The notes beneath the pieces are model-generated. The model was not told the origin of the DNA. It did no database searches and worked only from the letters and a program-made list of their open reading frames with translations. Made by a program: the position numbers and the translations under genes. 64,000 nt of DNA from Marsupella aquatica. Lineage: Eukaryota > Plantae > Marchantiophyta. Where the stretch lies: contig OZ316898.1 in NCBI GenBank assembly GCA_973895155.1, positions 3,596,480 to 3,660,479 on the forward strand. The letters are read 5' to 3'. Positions 1 to 64,000 of this stretch are shown here, piece by piece; position 1 is the stretch's first letter; every line of letters begins with the position of its first letter.

Positions 1-434
1 ATTACTCCTTATTTGCATGAGGAGATTCAACTCTTCACGCGCAGCCAGACGTTTGAGATTCAATTCCTTCATGTATTGTCGTTTATATCTCCATTGCTTA
101 TACCGTTTCCAATGCTTAAGGGATTATAGATCAATAGGTGTCACCTGAATTGAGAACCCCTCAAAATAGTGTCTAAAATTAGTGTACTTCTCTTTCACTG
201 GGAAAGTACTGTACCTATAAGGTACAATAACTTGTGCATTCTGGTTCAAGTATTTGTCCTTCGCCCAGAAAGTACTATATCTCTCTTCACTTTAGGGTTA
301 ATATACATTTTTTGCATTTACTTTGTTATAATCATAGTCTCAATACTTTTAATAAGATACGATAGCTAGTGTTTCCTATATTAGTTAGATTAAATTTGAT
401 GATTCAATACTCTCAATAAGATATCATAGACTTT

Positions 435-658
435 TTTATTGGCCAAGGGATGAGCCTATAACCAAGAGGTCCCAGGTTCAATCCCCCCTCCACACGCAAA
501 TGGTGTGGAGGGTATGTGTGTGTATGTGTGGATGGAGTGTACTGGTGGGAGTTCTCGTTGGGGCATTGAGGGCCTGGTTCATCCCTCTCTCAGTCTTGGA
601 CTGGGTCTCTGTCGGATCTGTAGGTCTGCTTTTGGCTTTTAAGGCAAAAACAAGAAAC
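435..658 (+). mobile_element. tRNA-derived SINE, copy 1
   Basis: Pol III B-box-like GGTCCCAGGTTCAATCC near 468-484, (GT)n body, A-rich tail, flanked by direct repeat TATCATAGACTTT at 422-434 and 659-671; head homologous to SINEs at 17163, 30099 and 37323. Confidence 0.75.
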
Positions 659-815
659 TATCATAGACTTTAGTGTGGATAACGACTTAAAATAACTGTG
701 CCTTAGAAGGGAAGAGCTATATTGCAAACACTATTCTTGGGTACCATTTTTAATTGATCCTAGAATCTCAAATAACAGGTAGCATTTCATAGCAGAAAAA
801 TGTTTTTTTTTCAAA

Positions 816-1036
816 CAGCTTTTAAGTACATTGTCACTAAAGATGTTTGAATTTACAATATTATCACTATTTTTTTTTCGTATTTACAAAATTGTCACGG
901 TTTCCGTATAGTTTCCCTGGTTACCTTGGTAAACTTGTCATCTGTATACCAAACCGTGATATTTTTATAAATATAGAAAAGATAATGACAATATTGTGAA
1001 TTAGAACATCTTTAGTGGCAAAGTGATTAAAAACTC
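816..1036. mobile_element. Fold-back MITE (Mutator-like)
   Basis: Left and right halves are imperfect reverse complements (TTTAAGTACATTGTCACTAAAGATGTT vs AACATCTTTAGTGGCAAAGTGATTAAA); TTTTTTCAAA duplicated at 806-815 and 1037-1046; a related flank with a single TTTTTCAAA (empty site) occurs at ~49850-50000. Confidence 0.75.
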
Positions 1037-1124
1037 TTTTTTCAAATTTGTAAACCCAGGATGGTAAGGATTTGGCTGGATCCAGTACTATAGTTGTTGA
1101 TGTCTCTTAGAGTGGGACCCAAAA

Positions 1125-1346
1125 CTGCCCCCAAGTTCTTCTAAGGCTGCCCTTAGATGCAAAATGGCTAGTAGAGTGTGATCCAAGGGGTTATTTTTGG
1201 TTTAGTTTTTAAAGCAACAACCCTTGCCCTCAATATTGTGGGGGCCGCGTTACTTGAGCTAGGTGCGAAGTGAATTGAAATGCCACATGTCTCATTTTCT
1301 TTGTTGGCTAAACTAAGGGTGGCTTTACAAGAACTTAGGGTAAGTT
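1125..1346. repeat. Short imperfect inverted repeat of a dispersed motif
   Basis: AACTGCCCCCAAGTTCTTCTAAGGCTGCCCTTAG (~1125-1156) pairs with CTAAGGGTGGCTTTACAAGAACTTAGGGTAAGTT (~1313-1346); a similar motif recurs near 14971, 16851 and 37023. Confidence 0.45.
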
Positions 1347-1641
1347 CCTCTTTTTCGAAGTGTTAGATGCAATCCTATGGAAATCAATCATATGTGAGAA
1401 CATACCATTCTTCACGTCCATTCTTGTCAGTGGATTGCATGGTTGGTAAATTGCATTGATTACTTCTTGAACTGACACATTTTGGCTGGCAATCTAAGTA
1501 CATTTTAACTCTTGCGTAAGGAAATGGCCATCTGGATGGAGAGTCAGTACTGTCTTGTACAGCCCAGCTAATAAAGTTCGATGACTCGGTTTCCCTTCAG
1601 GGAAAGTTGAAAATCGCATCAAAGCAATGTTGACTTCCGTG

Positions 1642-3490
1642 ATTCAAGGAGACGAGTCCCTGGAACAGCATTAAGTGTACCTTGGGACTTTCCCACAACC
1701 TACCGGAAGGAGCACCCTGAGTTTTCCCCTTTTTGCACCCATCTCTTTTCAGGCCAGGACCTTACTCTCGCTTCCCCGGGCTCCCTCTCAATTAGAGACT
1801 TAACTTAATTCAACATTCTTATCCCCTCTTGTGTAGTGTCTTTTTCCCTTGCATGTGTTTGTGGGAGTATTTGTTGGACTCCATGGAAGCAATCTTTTGA
1901 CAATAGCTGACATTCTATTTAAATTTTTTGGACTCCATGGAGAGTTCCCGGGTATTGTCCTGGTTTTGAAAAAAAATTAAAAATTTCTTGGACTCCATGG
2001 AGGCAATTGTTTGACAGTAGCTGACACATTTTGACCAGTTTTGCAAAGTCCGGCCCCAGTCTTTTAGTCTTTGATTTATGAGGGGTTGATTATTCAGTGC
2101 AAGATCACCTGAGCTCAAACTCTTGCTATTAAATTCTTCCTCAGTTCATGCTATTAAATTCTTCCTCAGTTCATGGTTGTATTCCAAACCTTCCAGATGA
2201 AACAAATGCATTCATGTCTAACTTGTAATTGTGCCTAACTTTGTAACTTTAGTATTTCAAGGGAGCACAAACACTAAACTCAAAAGAACATACACCATTG
2301 CTATTCCCATAACCTGAAAAAATGAGAAAATTAAAAATTATCACCTACTCATACGGCTAAACTATTGTAGAACCAACTCCCTAGGAAAAACAATTTTCAA
2401 TTCAACCATCAAATTGGATTTTGAAACAATTTCTCTTTTGAAAGTCAGTGTAATGATGAATATAATAGCAATTTTGATTTTCTGATATATCCATTTCTTT
2501 AATACTTCCTGAATTTCTCCACAGTAGTACTGTAGAGTTTACAAACGTCCACAAGGCTACGAATTTACTGATGGTTATAACTTTGATTCTTTATTGAGCA
2601 CTTTATCAGCCAAATGTTTTTTAAATTAGATATATTAGTATATCATCTCCATTCATTAGAGCTAAATTTAAAAAGAAAAACAAATGGGTCGCCATTTTTC
2701 TTTATTCTAAGGCTTGAGCAGTAAGTATGACTACTGTAGTTTACATCTGAAATGATTATCTCCATTTTTTTTGAATTTGATAGATCATTTTGGTTTCAAC
2801 CCCCTTGTATCTTACATCTGGAATATAAGTATGGTCTAAAAAATGCATGATTACAGACGCAAAGTGCTCATGCTCCCATAAAGGTTACAAAGTTAGGCAC
2901 AATTACAAGCTAGGCATGAATGCATTTGTTATTCATCTGGAAGGCATGGAATACAAAGATGAACTGAGGAAGAATTTAGTGGCAAGAGGTTGAGCTCAGG
3001 TGATCTTCCACTAAATAATCAACCCCTCATAAATCAATGACTACAACTAGACTGGGGCAGGACTTTGCAAAGCGGGTCAAAATGTGTGAGCTACTGTCAA
3101 ATGATTGCCTCCATGGAGTCCAAGAATTATTTAATTTATTTTTCCAAAACCAGGATAATACCCGGGGAACTCTCCATGGAGTCCAAGAAATTTAAATAGA
3201 ATGTCAGCTACTTTCAAAAGATTGCCTCCATGGAACCCAAGAAATTTAAACAAACACTTCCACCACCTGGATGCAAAGGAAAAAGGCACTACACCAGAGG
3301 GGATAAGAATGTTGAATTAAGTTTAAGTCTCTAATTGAGAGGGAGCCAGGGGCAGCGAGTGTAAGGTCATGGCCTGAGATGAGTGCAAAAAGGGGAAAAC
3401 TCAGGGTGCACCCAGGGTGCTCCTTCCGGTAGGCTGTGGGGGAGTCCCGAGGTACAGTTAATGCTGTTCCAGGGACTCGTCTCCTTGAAT
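1642..3490. mobile_element. Non-autonomous Mutator-like (MULE/foldback) element with ~620-bp TIRs
   Basis: Ends ATTCAAGGAGACGAGTCCCTGG / CCAGGGACTCGTCTCCTTGAAT; arms ~1642-2270 and ~2865-3490 are reverse complements; 9-bp TSD ACTTCCGTG at 1633-1641 and 3491-3499; single-copy empty site in the paralogous promoter at 30886-30894; no transposase ORF. Confidence 0.9.
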
Positions 3491-4013
3491 ACTTCCGTGT
3501 ACGTAGAGTGAAGAAGTACCAGAACTGGTCCGTTCCAGGAAATGGGGAGCAGGAAATTGGGAGCCGACCTTTCGCGGAGATGGCAACTTGGAAAATAGTG
3601 GCGAACATCAGTTTGCTACGATGTTTGAAGTTGCAAATTGCTGGACATCGGAGAGGATAAGAAGTGACAGAATGCAATTTTCGAGAGGGTGGCGATGCGC
3701 ACGGAAGACGAGGACATTGCGATGCGGTTCTGGTCCATCTTTTGTAAGCTGTGGGTCATGTATGTGCCGTGGGGCAGCTGAGGCTTGGAGTGATCGTCCG
3801 TCTGCCATCACCGCTGAGAATTTGCAGCCTGCTGTTTCAGACAATCAAGTGCAGGTTTGTGCCAGTTTCATCAGTAACTTTGTGGAGATTTGAGGTTCGA
3901 CAATCTAGCTTCTGGAAGGGCTGGATTGTATCTTAACAAGGAGCCCAACTTCCGAGAGCTTGTTTTCTAGTCATATTTCGGTCATCCGGGTTGGAGATTG
4001 GTTTACTTCGTCC

Positions 4014-7000
4014 ATGGCTTCGTCTGTGAAAGAAACTGGTCGCTCTAGTGCTCTAGTGAAGTCAGAGAAGATCATGGCATGGCGGTCACAAATTGAAGAA
4101 TCGTCATCCTTGAAAATCGAGGGGCCCCTGAACACGAAGGAGTGGGACGATTTGATGTTTCTTTTGAGACTTGACGATTTGATGTTTAAAAGACAACTCC
4201 CCGTCCACGCCAGCATCCGTGGGGCTTTGGATTTCGCTCACATTTTCGAGGCCCTAGTCGAAGGACGTATTTCTCAGTTGACTTCACTCACCATACGCTC
4301 TGGTGGATACCCTCGAAGCACGGCTCAGAAATTGGATGCATTGTTGAAGGGTGGGTGCTTGAGAAATTTACGACATCTCAGTGTAGGTGGCGCGGTCTTT
4401 GCTGTAGTGGAGTGGACAGTTTTGACAAACGCAATCAAATCCGGGCTACTGCCAGAACTTCGATCGTAGACACTCATCGACTTCCCGTTGGACCAGCGTC
4501 TTACTTTGGCAGGTTTGGTTGAGGAAGCCGGGAATTGGTTCAGCTCTCTTGAAAATCTCGCCATATCTCGAAGTGTCGGCGCCTCAGAGCAAGTTCTTGC
4601 CATGGTAGACGCGATGATGGAACTCCCGCAGTGGGAATCAGCGTTGAAAGTTCTGAATCTCAGGTCAAATGGTCTGGAGGAAACAGCACTTGATGCTCTG
4701 GCAAACTTGGTCGCAGCGGGCCGCCTGCAGCAGCTAGAGGTATTGGACTTGAGTAGAAACCATACTAAAACATTTGGCGCCGCGATTTTCGCAAAGTTCA
4801 TGCGAAACATTCAAGAGGGCCATCTACCTCGACTGAAAACATTTGACTGGAGAGCCAACGAGATAGGAAGTCATGGTGAAGGAGCAAAGGCTGTTGCGAA
4901 AGCGTATTTCGAAAATGGAGCCCTAACAGCAGATATCCGTATCGATTGGGATTGCGTGCGTGACCCATCGTTGGTGGCGAAGGTGAAAGAATACAAGAAG
5001 AGGAATCGGCGACTTGTTGGTTTCAGGAGTCAGCTCAAAGAGGAGTTCAAAGTTCTCGTCCCCCTAAGATCTGCTAAGATTTTTCTTTGTGGATACCCTG
5101 AAGTAGGGAAAACTACATTAAGGAAAGCTTTGGGAAGACGTTTGGGACCCAGGACCAGGTTGATGTGGGAGAGGCGTCCTAAGCGATTCAAGGAGCCACG
5201 GACAAAGGGGATTGAGTTGAGCCGGATTCAAGACAAGAGACACACCACCCTAATTATGTGGGACCTTGCTGGTCAGGAGGAGTTTCATGTTCTTCATGGT
5301 ACATTTTTGGCAAATCTGGGATTTGCAGGTGGGGAAGCCACGACGTTTGTTCTTGTCTTCAAAGTACCATTTGACGCAAATGTGCAAGCCAAACTCATGT
5401 ACTGGCTCAAGTTTGTGGCGTCCAGTTCTGTAAGAAGTGTACAGCGCCAAGTGATGATTGTCTTGAATTGTTTTGATGGTAAACAATGCCTGGAAAGGGA
5501 CAGGAGATATTGTATGAGCTTGATCAAAGACTTTGCTGCAAAGTTTTTTGATATACTTCACATTCACCCGGATCCATTCATAATCGACGTCCGTGTTGCT
5601 GCATTGGTTCAACCTCTGAAACATCATCTCTTCCACCACGCACAAACACTACTGCAAGATGTACAAGTGCCAAAGGCCTGTTTTGAGCTTCTGAAGGACT
5701 TAAAACAGTGGTCAGACGGTGAGAACAAGAACCGCCTTCCCATTTTTAGCTGGAGGGCTTTCGAAGATGATTGGAAATTGAAGCACCTCTTTAAAAGTGA
5801 CCCTTCAAAGAACCTCAAAATTTGCGCTTCATATTTGCATGAGATAGGGGAAATCATCTACTTCGGCGATACGGCATCCAATCACCGAGGGGCTCAGAAC
5901 AAAAGCATTGTGGTTCCTGATCCAGAATGGTTTTGCAAAGAAGTTGTGGGCCAATTGCTGCTCCCAAAAGAGATGCTTGAAGGAGGCAGCTCCATTCGAG
6001 TGAGTGCTGATGGATCGATATCCACAATCAGGTTCCGGGCATTCTTTGAGCATTTGCTTCATGAAGGAACTGCAAGTGATGATGTGGTTTCAATGCTGGA
6101 ACAAGTGGGTTTGTGCTTTCGGAAAGGAACAGAAGAAATTATCATACCAGCTCTTATTCGTGAAGATGATTACACGTCAATTGACTGGGAAGGCCAAGGA
6201 CTCCACGGAGTGATGGGGAGGTGTCTTGCTACTGAAGACACGGGCAGAACTGCTATTCCTGGGACTCTATTTCGGCGGCTTCAAGTGGAGCTCGCCCAAG
6301 ATCCGAAGTTCGGCGGTCGTGGTGACAGCCAATATAGAACAGGCAAGTCCTTTTGTAGTTTCAAGCTTGGGGAGCTCCTGGTTTTAGTGCAGTTCGACGT
6401 GGATCATTCAGACCCCAGTGATGATAGAATTGACATTCTCGTCAAAAGTGTGCTCCGCGGGGATTCCACAGATGTGAGCATGGCAAAGGTTAATGTCATT
6501 TGTGAAATCTTACAAACATTGGAGAGACTTTGTGTTACATGCTGTCCCGGATTGATGTATGATGTGAAGGTCATTCAACCACGGAACGCTCCTCAGGGAA
6601 CCCCAAAAATGACCGAAAGGCAGCTCATGTCCCTGAGAGAAATAAAGGCTCGTCTGGTCAACGGACAAAAATACTTGAGCTGGAAGCTCAACGGTGATCC
6701 AGTGGAGGTAAAGACCCTTCTTTCGGAGAGTGAACTGAAACGTGTTTTGGGAAGCGCTAAAGCAGAGTATGATGAATGTAAACGGGAGGCAGTATCGCTG
6801 GGTCTCGTGACAGAGGATTCTCTGCAAAAGCTAGAAGAATTTGAGCAAGAGAATGCATCTAAGGCAGAAGGTCTTGACGTGGAAGGAGCTACTATCAAAT
6901 ATCGAAGCGATGATGGAGCGGATATAACGAACCGACGGATTCTCCATGAAATGCGCCAACAGCATCGTCTAACACGCCAGGCTGTCCATGGCGATGGTCA

Positions 7001-7379
7001 TCTCACACGGCAGTATATTGAGAAGTCCCAAGAGGAGATCCGGCAAAAACAGAATGTTCTGGTCAGGCATATACAAGCGCAACAAGAGTTCTCAATTGAA
7101 GTGCAAGGTGATAACAGAAAGTATGGAACCGCAGAAGCACCAGTAGATTTGAGAGAGAGAATGATTGCCGAGGGAGTCGTCAAGGATCTGATTGGTGAAG
7201 TTGGTGAAGCCGATTTTAGAAAAAAGATTGGATTGAGGAAGGTGTTGCTCAGAGCTCCAGCCCAGCCGCAGATAAGCAGCTCAGCGCAGGCCCAATCTAC
7301 TGATGCGCAGTCTTGTGTACGGTGGATTTGCGAGAATTGCTACAAGAGCTACGGGGATAGAGCCAGGGCCATCGGATAG
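4014..7379 (+). pseudogene. TORNADO1-like LRR-Roc-COR (ROCO) gene, copy A, with premature stop
   Basis: ATG 4014; in-frame TAG at 4467-4469 (TTG in copy B) then the same frame continues to 7379. LRR motifs (LKVLNLRSNGL, LEVLDLSRN), P-loop GYPEVGKT, RTKGIE, WDLAGQEEF, COR motif LHEIGEIIYF...PDPEWFC, C-terminal GLRKV...WICENC. Lacks 132 codons present in copy C (junction 7100/7101). Confidence 0.85.
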
Positions 7380-8049
7380 AGAGACGAGAGTAGATTGCTA
7401 CTAGCTGAGAATAATTTTAAAGATTTCCTTCCAATCTAGTCCGCGGAGCTCATTTTCATCACACTCATCAGCCACGTAAAGTGATTACGATGTCCACCTT
7501 CACATTCGACGATCATAGAGGACTGGATTTTCGCAGAGCATAAGGCTGCTGCCATTCTTCCACCCGTGGTCAAGTGCAGGACGTCAGTATAAATCCGAAG
7601 AGATTCCTACTGATTAAAACATTTCTGAACCTCCCGGCACTTGGAAGTCCTTCGCGTTCACATGAATTTTTGTGTTCATAAGCCGCTCTTCAGGGTTGAA
7701 GGTTCAGTACGCTCCAGTGCATGGTTTTGCCAGCGCTGCCCTCGTGGAATTCTATAGCAAAAGTTAGATCGATATGATGGTACCGTGCCGGTTGCACATG
7801 GTAGCGTACTGTAGTGAAATTCTCAGGATGAAATCATTTATGGAGTCCAAGGTTGCATTTGACTAGGCGCCGAACTGTACTAGAGGACCACGTCGGGTGA
7901 GAACCTTGAAGACAATCAACGATGAAAGTACATTTCCTTGGCATCTCTGGGAGGTTCTCCCTTGTAACCGATTGCAAAGTATATGCATCTATCACTTTCT
8001 CACCTTCATGCATAGTTGGAAAATCCAGAGATTTGAATCGAAATTGGCC

Positions 8050-8420
8050 ACCCGAATCATGGGTGGTATTTCTTTAAGCCATCTCTCGTCTCCTCCTCGT
8101 TAACTTTCCTGAATTCTCTCCGGTTGTTCTTGGATGAGGCGATGGCGATTCCCATGGGTTGCGGTAATTGAGTGTACAATTTCGGAGCAAATCAGCTCCA
8201 TGTTTCTGAAAAGGTTCAAGACTGTTTACGAGTTCCAACACTTTCCACTTCACTTTCAGGCACCATAACCATATTAGAAGCATTTCGCGCAAGTACACCA
8301 TCACCACTCACATTTGTCTTATCTGATCTGGGGCTGAATTGAGCCCTGCGCAATGGTCATGTCCGGTTCAGAGGCTTCATCATCGTCATTTGCAACTTAG
8401 GGTGGAGCTCGATTCCTCAC
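8050..8420 (-). pseudogene. Remnant of the NAC gene 3' tail carried in the duplicated unit
   Basis: Clear nucleotide similarity to ~44850-45460 (e.g. CTCCATGTTTCTGAAA, GTTCCAACACTTTC, CAGGCACCATAA, TTCAGAGGCTTCAT) with internal deletions. Confidence 0.7.
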
Positions 8421-9889
8421 CAAATAGTTTTGAGTGGTATTTTTCTCTCTAGATTAAGGGTTGGGGTTGCTGATATTCTCATAACCTGGACTAGTTGAGT
8501 AGGGTACCAACCATGGCCGCAAGGGGGTTATGGGATGTCATTCCAAAGGGCTGTGAGTCCTAGCGAATTACAGTCATGGCCATGGATTAATGAGCATAAG
8601 ACTCCAGGGTAATGTTTTGCTCTATTTTGTCATGAAAATTGTGCCTAAGATTGTGCCAAACCGTCCAGTCAGAGAAATATGAAGAAAAAACTACAGGAAG
8701 CAATTAAGTTTCTAAAATACTCGACAATTTGTGGAATGAGGATTGTCCTTAATTAAACTGTCCTTACCTGAGCAGTGCACCCACCTCCTTCCTTGCACGG
8801 CAGTCTGGAGCCTAAGTGCAATAGAGTCAAAGATACATGATGCTCTCTTTTGTGAAAGTTAGGATCGTTTTAAATCTAGATATGTGCTATATATTGATAT
8901 GCTAGTGATAAACTTGAACAAAACATCCTTGCTTAAACATCCTTCAAGCATTCCAAACTTCAACAAGGGCCAAAATTGAAGAAACCATCAGTATTTGATG
9001 ATATCTTGAAATGAACCCATACCAAAATAATATTACAAAACTCCATTCATTTGTTTGACCAGCAACTGGCAAAAACCAAAGCATACGTAAAGGGATGAGG
9101 AATTACACTTACAAAGTGCTCGATACATTTTGAGTATCATTTTCGTTTGCTTGTCGCCACCGCTCGCAAGGATTGACCAAATCGTGCGAGTAGATACCTC
9201 ATGTTAAAGATGAGATCCCGGTCATACTTCTCGCCTTTCTTTGACACTGCCTTTAGCTTGCGAGATCAACATTCATCCAGCTTCTGTCCTGCAGGCATCT
9301 TTTCTCCGTGACGGACTTTCTGACCTTGCCATTTATACTCGATGCTTCTTCTATCCATTTTGAATCTAGAGATTGATCATCTTGTGGCGAGACAAGTGAG
9401 AAAGCCATCGCACAGACCTCACCCTGAAAGAGGAAGCTCAATAACACCAAACGTTAAATCTACGTCAGCCGTACAACCAGAACATAAACCAAGACACATA
9501 TAATTCGAATTACTTGTTTTCTATATCATAAATATAGTGTATTAGTTATGGACCCCCATGAGAGGTCCCTTGCAAATTCCTTGCCACGAGGTTGAGCCAC
9601 ATCAGCACAACCAGCCACAAACAAGAAATAACATATTTTTGACAGTAACAAAAACACGCATTCATGGATGTGGCAAAAACAACATAATTTTTGGGGCGCC
9701 ATGCCATAAATATTAAGCGTAAAAAAAACCAGAATACAAAGGAAGAGATGTCATTTAATAAAATAAAATTACCATTATGATGTTTGTCAATGATATATCA
9801 GTATTTTATATCAAAATACTTGTATTTTTTTAATTGTTTGCAAGTTTGAAAAAACCAATTGTCTGATAGAAATGTACATAGTTAGAACC

Positions 9890-10410
9890 CTTTGGCTCCA
9901 CATTGTAAAACTAAATAATCAATCTCCTTAATACTTAATGAAATGTGTCAATGTTTGATTTATTGGAAAGCTCAAGATCAATATTTAGAAACTCATGACC
10001 CTTTTAGTAGTGTCTTTATAACATTTCTCAATGCCACATTCATTGGAAAGCTAGAGCAAAATTATAAACTCATTATCTCCTCAATACTTGACAAAATCTA
10101 TCAATGTTAGGTTCATTGGAAAACTAGAGAAATTCAAATATTCATGCTCTCTCTAATTCTTGACGAATACTTCCAATATCACATATTAGAAAGCTAGAGA
10201 GATTGAAAACCTCATGATCTCTTTAGTACCGTGACAAAACCTGACATGAAATTTGTCAATGTCGAATTCATTGTTGGAAAACTAAAAGACTTCATGAACT
10301 CATGATTGATCAAAATTTCTTATTGTCACACCCATTGCAAAGGCTAATAATTTCAAAAACTCATTTGGAACTTAACAAAATTTGTCAATCTCAGGCTCAT
10401 TGGAAACCCT
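9890..10410. repeat. Degenerate AT-rich tandem repeat, ~60-90 bp unit, ~8 copies
   Basis: Recurring ...TCAATGT...TCATTGGAAAGCTAGAG...AAACTCATGA... with anchors near 9902, 9962, 10042, 10116, 10185, 10274, 10334 and 10399. Confidence 0.7.
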
Positions 10411-11561
10411 TTCTTGACTAAGAGATGTCACAATCCCGTCACCGTCACAAACTTAGCTGTTACAATTGATTTATTTGATTACGTTGTCATCGCTTTCCGC
10501 AACGCTTGCTTCCCGACTTGAATTATTCGTGTCCCTCCAGGCTTCAACTGAAGCTCACTCTGAACATCTAGGTTGATGCCAAATACAATCTCTATGTCAA
10601 AGAAACAATCGCTGGTCTCCCTCTCACATCATAGCTTTCTTAAATTAAAAAAAAAACTACAAAACCTTTCATGTGAAGTGGTGGCTCGTCCGTTTTGTGT
10701 TCTTCCCACTGAAATGACAAACTCCTTTTCGCCAACAATTGAGTGTTGTCCTCCGGTCTGTCTTGTGGTGGTAATGTTTAATATAACTCACAAACGATCA
10801 ATCAAGATTAGTAGAAACATGATTTTTTCAATGTGTAAGCGAAAATTGTCAAAAAATTCAATTCTTCCACATTCAACCTTCCGTTTGATAAACTAGAGAG
10901 ATCATCCCAACCAGATCGATCTCCTCTATCTTTTGAGCGTTCTCTTTTGTAGGAGCACACATCAAGACCACCGGGAGACTCAAAACCATTGGTTACCGTC
11001 TTGTTGAAAATTGATTTCATTTCATCACATACACATTCCTTGGATGAACATGGGGTCCACAGATTAATTTATGTTCTAGTGTATGGACTGCATTAACTTG
11101 ACATAGATTTAACATGCAGTTCAATAGAGTCATAAAATTCAATTTTCATTTTTTTTAAGTGCATGAAAACATTAGGATTTTGCGATTACAGTTCGGTACT
11201 ATGCTTGTGCAAGAGCATCCGGAATTCCTATCTGTTTAGGAGGCAGAGGTGACAACTTGTAAATGGCCAGGTCCTAGAGGTCATACGTTTTATCATAATT
11301 GCAGCGAATGTTGCCTATCTTAGGGAATCCGTAACAAGAGTTCCCAAGGCAAAGAAAAATATATGGCAAATGTCACCTAAACAATTCTCTTTGTTGAAGA
11401 GTGGACTCATTGAACACAACTATGAGCATTGGGTTTTCACCTGTGCGTGCTAGAACCCTTTGCAAGTTTGGGTTTTCACCTGTGCGTGCTAGAACCCTTT
11501 GCAAGTTTCGATGCACGTAAGACCTTTGCAAGTTGTGATGCATTGATAGCGGAGCACACCT

Positions 11562-12601
11562 CTAAATCTGGTGTAGATGGTAAAGAGTGATGCAGAAGCT
11601 GTGACACCTGAACTGCCTGTATTGGCATTTCCTCTCCTCTTCTCCTTGTACAAGACCCTTTTGCATTCTTTGCTCGTTTCCTCGTATCAGCAGCACTAGT
11701 AGAATCAGTTTATGATGTGTTTGAGCCAGTCTTTCAACGTGGTTGCATAAGGACTCAGCCAAGGGTGTCCTACTTGACTCACAGAGAAACCATTCGATCA
11801 CCAAGTAAGCACTAGCGAGCTCGGAAACTGTCTCGAATGACACCCAAGAGTAGAGATGGATAGTCATCGCCAGAGCAAACAGGATCTTCCACAAGACCCA
11901 AAGGACGGTGGCCCACACAGCAAGCGGGAAGACGTCGTCCAACCAACCCAGTCGCCCACGGTTTCTATACTTTGCCACTAGCAGCAAAGCAGCAAAGAGC
12001 GTTAAACATGTCTGGGATGACAGCCCCAAGTAGGAATGGATAGCCGCCACCACAGCAACGAGGCCGCTCAAGTGGTTATAATAGAACAACATAAATATTG
12101 GTGAACCAAAATCTGTACCAACGACCAGCGGAATCGAAAGATCTACCATTTGGATGACTGAGACTAGCAGCAAAGAAGCTGTTGCAGAATTTGTCCCAAA
12201 TAACAGCCCCGACTTAACATCGACAGAAATCACCACAAACAATTCAACAGGCCGGCGCTCAACAGGTTCTGTTGGGTCCAACCAGGTCTCGGAGGGGCTT
12301 CAGTAGCCTTTTCCCATATTATAGCAAGCGAGAGACAGGAAAGAGCGCTCCTCAGCAAATAGACAAGGATAGTGGCACGCGTTCCGGCGGACGACTGAAG
12401 ATGGACAGTGCCAACCGCCGCGGCGACTGTCGTGACTGATTTCGTCATGCCTACAGAAGGCTCCCATATCTGCCAAACAGCATCCCATACCTGCCGCAAA
12501 AACTGAATCTCTTCCCAAAGCTCCCGCGAAGGCGTGATCACCAGCAGGCGGAACTGGCATATACCAAAAATCGCCGTCGAGATTATCATCCAAGCCTTCA
12601 T
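11562..12601 (-). other. Possible orphan multi-pass membrane protein gene or pseudogene (two overlapping out-of-frame ORFs)
   Basis: ORFs 12230-12601 and 11562-12281 are hydrophobic with several TM-like stretches; TATA-like TATATATAG at ~12753-12761 on the - strand; no recognised family. Confidence 0.3.
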
Positions 12602-14225
12602 CGTTAGAATGACTTAGGTCGTAACGATAACTCTTCTTCCCCGCCGTTTCTCTTGTTTGCTTCTGATCTACGGATCTGGAATAAGGAACTTTCGGTGAGA
12701 GGCCGATCTTGAATCACAAACCAGAACACTGATAGGCATCGCACCCGTGGTCCTATATATACATTGACTCATCACATTCAACTTGTCGTCAGACTTGGCC
12801 TTGGATGACCACTCGGATGAATTCTCTCTATGGGCTGATCGATTTGATCAGCAAGCGCACAGAGTTCACGAGCACACCAAGGTTCTCGGACAAAACATAG
12901 AGCTCATAGTAAACTATGTCTGGGACGGGACACGGAACTTCACAGGCACACATTATCTCCAAAGCAGGCAAAATTTTGCTTCGTTGCTATGCGCAGTCTC
13001 CGAATTGAATCGAAATACAAGAGTTCGTTTCAGAAAACCACTGGCGATGTTTCAAAGAAGGGATGATCAAATTGAATGAACTGGAGTGATCTGTATTAAC
13101 GGCAGTGCTGCAACGCACGTATTCATGACGACGGTACGTTGGAAATCGTTACTGTGATGAAATCGACCAACTGTCACGAAAATTGAAGAGTTTGAGAACC
13201 TAGAATCTATTTTAGTAAGCGCGAAGACAAACCTACACGAACGACCTTTCGAACTAGAGTGCAGCCTCAATATCGTGATATTGCAGCTGCAGGGCGAATG
13301 ACATTGGCAACGACAATGCGTCCGTGCATAGCACCCGCAGTGGATGAATAACTAGTCTTGATGGTGTCGAACAAATGCAGTGAAGAACTAGCCCAGAGGA
13401 GTATCAAAATAAATCGAACAACACTGTCAGCTAAAGTTCAGTTCAGCTTCGATCAATCAGTCCCCCAGCGCCAAATGGTGCGGACTACTCTCACAAAACG
13501 TTGGACTCGAAGGTGAGCAAACTTGTGTGCAACCGCTACATACTCCTTGAACCCAACCCTCAAAAACAGGAGGTCCCACACAACGAGATCACACCACAAG
13601 AGTTCCAACAGGACAGATTATCAAATACCTCGTTGCCCGTGGGGATTGTTTCGAGAATTCGACTCTCTTGCCTCTCAATTCGCCCACGATACAACCAACA
13701 GGTCGATTCAAAATTTTTGCTGCAAATCGCTTACTACAGGCTCCTTGAATTCTGCTTGGAGCGAATGTGAGCAGCACTGCGGGAGAAGCCGCCAGAGAGT
13801 CTACAACAATCCGAAGCTGTGACGAAGGAGGTGCTCCCATCAACGCGGAGTTCGGCACCCCCCGTCGGCTCTGCGAAGGCCAAGCTGGAGCAGATCCTTC
13901 TTTACTGACTGTTTCCTTCCACTCCTTTTGCTCTATCTTCTTTTGTGAGGATGGCTTTACAACAATGTTGAGGTACTTGCAACATTTTTCACCAAAGCAA
14001 ATTGGTGAGGGTGTCTTTACAAGCTTGTTGGGGCACTTTGACTTTCTTTCACCAACGCAAACTGGACTGCCATTTCAAATACTAAAGATAGTGTACCAGG
14101 GTGGAGCTTTTTGGAATCCTTTTATTTCCCCCCGTCTTGTAAAGCTAACTGTAGCAAGCGGTGCCAGAATTATGTACTAAGCTACAAGTTGGGGACCCAC
14201 TCCTCTGATAGTCAAATAGTTCTTT

Positions 14226-14668
14226 GGGTACAGCCCCAGTTTGGACTTGTCTGACAAATAAGGGGTCTGGATTCTACAAATGACATTTGTCACACCCGGT
14301 TGTCCCGGCCCGGCCGGCCCACACCCCACCCCGATCTGGCCCAACCCCAACCCAGCCCTGGCCTGGCCCGACCCGCCCACACCCCGCCCCAACCCTGGCA
14401 GGCCCCGACCTGTCCCGGCCCCACCCCGGCCTGGCCCATACCCCCTGACCCCGACCCTACCCCGACCTTACCCTACCCCGCCCGGCCCCAACCTCGAACC
14501 GGAGGGCCAGCTCGCTAAACCGGGGGAGTCTGGGACCGGGCCGGGAGGAGGTCGGGAAAGTTTGGGACCGGGCCGGGAGAGGGTCGGGAAAGTCTGGGGC
14601 CAGCCGGGGAATATAGGTGACAAATGACATGACAACTTGTCCATCAGTTCAAACCGGGGGTAGAGCCC
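14226..14668. mobile_element. GC-rich MITE-like element with GGG...CCC termini
   Basis: Left GGGTACAGCCCCAGTTTGGAC...ATGACATTTGTCAC and right GTGACAAATGACAT...GTTCAAACCGGGGGTAGAGCCC are imperfect inverted repeats; C-rich then G-rich interior; absent at the homologous sites near 16560 and 36720. TSD unclear. Confidence 0.65.
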
Positions 14669-17162
14669 TTCTAGCTATGATAGGAGAAAATCTTATGAAA
14701 GACTAGTGGGTTCACTTTTATTGAAATAGACTCAAAGGCTCAGTAATGGACCAAGCAACCAGTCAGATGAAAAGACCTCCAAGAGAGGTGGTCTAAAAAT
14801 TGGGACAAAAATGTGCTACACAAAAACAAGATATGGGCCCTACTCCAGTCCATATAGGATTGGCAACACTATAGAAATAAACTGGCCCCACATTTTGTAA
14901 GGGAACTGCAAGTGTATCTTCCTACTGGATAGCCCTCTTGCATCTTAATTAGAGACCAGAAACAAGCTGAAACTGCCCCGAACTTCTTATAAAGCCACCC
15001 TGAAGTTATGATGGACCAATCCCTGCACCTCCCATGTACTCCCCATAGTCAAGGTCACCAACCCATGGACTCCAAGTGGCTGCTCTTGGTACAACACTTC
15101 ACTTTTGAGAAGGTCCATGGAAAGACGTATAGACTCCCTAAACTCAAGTGATCAGTCACTTTACACGGAAACGAAAAAGCCGCAAGTCAGATGCTTTTGA
15201 AAGGACACTTCACTCTATGGCAAGACTTCCCCCAAGTAATTTCTCCATACAGCCCATCAACTATAAACTGCTGTTTTGGCACACCTCAGTTGTGCACTTA
15301 TGTGGATCTCTTTTCAAGCTCAAAGTTTTCCGACACGGTTTTTTGTTTGTTTGTTTGTTTTTTGGGGAACTTGGCAATTTATTAAAATGACCACTGAGTT
15401 GATGACCAGTGGGGCACAAAACAATACAAGCCAAGGGCCAGGACACACCACAACCGACGCCAAAACACCAACACCGCAACAGTCCTCAAAGCCAAAGTCT
15501 TCAGACAGGAGGGCCAAGAGGGGGCAAAAACCAAAACCGAAACCACATGAAGAAAGGCATAGCACAACTTCCCAATGGTAAGGGTGACCCCAACACTGGC
15601 AAGAACGAGGACATGGTTTATGTTGTCCAATCTATTATTACCTTTCAAAGTCCGAAAGCTGGGGGGGTTTCACTTCCACAAAAATGGCACATCACGTGCA
15701 ACAAAGGATAGGGTCATTTTATTAGTTCAAAGGGAAGACTTAAAAAAATTTGCAAAAGAACAATAGGGTCTTTTAAATCCAATTTTGAGACTTATAAGAA
15801 TAATAGGGTTCTTCTAACCAAATTTTTGGAATATTCTAAGAATATTCTAACTTTATTAGGGTTGAAAAAAATATTAAAATTTCTTATATTTGAGGGGGTC
15901 CGAGGCCTAAAAACGTCGCAGGTGATGGGGAGACCTCCATACAATGAGACCCCCAAGATCTAATGCTCAAGCAATTATTCAAAAATCGTGGCACCTGCTG
16001 GCAATTTACGTATGTAAGGATTGGCCCAGACATCAGTTCAAAATTAAAATTGGCAAATCCACGTATGAGAATGCTCTCAATGATATGACCTTCAACTATG
16101 GGTCTTGGGCTGCAATATGGGAAATCCATGAGGACATCTTACAGATACCACCTGTTCCCCCCTAGACCCCCATGAATGTTTTTACTTTACAGGAGTAGAA
16201 GTTGTACTGATAGTTTTGTCTGTCACGGACCCACTCTTGGGTGCCCCGCTGGCACTTGTCCACTGGCCGGTCTTTCAAGAATTTATGCTGCCCCTTCTGC
16301 GGTGGTTGAATTTCTTGTTTGGCTTGGTTTCTTGGGGCCTACTTCTCTCCTGGTCCCGGCTTCCCCGGTCCTTTAGGCTTTTGGACTGGACCTCTGGTTC
16401 CCCAGGGTGCCAACCCCCTCTTGTGGGCCACCCATGTTGTATGCTGGCTTTTTGAATGGAATTCAATTGGTTTTTTTTAGGCAAAAAACAAGTGGTGCTT
16501 GAATGATCTGCTATGAGACAAGCTGAAGACCCACTCCACCCCAAAGTGATATAGTTCTTTGGCTAGAGTACTTCCGGATCTCATAGAAAGAGAAGATCTG
16601 TTGAAGGACTCTTGGGTACACTTTTCATGTGAATGACTCAAAATAGGAATGGACCAGATGAAGAGACCTCGAAGAGAGGTGGACTAAATATTGGGACAAA
16701 CCTTGCTCCCCAACAGCAAAATTTGGGCCTTTCTCCAATCCATGCACAAACGTTACTAGAAAGAAACTGGCCCAAATGTTCGTAAAGTGAACTGCAACTA
16801 TATTCTCCAATGGATAACCCTATCACATCTTAGAGACCAGAAAAAATTTTAAACTGCCCCCTATAAAGCCACCCTGAAGTCTGATGGGCCAATCCCTGCC
16901 CATCCCATTTACTCCCTAATTAAAGTCAAGTCACCAACCCATGGACTCCAAATGGTTGGCTGCTTTTGGAACTACATTCACTTTTGAGAAGACACATGGA
17001 AAGACATATGGACTCCCTAAAGTCAAGTCATCAGTCACTTTACACGGGAAAGAAAAAGTGACAAGAGCCTTTTGGAAGGACACTTCACTTTATTGAACTA
17101 TGCCCCCAAGTAGTTTGTCCAGACGGCCAATCAACAATGAACTGCTAGTTTTAGGAAAACAT

Positions 17163-17472
17163 TGTTTGTCTTGAAACCAAAACCTAACCCATCCAACAGA
17201 GGATAGACAATCAACTTAGGAACATGCGCCTCTGTAGGGCAACCACAAGGGGGTCACACCCAGGGATCGGACAGGGACCTAGACCAAGAGGGAGAGAGGT
17301 TTGAACCAGAAGCACAAGCCATACCAGCCAGGGGCTGAGAAAAAACCAAGATTCTCACCACGACACCCACACACACACACACATAATATATGATCTTCAC
17401 AAACCTGGGCAGACTTGGGACCTCTCAGTTCTAGGCTAATCCACTGGCCAACTGACCATAGCCAATTGGTTG
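17163..17472 (-). mobile_element. tRNA-derived SINE, copy 2
   Basis: Minus-strand head ACCAATTGGCTATGGTCAGTTGGCCAGTGG...GAACTGAGAGGTCCCAAG, (GT)n tract, degenerate ~15-bp TSD; absent from the 15260-15310 copy of the flank. Confidence 0.7.
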
Positions 17473-17711
17473 GTTTCTGGTAGACTTAAATCATGCATTA
17501 TTTTCTTTGGATCTTTTTTCAAGCTCAAATGTTTTCAGCATGTTTTATGTTGTCCATTCTGTTACCTTACAAAGTTTGAAAGTTTTCTAAGATCATTTGC
17601 TTCATTTCCAATGTGAAAATGGTCAAATATATTAAGCCAACTACCTGTCCAATGGAAAATTCTCTTTCATGAAAGACACCCTGCATAGTTTGGGCATGAG
17701 CAATGAATAAC

Positions 17712-18210
17712 ATTTTTTCGTTTTCTTTTTTTTTGAAATGGGAACTACACCCTAAAAACTTTATTCCGAGAAGACAAAGCAAATACATAGAGGACTGCCT
17801 GAGAGAAGGAGGCAACCAGAAAAAGGAAACAATTTAGGGGGCTAATGGAAGGAGCACACCCAGAGAAAAAGAAATATATGGATCCCACCCAACCAGATTG
17901 CTAAAAGGATATGTGACAGAAAAGGTGGGAAGTGGGGAACCCAAGAGAAGGGACAAACATCAAACAAACCTACTAGACTACAGAACCAGGATGCAACCAG
18001 GAGCAGCAAACAATGCATGGACCATCTTGGTATCTGACTGGGGATCCGTCGATCACCATCCACCCGGGCATCCACCTCTGACCAAAGAGCCACGGACCAC
18101 TAGCCACCTGCTTCCCCCAAAATCCTTTATTTAATGCCGAAAAGATCCGCCAATTCTTTCCAGGATACCATAACCAGGATACTGTTGATCAACAGCAAAT
18201 AAGTAACTCC
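17712..18210 (-). mobile_element. 5'-truncated LINE-like 3' fragment
   Basis: Absent at the paralogous site near 37873 (CAATGAATAAC|CTTTTGGGAAGG); minus-strand A-rich tail at 17713-17734; Trp-rich degenerate translation. No clear TSD. Confidence 0.5.
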
Positions 18211-18233
18211 CTTTTGGGAAGGAAGCTTCACTT

Positions 18234-21200
18234 CATGAATGTTAAACTCCAACTTCACCCTGCGATTAATGGTCGCTTAACGTCCTTCTGCACTTAATTT
18301 GCCTTCCGATTAGTTGATTAACCGCCCAACTAAAGGGTGGGCTGACACTTCTGTCTCACTTTCCTGATCTATAATTTCAGCCAAGCGCTCCTCAATGTCT
18401 ACGTCTTCCTTCCACTTCTTTGGCACAGTAGCTTCGGTTAGAACCAGTCCCTCTCGATAAACAATTTCTAGAAATCCACACCACTCTCGATATGTAAAGA
18501 TGCAAATTGGAATACTCTCTTCTCTTAATCGCCGAGTAATCAAATGCAATCCAATAGTGCAAATCCACATGCAGTTCTATAGGCCTGAGCCTAATTAGTG
18601 AGCAAGACTTATTGTTCTAACTTGCTGTTCGCATTCATTTTTCCCAGAATTGTGATCCAGATGGCTAGATCCAATTGTCTCATGGATCCACCCTAAGGTA
18701 ATTAATCAATTCTATAAGTGATGGAGTAGTTCGAGAATACTTTACTTACTTTAAGAAATCTTTCTTTATTTTCAGTAATTTCGTGTACAACGATGGGCTC
18801 ACCGCCCTTATTGGGAAAATGGAGCACCTCACCCCCCGGTTTCAAGGTAACATTGTGCTTTCTGAGATAACCTACCGACAAAATGAAGTCTACGGCTAGA
18901 CCGTCTAGAAAGTAGAACATCTCCTGACTAACAAAATTTTGTTGTTCGCCTATGACCTCTACCCGAAGTCTATGCACTACTCTTGACACTATCCCCTTTG
19001 TGTCATTGGCAAACTTGCACACTAACGGTTGTAACAACTCTTGCACGTCCACCCCAAGACGAGCTGTCGCCTGCCCACTTATGAAGCAGGCGGTCGCGCC
19101 TGTATCCACCAAGGCAACACCCAGATTACCGTTAGGAGTGATATTCACAAAAATCAATTTTTCAGGATCCATTGTCTTAACTTTAGGTATCTTCTCTCGC
19201 AACAACACCCTCTCACCGTCAGGGACATCCCCTACAGGGACTAAGGGTTCGGTTCGAGCAATACTTACCTTAATGCTCTTTTGCCCTCCACCATCTCCGT
19301 TCGGCTTGCCACCTTTTGTGGAACAATCCTTACTTTGATGGCCCATGGCGCCACATGTGAAGCACGAACCTTCAGCTTGCCTCTGCTCCATGGTCGCCTG
19401 CTTCTTTGCTTTCTGTGCCGATGAGGCTCCTTTCTTAAAGTTGCCGGCCTTCCGGTTTCGCTTGGCTTCTCCATTCTGGGGCTGGGGATCCGAACCACCA
19501 GCCCCCGCCCCCTTAGGTTGCTTTCCCAGCTTCCCCCTCAGATCCCTTGCCACCCACCTTCGCTAAGTCCGGTCGGTTATTCACCAACGTAGTGGCCTTG
19601 TCGAAGGTGTCGGAAAGCGTTTTGAACTCATGACACTTTTCCTGCAACTTTTCCCATTAGCAACGGCGGGAGCTTCACCATAAAGTTGTGAAGCTATGTG
19701 TGTAGGGTCTCTTGTCCCGCCGGGATACATGCCAACTGATTCTGGTAATAAGTGATGAACTTTTGGATATCACCCCTGAAACTCATCTCCGTTACGCATT
19801 TCTGAGCATGTCACTCCGGGTACTTAGTGGTGACATGAGCACGGACACCCTCAACCAGGTTTTCCCAGGTTAACGGTAAGGAGGAGTCCTCTCGCGACTT
19901 CTTCCATGACTTGTACCAAGTCAAGGCATAGTCCTTCAGGTAAGGAGCGGCTGCGGTAGCCCAAGTAGAACGCTCAACGCACGCTTGGAGATGAATCTCC
20001 ATTGTGGAGAGCCAACTTAGGAACTTTTGTCCACTTTGCTCGTAGGCTCCGTCGTAAGTTGGAGGAGTCGGTAGCTGGTTCACTTGGAACATACTCTGTC
20101 CAACTACCATTCCCCCCTCGGGACGCGATGCACTCTCACTACCCAGACTAAGTAAGTACTTAATCTGGGCCCCCTTGTTGTGTTCCAACTGCTCATAGAT
20201 GAGTCGTTGGTCTTGAGTCAACGGACCCAGACCGTCGTCAATGGCTGGGCCCTTGCGGGTTGTATGAGGACAGTCCTCCAACCGTCTTTCCTTTGCGGGC
20301 CGCCTGTCCTTAGGTTCTCTTGTGGATTTTGGTGAAACACCCCGCGTTTTGCGAGTACCATGACCTCCCGGGACTGATGTATCACCCGCATCATCCTGGT
20401 TCTACTTGGTCAAATTATCCATGATGATGTCCGGCTCGGCATCATCCTCTGGTTCTGCGTTCAACCCTCTCAAGGCTGGGATCAGTTCCTCTTCCGGGTC
20501 CTGACCCTCTTCCTCTGTCTCAGCTTCAGCGTTGTCGTCGCTTGCAGTTGCATCGGAGTCATCGTCATTCGACCCATCCTCTAAAGGATCAGCTGCCTCC
20601 TTCCCTTTAAGTTGACGACGCTCTACACTTGCCTTGTTTGCCGCAGTGGTCAACGGTTTGGCCGTTGCATCTTCTTCATCTTGCTTGTAACGTTCATCTA
20701 GGGAAGTCGACCTGTCCTCCTTCTATTCATCTTGAACTTGGGCTCTCCCCTTGGTGGGAGGAGCCTGCTTGCCACTCTTTGCACGAGTGTTTTTAGCCAT
20801 GTTCCTAGCGACTAAATCTGCCCGTAGTCGACCCGCCGGGCACGTTGAAGCACTAAGTCCCCGCAAAAATCCGTCAAGATTTTTGGATTCCGACTTAGCA
20901 CAACTCCGGCCCGGTGTCTATGCCAGCAATCACTCTGATACCACAAGTGGTGGACCTAGCCATCTAGCGCCCTCACCAATCCCAACACTCACGCCTAAGT
21001 GCCCCTGGTGCCCCTGGTGCCCGAACGCCTCCACGGAATACCTTGAGCAAGCACCCTAGTGCCCCTTGCACCTCCAGCGGCCCCTCCCATACAAAGCCGC
21101 ACTTGCTCTCCTACACGACCGCTACTCAACGGTCCTCACTGTTTGCACAAGCCACCACGTACCTCGGTAAGTAACCCTTTAGGATCTAGAACTCGCCAAG

Positions 21201-22413
21201 TCTAGCATCCTAACTCAAGCTCAATAGACGTTGGTAAATAGGTCAGCGATAGGTCCTCCCGATGCCATAAGTCGGAACCAGAACCCACGCCCACTGTCCG
21301 TCCAGGACAGCTCCTTCCTTGGGTGTGGCCCGGGTTCCCCCTCGTACCTATCCATCACCAACTGACCGCCTTGACCTCAGGACATGCTCATGGCCCAAAT
21401 AGCGTAGCTTATCCTAAAGCTTGTCTCAACATGCCGGGACCAGAACGGCCCCAACTCTAATACCGACTCCCGGTTTGCCCCATTGATGGTCTAGGGACCA
21501 AGCGCCCTTGGGACTCAGCCTCCATACCTAATTGGCCTTGCCTCCCCAATGCAAGCTCCCATGGGAGGCTGAACGCGGCTTGGCTGCTGTTCAGCAAGAT
21601 TTGGTAAACGGACGAGCTAACACCCGCAAACCACGAGAACCCATGGCACCCCCAGACCCAGCTGAGCTCAGGAGGGCGTAGCCCTCCTCAAGAGCTTTCC
21701 AACGCACCTAAGAAGTCCTCTAACGGACTTCCCGTTGGGAAGATATCGCCGTTTCCGTTTGGCGGTTTCCCTTAGCGTCGCGACCACCGCGGCTCACGAC
21801 TTCGGCTCGCCCTTAGCCCTCAGAGAGACACCACTCCCCTCATATATGCTTCTGGAGACCTGCCACCCCCAGACCAGCTTTGGTCCCTAAACATTGGGCC
21901 CCCAACCCGGATCCTATCGCGCATAATGGGCGCGCCACCAACTAGCAACGCCCATAACTTTCTTGATAGCCATCCGCAAGCGGAGTGCCTTAGCCCGTTG
22001 TGACCGGGCCGACCCAGTGCTCATGCCTAGGGCCTCAGGTCTGATCGCCGCTCGGGCCACAACTTGCGCCCCAAGCGTCCGTTGCCAATGGCGTCAACTC
22101 CATTGGCCTTGGGCCCAAGAGGAGCTCACTTCCAAGCCCTCAGAACTCAAAGCCCATCCGACGATCCGGATGGCCATCCATGAGCCCGGCCCATTTCCCC
22201 TTGACCCGACCAGCCATAGGCTAGTCCAAGTACTTAGTTTGTGTCCCCAACTTGGCCCCTTGCCTCACCAGTGCCACATCTCATTGCCCACAAGTCTCCC
22301 CATGCTAAGTCCTCCCCGGATGGCCTATCCAGGCCTGGACCATAAGGGAGCTCGGCGTCGGAGTCAGCAACGCCGGAGCTAAGTGTTAAGGTAGTCGAGT
22401 TCCACGACTATCT
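18234..22413 (-). mobile_element. Truncated Ty3/Gypsy LTR retrotransposon (5' LTR, PBS, gag, protease)
   Basis: Putative ~1.46-kb LTR 20948-22413; PBS TGGTATCAGAGT at 20932-20943; gag-like PTYDG...YLKDYALTWY; Zn knuckle CFTCGAMGHQSKDC; protease LVDTGAT. Stops and frameshifts; no RT, IN or 3' LTR. Confidence 0.85.
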
Positions 22414-25400
22414 CCTTCGGTCCAGATCTTGTCCATAGTCAGAATCTACATAGCCAATCAATGATCTCGCATTCTTTGCATTTGCATGATCCACGGTACC
22501 CTTCAAGTACCTGATAATCCACTTCACTGATTCCCAGTGTACCTTCCCTGGATCGACATGTACCTGCTGACCTTGCCCATAGCCATGGCAAGATCAGGTC
22601 TAGTGCAAGTCATCAAATACATGAGACTTCTCACTGCCTTATCATAAGGAACCTTTGACATCAGCCCCTTCTCTGTCGCATCTGTGGGACAAAGAGCTGA
22701 TGACAATTTGAAGTGTGCAACCAAAGGGGTACTTACTGGCTTACTATCCCCCATGTTGAACCTAGCAATTACCTTCCTCGCATAACTGCTCGTGTCAACC
22801 ATAGCTTACCAGCCTCCAAGTCCCTAGTGATCTCCATACCCAAAATCCTCTTAGCTGGCCCTAGGTCCTTCATCTTAAACTCTGCACTTAGCAGTGCCTT
22901 AAGCTTAACAATCTCAGACATATCCTTGGCCGCAATAAGCATGTCATCCACATAAAGTACTAAAACAATGAACCCAAAGACAACATTCTTCACCGGTTTC
23001 AAATATACACAAGGGTCAAACACACTCCTATGAAAATCTTGTGACCGAATCCAATCGTCAAACCGCTTGTTCCACTATCTTGGTGACTGCTTCAACCCAT
23101 ACAAGGATTTTAGCAATCTGCAAAGTAACCAATTCCTCTTGTCCTCTCTTCACAAAACCTAGCGGCTGTCTCATGAAGATCACCTCTTCCAAGGTGCCAT
23201 AGAGGAAAGCTGTGACAACATCCATCTGATCTAGCAGCAGACCAAACATTACAACAAGTACACACAATAACCGTATTGTAGAGTACTTAGCAACTGGTGA
23301 GAAGACCTCATTGTAATCCACACCTTTCTCTTGTGTGAATCCCTTTGCTACCAACCTAGCCTTGTAGATCTTTGATCCACCTCCCGTAGACTTATCCTTC
23401 AGCTTGTATATCCACTTGCTGTCCACCACTTGCTGACCCTTAGGCAGCTTAACAAGCTCCCAAGTTTTGTTGTCCTTCAATGACTACATCTCCGTTTGCA
23501 TTGCTGTAGTCCACTTCTGCTTTTCCTTTGAAGCACTTGCCTCATGAAATGAAGAAGGTTCCCCTTCTTCCAAAATTAACGCATCATCCTCATCATCAAC
23601 TGCAAAATCATCCTCTTGCAGTTGAGATGAATCAACCCACTGTCCATACCTAGGAGGAGTGCGTACAGTGCGACCAGATGTTCTTCTAGCCGATGACTCC
23701 GGTTGAATTGCGTCTACTGGTATGATTTGAAGCTCAACAGCATCCACTTGCTGCTCACCAGCATCAATAAACTCCTCTTGTTCCTCTGGCACAGGAACCA
23801 GCTCCATGCTTGGAGCACCTCCTTCTCTCCGATCATGCACTTCATGATCAATCTCCCCCTCAACGAGATCCGGGATAAGAGATTTTCCTTTGTCAGTACG
23901 GGAGACCTGAGTATTCTCCCCCTCCTTCAATAATTTGGATTCATTGAAGGAAACATCCCTACTGACAACGAGCTTGTAACAGGCAATAGGATCCCATAGC
24001 CTGTAGGCCTTCACACCACTCTGATACCCTTGGACGTAGGATCCAACTTGGTCCTATTCTGCTTTGGTGTGAGAGCATATGCATCACTTCCAAAAACTAC
24101 CAAGCCATGATAGTCTGCTTGCCGCTTATAACGCATTTCAAACGGCGTTTTGAAATTGATTACACTAGAAGGAGAAAGATTTACCAAATAAGCTGCAGTA
24201 TTGACAGCTTTTGCCCAAAATTCCTGTGGTAAACCTGATTGGCTCAACATACTCTGTGACTGCTCCAATAGTGTTCGATTGAGCCTCTCAGCTACACCAT
24301 TCTGTTGCGGAGTATAAACTATGGTGAGATGGCGAGTTATCCCCTGTTCTACACAGTACTCTTCAAATTCTATTGAAGTGTACTCCCCGCCGTTGTCTGA
24401 CCTTAGACTCTTCACCCTTATATCCAAACACTTAACAGTGTTTCCTGTCTGATTCTCCACTTGGGCCTTCCACTTTGTAAAAATGGACAAGACATCAGAC
24501 TTATGCGTCATGAAATAAATCCATAACAAATCTTGAGTAATCGTCAATGAAGGATACATAGTATAATTTTCCAGAATGTGAGGGAGTTGAGGATGGTCCC
24601 CACACGTCACTATGTATGTACTCAAGAACCGCTTTAGAACAATGAGTTCCAACACTGAAAGCACGACGATGCTGCTTTCCAAAAATGCAATGCTCACAGA
24701 AATCCAATTTACAAGACTGCAAATCATAAATGAGCCCATTCTTCCGCAAGATAGCCAAACCCTTATCACTCATGTGGCTTAGCCGTGAATGCCACAGTTG
24801 AGTCATTTCCTCGTGAGACTTGGTTACATTGGCTTCTCCACATACTGTATTGCCTTGCAACACATACAGATTCTTGTGTCTGTTTCCCTTCAAAATCACT
24901 GTCTCTCTCGACATGACTTGAAGTTCACCATCAATTACTCGCCATTGATGACCATTTGTATCCAACACACCGAGTGAAATCAAATTCTTACGCATGCCAA
25001 GTACAAACCTGACTCCGGACACTGTGCACACAATGCCATCAAACATTTGAATCTTTACAGACCCAATACCCTCAACTCGATAGGAGTGATCATTTCCCAT
25101 CAAAACTGAACCGTTTGACACAGAATAAGAATTGAAATACTTGCGAATGTAACAAATGTGAAAGGAGCAAGCACAATCAAGAATCCACACATCATTTACT
25201 CTCCTAGATGATGTGCACAGGGCATACTCCTGACTTCATAAAATATACTCATCATTGAGTAAATCAACTTCTCCATCAGCACTAGCCACATTGGCTGATG
25301 AAGATTCAACTGCCTTACCATTACAATCCCTCTTAACGTGACCAACCTTGTGATACTTCCAGCAGACTACTGGCTTTCTCTCTTGGGACTTCCCCCTTGA

Positions 25401-28351
25401 AGCAAATCTTGTCCTAGATTTACTTTGTCCCTTGCCGTTCGTGCGCTGCTCGGGATGCCACTGTGACCTTCCATGATTCACATTCAAGGCAGCACCAGAT
25501 GACGATGCTGTCTGGGCTTGACCCAACTTCTTCTGTGCATCATCTGACAACAAAGAGCTTACCACCTCATCGTATGAAATAGACTTCAAGTCTCTATACA
25601 AGAGGACCTGCTTCAAACCCTGATAAGATGGGGGTAAGGAGCTGAGAAGAAGCAAGGCCTTGTCCTCTTCTTCAATGCCCTTACCGAGATTAGACAAATC
25701 AACAGTTAGGCTGTCAAATTCATCCAAGTGATCCTGGAGCTTGTTCCCCTCTTTGAGCCGAAGGCTCATTAAGAGAGACTTCTTGTACAATTGATCTGAT
25801 GCATCCTCCCGATAGTACTTCTCCCTTAGGGCTTTGAATAGAGATGCATAATCCGCGTAGTCATCCAACTTCTTGATGATATGTGGCTTCAGATAAGCAT
25901 CACCGCATTCACTGCAATTCTTGTTCCTGCCTCCACCTCTTTAGTGGAATCTCCTCCTCATCATCGTACATCTCTCGTGTAGAGAGAAGATGATCTAGGC
26001 CCATAGCGTGAAGAACTCCTTTCACTTGCTTCTCCTAGAGCAAGTAGTCTGTACGCCCATCATACTTCTCCACCTCAAACTTGACACCTCCAAACCTGGA
26101 TGCCATCTGTTTTTCCTTCACAATCCCCTCTACTCGCTGCGCCGATGATTGTACCGGTGTCACATGCGCTTCCTCCTGCTCCTCTCTCTCCTCCTCAAAC
26201 CGTCGTGGTGATCCTCGTGCTTCAAGATCCACTTCTTCAAAAATCTCCTCCGAATCACTCATGTGAGAATGCAAGAAAAAAATGACATTTTTTCAACTTC
26301 TTCAAAAAACTCAAAACTTATCACCGTCGCGTAGCCCGCAAGCCTAGCTCTCCAACGCTGAAAACTAGAATCAAAACGGAACTCCGACGTAAAACTTATT
26401 CACTTTTTGGTCGGGGTGGGTAAAACTCAAAATTCTCCCCCGTTTTGACCACCTCGGGGAATAACCAAAATGTGAACAAGTACTCAACGTCGGAAACACA
26501 ATTCGATCGGTGCACCGTGTGGCCAACTCCGATGGCTACCTCCTTGCCGAAGATGAACGAAAAAAGTTACCGTTCGGCAGATGGAATCTTCGACGGATGG
26601 CCGAAAACACGCTCTCTATTTTTTGGGAATATTCTTGCACAGAGCAGCAGGGCTCATAGGGGGCCGTTCCCCCTGTCCAAATGGTTAAATTGGAGGGCGG
26701 CAGGTCCCGGGATGTGATAGCCAATTAGAAACCGGGAAAAGGAATAAAAATAGGGGCTAAAGGGGGTTTAAAGCCCCTTAATTAAATCAGGTGTATAACA
26801 TATGGTGTGTATAAGGACTGGGTACAGGAGCGACCAGAAAGGAGGACCGCGGGGCGCATGGGGAGGGAGGGCCGGGTCGCGGAAGTTGGTAGCAACTAAG
26901 GGCAGCCGGAGGGCAAACGGCCGGCCATGGCGGGGGTTTAGGCGCACGCGGGAGGGCAAGGCTAGAGGGCAGGAGCGCGGCGCTATTCCGGGCTGGCTGC
27001 AGGGTCGCGTCGGGGAGGGGACGACGACGTATGTAGGGAGGGTAAAACGTGTGTATACACAAACCACCCAAATGTGTGTGTATAGACAAAAGTGGGTGGA
27101 CCCCCCAAAAGCACAAAGAAAATAACACCAAAGAAGCTGAATTTACCCTCGGCACCGGCAAGGGCCCTAAAGACACTCCTCTCCAACGTGCGATGGAGGT
27201 CTCTAGAGAGAGAGAGAGAGTTGTAAATGGAGTTTTTTTCGAACAAAAAATTTGCCCGTAAGAAATCCAAAAATGCTTGTGGAAATCAAACGAGAAGAGC
27301 TTGCACCTTGTAACGTTCGGATTACGATGAGGAATCAGAAGCCAATGTTGGTGGGTTGGAAAGATTTGCGCACCCGCACCGTTTGCTGGTCAATCAGTGG
27401 CAAAAACTCAGAACTCCTTCCTCCCGTGGGCAAAATCGTCAATCTTGGACTCAAAACGATCACCTCTTCGTGATCTATCCGTTCAGCCCAAGCACTTCAC
27501 GTCTCTCCCTCCGAGTTGAGCGCAATGACAAGAAACCCCGCTCAGGCAAAAGAGGACTCCATAGCTGGTCAGAAAATCAAAATGCTTCTTTTGCTCGTTG
27601 TGACGCACTCGTTACACACTCAACAACAAACCATCTACCAAAACGATCAGCTCGTCCCGATCTTCAAGCAGAGCTACAGCATGCGACGCCTCCTTCACCG
27701 TAGAGCTCACACTGTCGGGAAAATAAACTCTGGTCCCTCCTCCGAAAAACCGTCGAACACGAATATTGCCAACTTTCTTCACAAATTCCAGAACGATGAA
27801 AACTTAGATCTCTTCGCACCACGATCTCCGTTCAGCGATTTCTTTGCACCGTTAGAAAGCCCTTGCCCCGATCTATGCGTTGAGCCCATAAACTCCAAGT
27901 TCCATGCGACGGAACTCCGGGAAATCCACCGACACTCAACGTTGGAAAAATCCGTCACAAAATCCCGTCACGAACAATGTCACCTCCCAGGCATGCTCTG
28001 ATACCAATTGTTGAGCATAGACGACACTTGTAACGGTAAGCACATGACACATCCAACGCACAAGTAGTCGACACAAGAGATACGTGGTTTACCTCCTCGA
28101 GGCTACGTCCACGAAAACACACAAGAGAGCTTTACTGAACTCTAAGCCCGTCGGCCTTACCAAGTCTCTACAGTGTAAGCTCTCCTCATCTCTCAAGTGG
28201 CTCCGTAACAATGAGCCTAAGTTCCACTTATCCAAGCAAACACCGCTTGGCATATAGTGTGCATCCTAGTTAACCTAACCACGTCTCCAACTACGGTTAG
28301 TCTAACTACGATTACATGCCGTAACCCTAGACCTTGAGTAAATACCTAACA
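22410..28351 (-). mobile_element. Degenerate Ty1/Copia (Tnt1/Tork-like) retrotransposon, 3'-truncated
   Basis: 5' LTR 28009-28351 (TG...CA); PBS TGGTATCAGAGC 27995-28006; gag KFEVEKYDG; mutated knuckle CWKYHKVGHVKRDC; protease WILDCACSFH; integrase HSDVWG/FIDDYSR/SDNGGEY/QQNGVAER; RT KARLVAKGF, YVDDML; ends at GYVDSDYGQDLDRRR (start of RNase H). Many frameshifts. Confidence 0.92.
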
Positions 28352-30098
28352 AGACCCAGGGCCGGCAGCATAGCACAAGCAAGTGGTGGTTAGAGAAGGG
28401 GGCGGTGAGTCAGCTGCAAGGTACAACGGGAGGGAATTGGCATCTTTTGGCTAACTTTAGTGGTAGGACAACTCGATCAATGCTCGGATGCAACAGGAAC
28501 TCTCCTGGGTCCAAGTTCTTGTTGGCAAGAATGGAGCATTGAATCAAGCAAGTAGAGATGAAATGCATGATTTCAGCGAAATGCTCCATCAAGCCAACAT
28601 AGTCACTGAAATGCTCCACGACCTGTTTCCACGTATTTGCAATCAGGAAATCTGTCAGTGGGGTACATAGCTTGTCAACAAGCCCTCCACGACAAAATAA
28701 GAACCCCCAAACCATCTTCTCCTCCTCACCAAGCGAGAGGCAACAACAATGCACATTTGCAAAATTAAAAACTTCCGCACCACAGCTCAACACTTTGCCT
28801 AAGCCTCCCACCCTACAATTTCTAGACTACACTGAACACCTTGGAAGTCAGCACTTGTGAGTTTTCCTAGTGAGTTAAGGAGTGCAAACTCAGTGAGCCT
28901 CCCGCCTATAGAGTTTTGTCTCTCCCCTGATGATCTTAGGACTGAGGACTTTATGTCGTTCACTCCTACATTCTTATTGTATGCCATGGCTACGTACTTC
29001 AGAGACGTCCCCCCAAGCATGTAAAATTCACAGACTACATCTTCCTATACAACGTTCCGACATACGTTGTCTATTAGCCCCCTATTTACCAGTCCTAGAA
29101 TATCGTAATATGTTTTACGTTGTCCAATACGTGGTTAAATACATACCATGCCTCACAACGTAAATAATGTCACACATGGCGACGTTATTAGCTCCCGCGG
29201 AATCTTCAACGATATTCGACGGCCCGTTAATGTTGTCACAACAGGGTAACGATGTCTATTCCTGAGTAAATTCTAGTAACATTGTTTTTGGGTAGGTTAA
29301 GCATGGTTCCGACATCTCAAAATGTAGTTGTGATATAAACTCAACCACATGCAAGCTCTGCAGGCCATGAATTGACTTCGTTTAATTCCTCAGCTTACAC
29401 ATTCCAAAACTAACGTTGTCTCCTCAGTTTACACGTTCCAACAGCTGACATCCAGATTTAACCATCTGCACAACAGTACTTTGCTTCCCTGTGCGACCCG
29501 TTGTGCAATCAAATCTGGCAGGTTCGTATGCCTTGTGAAAGCCACGGAGAACTCGTTGTCATTCTCGCATGAATGAATACGATGTAATGAGAGAATATTA
29601 ACGCAAAACACGGAACAAGGTTTACAAAGTGAAGACATTGACATGAATGTCTTCAAATCCGAATAACCCTAATGTCAATGTACAGGCGACGCGAAAAGGA
29701 GCGGCATGTCTCCACAACATCATCTGCACTCAGTTCGAGAGTTGGTAACGGTCGCGGTTCACTGTCAAATATTTGCATGTTTGTGGTTAACACTTGCATG
29801 GTTCGTGATTGAGACATACAATCACAATATATGCACCCAGTTTGGTGCTTTAAACCCAAAAACTCATCTTATAAGAACTTTAGAGGAACATTTTAAACCC
29901 AAAAACTCATCTTATAAGAACTTTAGAGGAACATTAATTACGGATCAGAGGGGGGGGTGTAGATTGGGGTAATAAAGTTTCAAGGGGGCTGATGAAGGAA
30001 AACTTTTCCAGGAGAGGGTCTATTAAGCAAATCCCTCTCAATAGGTTCCTTGTTTGCTTCTTAGTCTAATTCATGGAATACCCGAAAGATATGATCAT

Positions 30099-30845
30099 AA
30101 CCAATTGGCTTAGGTCAATTGGCTAGGGTGTTAAGGATTGCTCTTAGTCTTGTGACTCAAAGGTTACGGTACTTAGGCTAACCACAGTTAGGGTCTTAGC
30201 TGAGGTTGGGTTAGTTGTGTGTGACCTTGTATATACCAGGGCTAGTGTAAGCCGCTGGTGTGTGGTGTGCTTACTCATTGTAACGGAGCAACTTGAGGAA
30301 GAGGGAGAAGCACGTGTGTTCGTCTACTCTTGAAGTAAAGTTTAAGTGTTCGTGTGGACGTAGCCTTGGAGAAAAGGTGAACCACGTAGAGATTGTGTCG
30401 ACTATATACATGTGCATGGAATGAATTATGGTTATATGGTCGTTGCAAATAACGTCTTAGTTCAACATAGGGGATTTGCCTGGAACTGAGAGGTCCCAAG
30501 TTCAATCCCCCCTCCACACACTAGGGTGTGGAGAGTATATGTGTGTGGGTGGGATGGGTTTTGTGGGTAGTGGATTGGAGTTCTGATTATCTGCTCGGCC
30601 CCTGCTCGTCCACTTTGTGGCCCTAATTTAATCTTCTCTCCTTCCTGGTGCAGGCATCCACTTTGTGGCCCTGATTTAATCTTCTCTCCTTCCTGGTGCA
30701 GTTCCTTGTCGGATCCGTTGGGGTCCACCCTGGTTTGGGTTCCCTACAGAAAAACTGGTCTGGTTCCCTACCAAAAAACGGTTACATTGGGATGGGGGAG
30801 TCTAATTGTATTTCCTCCCCATTTCCGTTCAAGACAACAACAAAA
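30099..30845 (+). mobile_element. tRNA-derived SINE, copy 3, interrupted by a solo LTR
   Basis: 14-bp TSD AAAGATATGATCAT at 30085-30098 and 30846-30859; head ACCAATTGGCTTAGGTCAATTGGCTAGGG...GAACTGAGAGGTCCCAAGTTCAATCC; internal ~48-bp tandem duplication at ~30609-30701; CAA/A tail. Confidence 0.85.
30129..30467 (+). mobile_element. Copia solo LTR
   Basis: TGTTAA...TTCAACA termini; 5-bp TSD TAGGG at 30124-30128 and 30468-30472; shares CTCATTGT.ACGGAGC.ACTTGAG and GTGGACGTAGCC...AACCACGTA...TTGTGTCGACTA with the LTR at 28009-28351. Confidence 0.9.
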
Positions 30846-31401
30846 AAAGATATGATCATCCAAATAAAAAGCTTAAACAATGTTGACTTCCGTGTACGTA
30901 GAGTGGAGAGTACCAGACTGGTCCGTTCCAGGAAATGGGGAGCAGGAAATTGGGAGCCGACCTTTATTAGCGGAGATGGCAACTTGGAAATGGGGAACAT
31001 CGGTTTGCTACGATGTCTGAAGTTGCGAATTGCTGGACATCTCAGAGAGAATAACAAGTGACAGAAAGCATTTTTCGAGAGGGTGGCGATGGGGACTGAA
31101 GACGAGGACAGTGCAATGCGTTTCTGGTCCATGTTTTGTAAGCTGTGGGTCATGTATGTGCCCTGGGGCAGCTGAGGCTTGTAGTGATCGTCCATCTACC
31201 ATTGCCGCTGAGAATTTGCAGCCTGCTGTTCCAGATAATCAAGTGCAGGTTGTGCCAGTTTTCATAAATAACGTTGTGGCGACTGGAGGTTCGACAATCT
31301 AGCTTCTGGAAGGGCTGGATTGTATCTTAATGCCCAGCTTCCGATAGCTTGTTTTGTTGTTATATTTCGGTCATCTGGGTTGGAAATTGGTTACTTCTTC
31401 C

Positions 31402-34400
31402 ATGGATTTTTCTGTGGAAGAAACTGGCGTGTCAAGCGCTCTGGGGAAGTCACGGATCATGGCATGGCGGTCTCAGATTGAAGAATTCTCATCCTTGGAA
31501 ATCGAGGGGCCCCTGAACCTGGAGGAGTGGGACGGTTTGATGTTTCTTTTGAGTGATGACGATAAGGTGGATGAAAGACAACTCGCCATCTACGACCGCC
31601 GTTCACTCTCCTTACCCTATGGTTCAGGGTTTACACGTCGACGCGCGGCTCAGAACTTGGATGCACTGTGGAAGAGTGGGTGCTTGAGAAATTTACGACA
31701 TCTCAGTGTCGGTAAGCATGCCTTTGCTAAACTGGAGTGGATGGAGTGGACAGTTTTCACAAACGCAATCAAATCCGGGCTACTCCCCAATCTTCGCTCG
31801 TTGGAACTCTTTTCATTTAGTGTTTCCATGGCAAAAGATGGATCTTTGGAATTCGTTTACGTTTCGTTGAGGCAGTGTCTCAACTTGACAGATTTGATAG
31901 AGGGAGCCGGGAATTGGTTCAGCTCTCTTGAAAATATCACCATACGTGCCGGCACCTCAGAGCAAGTTCGTGCCATGGTAGACGCGATACTGAAACTCCC
32001 TAAGTGGGAATCAGCGTTGAAATTTCTAATTCTCCCATCAAATAATCTAGACGAAACAGTACTTGATGCTCTGGCAAACTTGGTCGCATCGGGCCGCCTG
32101 CAGCAGCTAGAGGAACTGGACTTGAGTAGAAACATACTAATAACATCAGGCGCCGCCGTGTTCGCAAGGTTCATAGACACCATTCAAGAGGGCCGTCTAC
32201 CGCGACTGAAAACATTTGACTGGACAGCCAACGGGATAGGACGCGATGGTGAAGGAGCAGAGGCTGTTGCGAAAGCTTATTTCGAACATGAAGACCTAAC
32301 AGCCGAAATTTATATCGAATGGGATCGTGTGCGTGACCCGTCGTTGGTGACGAAGGTCCAATGGTATAAGGAAAGGAATCGGCGACTTGTTGCTTTAAGG
32401 AGTCGGCTCGAAGAGGAGTTCAAAGTTCTTGTCCCCCTCAGCTCTGCAAAGATTTTCCTTTGTGGATTCCCTGAAGTAGGAAAAACTACATTAAGGAAAG
32501 CTTTGGGACGACAGTTGGGACTCAGGACCAGGTTCATGCCGGAGAGGCATCTCATGCGATTAACGCAGCCACGGACGAAGGGGATTGAGTTGAGCCGGAT
32601 ACAAGACAAGAAACACACCACGCTAATTCTGTGGGACCTTGCTGGTCAGGAAGAGTTTCATGTTCTTCATGGTACATTTTTGGCAAATTTGGGACTGGCA
32701 GGTGGGGAAGCCACTACATTTGTTCTTGTCTTCAAAGTACCATTTGAGGCAAATGTGCAAGCCAAACTCATGTATTGGCTCAAGTTTGTGGCGACCAGTT
32801 CTGTAAGAAGTGTACAGCGCCAAGTGATGATTGTCTTGAATTGTTTTGATGGTAAACAATGCCTGGAAAGGGACAGGAGATATTGTATTGGCTTGATCAA
32901 AGACTTTGCTGCAAAGTTTTTTGATATACTTCACATTCACCCGGATCCATTCATAATCGACGTCCGTGTTGCTGCATTGGTTCAACCTCTGAAACATCAT
33001 CTCTTCCACCACGCACAAACACTATTGCAAGATGTACAAGTGCCAAAGGCCTGTTTTGAGCTTCTCAAGGACTTGAAACAGTGGTCACACGGTGACAACA
33101 AGAACCACTTTCCCATTTTTAGCTGGAGGGCTTTTGAAGATGATTGGAAATTGAAGCACAGCGCTAAAGGTGACCCACGCAAGAACCTCAAAATTTGCGC
33201 TTCATATTTGCATGAGATAGGGGAAATCATCTATTTCGACGATACGGCATCCTCTCACCCGGGGTCTGGGAACAAAAGCATTGTTTGTCCTGATCCAGAA
33301 TGGTTTTGCAAAGAAGTTGTGGGGCAGTTGCTGCTCCCAAAAGATATGCTTGAAGGAGGCAGCTCTATTCAAGTGAGTGCTGATGGATCGATCTCCCTAA
33401 TCAGGTTCCGATCGTTCTTTGAGCATTTGCTTCCCCAAGGAACTGCAAGTGATGATGTGGTTTCAATGCTGGAACAAGTGGGTTTGTGCTTTCGGAAAGG
33501 AACAGAAGAAATTATCATACCAGCTCTTATTCGTGAAGATGATTACACGTCAATTGACTGGGAAGGCCAAGGACTCCACGGAGTGATGGGGAGGTCTCTT
33601 GCTACTGAAGACACGGGCAGAACTGCTATTCCTGGGACTCTATTTCGGCGGCTACAAGTGGAGCTCGCCCAAGATCCGAATTTCGGCGGTCGTGGTGACA
33701 GCCAATATAGAGCAGGGAAGTCCTTTTGTAGTTTCAAGCGTGGGGAGCTCCTGGTTTTAGTGCAGTTCGACGTGGATCATTCAGACCCCAGTGATGATAG
33801 AATTGACATTCTCGTCAAAAGTCTGCTCCGTGGGGATTCCACAGATGTGAGCGCAACAAAGGTTCATGCCATTTGTGAAATCATACAAACCTTGGAGAGA
33901 CTTTGTGTGACATGCTGTCCCGGATTGATGTATGACGTAAAGGTCATTCAACCATGGAATGCTTCTCAGAAAACCCCAAAGATGACCGAAAGGCAGCTCA
34001 TGTCCCTGAGAGAAATAAAGGCTCTTCTGGTCAAGGGAGAAAGATGCTCAAGCTGGAACCTCAACGGTAACCAAGTGGAGCTAAAGAGCCTTCTTTCGGA
34101 GAGTGAACTGAAAGGGGTTTTGGGAAGCGCTAAAGCAGAGTATGATGAATGTAAACGGGAGGCAGTATCGCTGGGTCTCGTGACAGAGGATTCTCTGCAA
34201 AAGCTAGAAGAATTTGAGCAAGAGAATGGCGCCAAGGCGGAAGGACTTGACGTGGAAGGAGCTACTACCAAGTGGCGAAGCAATCTTGGAGTGGATATAA
34301 CGAACCGACGGGTTCTCGATGAAACGCGCGAGGAAATCCGCCAGCAGCATCATCTAACACGCGAGGCTGTCCACGAAGATGGTCACCTCACACGGCAGCA

Positions 34401-35159
34401 TATTGAGAAGTCCCAAGAGGAGATCCGGCAGAAACATAAAGTTATGGTTATGCATATACAAGCGCAACAACAGTTTTCAATTGAAGAGAGAGAGAGAGAA
34501 GCGTCCCCAGGTACATATTCTTGTCCAGGAAGCAAGGCAAATCGAACGTCTGGATAACTTTGAAACAGGCTTTCAACGAATCCTTCGAATTGCACCTCCT
34601 ATGCGAGGCTCATTTCGATGATGGATTTTTGCACGAAGTGGAAGGCCAAGAAGGTATCCAGTTGACAAGACCCAAGTGGCTGAGCACCATCTCACCTTGG
34701 CTTCGCAGGTCCTTACTGGTATCTGTAATGGTAGGTAAATTAGCAGGCAATATCTACCTACCGGGTGTTTTCAATTTCATTCCAAATTTGGATTATCTGC
34801 AAAATAATGGGGAAGGGTCGTCAAAAGCAGTAGATACTGCAGCCAGCATGATGTTGGAGGAAGATGAAGGGGTGAATCAAGTGCAAGGTGATAACAGAAA
34901 GTATGGAACCGCAGGAGCACCAGTAGATTTGAGAGAGAGAATGATTGCCGAGGGAGTTGTCAAGGATCTGATTGGTGAAGTTGGTGAAGCTGCTTTCAAA
35001 AGAAAGATTGGATTGAGGAAGGTGTTGCTCAGAGCTTCAGCTCAGCCGCAGATAGGCAGCTCAACGCGGGCCCAATCATCTGAACCCCAGTCTTGTGTAA
35101 GGTGGATTTGCGAGAATTGCTACAAGAGCTACCGGGATAGAGCCAGGGCCATCGGATAG
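31402..35159 (+). pseudogene. TORNADO1-like LRR-Roc-COR gene, copy B, frameshifted at a (GA)7 tract
   Basis: ATG 31402; LRRs, GFPEVGKT, WDLAGQEEF and COR open to 34557; one extra GA at 34486-34499 relative to copy C shifts the frame, and the homologous C-terminus continues in ORF 34521-35159. Confidence 0.85.
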
Positions 35160-37322
35160 AGAGACGGGAGAGAGACGAGAGAGATTGCTCAGTGTAATAA
35201 ATGTTTGCGAGAGGGGGATTGGAAACAAAAGGGCGCAGCAGTGGTCTTGATCCTGTTTTGATTGTTTATCGTACACCATTGGTCCCCTTGTTTACGTAGT
35301 ACATAATTAGATTTCGATGTTTCCTGAATTGGGCAGCTTGGGGACCGGGCCAACAGCCCGACAACCCCGGGCCCAAGACCCGTCGGGACCAGGTGACATT
35401 TGTCAAGGCAAAAAAACCAGGGGAATCCTGGGTTCTGTCGATACACCTGCAATATATCTTCTCCGATACTTGACTTCTGCGGTGACCTGATTGCATTGCC
35501 GCTCAGCGACAGATTCTCCGCGAAACGAAGCAGGATTGGGGGTGAGAGGCTATCTTTGCTACAGAAGCTAGGATTAATGAAATTGGAAGTGTTGGGTGAT
35601 CCTTTTCAATCTAGTTCATACTGTTTCTCTATTTTTCTTACGTCTAGAACCAGGCCCAATGATCTAGAGATTTAAAGTGTTTTCAGACAACTGACCGACT
35701 CTCTATTCGTGCCCAAGATTCCTTGGATGGTCTAAATAGAGGAATATCTTTGTTTGATCTGGAATGGAAAAATCTCTGACGGATAAAAGTCCAATAAGTA
35801 CAAACGCAGGGCATCCCTCAACGTGTGAACTCAATAATATCTCCCAGAACTGAATTACTATCTCGAGATCTTCGTCGATTCCAATGACTCAGGTTGTCGA
35901 TCAGTGAGTAGAAGCCCCGCCACTTCCTGTGCAGATCAATTGTGTGGAGGGTAGTGTTGATTCAAAGTGCCAGCTGAGGTGACCAATGTCGGGCTTTCAC
36001 TCCACTCTTCACGACAAGAACTTTCTCTCTTAGTTTTGGTATGTTTTCTCCTTCATTTCCGTGACCCAGTTGTAACTACCTCTCATCCGCTTATCGCGAA
36101 GAGCTACAATGGTTTAGAAACTCCTCACTGCTAGCTGAGAATTTAGAGATTGGGTCCCAATCTAGTCTTGGACAGAATATCAAATACCCCATTGCCCGTT
36201 GGGATTGTTTCCAGAATTCGACTCTCTTGCCTCCCAATTCGCCAACGATACGACCAACAGGTCGATCCCAATATGTGCTGCAAACCAGTTTTTTTGGTGC
36301 AAATCCGATCATCTTTGTTTTGCTACATACTGCTTGAATTGGAGCGAATGTGAGCAGCACTGAAGGAGCCGCCAGCGACTCTACCACAATCCGAAGCTAC
36401 GACCAAGCAGGTGCTCCCATCCACAGACAACGCGGAGTTTGACACCCCAGTCGGCTCTCAGACGGACACACATCCTTCGTTGCTGACTGCTTCCTTCCAT
36501 TCTTTTGCTCTATCATCTTTTCTGAATCTGAGAGTGGCTTTTCAAGAAGCTTGGGGCACTTGTGACTTTTTTCACCGCCCATTTTAGATACTTAAGATAG
36601 TGAGCTTAAAACGTTTCGGAATCCTTTTATGGCCCCCACCTCTTGGAACAAGTGGTGCTTGAATAATTTGCTATGAGACAAGCTGAAGACCCACTCCACC
36701 CCAAAGGAATATAGTTCTTTGGCTAGAGCACTTCTAGATCTCATAGAAAGAGAAGATCTGCTGAACGACTTGTGGGTACACTTGTCATGTGAATGACTCA
36801 AAATAGGAATGGACGGGATGAAGAGACCTCCAAGAGAGGTGGTCTAAATATTGGGACAAAAACGTGCTCCGCAACAGCAAAATTTGGGCTTCCTCCAATC
36901 CATGCACGAACGTCCAACCGTATAGAAAGAAACTGGCCCCAATGTTTGTAAAGTGAACTGCAACTACTGTATATCTCTCTAATGGATAGCCCTATCACAT
37001 CGTAGAGACCAGAACAAATTTGAAACTGCCCCCTATAAAGCCACCCTGAAGCTCTGACGGGCCAATCCCTGCCCACCCCATTTACTCCCTATAGTCAAGT
37101 CACTAACCCATGGACTCCAAGTGGCTGCTTTTGGAACGGCATTTCACTTTTGAGAAGACACATGGAAAGACATATGGACTCCTCAAGCCATCAGTCACTT
37201 TACACGGGAAAGAAAAAGTGACAAGAGGCTTTTGAAAGGACACTTCACTTTATTGAACTACGCCCCCAAGTAGTTTGTCCAGACGGCCAATCAACAATGA
37301 ACTGCTAGTTTCAGGTAAACTT

Positions 37323-37631
37323 TTGTTTGCCTTGAAACCAAAACCTAACCCATCCAACAGAGGATAGACAATAAACTAAACTTTGGAACATGCGTCTTTG
37401 TAGGGCAGCCACAAGGGGTCACACCCAGGGATCCGACGGGGACCCAGACCAAGAGGGAGAGAGGGTTGAACCAGAGCCCCAAGCCATGCCAACCAGGGGC
37501 TGAGAAGAAACCAAGATTCACACCACACACACACACACACACATATTTTTACAACCCTAGGCAAACTTGGGAAATCAAAATCTCAGTTCTAGACTAATCT
37601 CCTGGCCAAATGGCCATAGCCAGTTGGTTTG
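37323..37631 (-). mobile_element. tRNA-derived SINE, copy 4 (duplicate of copy 2)
   Basis: Same insertion site as 17163-17472 in the paralogous block; TSD GTTTCAGGTAAACTT (37308-37322) / GTTTTGGTAAACTT (37632-37645). Confidence 0.75.
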
Positions 37632-38969
37632 GTTTTGGTAAACTTAAGTCATGCATTACTTTCTTTGGATTGTTTTTCAAGCTCAAATTTTTTCAGCATG
37701 TTTAATGTTGTCCATTCTGTTACCTTACAAAGTTTGAAAGTTTTCTAAGATCATTTGCTTCATTTCCAATGAATGTGAAAATGGTCAAGTATTGTCAGCC
37801 AACCGCCTATCCAATGGAAATTTTTCTTTCATGAAAGACACCCTGCATAGTTTGGGCATGAGCAATGAATAACCTTTTGGGAAGGAAGCTTCACTTTATA
37901 AAGTAAGCCAAAACTCTTTCTCGTGTGCATCTACATCGTTCCCCTTTACTGGTTCCACACTTACGACCTAGCGTCAATCTCAGATCACTCTTCCATTTAA
38001 GGCTCCATGCCAAAAAGTACTTTATGCATTGCCTATAATTAACCTAGCACATTCATATACTCTAACATGTTGACCTCAATATTGTGGGGCCGCGTTGCTC
38101 CAGTTCGTGCAATGTGAATTGAAATGTGTCAGGTCTAAAGAACTGGAGCAAAAGAATGCATTGATTATTTTCAGACCCGACACATTTTGGCTCAGACCAC
38201 CTATTTTTTCTGATCAGTGATATGTGTATGTTTTTTTGTCAAAAACTTACATCCACTCTTGAGGTGGTCTAGAAAAACCAATGCATTGAATTTTTTGTAG
38301 CCCCGACACATTTTTGCTCATACATTTTAGATTATTTTACACATTTTGGCTCATTTTAACTGCCTCGCACATTTTAACTTTTGACTAATGAACTGGCCAT
38401 GACAGTGCGCGGCCCCCACCGTCTTGTACAGGCCACATAATAATAAAGTTGGTAGACTCGGTTTTCCCTTCACGGAAAGTTGAAATCGCGTCAAAACAAT
38501 GTTGACTTCCAGGAAATGGGGAGCAGGAAATTGGGAGCCCGACCTTTCGCGGAGATGGCAACTTGGAAATGGTGAACATCGGTTTGCTACGATGTTTGAA
38601 GTTGCAAATTGCTGGACATCGGAGAGAATAACTATTGACACAATGCAATTTTCGAGAGGGTGGCGATGCGCACGGAAGACGAGAAATCTGCGATGCGGTT
38701 CTGGTCCATGTTTTGTAAGCTACGGGTCATGCATGTGCCATGTAGCAGCTGAGGCTTGGAGTGATCGTCCTTTTACCACCGCTGAAAATTTTCAGCTTGC
38801 TGTTTCTGAAAATCATGTGCAGGTTGTGCCAGTGTTCATCAATTACTTTGTGGAGAATTGAGGTTCGACAATCTAGCTTCTGGAAGGGCTGGATTGTATC
38901 TTAGCAAGGATGCCCAGCTTCCGAGAGCTTGTTTTCGGTCATCCGGTTTGGAGATTGGTTACTTCTCCC

Positions 38970-41900
38970 ATGGATTCGTCTGTGGAAGAAACTGGTGTGT
39001 CAAGTGCTCTGGTGAAGTCAGAGAAGATCATGGAATGGCGGTCTCAAATTGAAGAATCCTCATCCTTGAAAATCCAGGGACCCTTGAATCCGAAGGAGTG
39101 GGACGACTTGATGTTCCTTTTGAGAAATGACGATGTCTCTGGAATTGAGCACCTGACTTTGTCTATCGAGGACTTGGGTGGGAGGCCCTGGTCGAAATTG
39201 GGAGGACCTAGAGTAGGCGATACTGGAGTGGGAACTATTCTTGGAACCGTTCGATTCCCAGCGCTCCAGACTCTCGAAATTGACGTGAATCATCGCAATT
39301 TGCCTTTTTATTCTGACAACAAGCCAGTACTCGACGTCGATCGCGAATCGATGCTTGAATTCGACCTGGACTTAGATTTCAGAAAGCGTTTCCTCCCGGC
39401 GCCTTTAAATTGGACATCGGGAGTGAATCCATAGGAGCGGCTTTCAGAACAGGCCAGTTCGCAAACCTTCGTAGACTACGCCTCGGCATCTGGATCGGAA
39501 CAGACCAGTTTAGTAATCGTCGTCCAAGACAAGTCGCCGCCCACGCCAGCATCTGCGAGGCTTTCGATTTCAATCATATATTTGCGGCCCTGGTCGAAGG
39601 ACGTATTTCTCAGTTGACTTCCGTCTCCCTACACTCTACTGCATACCATCGAAGCGTGGCTCAGAACTTGGATGCATTGTTGAAGAGTGGGTGCTTGAGA
39701 AGTTTACGACAACTCAGTATAGGAGGCGAGATCTTTGCCGAACTGGAGTGGACAGTTTTGTCAAACGCAATAAAATCTGGGCGACTGCCAAATCTAAGAG
39801 CGTTCGAACTTGTCCACCTTTCGTTGAAGCAGCATCTCAACTTGGTAGATTTGGTTGAGGGAGCCGGGAATTGGTTCAGCTCGCTTAAAAGTCTCACCAT
39901 ATCTAATTGTCAGCATACCTCAGAGCAAATCTGTGCCATGGTAGACGCGATAATGAAACTCCCTACGTGGGAATCAGCGTTGAAAGTTCTGAATCTCAGG
40001 TCAAATGGTCTGGAGGAAACAGCACTTGATGCTCTGGCAAACTTGGTCGCATCGGGCCGCCTGCAGCAGCTAGAGGAATTGGACTTGAGTAAAAACCCGC
40101 AAATAAGATCTGGCGCCGTTTTGGCAAGGTTGATGGAGAGCATTCAAAGGGGCCGTCTACCTCGACTGACAAAGTTGGACTGGAGAGCCACTGGGAGAGG
40201 CAGCGATGATGAAGGAGCAGAGGCAGTGGCGCAAGCTTATTTTGAGAACAGGTCCCTCACAGCGGCCATCGACATCGACTGGGATCGCGTGCGTGACCAG
40301 TCGTTGGAGGCAAAGGTCGAAAAGTACAAGGATAGGAATGTGCGACTAGTTGCTCTAACGAATGAGGTCGAAAGGGAGGAGGACCTCAAAGTTCTCGTAC
40401 CCTTGTCTTCTGCGAAGGTTTTTCTTTGTGGGTACCCCGAAGTAGGAAAAACTACATTAAGAAAGAGTCTCGGAAAACGTTGTGGCTTAAGCACCCGGTT
40501 AACGTGGGAGACGCGTCCAAAGCTATTCAAGGAGCCACGGACAAAGGGGATTGAATTGAGCCGCATTACAGACACGAACAACACTACGCTAATTCTGTGG
40601 GACCTTGCTGGTCATGAAGAATTCCATGTACTTCACGGTACATTTTTGGCAGATTTGGGATTTGCAGGGGGCAAAGCCACGACATTTGTTCTTGTCTTCA
40701 AAGCACCGCTTGAGGCAAATGTGCAAGCAAAATTCATGTACTGGCTTAAGTTTGTAGCGTCAAGTTCCATAAAACATGTAAAACGCCATGTGGTGATTGT
40801 CTTGAATTGTTTTCGAGGTGAAAAATGCAGTGAGAGTGACAGAAGATACTGGATGAGTTTAATTGAAATATTTGCTCAAAAGTTTACAGATGTACTTTAC
40901 ATTCACCCGGTCCCATTTATAATTGATGTTCGTGCTACTTCAAGGGTCCAACGATTAAAATATTATCTCTTTAACCAGGCAGGAGCACTTTTGCAAGATA
41001 TACAGGTCCCAGGAGCTTGCTTTGAGCTTCTTGAGCGCTTGAAACTGTGGTCGAACGCTGAGGACAAGAGCCACTTTCCCATTTTTACGTGGGAGGCTTT
41101 CGAGAAGGGATGGAAGTTCACGTACAAGGGAGACAAATATTTCCCTCCAAAAGATCTGAGGATTTGGGCTTCATACTTGCATGAGATAGGTGAAATCATC
41201 TACTTTGAGGAGAAAGGACCCAATCAACCCGGATCTGGAAACAAGTGCATTGTGGTTCCTGATCCAGAATGGTTTTGCAAACAAGTTGTGGGCCAATTGT
41301 TGCTCCCGAAAGAGATGCTAGAAGGAGGCAGCTCTATTCAGGTCAGTGCTGATGGATCGATCTCCCTAATCAGGTTCCAAGCGTTCTTTCAGCATTTGCT
41401 TCCAGAAGGAACTGCAAGTGATGATGTTGTTTCAATGCTGGAACAAGTCGGTTTGTGCTTTCGGAAAGGAACAGAGGAAATTATCATACCAGCTCTTATT
41501 CGTGAAGATGATTACACGTCATTTGACTGGGAAGGCCAAGGACTCCACGGAGTGATGGGGAGGTCTCTTGCTACTGAAGACACGGACAGAACTGCCATTC
41601 CTGGGACTCTCTTCCGCCGGCTACAGGTGCAGCTCGCCCAAGATGCGAATTTCGGCGGTCGAACCCCAAAAATGACCGAAAGGCACCTCATGCCACTGAG
41701 GGAAATAAAGGCTCTTCTGGTCAAGGGACAAAAATACTCAAGCTGGAAGCTCACCGGTGACCCAGTGGAGCTAAAGACCCTTCTTTCGGAGAGTGAACTG
41801 CACGGGGTTTTGGGAAGCGCTCAAGGACAGTTTGATGAATGTAAACGGGAGGCAGTATCGCTGGGGCTCTTGACAGAGGATTCTCTGCAAAAGCTAGAAG

Positions 41901-42838
41901 AATTTGAGCAAGAGAATGGTGCCAAGGCGGAAGGTCTTGACGTGGAAGGAGCTACTACCAAATACCGAAGCGATGATGGAGTGGATATAACGAACCGACG
42001 GATTCTCCATGAAATGCGCCAACAGCATCGTCTAACACGCCAGGTTGTCCATGACGATGGTCATCTCACACGGCAGTATATTGAGAAGTCCCAAGAGGAG
42101 ATCCGGCAAAAACAGAATGTTCTGGTCAGGCATATACAAGCGCAACAAGAGTTCTCAATTGAAGAGAGAGAGAGAAGTGTACCCAGGTACATATACTTGT
42201 CCAGAAAGCAAGGCAAATCGAACGTCTGGATAACTTTGAAACAGGCTTTCAACGAATCCTTCGAATTGCACCTCCTCTGCGAGGCTCATTTCAATGATGG
42301 ATTTTTGCACGAAGTTGAAGGCCAAGAAGGTATCCAGTTGACAAGACCCAAGTGGCTGAGCAATATCTCACCTTGGCTTCGCAGGTCCTTACTGGTAGCA
42401 ATAATGGTAGCTAAAACTACAGGCAATATCTACCTACCGGGTGTTTTCAATTTCATTCCAGATTTGAATTTTCTGCAGAATAATGCGGAGGAGTCGTCAA
42501 AAGCAGTGGATAGTGCAGCCACCATGATATTGGAGGAAAATGAAGCCGGGGTGAACCAACTGCAAGGTGATAACAGAAAGTATGGAACCGCAGGAGCACC
42601 AGTAGATTTGAGAGAGCGAATGATTGCCGAGGGAGTCATCAAGGATCTGATTCGTGAAATCGGTGAAGCTGCTTTTAAAAAAAAGATTGGATTGAGGAAG
42701 GTGTTGCTCAGAGCAGCAGCTCGGCCTCATATAGGCAGCTCACCGCAGCCCCAATCTTCTGACCCCCAGTCTTGTGTCAGGTGGATTTGCGAGAGTTGCT
42801 ACAATAGCTACGGGGATGGAGCCAGGGCCATCGGATAG
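38970..42838 (+). pseudogene. TORNADO1-like LRR-Roc-COR gene, copy C, with N-terminal frameshift and COR deletion
   Basis: ATG 38970; frame change between 39358 and 39432; long ORF to 42838 with GYPEVGKT, WDLAGHEEF, COR, coiled coil, LHLLCEAH...LHEV and WICESC; lacks 93 codons (copy A 6320-6598) at ~41661. Confidence 0.85.
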
Positions 42839-45800
42839 AAAGACGAGAGTAGCTTGGATTGGAAACATAAGTGTACAGCGTTGGTCTTGATCCTGTTTGA
42901 TTGTTTATCATACACCGGTGGTCCCGTTGTTCACGTAGTATATAATTAGCATTTGATGTTTCCAGAGTAGGGCAACCCGCGGACCGGACCAAGCGCAAGA
43001 CGCGTCGGGACCAGGTGAAATTTGTCAAGGCATAAAAAATGGGGAATCCTGGGGTCTGTCGACACACTTGCAATGTATCTTCCGAAATATCTGAATGACT
43101 TCTGCGCTGACCTGATTGCACTACGACTCCGAAATATCTGAATGACTTCTGCGCTCGCCTGATTGCACTACAGCTCAGTGACAGATTCTCCGCGAACGAA
43201 GCAGGATTGGGTGACAGGCTGTCTTTGCCACAGAAGCGAGGATTATTGAAACTGGAAGTGGTGGGTGATCGTTATTAATCGAGTTCGTACTTTTTCTCTA
43301 ATATTTCAGGTCTAAAATCAGGCCCAATCATCTAGAGATCTAAAGTGTTTTCAGACACAATTGACCGACTCTGCGTTCGTGCACAAGATTCTTTCAATAG
43401 TTTGAATCGAGATTGTCTTTGTTTGGTCTGGAACGGAAAATTCTCTGACGGGTAAATGTCCAACAAGTACAAAACTCAGGGCATCCCTTAAGGTCAGAAC
43501 TCAATACATTCCCCAAAACTGAGTGATAACCTCGAGGTCTTCGACGATTCCAGTTAAGTGAAGTTTGTCGATCAGTGAGTCCTGGAAGTCCGCCACTAGC
43601 TGTAACGATCAGTTGTGTGGAGGATAGTGTTGATTCAAACTGTCAGCTTTAATTGACCGGAGGTGACCAATCTCGGGCTTTCACTCCACCTTTCACGATA
43701 ATCACTCTTTCTGTTATTTAGGTTGGTGTGTTTTTTCCTTTATTGCTGTGACCCAATTGTAGACTACCTCTCATCCACGTTTTAGATACTCTTCACTACT
43801 ATCTGAAAATAAGTTTAGAGATTTCCTCCCAATCTAGTCATCGGAGCTCATTTTCATCACACTCATCAGTCAAGTAAAGTGATAACAATGTCCACCTTGG
43901 CATTCGACGATCATAGAGGACTGGGCCTTCTCAGAGCATGAAGCAGCTGCCATTCGTCCACCCATGGTCAAGTGCAGGACGTAAGCATAACCTTCCAAAG
44001 AGATTCCTACCCATTAAATGATTTCTGAACCGTCATTACTTAGTCCTTCCCGCCCACATAATTTGTATGGTCTTTCCGGACAAGTTGCTCTTCAGCGTTG
44101 AGGTTTGGTTGGCTCCAGTACATGGTTTTGCCAGCTTCCCTCGTGGAATTCCATAACAAAAGTTACATCTATATGATCATTCCGTGCCAGTGCACACGGC
44201 AGCCGACTGTCGCGAAATTCTCAGGATACTACTGTAGCGAAGAGATAGTCTCTGGAAAGGTACTGAAAGAAAAGTTAGTTGGCTCTTGAGGAAAATCCGT
44301 TTCCTCCGAATTTTGCAAAAGGGTAAACCTTATTATGTGACGCCAGAATTTGGGAGAGAGCCCGGAGGAGACTCGGGTCATTTAATAGAATATTCGACGA
44401 TGACAAGAAGGCAACTCCCATGCTGCCCCTGCCCCCCCCCCCCCACCCCCCTTGCTCCTTTCTACGAATGGCGATAATGCTAATCAATTCCTAGGATGTC
44501 CCGGCTCAATAAATTAGAAACATATGAGGGTTCCGTGTGGCAACTGTGAATTGAGGTGAATCTTGATAAAGAAACTATTCATCTCAAAAATTTCACCTCT
44601 CTGGATAGACAACAAGAACAAATCATTGATGCAGTCCAAGGTTGCATTTTACCAGCCCCCCTGTATGAGAGGACCAGGTCGGGTGAGAATCTTAAAGACA
44701 ATCAACGATGAAAGTAAATTTCCTGGCATCTGTGGGAGGTTCTTCCTTCTAACTGCTCAATCCAACTGATTGCGCAATAAGCACTTATCACTGTTCACGT
44801 ATATGCAAAACTGATAAATCTAAAGATTGGATCAAAAATGGTCACCCGAATCATGGGTGGTATTTCACCTCTCGCCTCCTCCCCATTTTAACTTTCCTGA
44901 ATTCCCTCCCGGGCCCCTTGGAAAACTTCACTGTTCCCTACTTTAGAGTTGCCGTAGCTGCTTGCGAGTGAAGCTCACTTCTCACTTTGTCAGAGGCCCA
45001 AGACTTGGTCACAGCGTTTACTTGAATTGGGCCTTGCAGATGCTCCCCGTAGCCCATACTATGAAACACACCAGTTGCAGATTTCTGACTCTCAAATGTC
45101 TGCGACAGGCGATTTCATCAATTAATTGTTGATGTACTTCGCCTGCTTCTTTGTCGTTCACATCGGCATCAAATGGATGAGGCGATGGAGATTGCCATGG
45201 GTTGCGCTAATTGAGAACACGATTCAGAGCAGGCGAGCTCCATGTTTCTGAAAGGGTTTTAGGCTGTTTCCAAGTTCCAACACTTTCAACTTCACTGCCA
45301 GGCACCATAATAACACTAGAAGCACTTCGCGCACGCGCACTGTCGGCACTCACAATTGTCTTCTCGGACTCGGGGCTCAATTGAGCTCGGCCCCATGTTC
45401 AGCACGGATTCAGAGGCTTCATTCTCCTCATCATCTGCAACTGGAGGTGGAGCACGATTCCTCTTCTTGAACGAAACTCTATGCTTCGCTGTGAAAGTCG
45501 GAGGAGCCCGTGCAACTGGGGACTCAAAACCCGACCGAAGTCTAGGCTGGATCTGAATAATTGCAGGCTGGAAAGGAGAATCAACCACGTTGCACGAGTT
45601 CTCGGTGCTCAAAGATGGTGGCACCGTAGAAGCACTGGGTGCTTGGCCCTCCAAAGGCGGCAATTCCAAATCCTCAATATTGTCAACCCTGGTGATACGC
45701 TGCACGGAGTCCCGCATGGCAAGAATACCCTGGCGTTCACTATTCCACGACGGATCTGACGACAAGTTCCGACCAAACATCAGACATGAAGCGGCATAGC

Positions 45801-45960
45801 AATCAACTCCGAAGTCTCCTCAAGAAAACGGAAAATCACTAACGTCAGGGAGCACAACAACAGGAGCCAGCGGCAAAGGCTCCAGCACTTCTTGTCCAAC
45901 CGACATGGCAGTCGGGGTGGTCACAGTAGTATAGGGTTCAGTAGTAGTGCACTACAGCCG

Positions 45961-46584
45961 CTACCGCGGCAGTTCCAAACGGGGCTTCACATCATTCTCC
46001 AAGAACACCGAACTCCTCTCTTCCAATTCTGCGACCGCGTTGTCCACCTCCTCCTCCTCCGCCTCGCCAACCCCAACCGCGGCAAGCTTCCCCCGATCGA
46101 CCCCCTTCTTCTTGAACACCTTGCAGAGCACGGCTGCAGAGTCCTGCAAGCCGGTGGTGGCGGTGGCGGCTTCCCACTCCTCTCCGCCATCGAGCCGATA
46201 CTCGTGCATCACCCAATGCGTGCGCTTCCCGTGAGGCGCTCTCCCGACGTAGAACACGAGCGTCTTCTTCATACCAATTACAATCTTCGAGCCCGCTTTC
46301 TTGACACATCGATCCCGCCCCGTTGCCTTCCAGTACCCGACCTCGGTGGCGCGATTGCTGCGCAAGCTATTGGCGTACTTCCGATCCCTGGGGCTGAAGA
46401 AGAACCACTCCGAATCGAAGCCCGGAAGAAGCGCCTTCGACGGCAAATCCCATGGCTCGCACTTGTAGAGGTCCACCTCCGCGATCACGTCGAATTCGAT
46501 CTCAATGCCTCTCACTCTCTTCGTCAAATAGTACCCCACAAGCTCCTCGTCTGTGGGGTGGAATCGAAATCCTGGAGGCAGCAT
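45961..46584 (-). CDS. NAC (NAM) domain transcription factor, intronless, probably truncated or pseudogenising
   Basis: LPPGFRFHPTDEELV, DLYKCEPWDLP, WFFFSPRDRKY, GYWKATGRDR, KKTLVFY, WVMHEYRL all contiguous; stop at 45961; the same frame resumes after further stops as ORF 45316-45780. Confidence 0.85.
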   Translation of the reverse strand: MLPPGFRFHPTDEELVGYYLTKRVRGIEIEFDVIAEVDLYKCEPWDLPSKALLPGFDSEWFFFSPRDRKYANSLRSNRATEVGYWKATGRDRCVKKAGSKIVIGMKKTLVFYVGRAPHGKRTHWVMHEYRLDGGEEWEAATATTGLQDSAAVLCKVFKKKGVDRGKLAAVGVGEAEEEEVDNAVAELEERSSVFLENDVKPRLELPR

Positions 46585-49500
46585 TCTTTATTGCTGCACG
46601 ATACGTCAGCTCCACTGTTTCTCGAAGAAGTGTGAACAGAATTCTTGTACTGTGCTGAAAAAGGGTCTACAAAATATAAACAGAGGAAACAGAGGAAAAG
46701 AATCACGAGAGAATGAAAAGAAAGCCAAAGAGTGAACAAAAATGTTGTCCTGTGCTGGAAAAAGAGTTAACAAAATGAAAGAAAGGAAAAGAATCCAGAG
46801 ACATTTAAAAGAAACCAAAGGGTTTGCAAAATAGAAGAGAGTAAAAACAGGGAAAAAATAATCCAGAGAGGATGAAAAGAAACCCAGAGAAAAAACAATG
46901 GGAAGAAAAATGGTACACGAGTCAAATGGAACAAAAGACAATTTATATAAAACCAAGAGAGGCCTCTAGAGTGTGACTCTCTTGGGTTAAAACCTACGAT
47001 AGGGTGGGGGGCAGGAAATTCTTCGCACCAATTAATCACGTCCAAAGGAAGAGCATCAGACTAGTAATACTAACAATCAACCTCAGAAAGAAATGAAATC
47101 TAGCTGTGCAATCCTCACATGAGACTTCACTAAAGTTGGGGTGCCAATAGAAAAGATGGAGCAACAGCATAAAAAATGGGAAGCCATGGAAGATCAAATG
47201 AGTTGGGAGTGGTGACACTGAACCTTTTTTCTATTTGTAAGAGTTGATGAGGTTAACTAACCTGCGTTAGAAGTTAACTCTTAACTTTGTGGCGAAGCAA
47301 GGGTAGCAGTCTTTCTGGTTCGAAAAGTACAGTATGAGTAGCTTTTGCTTCAAACTAGTCGCCTTTTCTTTTGTTCTGTCTTTGTTGTGTATCTTCGTTC
47401 GCAAGTAATTTCATTCTGTCTTTTGGTATTGGTGGCCATCACATTGTGCTAGAATCTACCTTGATGCTCCTTTGGAATGATTGGAAAAATTCTTGAAAGA
47501 TTTTTCAACGATTCCTTTTGTCATTGTTTTACAGATTCTTCAAAAAATTAAAGGCTTTTTCGGTCTACTATTTTTCTTGAGATTCCTGCAAGGTTCTTCT
47601 TTGGATATAAAGTAGATACTTTATGTACTACAGTATGTATTGAAGTGCCAAAGTACAAGAAGTGCCAAACCATGACACACCATCCGAAAGGCAGTAGACC
47701 CAATAAATTGGAGCCACGAAAACACAAGGTAAACCCCCATGAAGACCACTGAGGCCAATAGTCCCCTAAAACTAAAGCCTCTATTGGATAGCAAACTGAA
47801 GGATGGCAAACTGAAAAGTATGGAAAATATCTGGAATAAACTGCATAGGAGCCTCACAGAGAATAATATTTCTAGAGATCCTAAAACCAAGAGTCTTAGT
47901 CCTACAAAGAATAGTGAAATAGTGAATGCTTGAGCCCTCTTACTTCAATAGACACCCATTGTCTAGACAAGACACCATGGACAAGAAACTGGGGGTAAGC
48001 CCTCTACTCTATACAAAAGATCCCAAATGCTTGTAAGAAACTTGTCGGATATACTGTACAGCAAAAGAAGTACCATTGTGATGCCCAAACCACCACAACC
48101 AACATGGCCCATTTTGAAAATGTTACCTTTTATTTCAAATAGTAACTCCTTTCCTTTGCACCAATTTTGCCTTTCTTGTGTCCAAAAGTGCTTGGTCCAT
48201 GGGAGTCCTGAGATTAAATGTTTGGTCCATACAAGCATCTACTGTACTTCCAATTCATAAGTATTCCTCATATCTGTACTAACATGATTGAATATGTTAC
48301 AACCTTGAGCATCAGTTTTTACCTCCAACGATAAGTATGCAATTAAATCAAAATATCAAGGGCTCCAAACCTCGCTCCAAACAAAGACGTGAGAGTAACT
48401 TTGCTGAGAAGCCAAGCATGAGACAGGTAGATGTACGCAAAATTTATGTTAATTTTGAAAATTTTATGGATTAAGTAGCTCAATACCATGCATTGTATAG
48501 AAGGTGTTGTCACATAAATTATGGAGAAAATGATGTTGTTGTGCAATATTGAGAAAATGATGTTGTTATGAAAAAACAACATTGTTGCTTAAAATATATA
48601 CTTGCATAAAAACGATTGTTCAACAAACGAGGTTGTTGTGTATAGGGTTTCATTACTTAACAGACATTGTTGCATACAAAATGTCATTATGCAAAAGATG
48701 TATTTTAGTAAAACATAAATTTGCAGGAATAGAGTACAATGTACAAAGAGAATATTAAAAAAATAGAAAACAAAAAAAAACACTCCTTGTTTTTTTCTTT
48801 CTATTTGTTTTTAATTTCTTGAAGAATAATACAGTATTTTAGTAATATATTTTTCCAAAACATATTACCTCTCAGAAAATTAAATTTGGTTGTAGAATTT
48901 TATTTAACATATTCTTTAGCTTTTTTCAGGCAGGTGTGGGCAGGCAAAGGGCAGCTAGGGCAGATTTCAAGATATGAGGATTGTATAAGTGGATCCCACA
49001 GTGCACAAAAAAGAATATTTTTATGAAAGGCCATGATTGGCTCCCGCACTTTCGCATTTTGTAACAGACCATAGTTTTTTGGCAGTGTAGGGTATCATCG
49101 TGTTTGATGTTGTTCAATGCCCATGGGATCCAAATGTTCATTACATGCAAGGGGTTTGATTGTGATTATATAACTTTGGCTTGTGCAATGCATTTTTTAA
49201 TTTTAATTTTTTTTTGGCTTGTGCAATGCATGATCATTGTTGCACCCATGTTGGTGGGACAATGACCCCGAGTTGCACAAAAATGTCAAGGTCTAACAAC
49301 TACATGCAGGTGAGGCAGGGAAACGATTGTTTTCATTCTGGCTGTGTCAACTGTTAACCATGGTGTGATTGCGGGAATGTAATTGTTGAGGACGAGGGCG
49401 TGGAGGGCGGAGGGGTGCAAGAGTAAGAACATTTGGGCATCATTGAGTCCAAGCGGGGTTGTGCAATGCTATATAGAGGGAAGACATATTATTTTACTTT

Positions 49501-52379
49501 TTTGCATCCCTATTCCTCCCCCTCCCAACAAAATTGCCTTCCCTTTCTTCCCTCCCTCTCTCCTCCCTCCCCCCCTTTTCTCCCCTCCAACACCACTAAA
49601 ACCGAGAAGACAAAATTGGGGGAAAAGACAAAATTAACCATTCTCAAAATCAAGAAGCCAATCACGTTTCATCTCATGTCTTACTTCCCCTCTCCTTCCT
49701 CGCCTCGTACCTTTGGACCTCCATATCAGATAAACTCTTTCCTTTTTAATGTTTCATGCCAAAAAGTACTCTATGCTGTTGATATAGTATAGCCAGCACA
49801 CCAGTCATGTACCCTTGGACATGTACTCTACCTTGTACCCTACCATGAAAGCCATTTTGGGTACCCATTTGAGTCAATCCAACAGTCTCAAACAACCCTG
49901 GATAATATCTAAAGGCAAACTATTGTTCCCTGCTTTTTCAAATTTGTAAACGGACTATGGGAGGGATTTGGCAGGATCCCTTATTATAGTGATTGATCAG
50001 GGAAATGACTTTAAAAATTGTTGACCTATGCAGTAATTAGGAAAGACTACTTTAAAAAAAGAAACAATCAACTAGCCTAAATTGCACACTTTGTAATTTT
50101 AAGGTAATTCTTATCTTAGTTCCTACCATGAATAAATATATATAACTGGTAGTTGGATGCAACATGGAAGCTTTGACAGAATTTTATTGGAATTTTAATT
50201 GAAAATGAATCTTTTGGAATCTTTTTGAGATATTATAATGTCTGTTGAGAATCTTCTTAATAGGTTTGAATTGAATGAGTATTTAGGGAGATTCTAGTAT
50301 GACTGGCCCAATGCAAGTGCGTTGCATGATGGTCATTGCAGTTGTTGCCGCTATGTGGAGGCAAGGAAGTGTTGCAGCAAAAACCTTGCCAATGGTGTCA
50401 CACGTCCAGTCAGGCCATGGGAACAGTGCAGTACTGTTGAGAGTTTCTCAGGAAGGCAAGCAAGGGAGAGACACAAGGGTGGGCAATTGAAAGGGAGGCA
50501 AGGGAGGGGACATTATATTCATGTTTCCTCTCTCCCCAGCTCTCCCTCCCATCTCTCCTCCCCCTCCCCACACAGACATTGGGCAGGGAGGTGCTCCGTC
50601 ATGTGCAGACCAAGGAGCACTTTGGGCAAGAGCTGGGGCAGGGGAGGGGAGGGGTGTAGGGTTGGTCCAACAGCTTGGACAGAAGAGGCCCATCATCCTA
50701 CAGCCAGATTTGCATCCCACCCAAAACTCTTTTGCAAACAGATAAGCATGCATGTCATAGATTGATAAGAAGTTCAAAGATAGGCGAACTGATAATAAAC
50801 TTACATGGACTAGAGTGCAAATAAGTTTTTTATATCCCAGCCAATCCCCACATTATGCAAGATGGCAATGGGTTTCATGCATGACTTTGCTTCTTAACCT
50901 ACTCTGTGGTATGATACTTGTGTGCTAGTTAATACTAGTTCTGCTCTAGATTTGTAGGACTGCTATAATTATTAAGGGTTTCACTTGCGTCAAAACTTGG
51001 AAAGGACTCGCCGACAACTGGTTTTGCTTGGGGTCCCACCAAGCAAACTTTACAAGGTTTAATTCTTCTCATAATTTCAATTGTTCAGATTCCATAATCT
51101 TCGTTCCTAAGACTTAGAGGTTTTCTGTGCAGGAACCTCCCGTTCGGAATTGGGGTTTTGCAAAGAAAGGTGGAATTGCTCTCACGAAACAGTTTTCGTT
51201 TCAGGAGCACTTGTAGGTAATGCAGGTTTCCATTCCAATCAATTTTATGTTTTGATGAGTTTGGTCTCGTCGAGAAAGGAGGAGATCTCACAGCGGGAGG
51301 GGCAGGCACACAAAAAAGGTAGATGCAATTTCTGTAAAAGGTAGATGTCAATTCGGCAATTTCTGTGAGCAGGACTTCAGATAATTTTTTTTTGAAAAAG
51401 GCAGTGTCTTCCTAGCCACGGGTATTCTTGCTCCACAATGCATTTCTCGGGTGTAAAAAAATGCACTTTCATTATTAAAGGGTTGGCTAAACCCTGAACC
51501 CTGGACCCCAAAACCTACAGTAGCAAGGCAAACGAAATCAACTGCGGGCACAGGCTACTAGACAAAAAGTGGAGCTGTAACGTTCTTGAACAGAGCTGAC
51601 TGCAGCAGTCTCCCAAAGATGTGATTACAGAAAGTAGCTGGATCACCACGTAATGCCACTGGCTGATGCAAGAATTGTCTCCAGACGCGAAAGAGTTCTC
51701 TACCACAAGGGCCGTGTTTTCATCTTTAGATCAAGTTTTTAAAACAGGGCGTATCGCGAGGGTTGTGTTCGTCCATAGATATTCATCTCGAGCACCCTTT
51801 AGCTTGATTCGGCCTTCCGCTTTCAAACGCAACTTTTCAGAGAAAATCACGAAACGCTACCATATTGTTCATCCCATACGTTGCCATGCAAGAAAAGGGC
51901 AAAGGAGCGACCACGGCCACGGCCACTTCTCTTTGCCTGCTCCGAAAGGCAGGTCTGGTAGAACAGAACAATGTTACAACAATGAAATCCTTTGTAGGAA
52001 CCTAGCATCATCCGGCGGACAAACTGAAAAAGACTGGACAACTGCAAATTTGCTAATTACTGGACTTCACGTTATTGGACCGTTGACCATACAGCAATCC
52101 AGTTTCTAAAGATATACTCTCGGACCAGACTTCCACCTCAGGGAATTTCTTCGATACTGAAAGCCAAGCCACAAGGATAACATGTCAGGATTGCTTCACT
52201 TGGTCAATTTAGAACCTTTGGACTGTGGGTCTCAAGCTGCCCCATCCAGCATTGTGTGCATTTTGTCCAATAATGTCTAGCCATGTTATTAGAACCTAGT
52301 TTTTCATGAAGGGGACTCGGGAAAACAACTCCGCCCAATCCTAGTTTCTTATTAATTCTGATGACGACGTTGCATCCAG

Positions 52380-52906
52380 AGCAGGGGTAGATGTGGAAGA
52401 GGATGACAATGGTCATCAAAGGGCTTGCTTGTTTTGTTCAACCTGAAAAACGTTTCTAGAGCAGGAAAAGAAAGTACCGGTGAAACAACTAGAGAAGCTG
52501 AGGAGAAAGATTGCGGAGAACCTGACGGGGAAAGTTTTGTAGGAAAGGATACTCATCCAGAAACTCAAGTTGTTCGAGAAACTATTAAAAGTACCTTGGA
52601 CAAGTTTGGGAAGATTATTATATGTAACTGCTTAGCGCCGTCACTCCTCGTTTACTCAATCCTGTATTCAAATATTTCTAGTCCAAACTCAAGTTGTTCG
52701 AGAAAGTCAATTTTCGTCGTGATTGTGCTGGGGTGGCGAAGGACAAGCACACATTGATATGGTAGGGAAAGCAGAAGTAGAGTAGTGGAAGGGGACGGTG
52801 GAATTAGTATGAAGAGAATGTCGAAAACGGTGTGCCAAAGAACAAGCATGAGTGCTTCAATAGCGATGAGGATTCACTTCAAATGAAAGCCGCACGAATA
52901 GACTGA
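52380..52906 (+). pseudogene. La pseudogene 3' exons, inverted
   Basis: Exon 52380-52623 (KGLLVLFNLK...acidic linker...VVRETIKSTLDKFGKI) matches the plant La KGLI.F.LK...V.REDLK..F.KFG region; G/R-rich remnant ending SDEDSLQMKAARID* at 52906. Confidence 0.65.
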
Positions 52907-53189
52907 TGAATGGTAAAGTTTTGGTAGTTTCATTAGGTACAGATTTTCATCTAGGAGGTATTGCCGTGGGTTCCATATGTAGAGCGTACAATGCAAGATC
53001 AAAGAATTTATGTGCAAGCCCCATTCCGACCTGATACAACAGTGGACTGCTTGAGGATGATTGGATGAGATGAGCTCCTTGCTCGCAGCAATTTGGGAGT
53101 CTGCACATCCGCTGTGAAATTGTATGTTCAGGACAGTTCAAATTACAATATAGAAAAGACAATCTCAGAACTATGTTTTGTGGTAATAC

Positions 53190-55257
53190 CTTCGTCTCGA
53201 CCCACTTTGCTTCACTTGCCCGTTTCTCTGGCCGTTACACTCAACGACGGCTTGCTGCTCAGATGATTTCCTGATCATTTTTCAAAGAGATACACCGGAA
53301 GGAAAGGTCTTATAATAATATATAAGAAAGACCAATCGATGGATAGTCAAATCCAAGCCAGTTCTTCGCAGACTGAATGTAATACTTTGGTTCCAATGTG
53401 CTCCCTTGAAAAATGACTCTCTGTGCATCTTCCTCGAACGATATCTCGATACAGCATAACAGGAAAAAACGCTTTCCTCCAACGAGCCGTGGCAGAATTA
53501 CACTATTGACCTAAATTCAAACCAGCACCAATTAGCACACGCATATTGCCTCAAAACCGCTCCGCAGAACTCAATGAAAACATTCGAGAGAAACAAGGAG
53601 GATCGATACATCCCAGTCCAAATTTCAGAGTGTAAATACATGGCGGTAAAATCAAAGACTAAGAATGTAAAGTAGCTGTGGTAGACTTGCATCAATGAGG
53701 GACAAAAGCAGTCAGTGAATGACAGAGACTGCAGTGGAATGTTTCTTCCTAAGATCTGGACATTGAATTCCTTGGTAACGCTATCATAATCTTCTCCCTG
53801 GAATAACAGGAATAGAATCAAACTATCAAAAACACCGGACAACTATGCCAACGAGCAGTGACCATTACCTCGGCATGCTCTTCGAAGAAAGTATACAGTT
53901 CGTCTAATGTGATGTTCCCAGGGGAGAGATTGGCAGCGACGCTGCGAGCGCTGATATCTGCTAGCACTTCTTCGATGCTTTTCAGCTTGGGTACTCGTCC
54001 AGCTTTGGTGCCTGCACAGATCCATCACCGGGACTTCAGTCTCCAAGCATGTATAACTCGCCAAACGTTCATTTCACCGATGAAGAAAGCTCCATCCCTT
54101 GCTACAACATGTTGCTACTGTAGATACACACAGAAACTGGCAAACTAATGGAGAGATTCATGCCACGCAGGAGGCAAGCGGGGAGCACAGAGGCTGGGCT
54201 CAGGAAGTCAACTCACCGTCCTCAGGAAGTCCAAGCATAGTACACTGACGGCAACTGCGGCTCGTAAGTTCGGAGGTCAAATTCTCCGGCCCATGTTATA
54301 TGAGGCCTAGATGACTTCTCATGCGCGAAAAAGAGCAGACGCGGGCAAACTGACCACTGTCTCAATTCGTCAAGTCAAACTCCAAATTCTAGGAATTCCA
54401 TGCCAGATGGCGAATCGGTTTTTGCCATGTCTACATAGATGTGCAAACCTCCACTAGAAACTTTCTGATAACCACGTCGGCCGTGAAACGGTGTGCTCAC
54501 TTGAACTTAATATTCATTACAAGTTACACACTCAGCGCTCGTTCATGCATTCATTCCTGCTTACGTTCTTTCTCCGTGGCCACATTGGTTTTGTATTAAT
54601 CATCGCTTTATAGGGGGATGAGCTGTGCGTCTTCTCATCATAATTGTTCACTCGTGGTGGATCTGGAGAGAATCCATCTCGCGCTCTTGTCCTTGACCTC
54701 TTATCTAATTTCACCCTACCCGCACAACCTCTTATCCAATTTCACGCTACCCGCACAATTGAGATGCTTCCACAAAACAATGAGAAAGGGTATCACGTAT
54801 CCCAAAGATGCTACCAGAAAGGGACACGACCTAAACGGAGTTGACTGATGCCTTCATTCATTCTGTCTTGCTTGCATTCTGTCGTTCTTTCTATCCTTCT
54901 TTCGTCCATTCATTCCGTCTTACAAAAATAATGCGATACGAGGGCCCACATGTGATCGCTTTCTGCTTGTAAACTAAAACAAGTACACAAAACCATGCTC
55001 TTGACAACTTGCCAGGAAAGGTAGATACAGCCATCATCGCTCTCCTCGACGCATTTCGGCTAGAACTTATCGCCTGAAAGACTGCTGTCGCTGAAGTAAA
55101 ACTCCGCCTGTGACACGACATAAACACTGTAAGTTCACATGACAAGACAGCCGAGACGCCGAAATGTGCAGCTGCAATCAATCCCTTCAATCTACCCAAT
55201 AAGTACCTGCCGCAAAACCTTTGCCTCAGTCTCCACGTCCAGGTCAGGAGCGACCAT
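53190..55257 (-). pseudogene. La protein (SSB/La1-like) pseudogene, 5' exons
   Basis: GT-AG exons 55257-55207 (MVAPDLDVETEAKVLRQ), 55107-55029 (AEFYFSDSSLSGDKF*...ESDDG), 54356-54217 (VSL..CSFSRMRSHLGL, frameshift and stop), 54011-53869 (ISARSVAANLSPGNITLDELYTFF), 53510-53386 (VNSVILPR...IEISFEEDA), ~53271-53190: La motif plus RRM1. Confidence 0.85.
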
Positions 55258-55644
55258 GATATATGAAAATGAACCTCGGGTCTTCCGTTCCTTCCATTCC
55301 TTCCTCGACGCCTCGCCTGTCTCTGTGCCCTCCCGCATCTCGTCCCATGCTTTCTCGATTAGTGTGAATGCCCGAGCTTTGCCCATCTTACTATGTACTC
55401 GCAGTCGAAAATGAATTCAGAAACTTTGCTCATCTAACTCTCTAATCGAGATCGAAAATATTCTTCGGGGCTACTTTCTCGACTACTCTATGGTCGTGTG
55501 ATTAGAGCATGTCAAACCTTCGAAATTATGGATTATGGCTTTCGGCCATAAAGGTATGTAAAGTTTTTCTTTTCTATTAGCATCGCCATTGACTAATGGT
55601 CATGGCATTTGAATAATCTTTATGGCAGAAAGTTATGGAATATG

Positions 55645-56600
55645 AATTTGATAAATGGGATAGTTTGTAATTTTCTTGGTCAATAACCCATAAGAGTTAA
55701 GGCCAAATTTGATAAATGGGATAGTTTGTAAAAAATTTGTCAGTAACCCATAAGAGTTAAGGCCCATTGAATGTTGAGCTTTGAGATGCCCTTATTAGAC
55801 AATCGAGATTGAAAGTTAGTCTTCAGGGCCTATTGTCTAAACTGAAATGTCTCGACATGTCCCATCTGAGTATGTAAGCACTATCTAAAGTGATTCTTTG
55901 AGGCCTATTGTCTAGAGAGAAGCCTCTAGACATGACCAGGGAGCTTAGATGAAATTGCTGGTGAATGGACAAGGGGAGTGGGGGCAGAGTGAGTCTCTGA
56001 AACTGGCCCAATAGCTTGAGTTCATAATGGGTGCTAATGGACAAGGGGACTTCGGGGAGAGGGGGTAGAGTAAGTCTCTGAAAATGGCACAACTAGTTTG
56101 ACCTCACTCTGAAAATCAATGGCACAACTAACCTGAATGTCATCCCCTCTATTTACTTTCAAAAAACATAGGGAGACTAGTATACCAATGGCTCTGTGAA
56201 CCTACTCTGCAGGGTCTATGTGTTTTCTTTTCCTATGGTCTAAAGTGAAGCCTCTAGACTGACTCTAGGCATAACTGAAGTTAAAGGTGTGGGTAAGAAA
56301 TGAGGATTCAGGGCAAGGTGAGTCTCTGACAATAGTGCAGAGTGTGGCAGAGTGTGAGGAGTCACTGGCAGCCAATGGAATTTGAATCAGTGAACAAGCA
56401 ATTGGCTTGAATGTCCTCAACACTATTTTCCTTCAAAGAACATGCAATCAGGCTATACCCTGAGTGCAAAAATTTGGTCATAAACACATGGTTAGTATCA
56501 TCTAACTATATAGTCGTGATGTGAACCTACTGAGTCTTCAGGGCCTATGGTCTAGAGTGACGCCTCGGGACTGTGACTCTGAGGAAGTAGCTGAAGTTGG
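55645..56600. repeat. Cluster of short tandem and dispersed duplications
   Basis: ~61-bp duplication at 55645-55765; repeated GGCCTAT.GTCTA.A...CTCTAGAC, GAGT.AGTCTCTGAAA and TGTGAACCTACT motifs. Confidence 0.55.
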
Positions 56601-58379
56601 GGGACAGGCGGATCTTTGCATGTAGCTTAATTGTATGGACCCAATAATTTTCAGGAGAGGATGGTTTTCCCCAGCCGGAGAAATTGTGCAGCACTGCATA
56701 ATTCTTTGGCAGAAATGATACAGTAGATTGTATGGACATTGAGTATCTGCATGTGGACTCCATGGATAAAAATATTAATTGTCTATGTTGTCTGCCAATG
56801 TTACATACCTAAAATGCAATAGAGGAGGCTGAGGTCCACAAACTCCACATTTTCTTAGGAATGGTTCCTAGAAGCACAAGGAAAAAATTTGCACAAGCAA
56901 GAAAAGTTGAAGATCAAACACAATTTAACTGAGGAAAAATATATGATACAATGACATTAGTTTGAGTCTAGGAGAAGTGATTTTTGACCACATGATGGTA
57001 GTGGTCAAAATGCTAGTCAAATTGTGGCTTAAATTTGGCCACAATTTGACCAGCACCCAATCAGAGAAAATACCGCTCACTCAGCAAAATATCAACAGAA
57101 ACACAAAGATTTTGCAATAATTACATGAATGGGATCTGAGATTAGCTAACTATTGCAGTATCAACTGTGGTATTCATAAGATCACAACATGATCTTGAGA
57201 ATCTTTTAGGGGCATCTTAAATCCACCCTGTAGTCACAGCCAAAATGAGTTTAGTTTCCCTAAACTAACCCTACTTTCTAAATTCCCCTCTAAGTGACAG
57301 TCAAAGTGAGTTCTCTATTTATATCAACCTCTAAGATAAATTTTCTCTATAAACCTTAAAAGTGTTAGTGACTGAGGTAGGTCAATTTGAGGTGGACTTA
57401 TAAATTGGGGTGAAATTAGGCAAACATGGACAAATTAAAACAGCCCCCGTCTTTTCCATTGTTTTAATTCTCGCTTTCTCATTGAGTGCCGTCGGAAGTG
57501 TGTCATACAAATGAAGACTTACCCATGGTTAACACTTGTCTGATTTATTGTGTCCATATAGTAAAACTGTTTTAATATTTATAATACAAAAAACAGTTGC
57601 AGTTTTCTAATTATGCAGATCTTTACTGTCAATCTAGTTCAAGATAAAAGACCGTTAGTTTGAAACAAAGGTAAGTAGGCTAGTGGTTTGTCACTTTTTA
57701 AGGGGCAGGTTAGTGAAAGCCTCTTTGCTCTGTTCTCTCGTTGTTGCTTCTGGCTGGCAGAAACCAAAAGCCCCTAGTCACCTTAGTTGACTGACTGAAG
57801 TGAAGTCAATAGTGGTGGGATCCCCAAACTTGGTCCAATATCCCAGGGTAAGGCTGTCAGGAATATACGACCACATGCTCGAATATACAAGGACAGCATG
57901 GGGCCAGGACGGTGCATGATAGAGCTGGGCAGGAGGGAGGGAGGGAAGAGGAGGGTAGTGGAGGCAAAGAGTTTGTTTAGTCTGACCAAAGAGCTCTTTG
58001 GTCATGGGCTTGGATACTAAGGTACCCTACCTGTCTGGTGCAGTAAGTTGGGAGATTTGAGCCATAGCAATTGACCCCTTTTTAGTAAAAAAAACCTGCT
58101 TCACAACATAACATAACTATACATTTATAAAGTGGTAGATACTACAACATATAAATACAGCTTGGACATAAAAGAAGGTCCAGATCACTGAATTTACAAA
58201 TGCTAACATTGTCAGAGTTATTGTTTTTTTCGTTTTTTGGGGTGGCTAGGTCCGACACGTAAGCCTTTTGGTGTGCCAATAAATAAAGTCAGACTATTGT
58301 TGCTCTGTCTCAAAAGCCAATGGTTTTCTGAAATTGGGAGTTTGGGAGATACAGCCAGTTACACCCTCGGCAGGGGCAT

Positions 58380-60640
58380 GGGTTATTCTACAATTGTCCT
58401 TTGTTATCAAATATATTCTCTCCCCTACTCTCCATCCGTCTTTTCACCTTAAACCCATAAAACTGCCCCTTACTCTCCTGTTATGCCCCACACATAATCT
58501 GAGAAATGGTTGTTCCCCTGTGGATGGCTAGGTGCAAAACCTAAGCAAGACTTGCGTGTTTTGAACCTTGATGATCAGTGGGGTCTCCCCTGCTACATGT
58601 AAGGCACCCACAGGGTAATAGCAAGAGTCCCTCCTCCTTGAATGTTGCTGTCATTCTATTCTCTCATAATTATAGGTCTCTATCACTACGCTCCATCCCA
58701 TCCATCCCCCTTCTTTTCACCTTCAATATATACAACTGCTTTCCAGTCTCCTTTATACCCTGAGCACCATCTCTCCTACACAGCACGGCATCTGATAACT
58801 AACTTCTCTTTCCCTATGGGCTCGGGGTCTTCACTTATTTACTTTCTACCTATCACTCGAAAGTAACTATAGGGCTTCTTTATTGGATTGAGAAAAATAC
58901 TTTTAAATTCTGTATTAGGATTTTTCAAAAATCCTATTTTGAGAATTATAAGGAAAGATAAGGTTTTAGAAAAAAATGGGAATCTTTTTAGAATATTCCA
59001 AATGGATGGGGATAAACAATAATTTCTACAAACTTATTTCTTTATTTTTTAGAGTGTAGAGCGTGTTATGACTCCCCCTTTAGAGTGAGGCCCCCGAGCC
59101 TATGGGTGTGGTTAGGTGCAGACCTTTGGTGACTTTGGTGAGCGTTAACCCTCACTAAGCCTCCCTGCAACATTTAGGGCTCCAGCCTCCTCGCCCATGC
59201 CCACATTTAGAAAAAGGAATAGGTCCCTCCTCCTTATAGATGCAATTTCCTTCTGTCTCTCTGTAGTCCCTACCCTCCATCCACCCCGCAGGCAAATTAA
59301 AATTTTAAAGAGCAAGAGTCCCTTCCCCTTTAGCTGCAATTTCTTTCTTCTCATTATTATATATTCTCTATCCCTACTGTCCATCCCATCCCTCCCCTTT
59401 ATTTTTACATACAATCTCTTGAACTGCTCCTCACTCTCTCCTCTTATACCCTACACACCATTTCCTCTACCCACGCACCAGAACAAATGAATGCTCCCGT
59501 CTTGAGTGTGCCTAGGTGCAAAACCTAGGCAACTTTTGTGTGCTTAGGACATACCTGGGGCCTCGTTGCAACGTCGAGAGCACCCACCTAGTGGCCCATG
59601 GTCACGTTGAAAAGGAGGAAAAGGTACCTTCCTTCTACCTGCAATTTCCTTCTATCTCATAATTATGTTGTCTCTGCCACTAGTGTAGTCCCTACCTTCC
59701 ATCTATTCTACAGGCACATTCAATTTAAACATACAAAAAGTCCATCCCCTTTCTAGCTTCCACTTCTTCCAATCTCATAATATGCCGTATTTAACCCTAT
59801 CCTCCATCCTATTTTTTTCACCTTAAATCCATAAAAGTGCTCCTCACTCACTTCCCTTATACCCCACACACCATGTCCTCTACCCCACACGCCAACTTAG
59901 AAATGAATGCTTTTTCCCCTGGTGCATGGCTAAGTGCCAAACTTAGGCAACTTTGGTGAAAGTCCCTTAGGCACATTAAAACTTAATACCCAAATCCGTC
60001 TCTTTAATCCATAAAACTGTCCTCACCCCCTTCCCTTATGCCCCACACACCATCTGAAAAATGAATGATTTTTTCCCTGAGTGCTGCTAGGTGTAATTTC
60101 TAGGCAACTTTGGTGTGCTTCAAACCTCGCTATGGCCTCCCTGGGACATCTAGGGCACCCAACCTCCTGGCTCATGATCACATTAAAAAAAAACGGTCCC
60201 TCCCCCTTTTATGTGCAATTTCCCTCTGACTCATAATTATACTGACTCTCTCCCTACTATAGTCCCTACGCTCCAACCATCCTACATGCACATCGAAAAC
60301 TATAAATAGCAAAAGTCCCTCGGTCCCCCTCCTTTTCGCCCTCAATCCATAAAGCTGCTCCTCACTCGCCTCCCTTACACCCACACACTACCTCTACCCC
60401 ACTCACCATCTAAAAATCTAACAAATGAATGCTTTTCCCTCTGGATGTCCTTTAGTGCAAAACCTAGGCTACTTTGGCATGCTTCAAACCTTGCTAAGGC
60501 CTCCCTGTGACATCTAGGGCACCCTCATCGGCACATTCCAAAAAAGTCCGTGCCCCCACTAGCTGCAACTTCCTTGTGTCTCATGATTATTATAGTCTCT
60601 CTCCCTAGTACAGTCCCAACCCTCATCCATCCAATTCATG
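58380..60640. repeat. Degenerate C/T-rich satellite array, ~6 units
   Basis: Anchor TAGGTGCAAAACCTAGGCAACTTTG near 58529, 59113, 59513, 59931, 60088 and 60452, with recurring TGCAATTTCCTTCT.TCTCATAATTAT, TCACCTTAAATCCATAAAACTG and AAATGAATGC modules. Confidence 0.75.
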
Positions 60641-60749
60641 CATCGAAACCTCCCCGCCCCCTCTTCTTCCTCCCTCCCAATTCCAGCCTTCCTTGCCGGA
60701 GGCTGGCGCCTTGTCTTTTCCGTTTTGGACGAGCAAGTTCTGGAATTAA

Positions 60750-61930
60750 AATCAGTAGTAGCAGTAGTAGTAGCAGCAGTGGTGGCCTCCTCTGCGCGCT
60801 AATGATAATAAGGGGGAGGTTGTCGTCTCCGGTGCCACGGTGGTGTGGCGCCGTTCTCCTTGCTGCCTGTAACCTGTTGTTGACGACGGAGGCGACGACT
60901 GTGCAAGCGGGGCAGCAGCAGCAGCAGCAGCAGCAGGAGCAGTAGGAGTAGTAGAATAGCAGGCCAGCAGTCGACGTAGGGATGAAATGATGAGAAGTTT
61001 TGGACGCACAACGAGGCGCAGGTAGTGGTGCTGCGTTCTATTCTTTGCGGCAAGCACGCAAGCGAGCGAGCGAGCGAGCAAGCAGGAGGGCTGGCAGCAG
61101 CAGCAGGAGTAGTAGTAGCAGAAGCAGTGTTAGTGCAGTCGTCGTCGGAAGAGGAAGAGGAGGAGCAGCAGGAGGAGGAGGAGCAGCTGTGGGAGAAGGA
61201 CGAGCAGCAGAGCAGCAGCGCAGCAGGTTGGGATAGGGTTACGGTAGAGATTTAACGCCACTCTGCTTGTGCTGTGTGCGTGGGTGGTGTGTTTTTGTTG
61301 GCCTTGTGCATCGCTCGGCGGTGGAGCAGCGTGGAAACGTGGAAAAGCGAGAGAGCGAGGAAGGAGGCCAAGCGGACGCTAGAAGGGGAGGAAGGGAAGG
61401 AAGGGGTTGGAGGAGAGGTGAAGTGCGGCGAGGCTCGTTTACGGACAATACTCTTGGGGTGGTGGATGGAGGGAGCAAGCGAGTGAGAGAAGTGGAGGAG
61501 AGATAAGAAGCTGTGGAGGAGGAGGGCTGTTTTTGACCTGGAAAGTAAGGTAGACTGGAGACGACGAAGCGAGGTACCGTAGAGGATGCTGTAGTGAGCG
61601 AGCAGGCGGTCAGCGGCTCAGGGGACGGGGTAGCCAGGTAGGGTGGTGGCCCATCGCAAGCAAACGGGGAAGGGGGAAAACTGACGGAGAAGGCTGTAGG
61701 GCAGCCGAGAGACAGAGGGAGAGAGACAGAGAGGGGAACAGATGATGGTGCTTGTGTAGGAGCGAGGTTGTGGTACGAAGCGGAACGGCTGTCACGTAAT
61801 ATGCCATTCAGGATGCTTGGGAAGTGGCTCGAAAAGTGAGGAGAGAGAGCGAGAGAGAGCGCGGGAGACAGAGTTATAGAGAGAGAAGAGAGGAGGCGGG
61901 GGAAGAGGAGGCGGGGGAAGAGGAGCATTC
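60750..61930 (+). repeat. Microsatellite-rich (CAG/TAG/GAG/GA) probable 5' leader of the downstream gene
   Basis: Low-complexity purine-rich tracts upstream of the acceptor-like TCTGTGGCAG at ~62770-62779. Confidence 0.5.
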
Positions 61931-62781
61931 GGCGCTTGGCGTGGTGTTATAGTGAGGGTTGGTGTTGGGAGGGGGAGGTCGTGATGATATTGTGTTGTTG
62001 TCGCTGTGCGGCGCAGTCGTTGACTTAGTGGGGTTCCGGTTTGAGAACGGGGACGGATGGAGAGACGGTCCTGAAGCTGGAGCGGAGCATAGCGTCGGGC
62101 CCTGAAGGAAGAAGCGTATTGTCGACGGACCGTCTTCTTGGGATGAGAGGCGGTGGCTGATTTTCGAGCGAGCGTGGTGGCATCGAAGAAGTCGAATATG
62201 GACTGCTGTCTCTGTTCGATTGCTCTCTGTTCGCGTGACACTCTTCCAAGAAGCGAATTCTGAGTTGAGCTTGACCGACGCGGAGGGTTAGGACTGGCCT
62301 GCAATTCTGGCTAGTCGATATTGGGAGTCTGGGGGGCGGAGCGCCATGACGAGGGGGACCTGGGTATAGCAGAGGAGCTGACGGACAACGGGCATTGGTT
62401 CGCGGGTTTTAGCCGTTCGTTAACGCAGAACGATGATTATGATTGGAGAAATTAAGTCGGTTCGGGATTTGGACTGAGGAGCAGCTTTACATTACAGGAG
62501 TGCAATTTCGGAAATGAACCCTACATTCTGCGGCCGTGCGATGATTGCATGACGGCATGTGGTAAGCGAGTTTTGGAGTGTGAGGATTACCTTCGTAAGG
62601 GCAACAGCAAAGGTCACGGACAGGAGCGAGCTTTGCGGAACCCTAAATGGTGTAGTGGTGGCATTTTCGAATTGTTCGAGAGACTTGTAGCCTAGCGGAA
62701 GGACCGATAGGAGAGATTGGTTTCAAGGAGAAGGTTACGGTGGGTTTGCTGCCAACAGACCTATCATGGTCTGTGGCAGGG

Positions 62782-64000
62782 ATGGAGAGAAGTGAGCCAT
62801 CCTTGGTTCCGGAATGGCTTAAGGGAGCTGGTGGCGGTGGTGGGGCCGCCCACCACTCTCAACCTCCCATTCATCCAGGTTCGTATTTGTGGCTGCCTTT
62901 CTTCTCTCGCTTTGCCTTCGTCCCCTTGCAAGTCTTACCCTCATCTTTCATTGTGGTTTTTATTTCATGATTGTGCTTTTTGAATTTCATTGCAGTCCAA
63001 TTTCGTTTCGTCGTCAGTGTGTTATTTTTCCTGATTCGCCACGAGGGCATGACCTCCGCTTTCATTTCACGTTCATTCTTAGCGGTCTATTTTGCTCCTG
63101 GGCTTTGAGTCAATCACCTTTGATTTTGCACTCCTAAACTTTGTCTCACATCTGCTCCTCAATCGTTCGTTATATATTAAGCTTGTTACTTCGCGATGAG
63201 AGAGATGGTTGTTTCCATAATGTGTGACTTGAGAAGTTAACTTCCCTGGACTCCACTCACAATCATACATTCTTGCAACAGATGAGAGTGGAAACTCGTT
63301 CCTTTCAAGGCAGCGCTCTCAGCCCTCTGCTGCCGTAATTCATGGTGATTACGACTCACCTCGCTACAACTCAGCTGGCTCCGACCGGGCCTTCTACCCC
63401 ACTAGCCGAAGAGGAGCCAACAACAATAGCAACAACAATAGCACAGGTGCAAGCGAACGGTTGTTTGACCGGGGAGATTCATACCCGCGAGCGTACAACA
63501 GTTTTGGTCGGAGCTCCGGCTATCGTGGTGGCTATGAGGGCACTCTGGACCGGGAGAGGGAGGGCCCAAGGGATCGTGAGCGTGATTGGGATTGGGAACG
63601 GGACAGAGAAAGGGACTTCCGTGATAGGGAAAGGGATAGGACTTTGGGCTTTGGAGGTGGTGATGACCGGGACAGGGACCGGGATCGGTCGGATGCCACT
63701 GGCAATTTCCGAAGGTCTAGCTCAGGAGCAGGTCTGAGGTATGAGTCCGAAGTACCGTTGCGGAGATCACAGTCGATTGGGGGAACAGGCAGAGTGTTAG
63801 AAAACGGAGACAAGAAAGCGACAGCAGATGTCGGTTCCGCCCTTCCAACTGCTCCCCCAGCGAACATTGGAACGCTCACAAGCAGCATGCAGAAAGCTGC
63901 CTTTGAGAGGAATTTCCCATCGCTTGGGGCACAAGAAAAACAGACTGGTGTTGTTCAGTCCAGCCTTGGAAATGTGTCTGTGTTAAGTCCTCGCCCTTCA
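62782..64000 (+). CDS. Conserved plant protein of the At1g36990/At4g08510 family (partial, runs off window)
   Basis: Exon 1 62782-62878 MERSEPSLVPEWLKG...; GT-AG intron 62879-63281; exon 2 open from 63282 to the end with RAYNSFGRS, RD/RE repeats, LRRSQS and KAAFERNFPSLGAQEK. Confidence 0.85.

Follow-up and report, generated by a model that had tools for sequence, protein, structure and literature searches.

Three paralogous units, all on the forward strand, were located at about 3491-7397, 30886-35173, and 38507-42856 by self-BLASTN and three-way MAFFT alignment of the window, the 64-kb stretch of Marsupella aquatica DNA that was analyzed. The genes that they contain (copies A, B, and C) form an array whose limits, 4014 and 42838, fall exactly on the start codon (ATG) of copy A and the stop codon of copy C. 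The 5' flank of copy A (3491..4013, +) is co-duplicated, matching 30886-31401 and 38507-38969 at 85-88%, and the 3' flank of unit B (36170..37878, +) is repeated 3' of copy A at 13611-17716, indicating that whole units, and more than the coding sequence, were duplicated. Along with its gene, each unit brings about 520 bp of 5' and kilobases of 3' flanking sequence, and this arrangement recurs from unit to unit. Copies B and C are 7.6 kb apart; the array grew as units of about 7.6 kb, each a gene together with its flanks, were duplicated whole, and the spacer between A and B was stretched afterwards by retrotransposon insertions. Copia and gypsy fragments were observed in this spacer. They included a gag zinc-knuckle and aspartic-protease retrotransposon fragment (18702..19553, -) and a degenerate Ty1/copia fragment with gag, Pol_BBD, gag_pre-integrs, rve, and SH3_retrovirus matches in several broken ORFs (23484..25868, -). 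No transposable-element ORF was seen in the B-C spacer, and the original prediction of units packed with transposable elements thus applied between A and B and not between B and C. An inverted repeat of 86% identity (1642-2149 versus 2959-3490) ends exactly at the start of unit A.

The closest intact relatives of the window copies, the C. fissa proteins P0003 (1390 aa) and P0005 (1422 aa), are encoded by single-exon genes, and the window copies align with P0003 without intron-like gaps. In particular, one exon encodes the whole LRR region of the window copies, P0003, P0005, P0007, and P0008. Together with the self-BLASTN and MAFFT results, these single-exon relatives bear out the prediction of three intronless tandem paralogues. 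Intronless genes, and an inverted repeat that stops where unit A starts, could also mean that a transposon had picked up and dispersed pieces of genes, as a Pack-type element or a retrocopy, and that these are not tandem host genes. This origin is extremely improbable: the units retain their 5' and 3' flanks in the same order, the full LRR-Roc-COR-C-terminal layout is present in the copies, solitary intact paralogues without introns exist at other loci, and units B and C are not bracketed by terminal repeats.

The Pfam Roc domain was matched by all three long ORFs (30.6-35.9 bits; cut-off, 27). COR-A was matched in all three copies at 22.9-25.7 bits, under the gathering score of 35.3 (E values of 1e-5 to 9e-5), and Pfam found no COR-B in them. 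Pieces of broken frames were searched separately and never read through a stop codon or frameshift, and codon columns containing a stop or gap were skipped. The sole match by sequence to a solved structure was the ROCO fragment 4wnr, with an E value of 0.003 in the Roc region. This Roc-COR structure, from Methanosarcina barkeri Roco2, represents prokaryotic Roco proteins, which share the LRR-Roc-COR order but have only very remote sequence similarity and no counterpart of the plant C-terminal module. The Roc motifs had been described as conserved, and the P-loop G(Y/F)PEVGKTTL and switch II WDLAG are indeed present in all three copies; copy C departs from A and B in having H rather than Q after WDLAG (DLAGH versus DLAGQ). 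The guanine-specificity motif G4 takes the form [NT]KxD, or THxD as in TRN1. The corresponding sequence is atypical in this family: A and B read NCFD, C reads NCFR, and the intact P0003 reads NCFG. GTP specificity is assumed.

Copy A (4014..7379, +), with its ATG at 4014 and stop codon at 7377-7379, is an intronless LRR-Roc-COR frame without the TRN1-type C-terminal module. Its LRR region contains a premature TAG (4467..4469, +) at a codon that is TTG in B and TTC in C. In addition, a 396-bp (132-codon) in-frame deletion (junction, 7098..7099, +), which starts at the (AG)n tract, has taken out the equivalent of P0003 residues 1170-1298, corresponding to the C-terminal module. In copy B (31402..35159, +; ATG at 31402), a 1051-codon LRR-Roc-COR frame ends at 34557, and the C-terminal module runs on in a different frame at 34485-35159. 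A coding (AG)7 tract in this copy (34483..34501, +), its units at about 34485-34498, corresponds to (AG)6 in copy C (42163-42174), and the extra AG unit produces a +2 frameshift directly ahead of the module. In the LRR region of copy B, 61 bp are deleted, and insertions of 1 bp and 45 bp are present. Copy C (38970..42838, +) begins with an ATG at 38970 in a first frame that stops at 39432-39434, and its main frame, open from 39359 to the stop codon at 42836-42838, takes in the C-terminal module. The frame change, between 39359 and 39434, lies in nonrepetitive sequence, and a 279-bp (93-codon) in-frame deletion has removed part of COR-B (junction, 41661..41662, +). Each copy has thus acquired different disabling lesions, in line with the prediction that the three are disrupted differently: the TAG and 396-bp deletion in A, the +2 frameshift in B, and the N-terminal frameshift and 279-bp deletion in C.

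The sole frame-breaker of copy B is a 2-bp difference in the length of a dinucleotide repeat. Misassembly or polymorphism may account for it, so that B may still be a working gene. An added AG in a microsatellite is a typical site of error or slippage, and the same explanation might be extended to all of the lesions, with three intact genes obscured by assembly or sequencing artefacts. Such an extension is very unlikely, since copy A has a clean TTG-to-TAG substitution as well as its 396-bp deletion, 279 bp are missing from copy C and its frame changes outside repeats, and the protein collection contained no gene model of at least 630 aa from the window. Transposon capture and assembly artefact were both judged unlikely.

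The predicted large indels among the LRR N-termini were found: an N-terminal/LRR segment of copy C (39135..39525, +), which contains the frameshift of that copy, is shared with P0003, and about 380 bp of it is absent from A and B. The identity of copy C to A and B in self-BLASTN was about 82% before position 41661 and 90-94% after it. Similarly, dS between A and C was about 0.5 in Roc and COR-A versus 0.10-0.18 further 3'. Copy C is therefore a recombinant, with a diverged 5' part and an A/B-like 3' part that meet at its own deletion junction, and sequence has been exchanged among the copies.

The order of domains is that of TRN1/LOPPED1 of flowering plants, namely, N-terminal RNI-like LRRs, Roc, COR-A/COR-B, a coiled coil, and a conserved C-terminal module. 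Potato TRN1 aligned with P0003 (E value of 3e-42) and P0010 (4e-39) over about 860 residues at 23% identity, through COR-A and COR-B and into the C-terminal module. The module consensus of TRN1 and the window family is E..VPR...RLH.LCE...H.V..Q.G...P.L...PG.G..P...K.GL.RV...W.C; it is common to the two clades described below, and the module is present in copies B and C and deleted in A. Two intact paralogues have a DUF676-type alpha/beta-hydrolase where the TRN1-type module would stand. Pfam searches of the C-terminal and N-terminal pieces returned noise only. Precomputed tables list PF27087 for TRN1, and a fish NLRP3-like protein carries it as well; it is therefore probably an LRR-type family rather than the C-terminal module. 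P0003 residues 1020-1390 (pLDDT of 78) and 1170-1390 (pLDDT of 74) were modeled with AF2, and Foldseek searches of PDB found nothing under E values of 0.36 and 0.63, respectively. With VIA-align, only the long helix of the models was matched (Z up to 6.8, to generic coiled coils), and the module alone reached a best Z of 2.4; ESM Atlas gave no usable match to the module. On these predicted models, no known fold is assignable to the TRN1-type C-terminal module, which does not by itself prove a new fold.

Close relatives of the window copies were C. fissa proteins only, and the best BLASTN match between the window and seven C. fissa loci was 82.6%, none being near-identical. The window's own sequence was absent from the annotated C. 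fissa protein set, and an exact search for its NAC ORF found no record. The distribution of relatives was taken from a full HMMER scan. Two word searches undercounted the family: one with potato TRN1 was dominated by angiosperm TRN1 and showed no bryophyte orthologues, and a profile search with 20 members yielded just 15 proteins, with several of the query rows themselves not among them. Trees were built with FastTree from 110 Roc-COR regions and with IQ-TREE (LG+G4, quick searches) from 51 and 57 rows. The window copies fell inside a clade that otherwise contains C. fissa alone (15 loci; SH-aLRT of 100), and the sister of this 15-locus Calypogeia clade was one Marchantia gene, Mp3g18490/Mapa_009678 (support of 94). 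The enclosing clade, which is restricted to liverworts, had SH-aLRT values of 97-98 and comprised 15 named C. fissa gene models, P0146 (by locus), 3 probable members, and the 3 window copies, as well as five genes of Marchantia polymorpha. A second Calypogeia-specific clade held 7 more loci. The TRN1-containing clade was separate (98), with angiosperm TRN1, mosses, a fern, Chara, C. fissa P0319, and Marchantia members (Mp1g27080 and others). The P0001 and P0002 loci change frame relative to P0003, and a partial copy lies beside P0005.

On these trees, the window genes belong to a liverwort-only sister clade of the TRN1 clade and hence are not TRN1 orthologues; the root between the two clades was placed with three distant ROCO sequences in quick tree searches, and a true co-orthologue of TRN1 that evolved fast could be displaced from the TRN1 clade. 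The original description of the genes as TRN1-like was accurate for the architecture, C-terminal module included, but it is the sister clade that expanded and not the TRN1 lineage itself. Besides standing in another clade, the window family has NCF[DGR] at G4 where TRN1 has THYD, and the comparison fails for copy number, with 15 + 7 Calypogeia loci against a single- or low-copy TRN1. Lineage expansion is supported by the Roc-COR trees (one Marchantia gene versus 15 Calypogeia loci), and the clustering, many pseudogenes, and recombination among paralogues agree with the predicted birth-and-death evolution.

Among copies A, B, and C, omega was 0.31-0.40 in Roc-COR and 0.63-0.80 in the LRR region. 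For the intact pair P0007/P0008, it was 0.94 in the LRR region (CI of 0.63-1.48) and 0.40 in COR. The proposed excess of dN/dS in the LRR region over Roc-COR was thus observed (0.63-0.94 versus 0.3-0.4, about twofold), although dN/dS was clearly above 1 in no region. Positive selection on the xxLxLxx positions, for which a per-site test had been suggested, found no support in these values: replacements in P0007/P0008 were evenly spread, with 6/50 at the x positions of LRR beta-strands versus 32/269 elsewhere (Fisher p = 1). These tests are pairwise counts on few sequences and have low power. The Roc-COR values of 0.3-0.4 show that purifying selection acted on the lineages during most of the time since they diverged, and thus that these were working genes that died only lately, as in birth-and-death turnover.

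The best explanation, with a probability of about 0.8, is accordingly that the window contains three intronless members of a liverwort-specific LRR-Roc-COR (ROCO) family, paralogues that stand in tandem and were inactivated recently. The three window genes themselves are most likely dead. It is quite conceivable, at somewhat less than even odds, that whole-genome and local tandem duplication in a region rich in transposable elements made redundant copies of a TRN1-like signaling gene with a developmental or housekeeping role, that the extra copies drifted, with constraint most relaxed in the tolerant LRR scaffold, and then died, and that receptor diversification played no part. All three window copies are broken, as P0001 and P0002 apparently are, and the LRR omega is near 1, uniform, and not focused on ligand-facing positions. 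Furthermore, C. fissa has undergone a recent whole-genome duplication (preprint 10.1101/2025.04.01.646537), and TRN1 is described as a developmental gene in a passage of PMC11378527 that cites Cnops et al. 2006. Against such neutral decay, one whole-genome duplication yields 2 copies and not 15 from one Marchantia gene, and five diverged members are kept in Marchantia, where no such duplication is invoked. In addition, several paralogues are intact, with a Roc-COR omega of 0.3-0.4, and the C-terminal domain swap is kept in an intact pair.

The original prediction was of an immune-receptor repertoire with a variable LRR sensor, Roc-COR in the place of NB-ARC, and a C-terminal executioner, driven by pathogens as NLR clusters are. 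Such a repertoire remains a doubtful proposition. It would account for the lineage-specific expansion, tandem clusters, pseudogenes, recombining paralogues, LRR indels, and LRR omega of about twice that of Roc-COR, as well as for a modular C-terminal output of either TRN1 or DUF676 type. Alpha/beta-hydrolase domains are also found on bryophyte NLRs, two of which gave hypersensitive response (HR)-like cell death in N. benthamiana (PMC11218826), and brown-algal LRR-ROCO families are proposed immune receptors (PMC11378527). However, omega never exceeded 1, the replacements in P0007/P0008 were evenly spread, the family is small next to NLR repertoires, and the TRN1-type module is unlike any known executioner fold.

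The brown-algal proteins (Teng et al. 2024, PMC11378527) resemble the window family in LRR-Roc-COR architecture, lineage-specific expansion, and variable LRR content; they were not its nearest relatives in the HMMER scan. They encode one LRR motif per exon, with exons shuffled and alternatively spliced, and diversifying selection has been reported, whereas the window family has an intronless LRR region that varies by indels and paralogue recombination, with no omega above 1 found. Plant NLR clusters, bryophyte Hyd-NLRs among them (Chia et al. 2024, PMC11218826), resemble the window family as tandem arrays with pseudogenes and LRR indels, in their unequal recombination, and in the swapping of terminal domains. 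One terminal domain of liverwort members is an alpha/beta-hydrolase, a likeness to Hyd-NLRs in type of domain. Unlike NLRs, the window family has a Ras-like Roc GTPase plus COR as its switch rather than a STAND NB-ARC ATPase, and its LRR region is N-terminal rather than C-terminal.

By homology to ROCO proteins, intact members of the family would be intracellular switches. The N-terminal RNI-like LRR may bind a partner or ligand and gate the Roc GTPase, which would be held in a COR dimer. Output would pass through the coiled coil and the C-terminal module common to TRN1, or, in some paralogues, through the DUF676-type alpha/beta-hydrolase instead. Sensing of non-self, from a pathogen or symbiont, by the LRR is the most attractive specific role and a tentative one. 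Calypogeia is a host of intracellular fungi. A still more speculative, and on balance improbable, reading is that liverworts have a second, Roc-COR-based intracellular surveillance system beside NLRs, with N-terminal LRR sensors, a GTPase switch, and interchangeable C-terminal outputs, whose gene clusters in Calypogeia would be undergoing both expansion and loss. Its putative outputs would be the TRN1-type module or a DUF676/SERAC1-like alpha/beta-hydrolase, a kind of domain also fused to bryophyte and fungal NLRs.

Searches of the literature with old- and new-style Marchantia identifiers, and for ROCO with Marchantia or liverwort, returned nothing relevant and no mention of the Marchantia members, and only TRN1 has been studied among plant ROCO genes in the literature searched. 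Plants have been stated to have one or two ROCO genes (PMC11378527). The separate multi-gene clade of liverworts, with more than 20 Calypogeia loci, takes the count beyond that number. The LRR deletions, loss of the C-terminal module, and hydrolase swap make up a natural series of domain variants, and the value of the window copies lies in their evidence on how the family evolves. Marchantia genetics and the intact C. fissa genes, such as that for P0003, offer a tractable way to learn how plant ROCO proteins and the uncharacterized TRN1 C-terminal module work, and the family is a candidate for non-NLR intracellular sensing in bryophytes.

Self-comparison of the window resolved three co-oriented repeats on the + strand, at about 3491-7397, 30886-35173, and 38507-42856, which contained the LRR-Roc-COR (ROCO) paralogues A, B, and C (4014-7379, 31402-35159, and 38970-42838), respectively, so that the array ran from the ATG of copy A at 4014 to the stop codon of copy C at 42838. 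Each copy had a long open frame of 963 to 1142 codons; all three frames matched the Pfam Roc family above the cut-off and COR-A below the Pfam cut-off (E values of 1e-5 to 9e-5), and the three shared the sequence CCATGG around the start codon and GGATAG around the stop codon. All searches used open stretches only, never a translation bridging a stop codon or a frameshift. Close database relatives, with 47 to 63% identity, were found only among proteins of Calypogeia fissa, a leafy liverwort (GCA_965154635.1). Two of these, P0003 (1390 aa) and P0005 (1422 aa), were encoded by single exons, their loci translating straight to the protein, and copies A, B, and C were colinear with P0003, without intron-sized gaps. 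The original prediction of three intronless paralogues was borne out by this alignment and by the single-exon relatives, and, judging from the sequence, the intact length of the intronless window genes is about 1390 codons. Two other relatives, P0007 and P0008, differed from P0003 and P0005 in having two introns in the 3' part.

Alignments of A, B, and C agreed with the prediction that each copy was damaged differently, with large LRR indels and conserved Roc motifs. Copy A had a premature TAG at 4467-4469 (+ strand), the corresponding codons of B and C being TTG and TTC, and a 396-bp in-frame deletion at 7098/7099 (+ strand). The deletion took out the part corresponding to P0003 residues 1170-1298, which form the core of the C-terminal module (the conserved end of TORNADO1 [TRN1]-type ROCO proteins, after COR and a coiled coil). 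Copy B was open for 1051 codons from its ATG at 31402, across the LRR, Roc, and COR, and had an (AG)7 tract at about 34485-34498 (+ strand) versus (AG)6 in C, a +2 frameshift that placed its C-terminal module (34485-35156) in another frame; its LRR region contained a 61-bp deletion and two insertions, of 1 bp and 45 bp. If the number of AG repeats is erroneous or polymorphic, copy B may still be a living gene. Copy C, starting at the ATG at 38970, changed frame between 39359 and 39434 (+ strand) and had a 279-bp (93-codon) deletion in COR-B at 41661/41662 (+ strand). About 380 bp of N-terminal/LRR sequence was missing from both A and B and was kept in C (39135-39525) and P0003, the motif DVSGIEHL in this segment being conserved between the latter two. 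The Roc P-loop and DLAG were conserved across all three copies, with DLAGH and NCFR in C alone and DLAGQ and NCFD in A and B. The coding (AG)n tract (34483-34501, 42163-42174, and 7098) encodes an EEKER-like stretch immediately before the C-terminal module and was the site of both the frameshift in B and the 5' breakpoint of the 396-bp deletion in A; it looks like a fragile site, and it is different in intact P0003.

The duplicated units included approximately 520 bp 5' of the ATG and several kilobases 3', with matches between 7398-8418 and 43796-45463, 35216-36088 and 42856-43776, and 13611-17716 and 36170-37878. Since the flanks were repeated along with the genes, whole units of approximately 7.6 kb (the B-to-C spacing) had been duplicated in tandem. 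Between A and B, which are spaced 27 kb apart, lay a gag-protease fragment (18702-19553, - strand) and a degenerate copia element (23484-25868, - strand). The similarity among the copies switched from region to region: in the 5' part the three were about equidistant; in the middle (Roc/COR-A) A and B were 90.5% identical and C was approximately 82% identical to both (A-C dS, approximately 0.5); and 3' of its deletion junction C was 90 to 94% identical to A and B (dS, 0.10 to 0.18). This mosaic points to exchange among the paralogues by unequal crossing-over or gene conversion. An inverted repeat of approximately 530 bp (1642-2149 versus 2959-3490, 86%), whose right arm ended exactly at the start of unit A (3491), could represent a transposon or foldback element bordering the array. 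Elsewhere in the window, a 207-codon NAC/NAM open reading frame (ORF) with a complete domain (45961-46584, - strand; Pfam E value, 3.7e-47) lay approximately 3 kb downstream of copy C, and no gene was on record for its exact product. The GC content was 0.52 to 0.54 at 60001-64000 versus a window mean of about 0.45, and the minus-strand ORFs at 61239-62304 had no Pfam match.

P0003 and P0010, from Marchantia paleacea, aligned with potato TRN1 (P0014) at 23% identity over Roc, COR-A, and COR-B and on into the C-terminal module, the consensus of which was E..VPR...RLH.LCE...H.V..Q.G...PG.G..P...K.GL.RV...W.C; because the alignment ran on into this module, the architecture is truly TRN1-like. Word searches were a poor guide to the spread of the relatives, one being swamped by angiosperm TRN1 and the other missing some of its own query rows. 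When 1.84 billion representatives were scanned in full by HMMER with the Roc-COR-C-terminal part of P0003, only 332 proteins reached an E value of 1e-3 or better. Roc-COR trees (FastTree on 110 rows and IQ-TREE LG+G4 on 51 and 57 rows) were quick searches rooted on distant ROCO sequences. They united 15 loci, namely, C. fissa P0001 to P0009, P0318, P0137, and P0146 and window copies A, B, and C (SH-aLRT, 100), with a single Marchantia gene, Mp3g18490/Mapa_009678, as sister (support, 94). Both were enclosed in a liverwort-only clade (97 to 98) with Riccia P0136, Mp5g10940, Mp5g11750, Mp2g10020, and Mp3g24120 and a second Calypogeia group of seven (P0139, P0280, P0140, P0143, P0147, P0149, and P0150). 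Angiosperm TRN1 fell in a separate clade (98) with Ceratodon, Adiantum, Chara, and other liverwort proteins (Mp1g27080, Mapa_007432, Mapa_010739, Riccia, and C. fissa P0319). The description of the copies as TORNADO1-like thus held for the domain architecture through the C-terminal module and failed for clade membership, the window copies lying outside the clade of angiosperm TRN1. On this topology, the window family is sister or paralogous to the TRN1 lineage; among the sequences sampled, it occurred only in liverworts, and in Calypogeia it had multiplied strongly. The expected lineage expansion was evident as 15 loci versus one Marchantia gene, counts that are lower bounds with fragments mixed in, as they were drawn from annotated models and from protein sets that had been clustered. 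A literature search found no paper on liverwort members of this ROCO family. In precomputed Pfam lists, TRN1 proteins were annotated with PF27087, a family absent from the Pfam copy used; a fish NLRP3-like protein had the same annotation, so PF27087 probably describes LRRs of the RNI type and not a domain specific to TRN1.

Several C. fissa relatives were grouped in the genome: P0004, P0005, and a partial copy of 538 aa that is probably P0146 lay within about 90 kb on CBCUJL010000003.1; P0001, P0009, P0139, and P0280 lay on one 5.4-Mb contig; and P0140 and P0143 lay together on another. The nearest relatives of the window copies were the annotated models P0001 (1017 aa; L001:8800-13150) and P0002 (990 aa; L002:8850-13290), whose loci showed three frame changes relative to P0003. 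Because of these shifts, both models probably lie on pseudogenes, with predicted introns spanning the breaks or separate models on either side of them. A partial ROCO copy extending from COR to the C-terminal module in two frames (L005:17217-19353) was located 3 kb downstream of intact P0005, and an LRR-like model of 440 aa overlapped the start of P0005. In some paralogues (P0004 [L004:10001-16712], P0006, and P0009), the P-loop was at residue ~900-920 versus 430-510; the N-terminal/LRR region of P0003 aligned twice within L004, which therefore contains a duplicated LRR domain.

In an AF2 model of the C-terminal 371 residues of P0003 (pLDDT, 78), a helix of 60 residues led into an alpha/beta module; the module modeled alone (pLDDT, 74) had no PDB match (Foldseek E values above 0.6; best VIA-align Z, 2.4). 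P0006 and P0009 had no detectable TRN1-type module. In P0007 and P0008, this module was replaced by a DUF676/SERAC1-like alpha/beta-hydrolase (L006:13385-14047 and L007:13471-14133; Abhydrolase_6 E value, 4e-4; DUF676 E values, 0.06 to 0.08; Atlas score to DUF676 clusters, 0.97) with the nucleophile elbow GHCLG. Some liverwort ROCO proteins in the clade on the TRN1 side ended in the same hydrolase, namely, Riccia P0189 and P0226 as well as P0258, P0238, and P0157, the last with the elbow GHSLG. Lipase-type domains are present in fungal NLR-like proteins, which these hydrolase ends may recall. They may likewise recall the bryophyte NLRs with alpha/beta-hydrolase domains, two of which cause HR-like death in Nicotiana benthamiana (PMC11218826).

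Nei-Gojobori dN/dS ratios of A, B, and C, calculated on codon columns with stops and gaps skipped, were 0.44 to 0.59 overall, 0.63 to 0.80 for the N-terminus plus LRR (bootstrap, 0.46 to 1.11), and 0.31 to 0.40 for Roc-COR (bootstrap, 0.22 to 0.62), from which it follows that the genes were constrained for most of their history. Replacement sites in the LRR part evolved approximately twice as fast. For the intact pair P0007 and P0008 (dS, 0.07), the ratio was 0.94 (0.63 to 1.48) in the N-terminus plus LRR, 0.40 in COR, and 0.67 overall, and the x positions of LxxLxLxxN carried proportionally no more replacements (6/50) than the rest of the domain (32/269). The LRR excess over Roc-COR was therefore found, with no sign of focused positive selection at the low power of this comparison. 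An analogy between the LRR-Roc-COR family and immune receptors fits how the family behaves in the genome and the exchange of its C-terminal module for a hydrolase but comes without focused diversifying selection, and we regard it as rather doubtful. We gave more weight, at somewhat less than even odds, to a plain loss of redundant signalling-gene copies through relaxed decay.

The best-supported reading is that the array comprises three recently inactivated members of a liverwort-specific, birth-and-death LRR-Roc-COR family. Homology with ROCO proteins predicts that the intact members of this family act as LRR-gated, COR-dimerised GTPase switches, the output of which would pass through a modular C-terminus.
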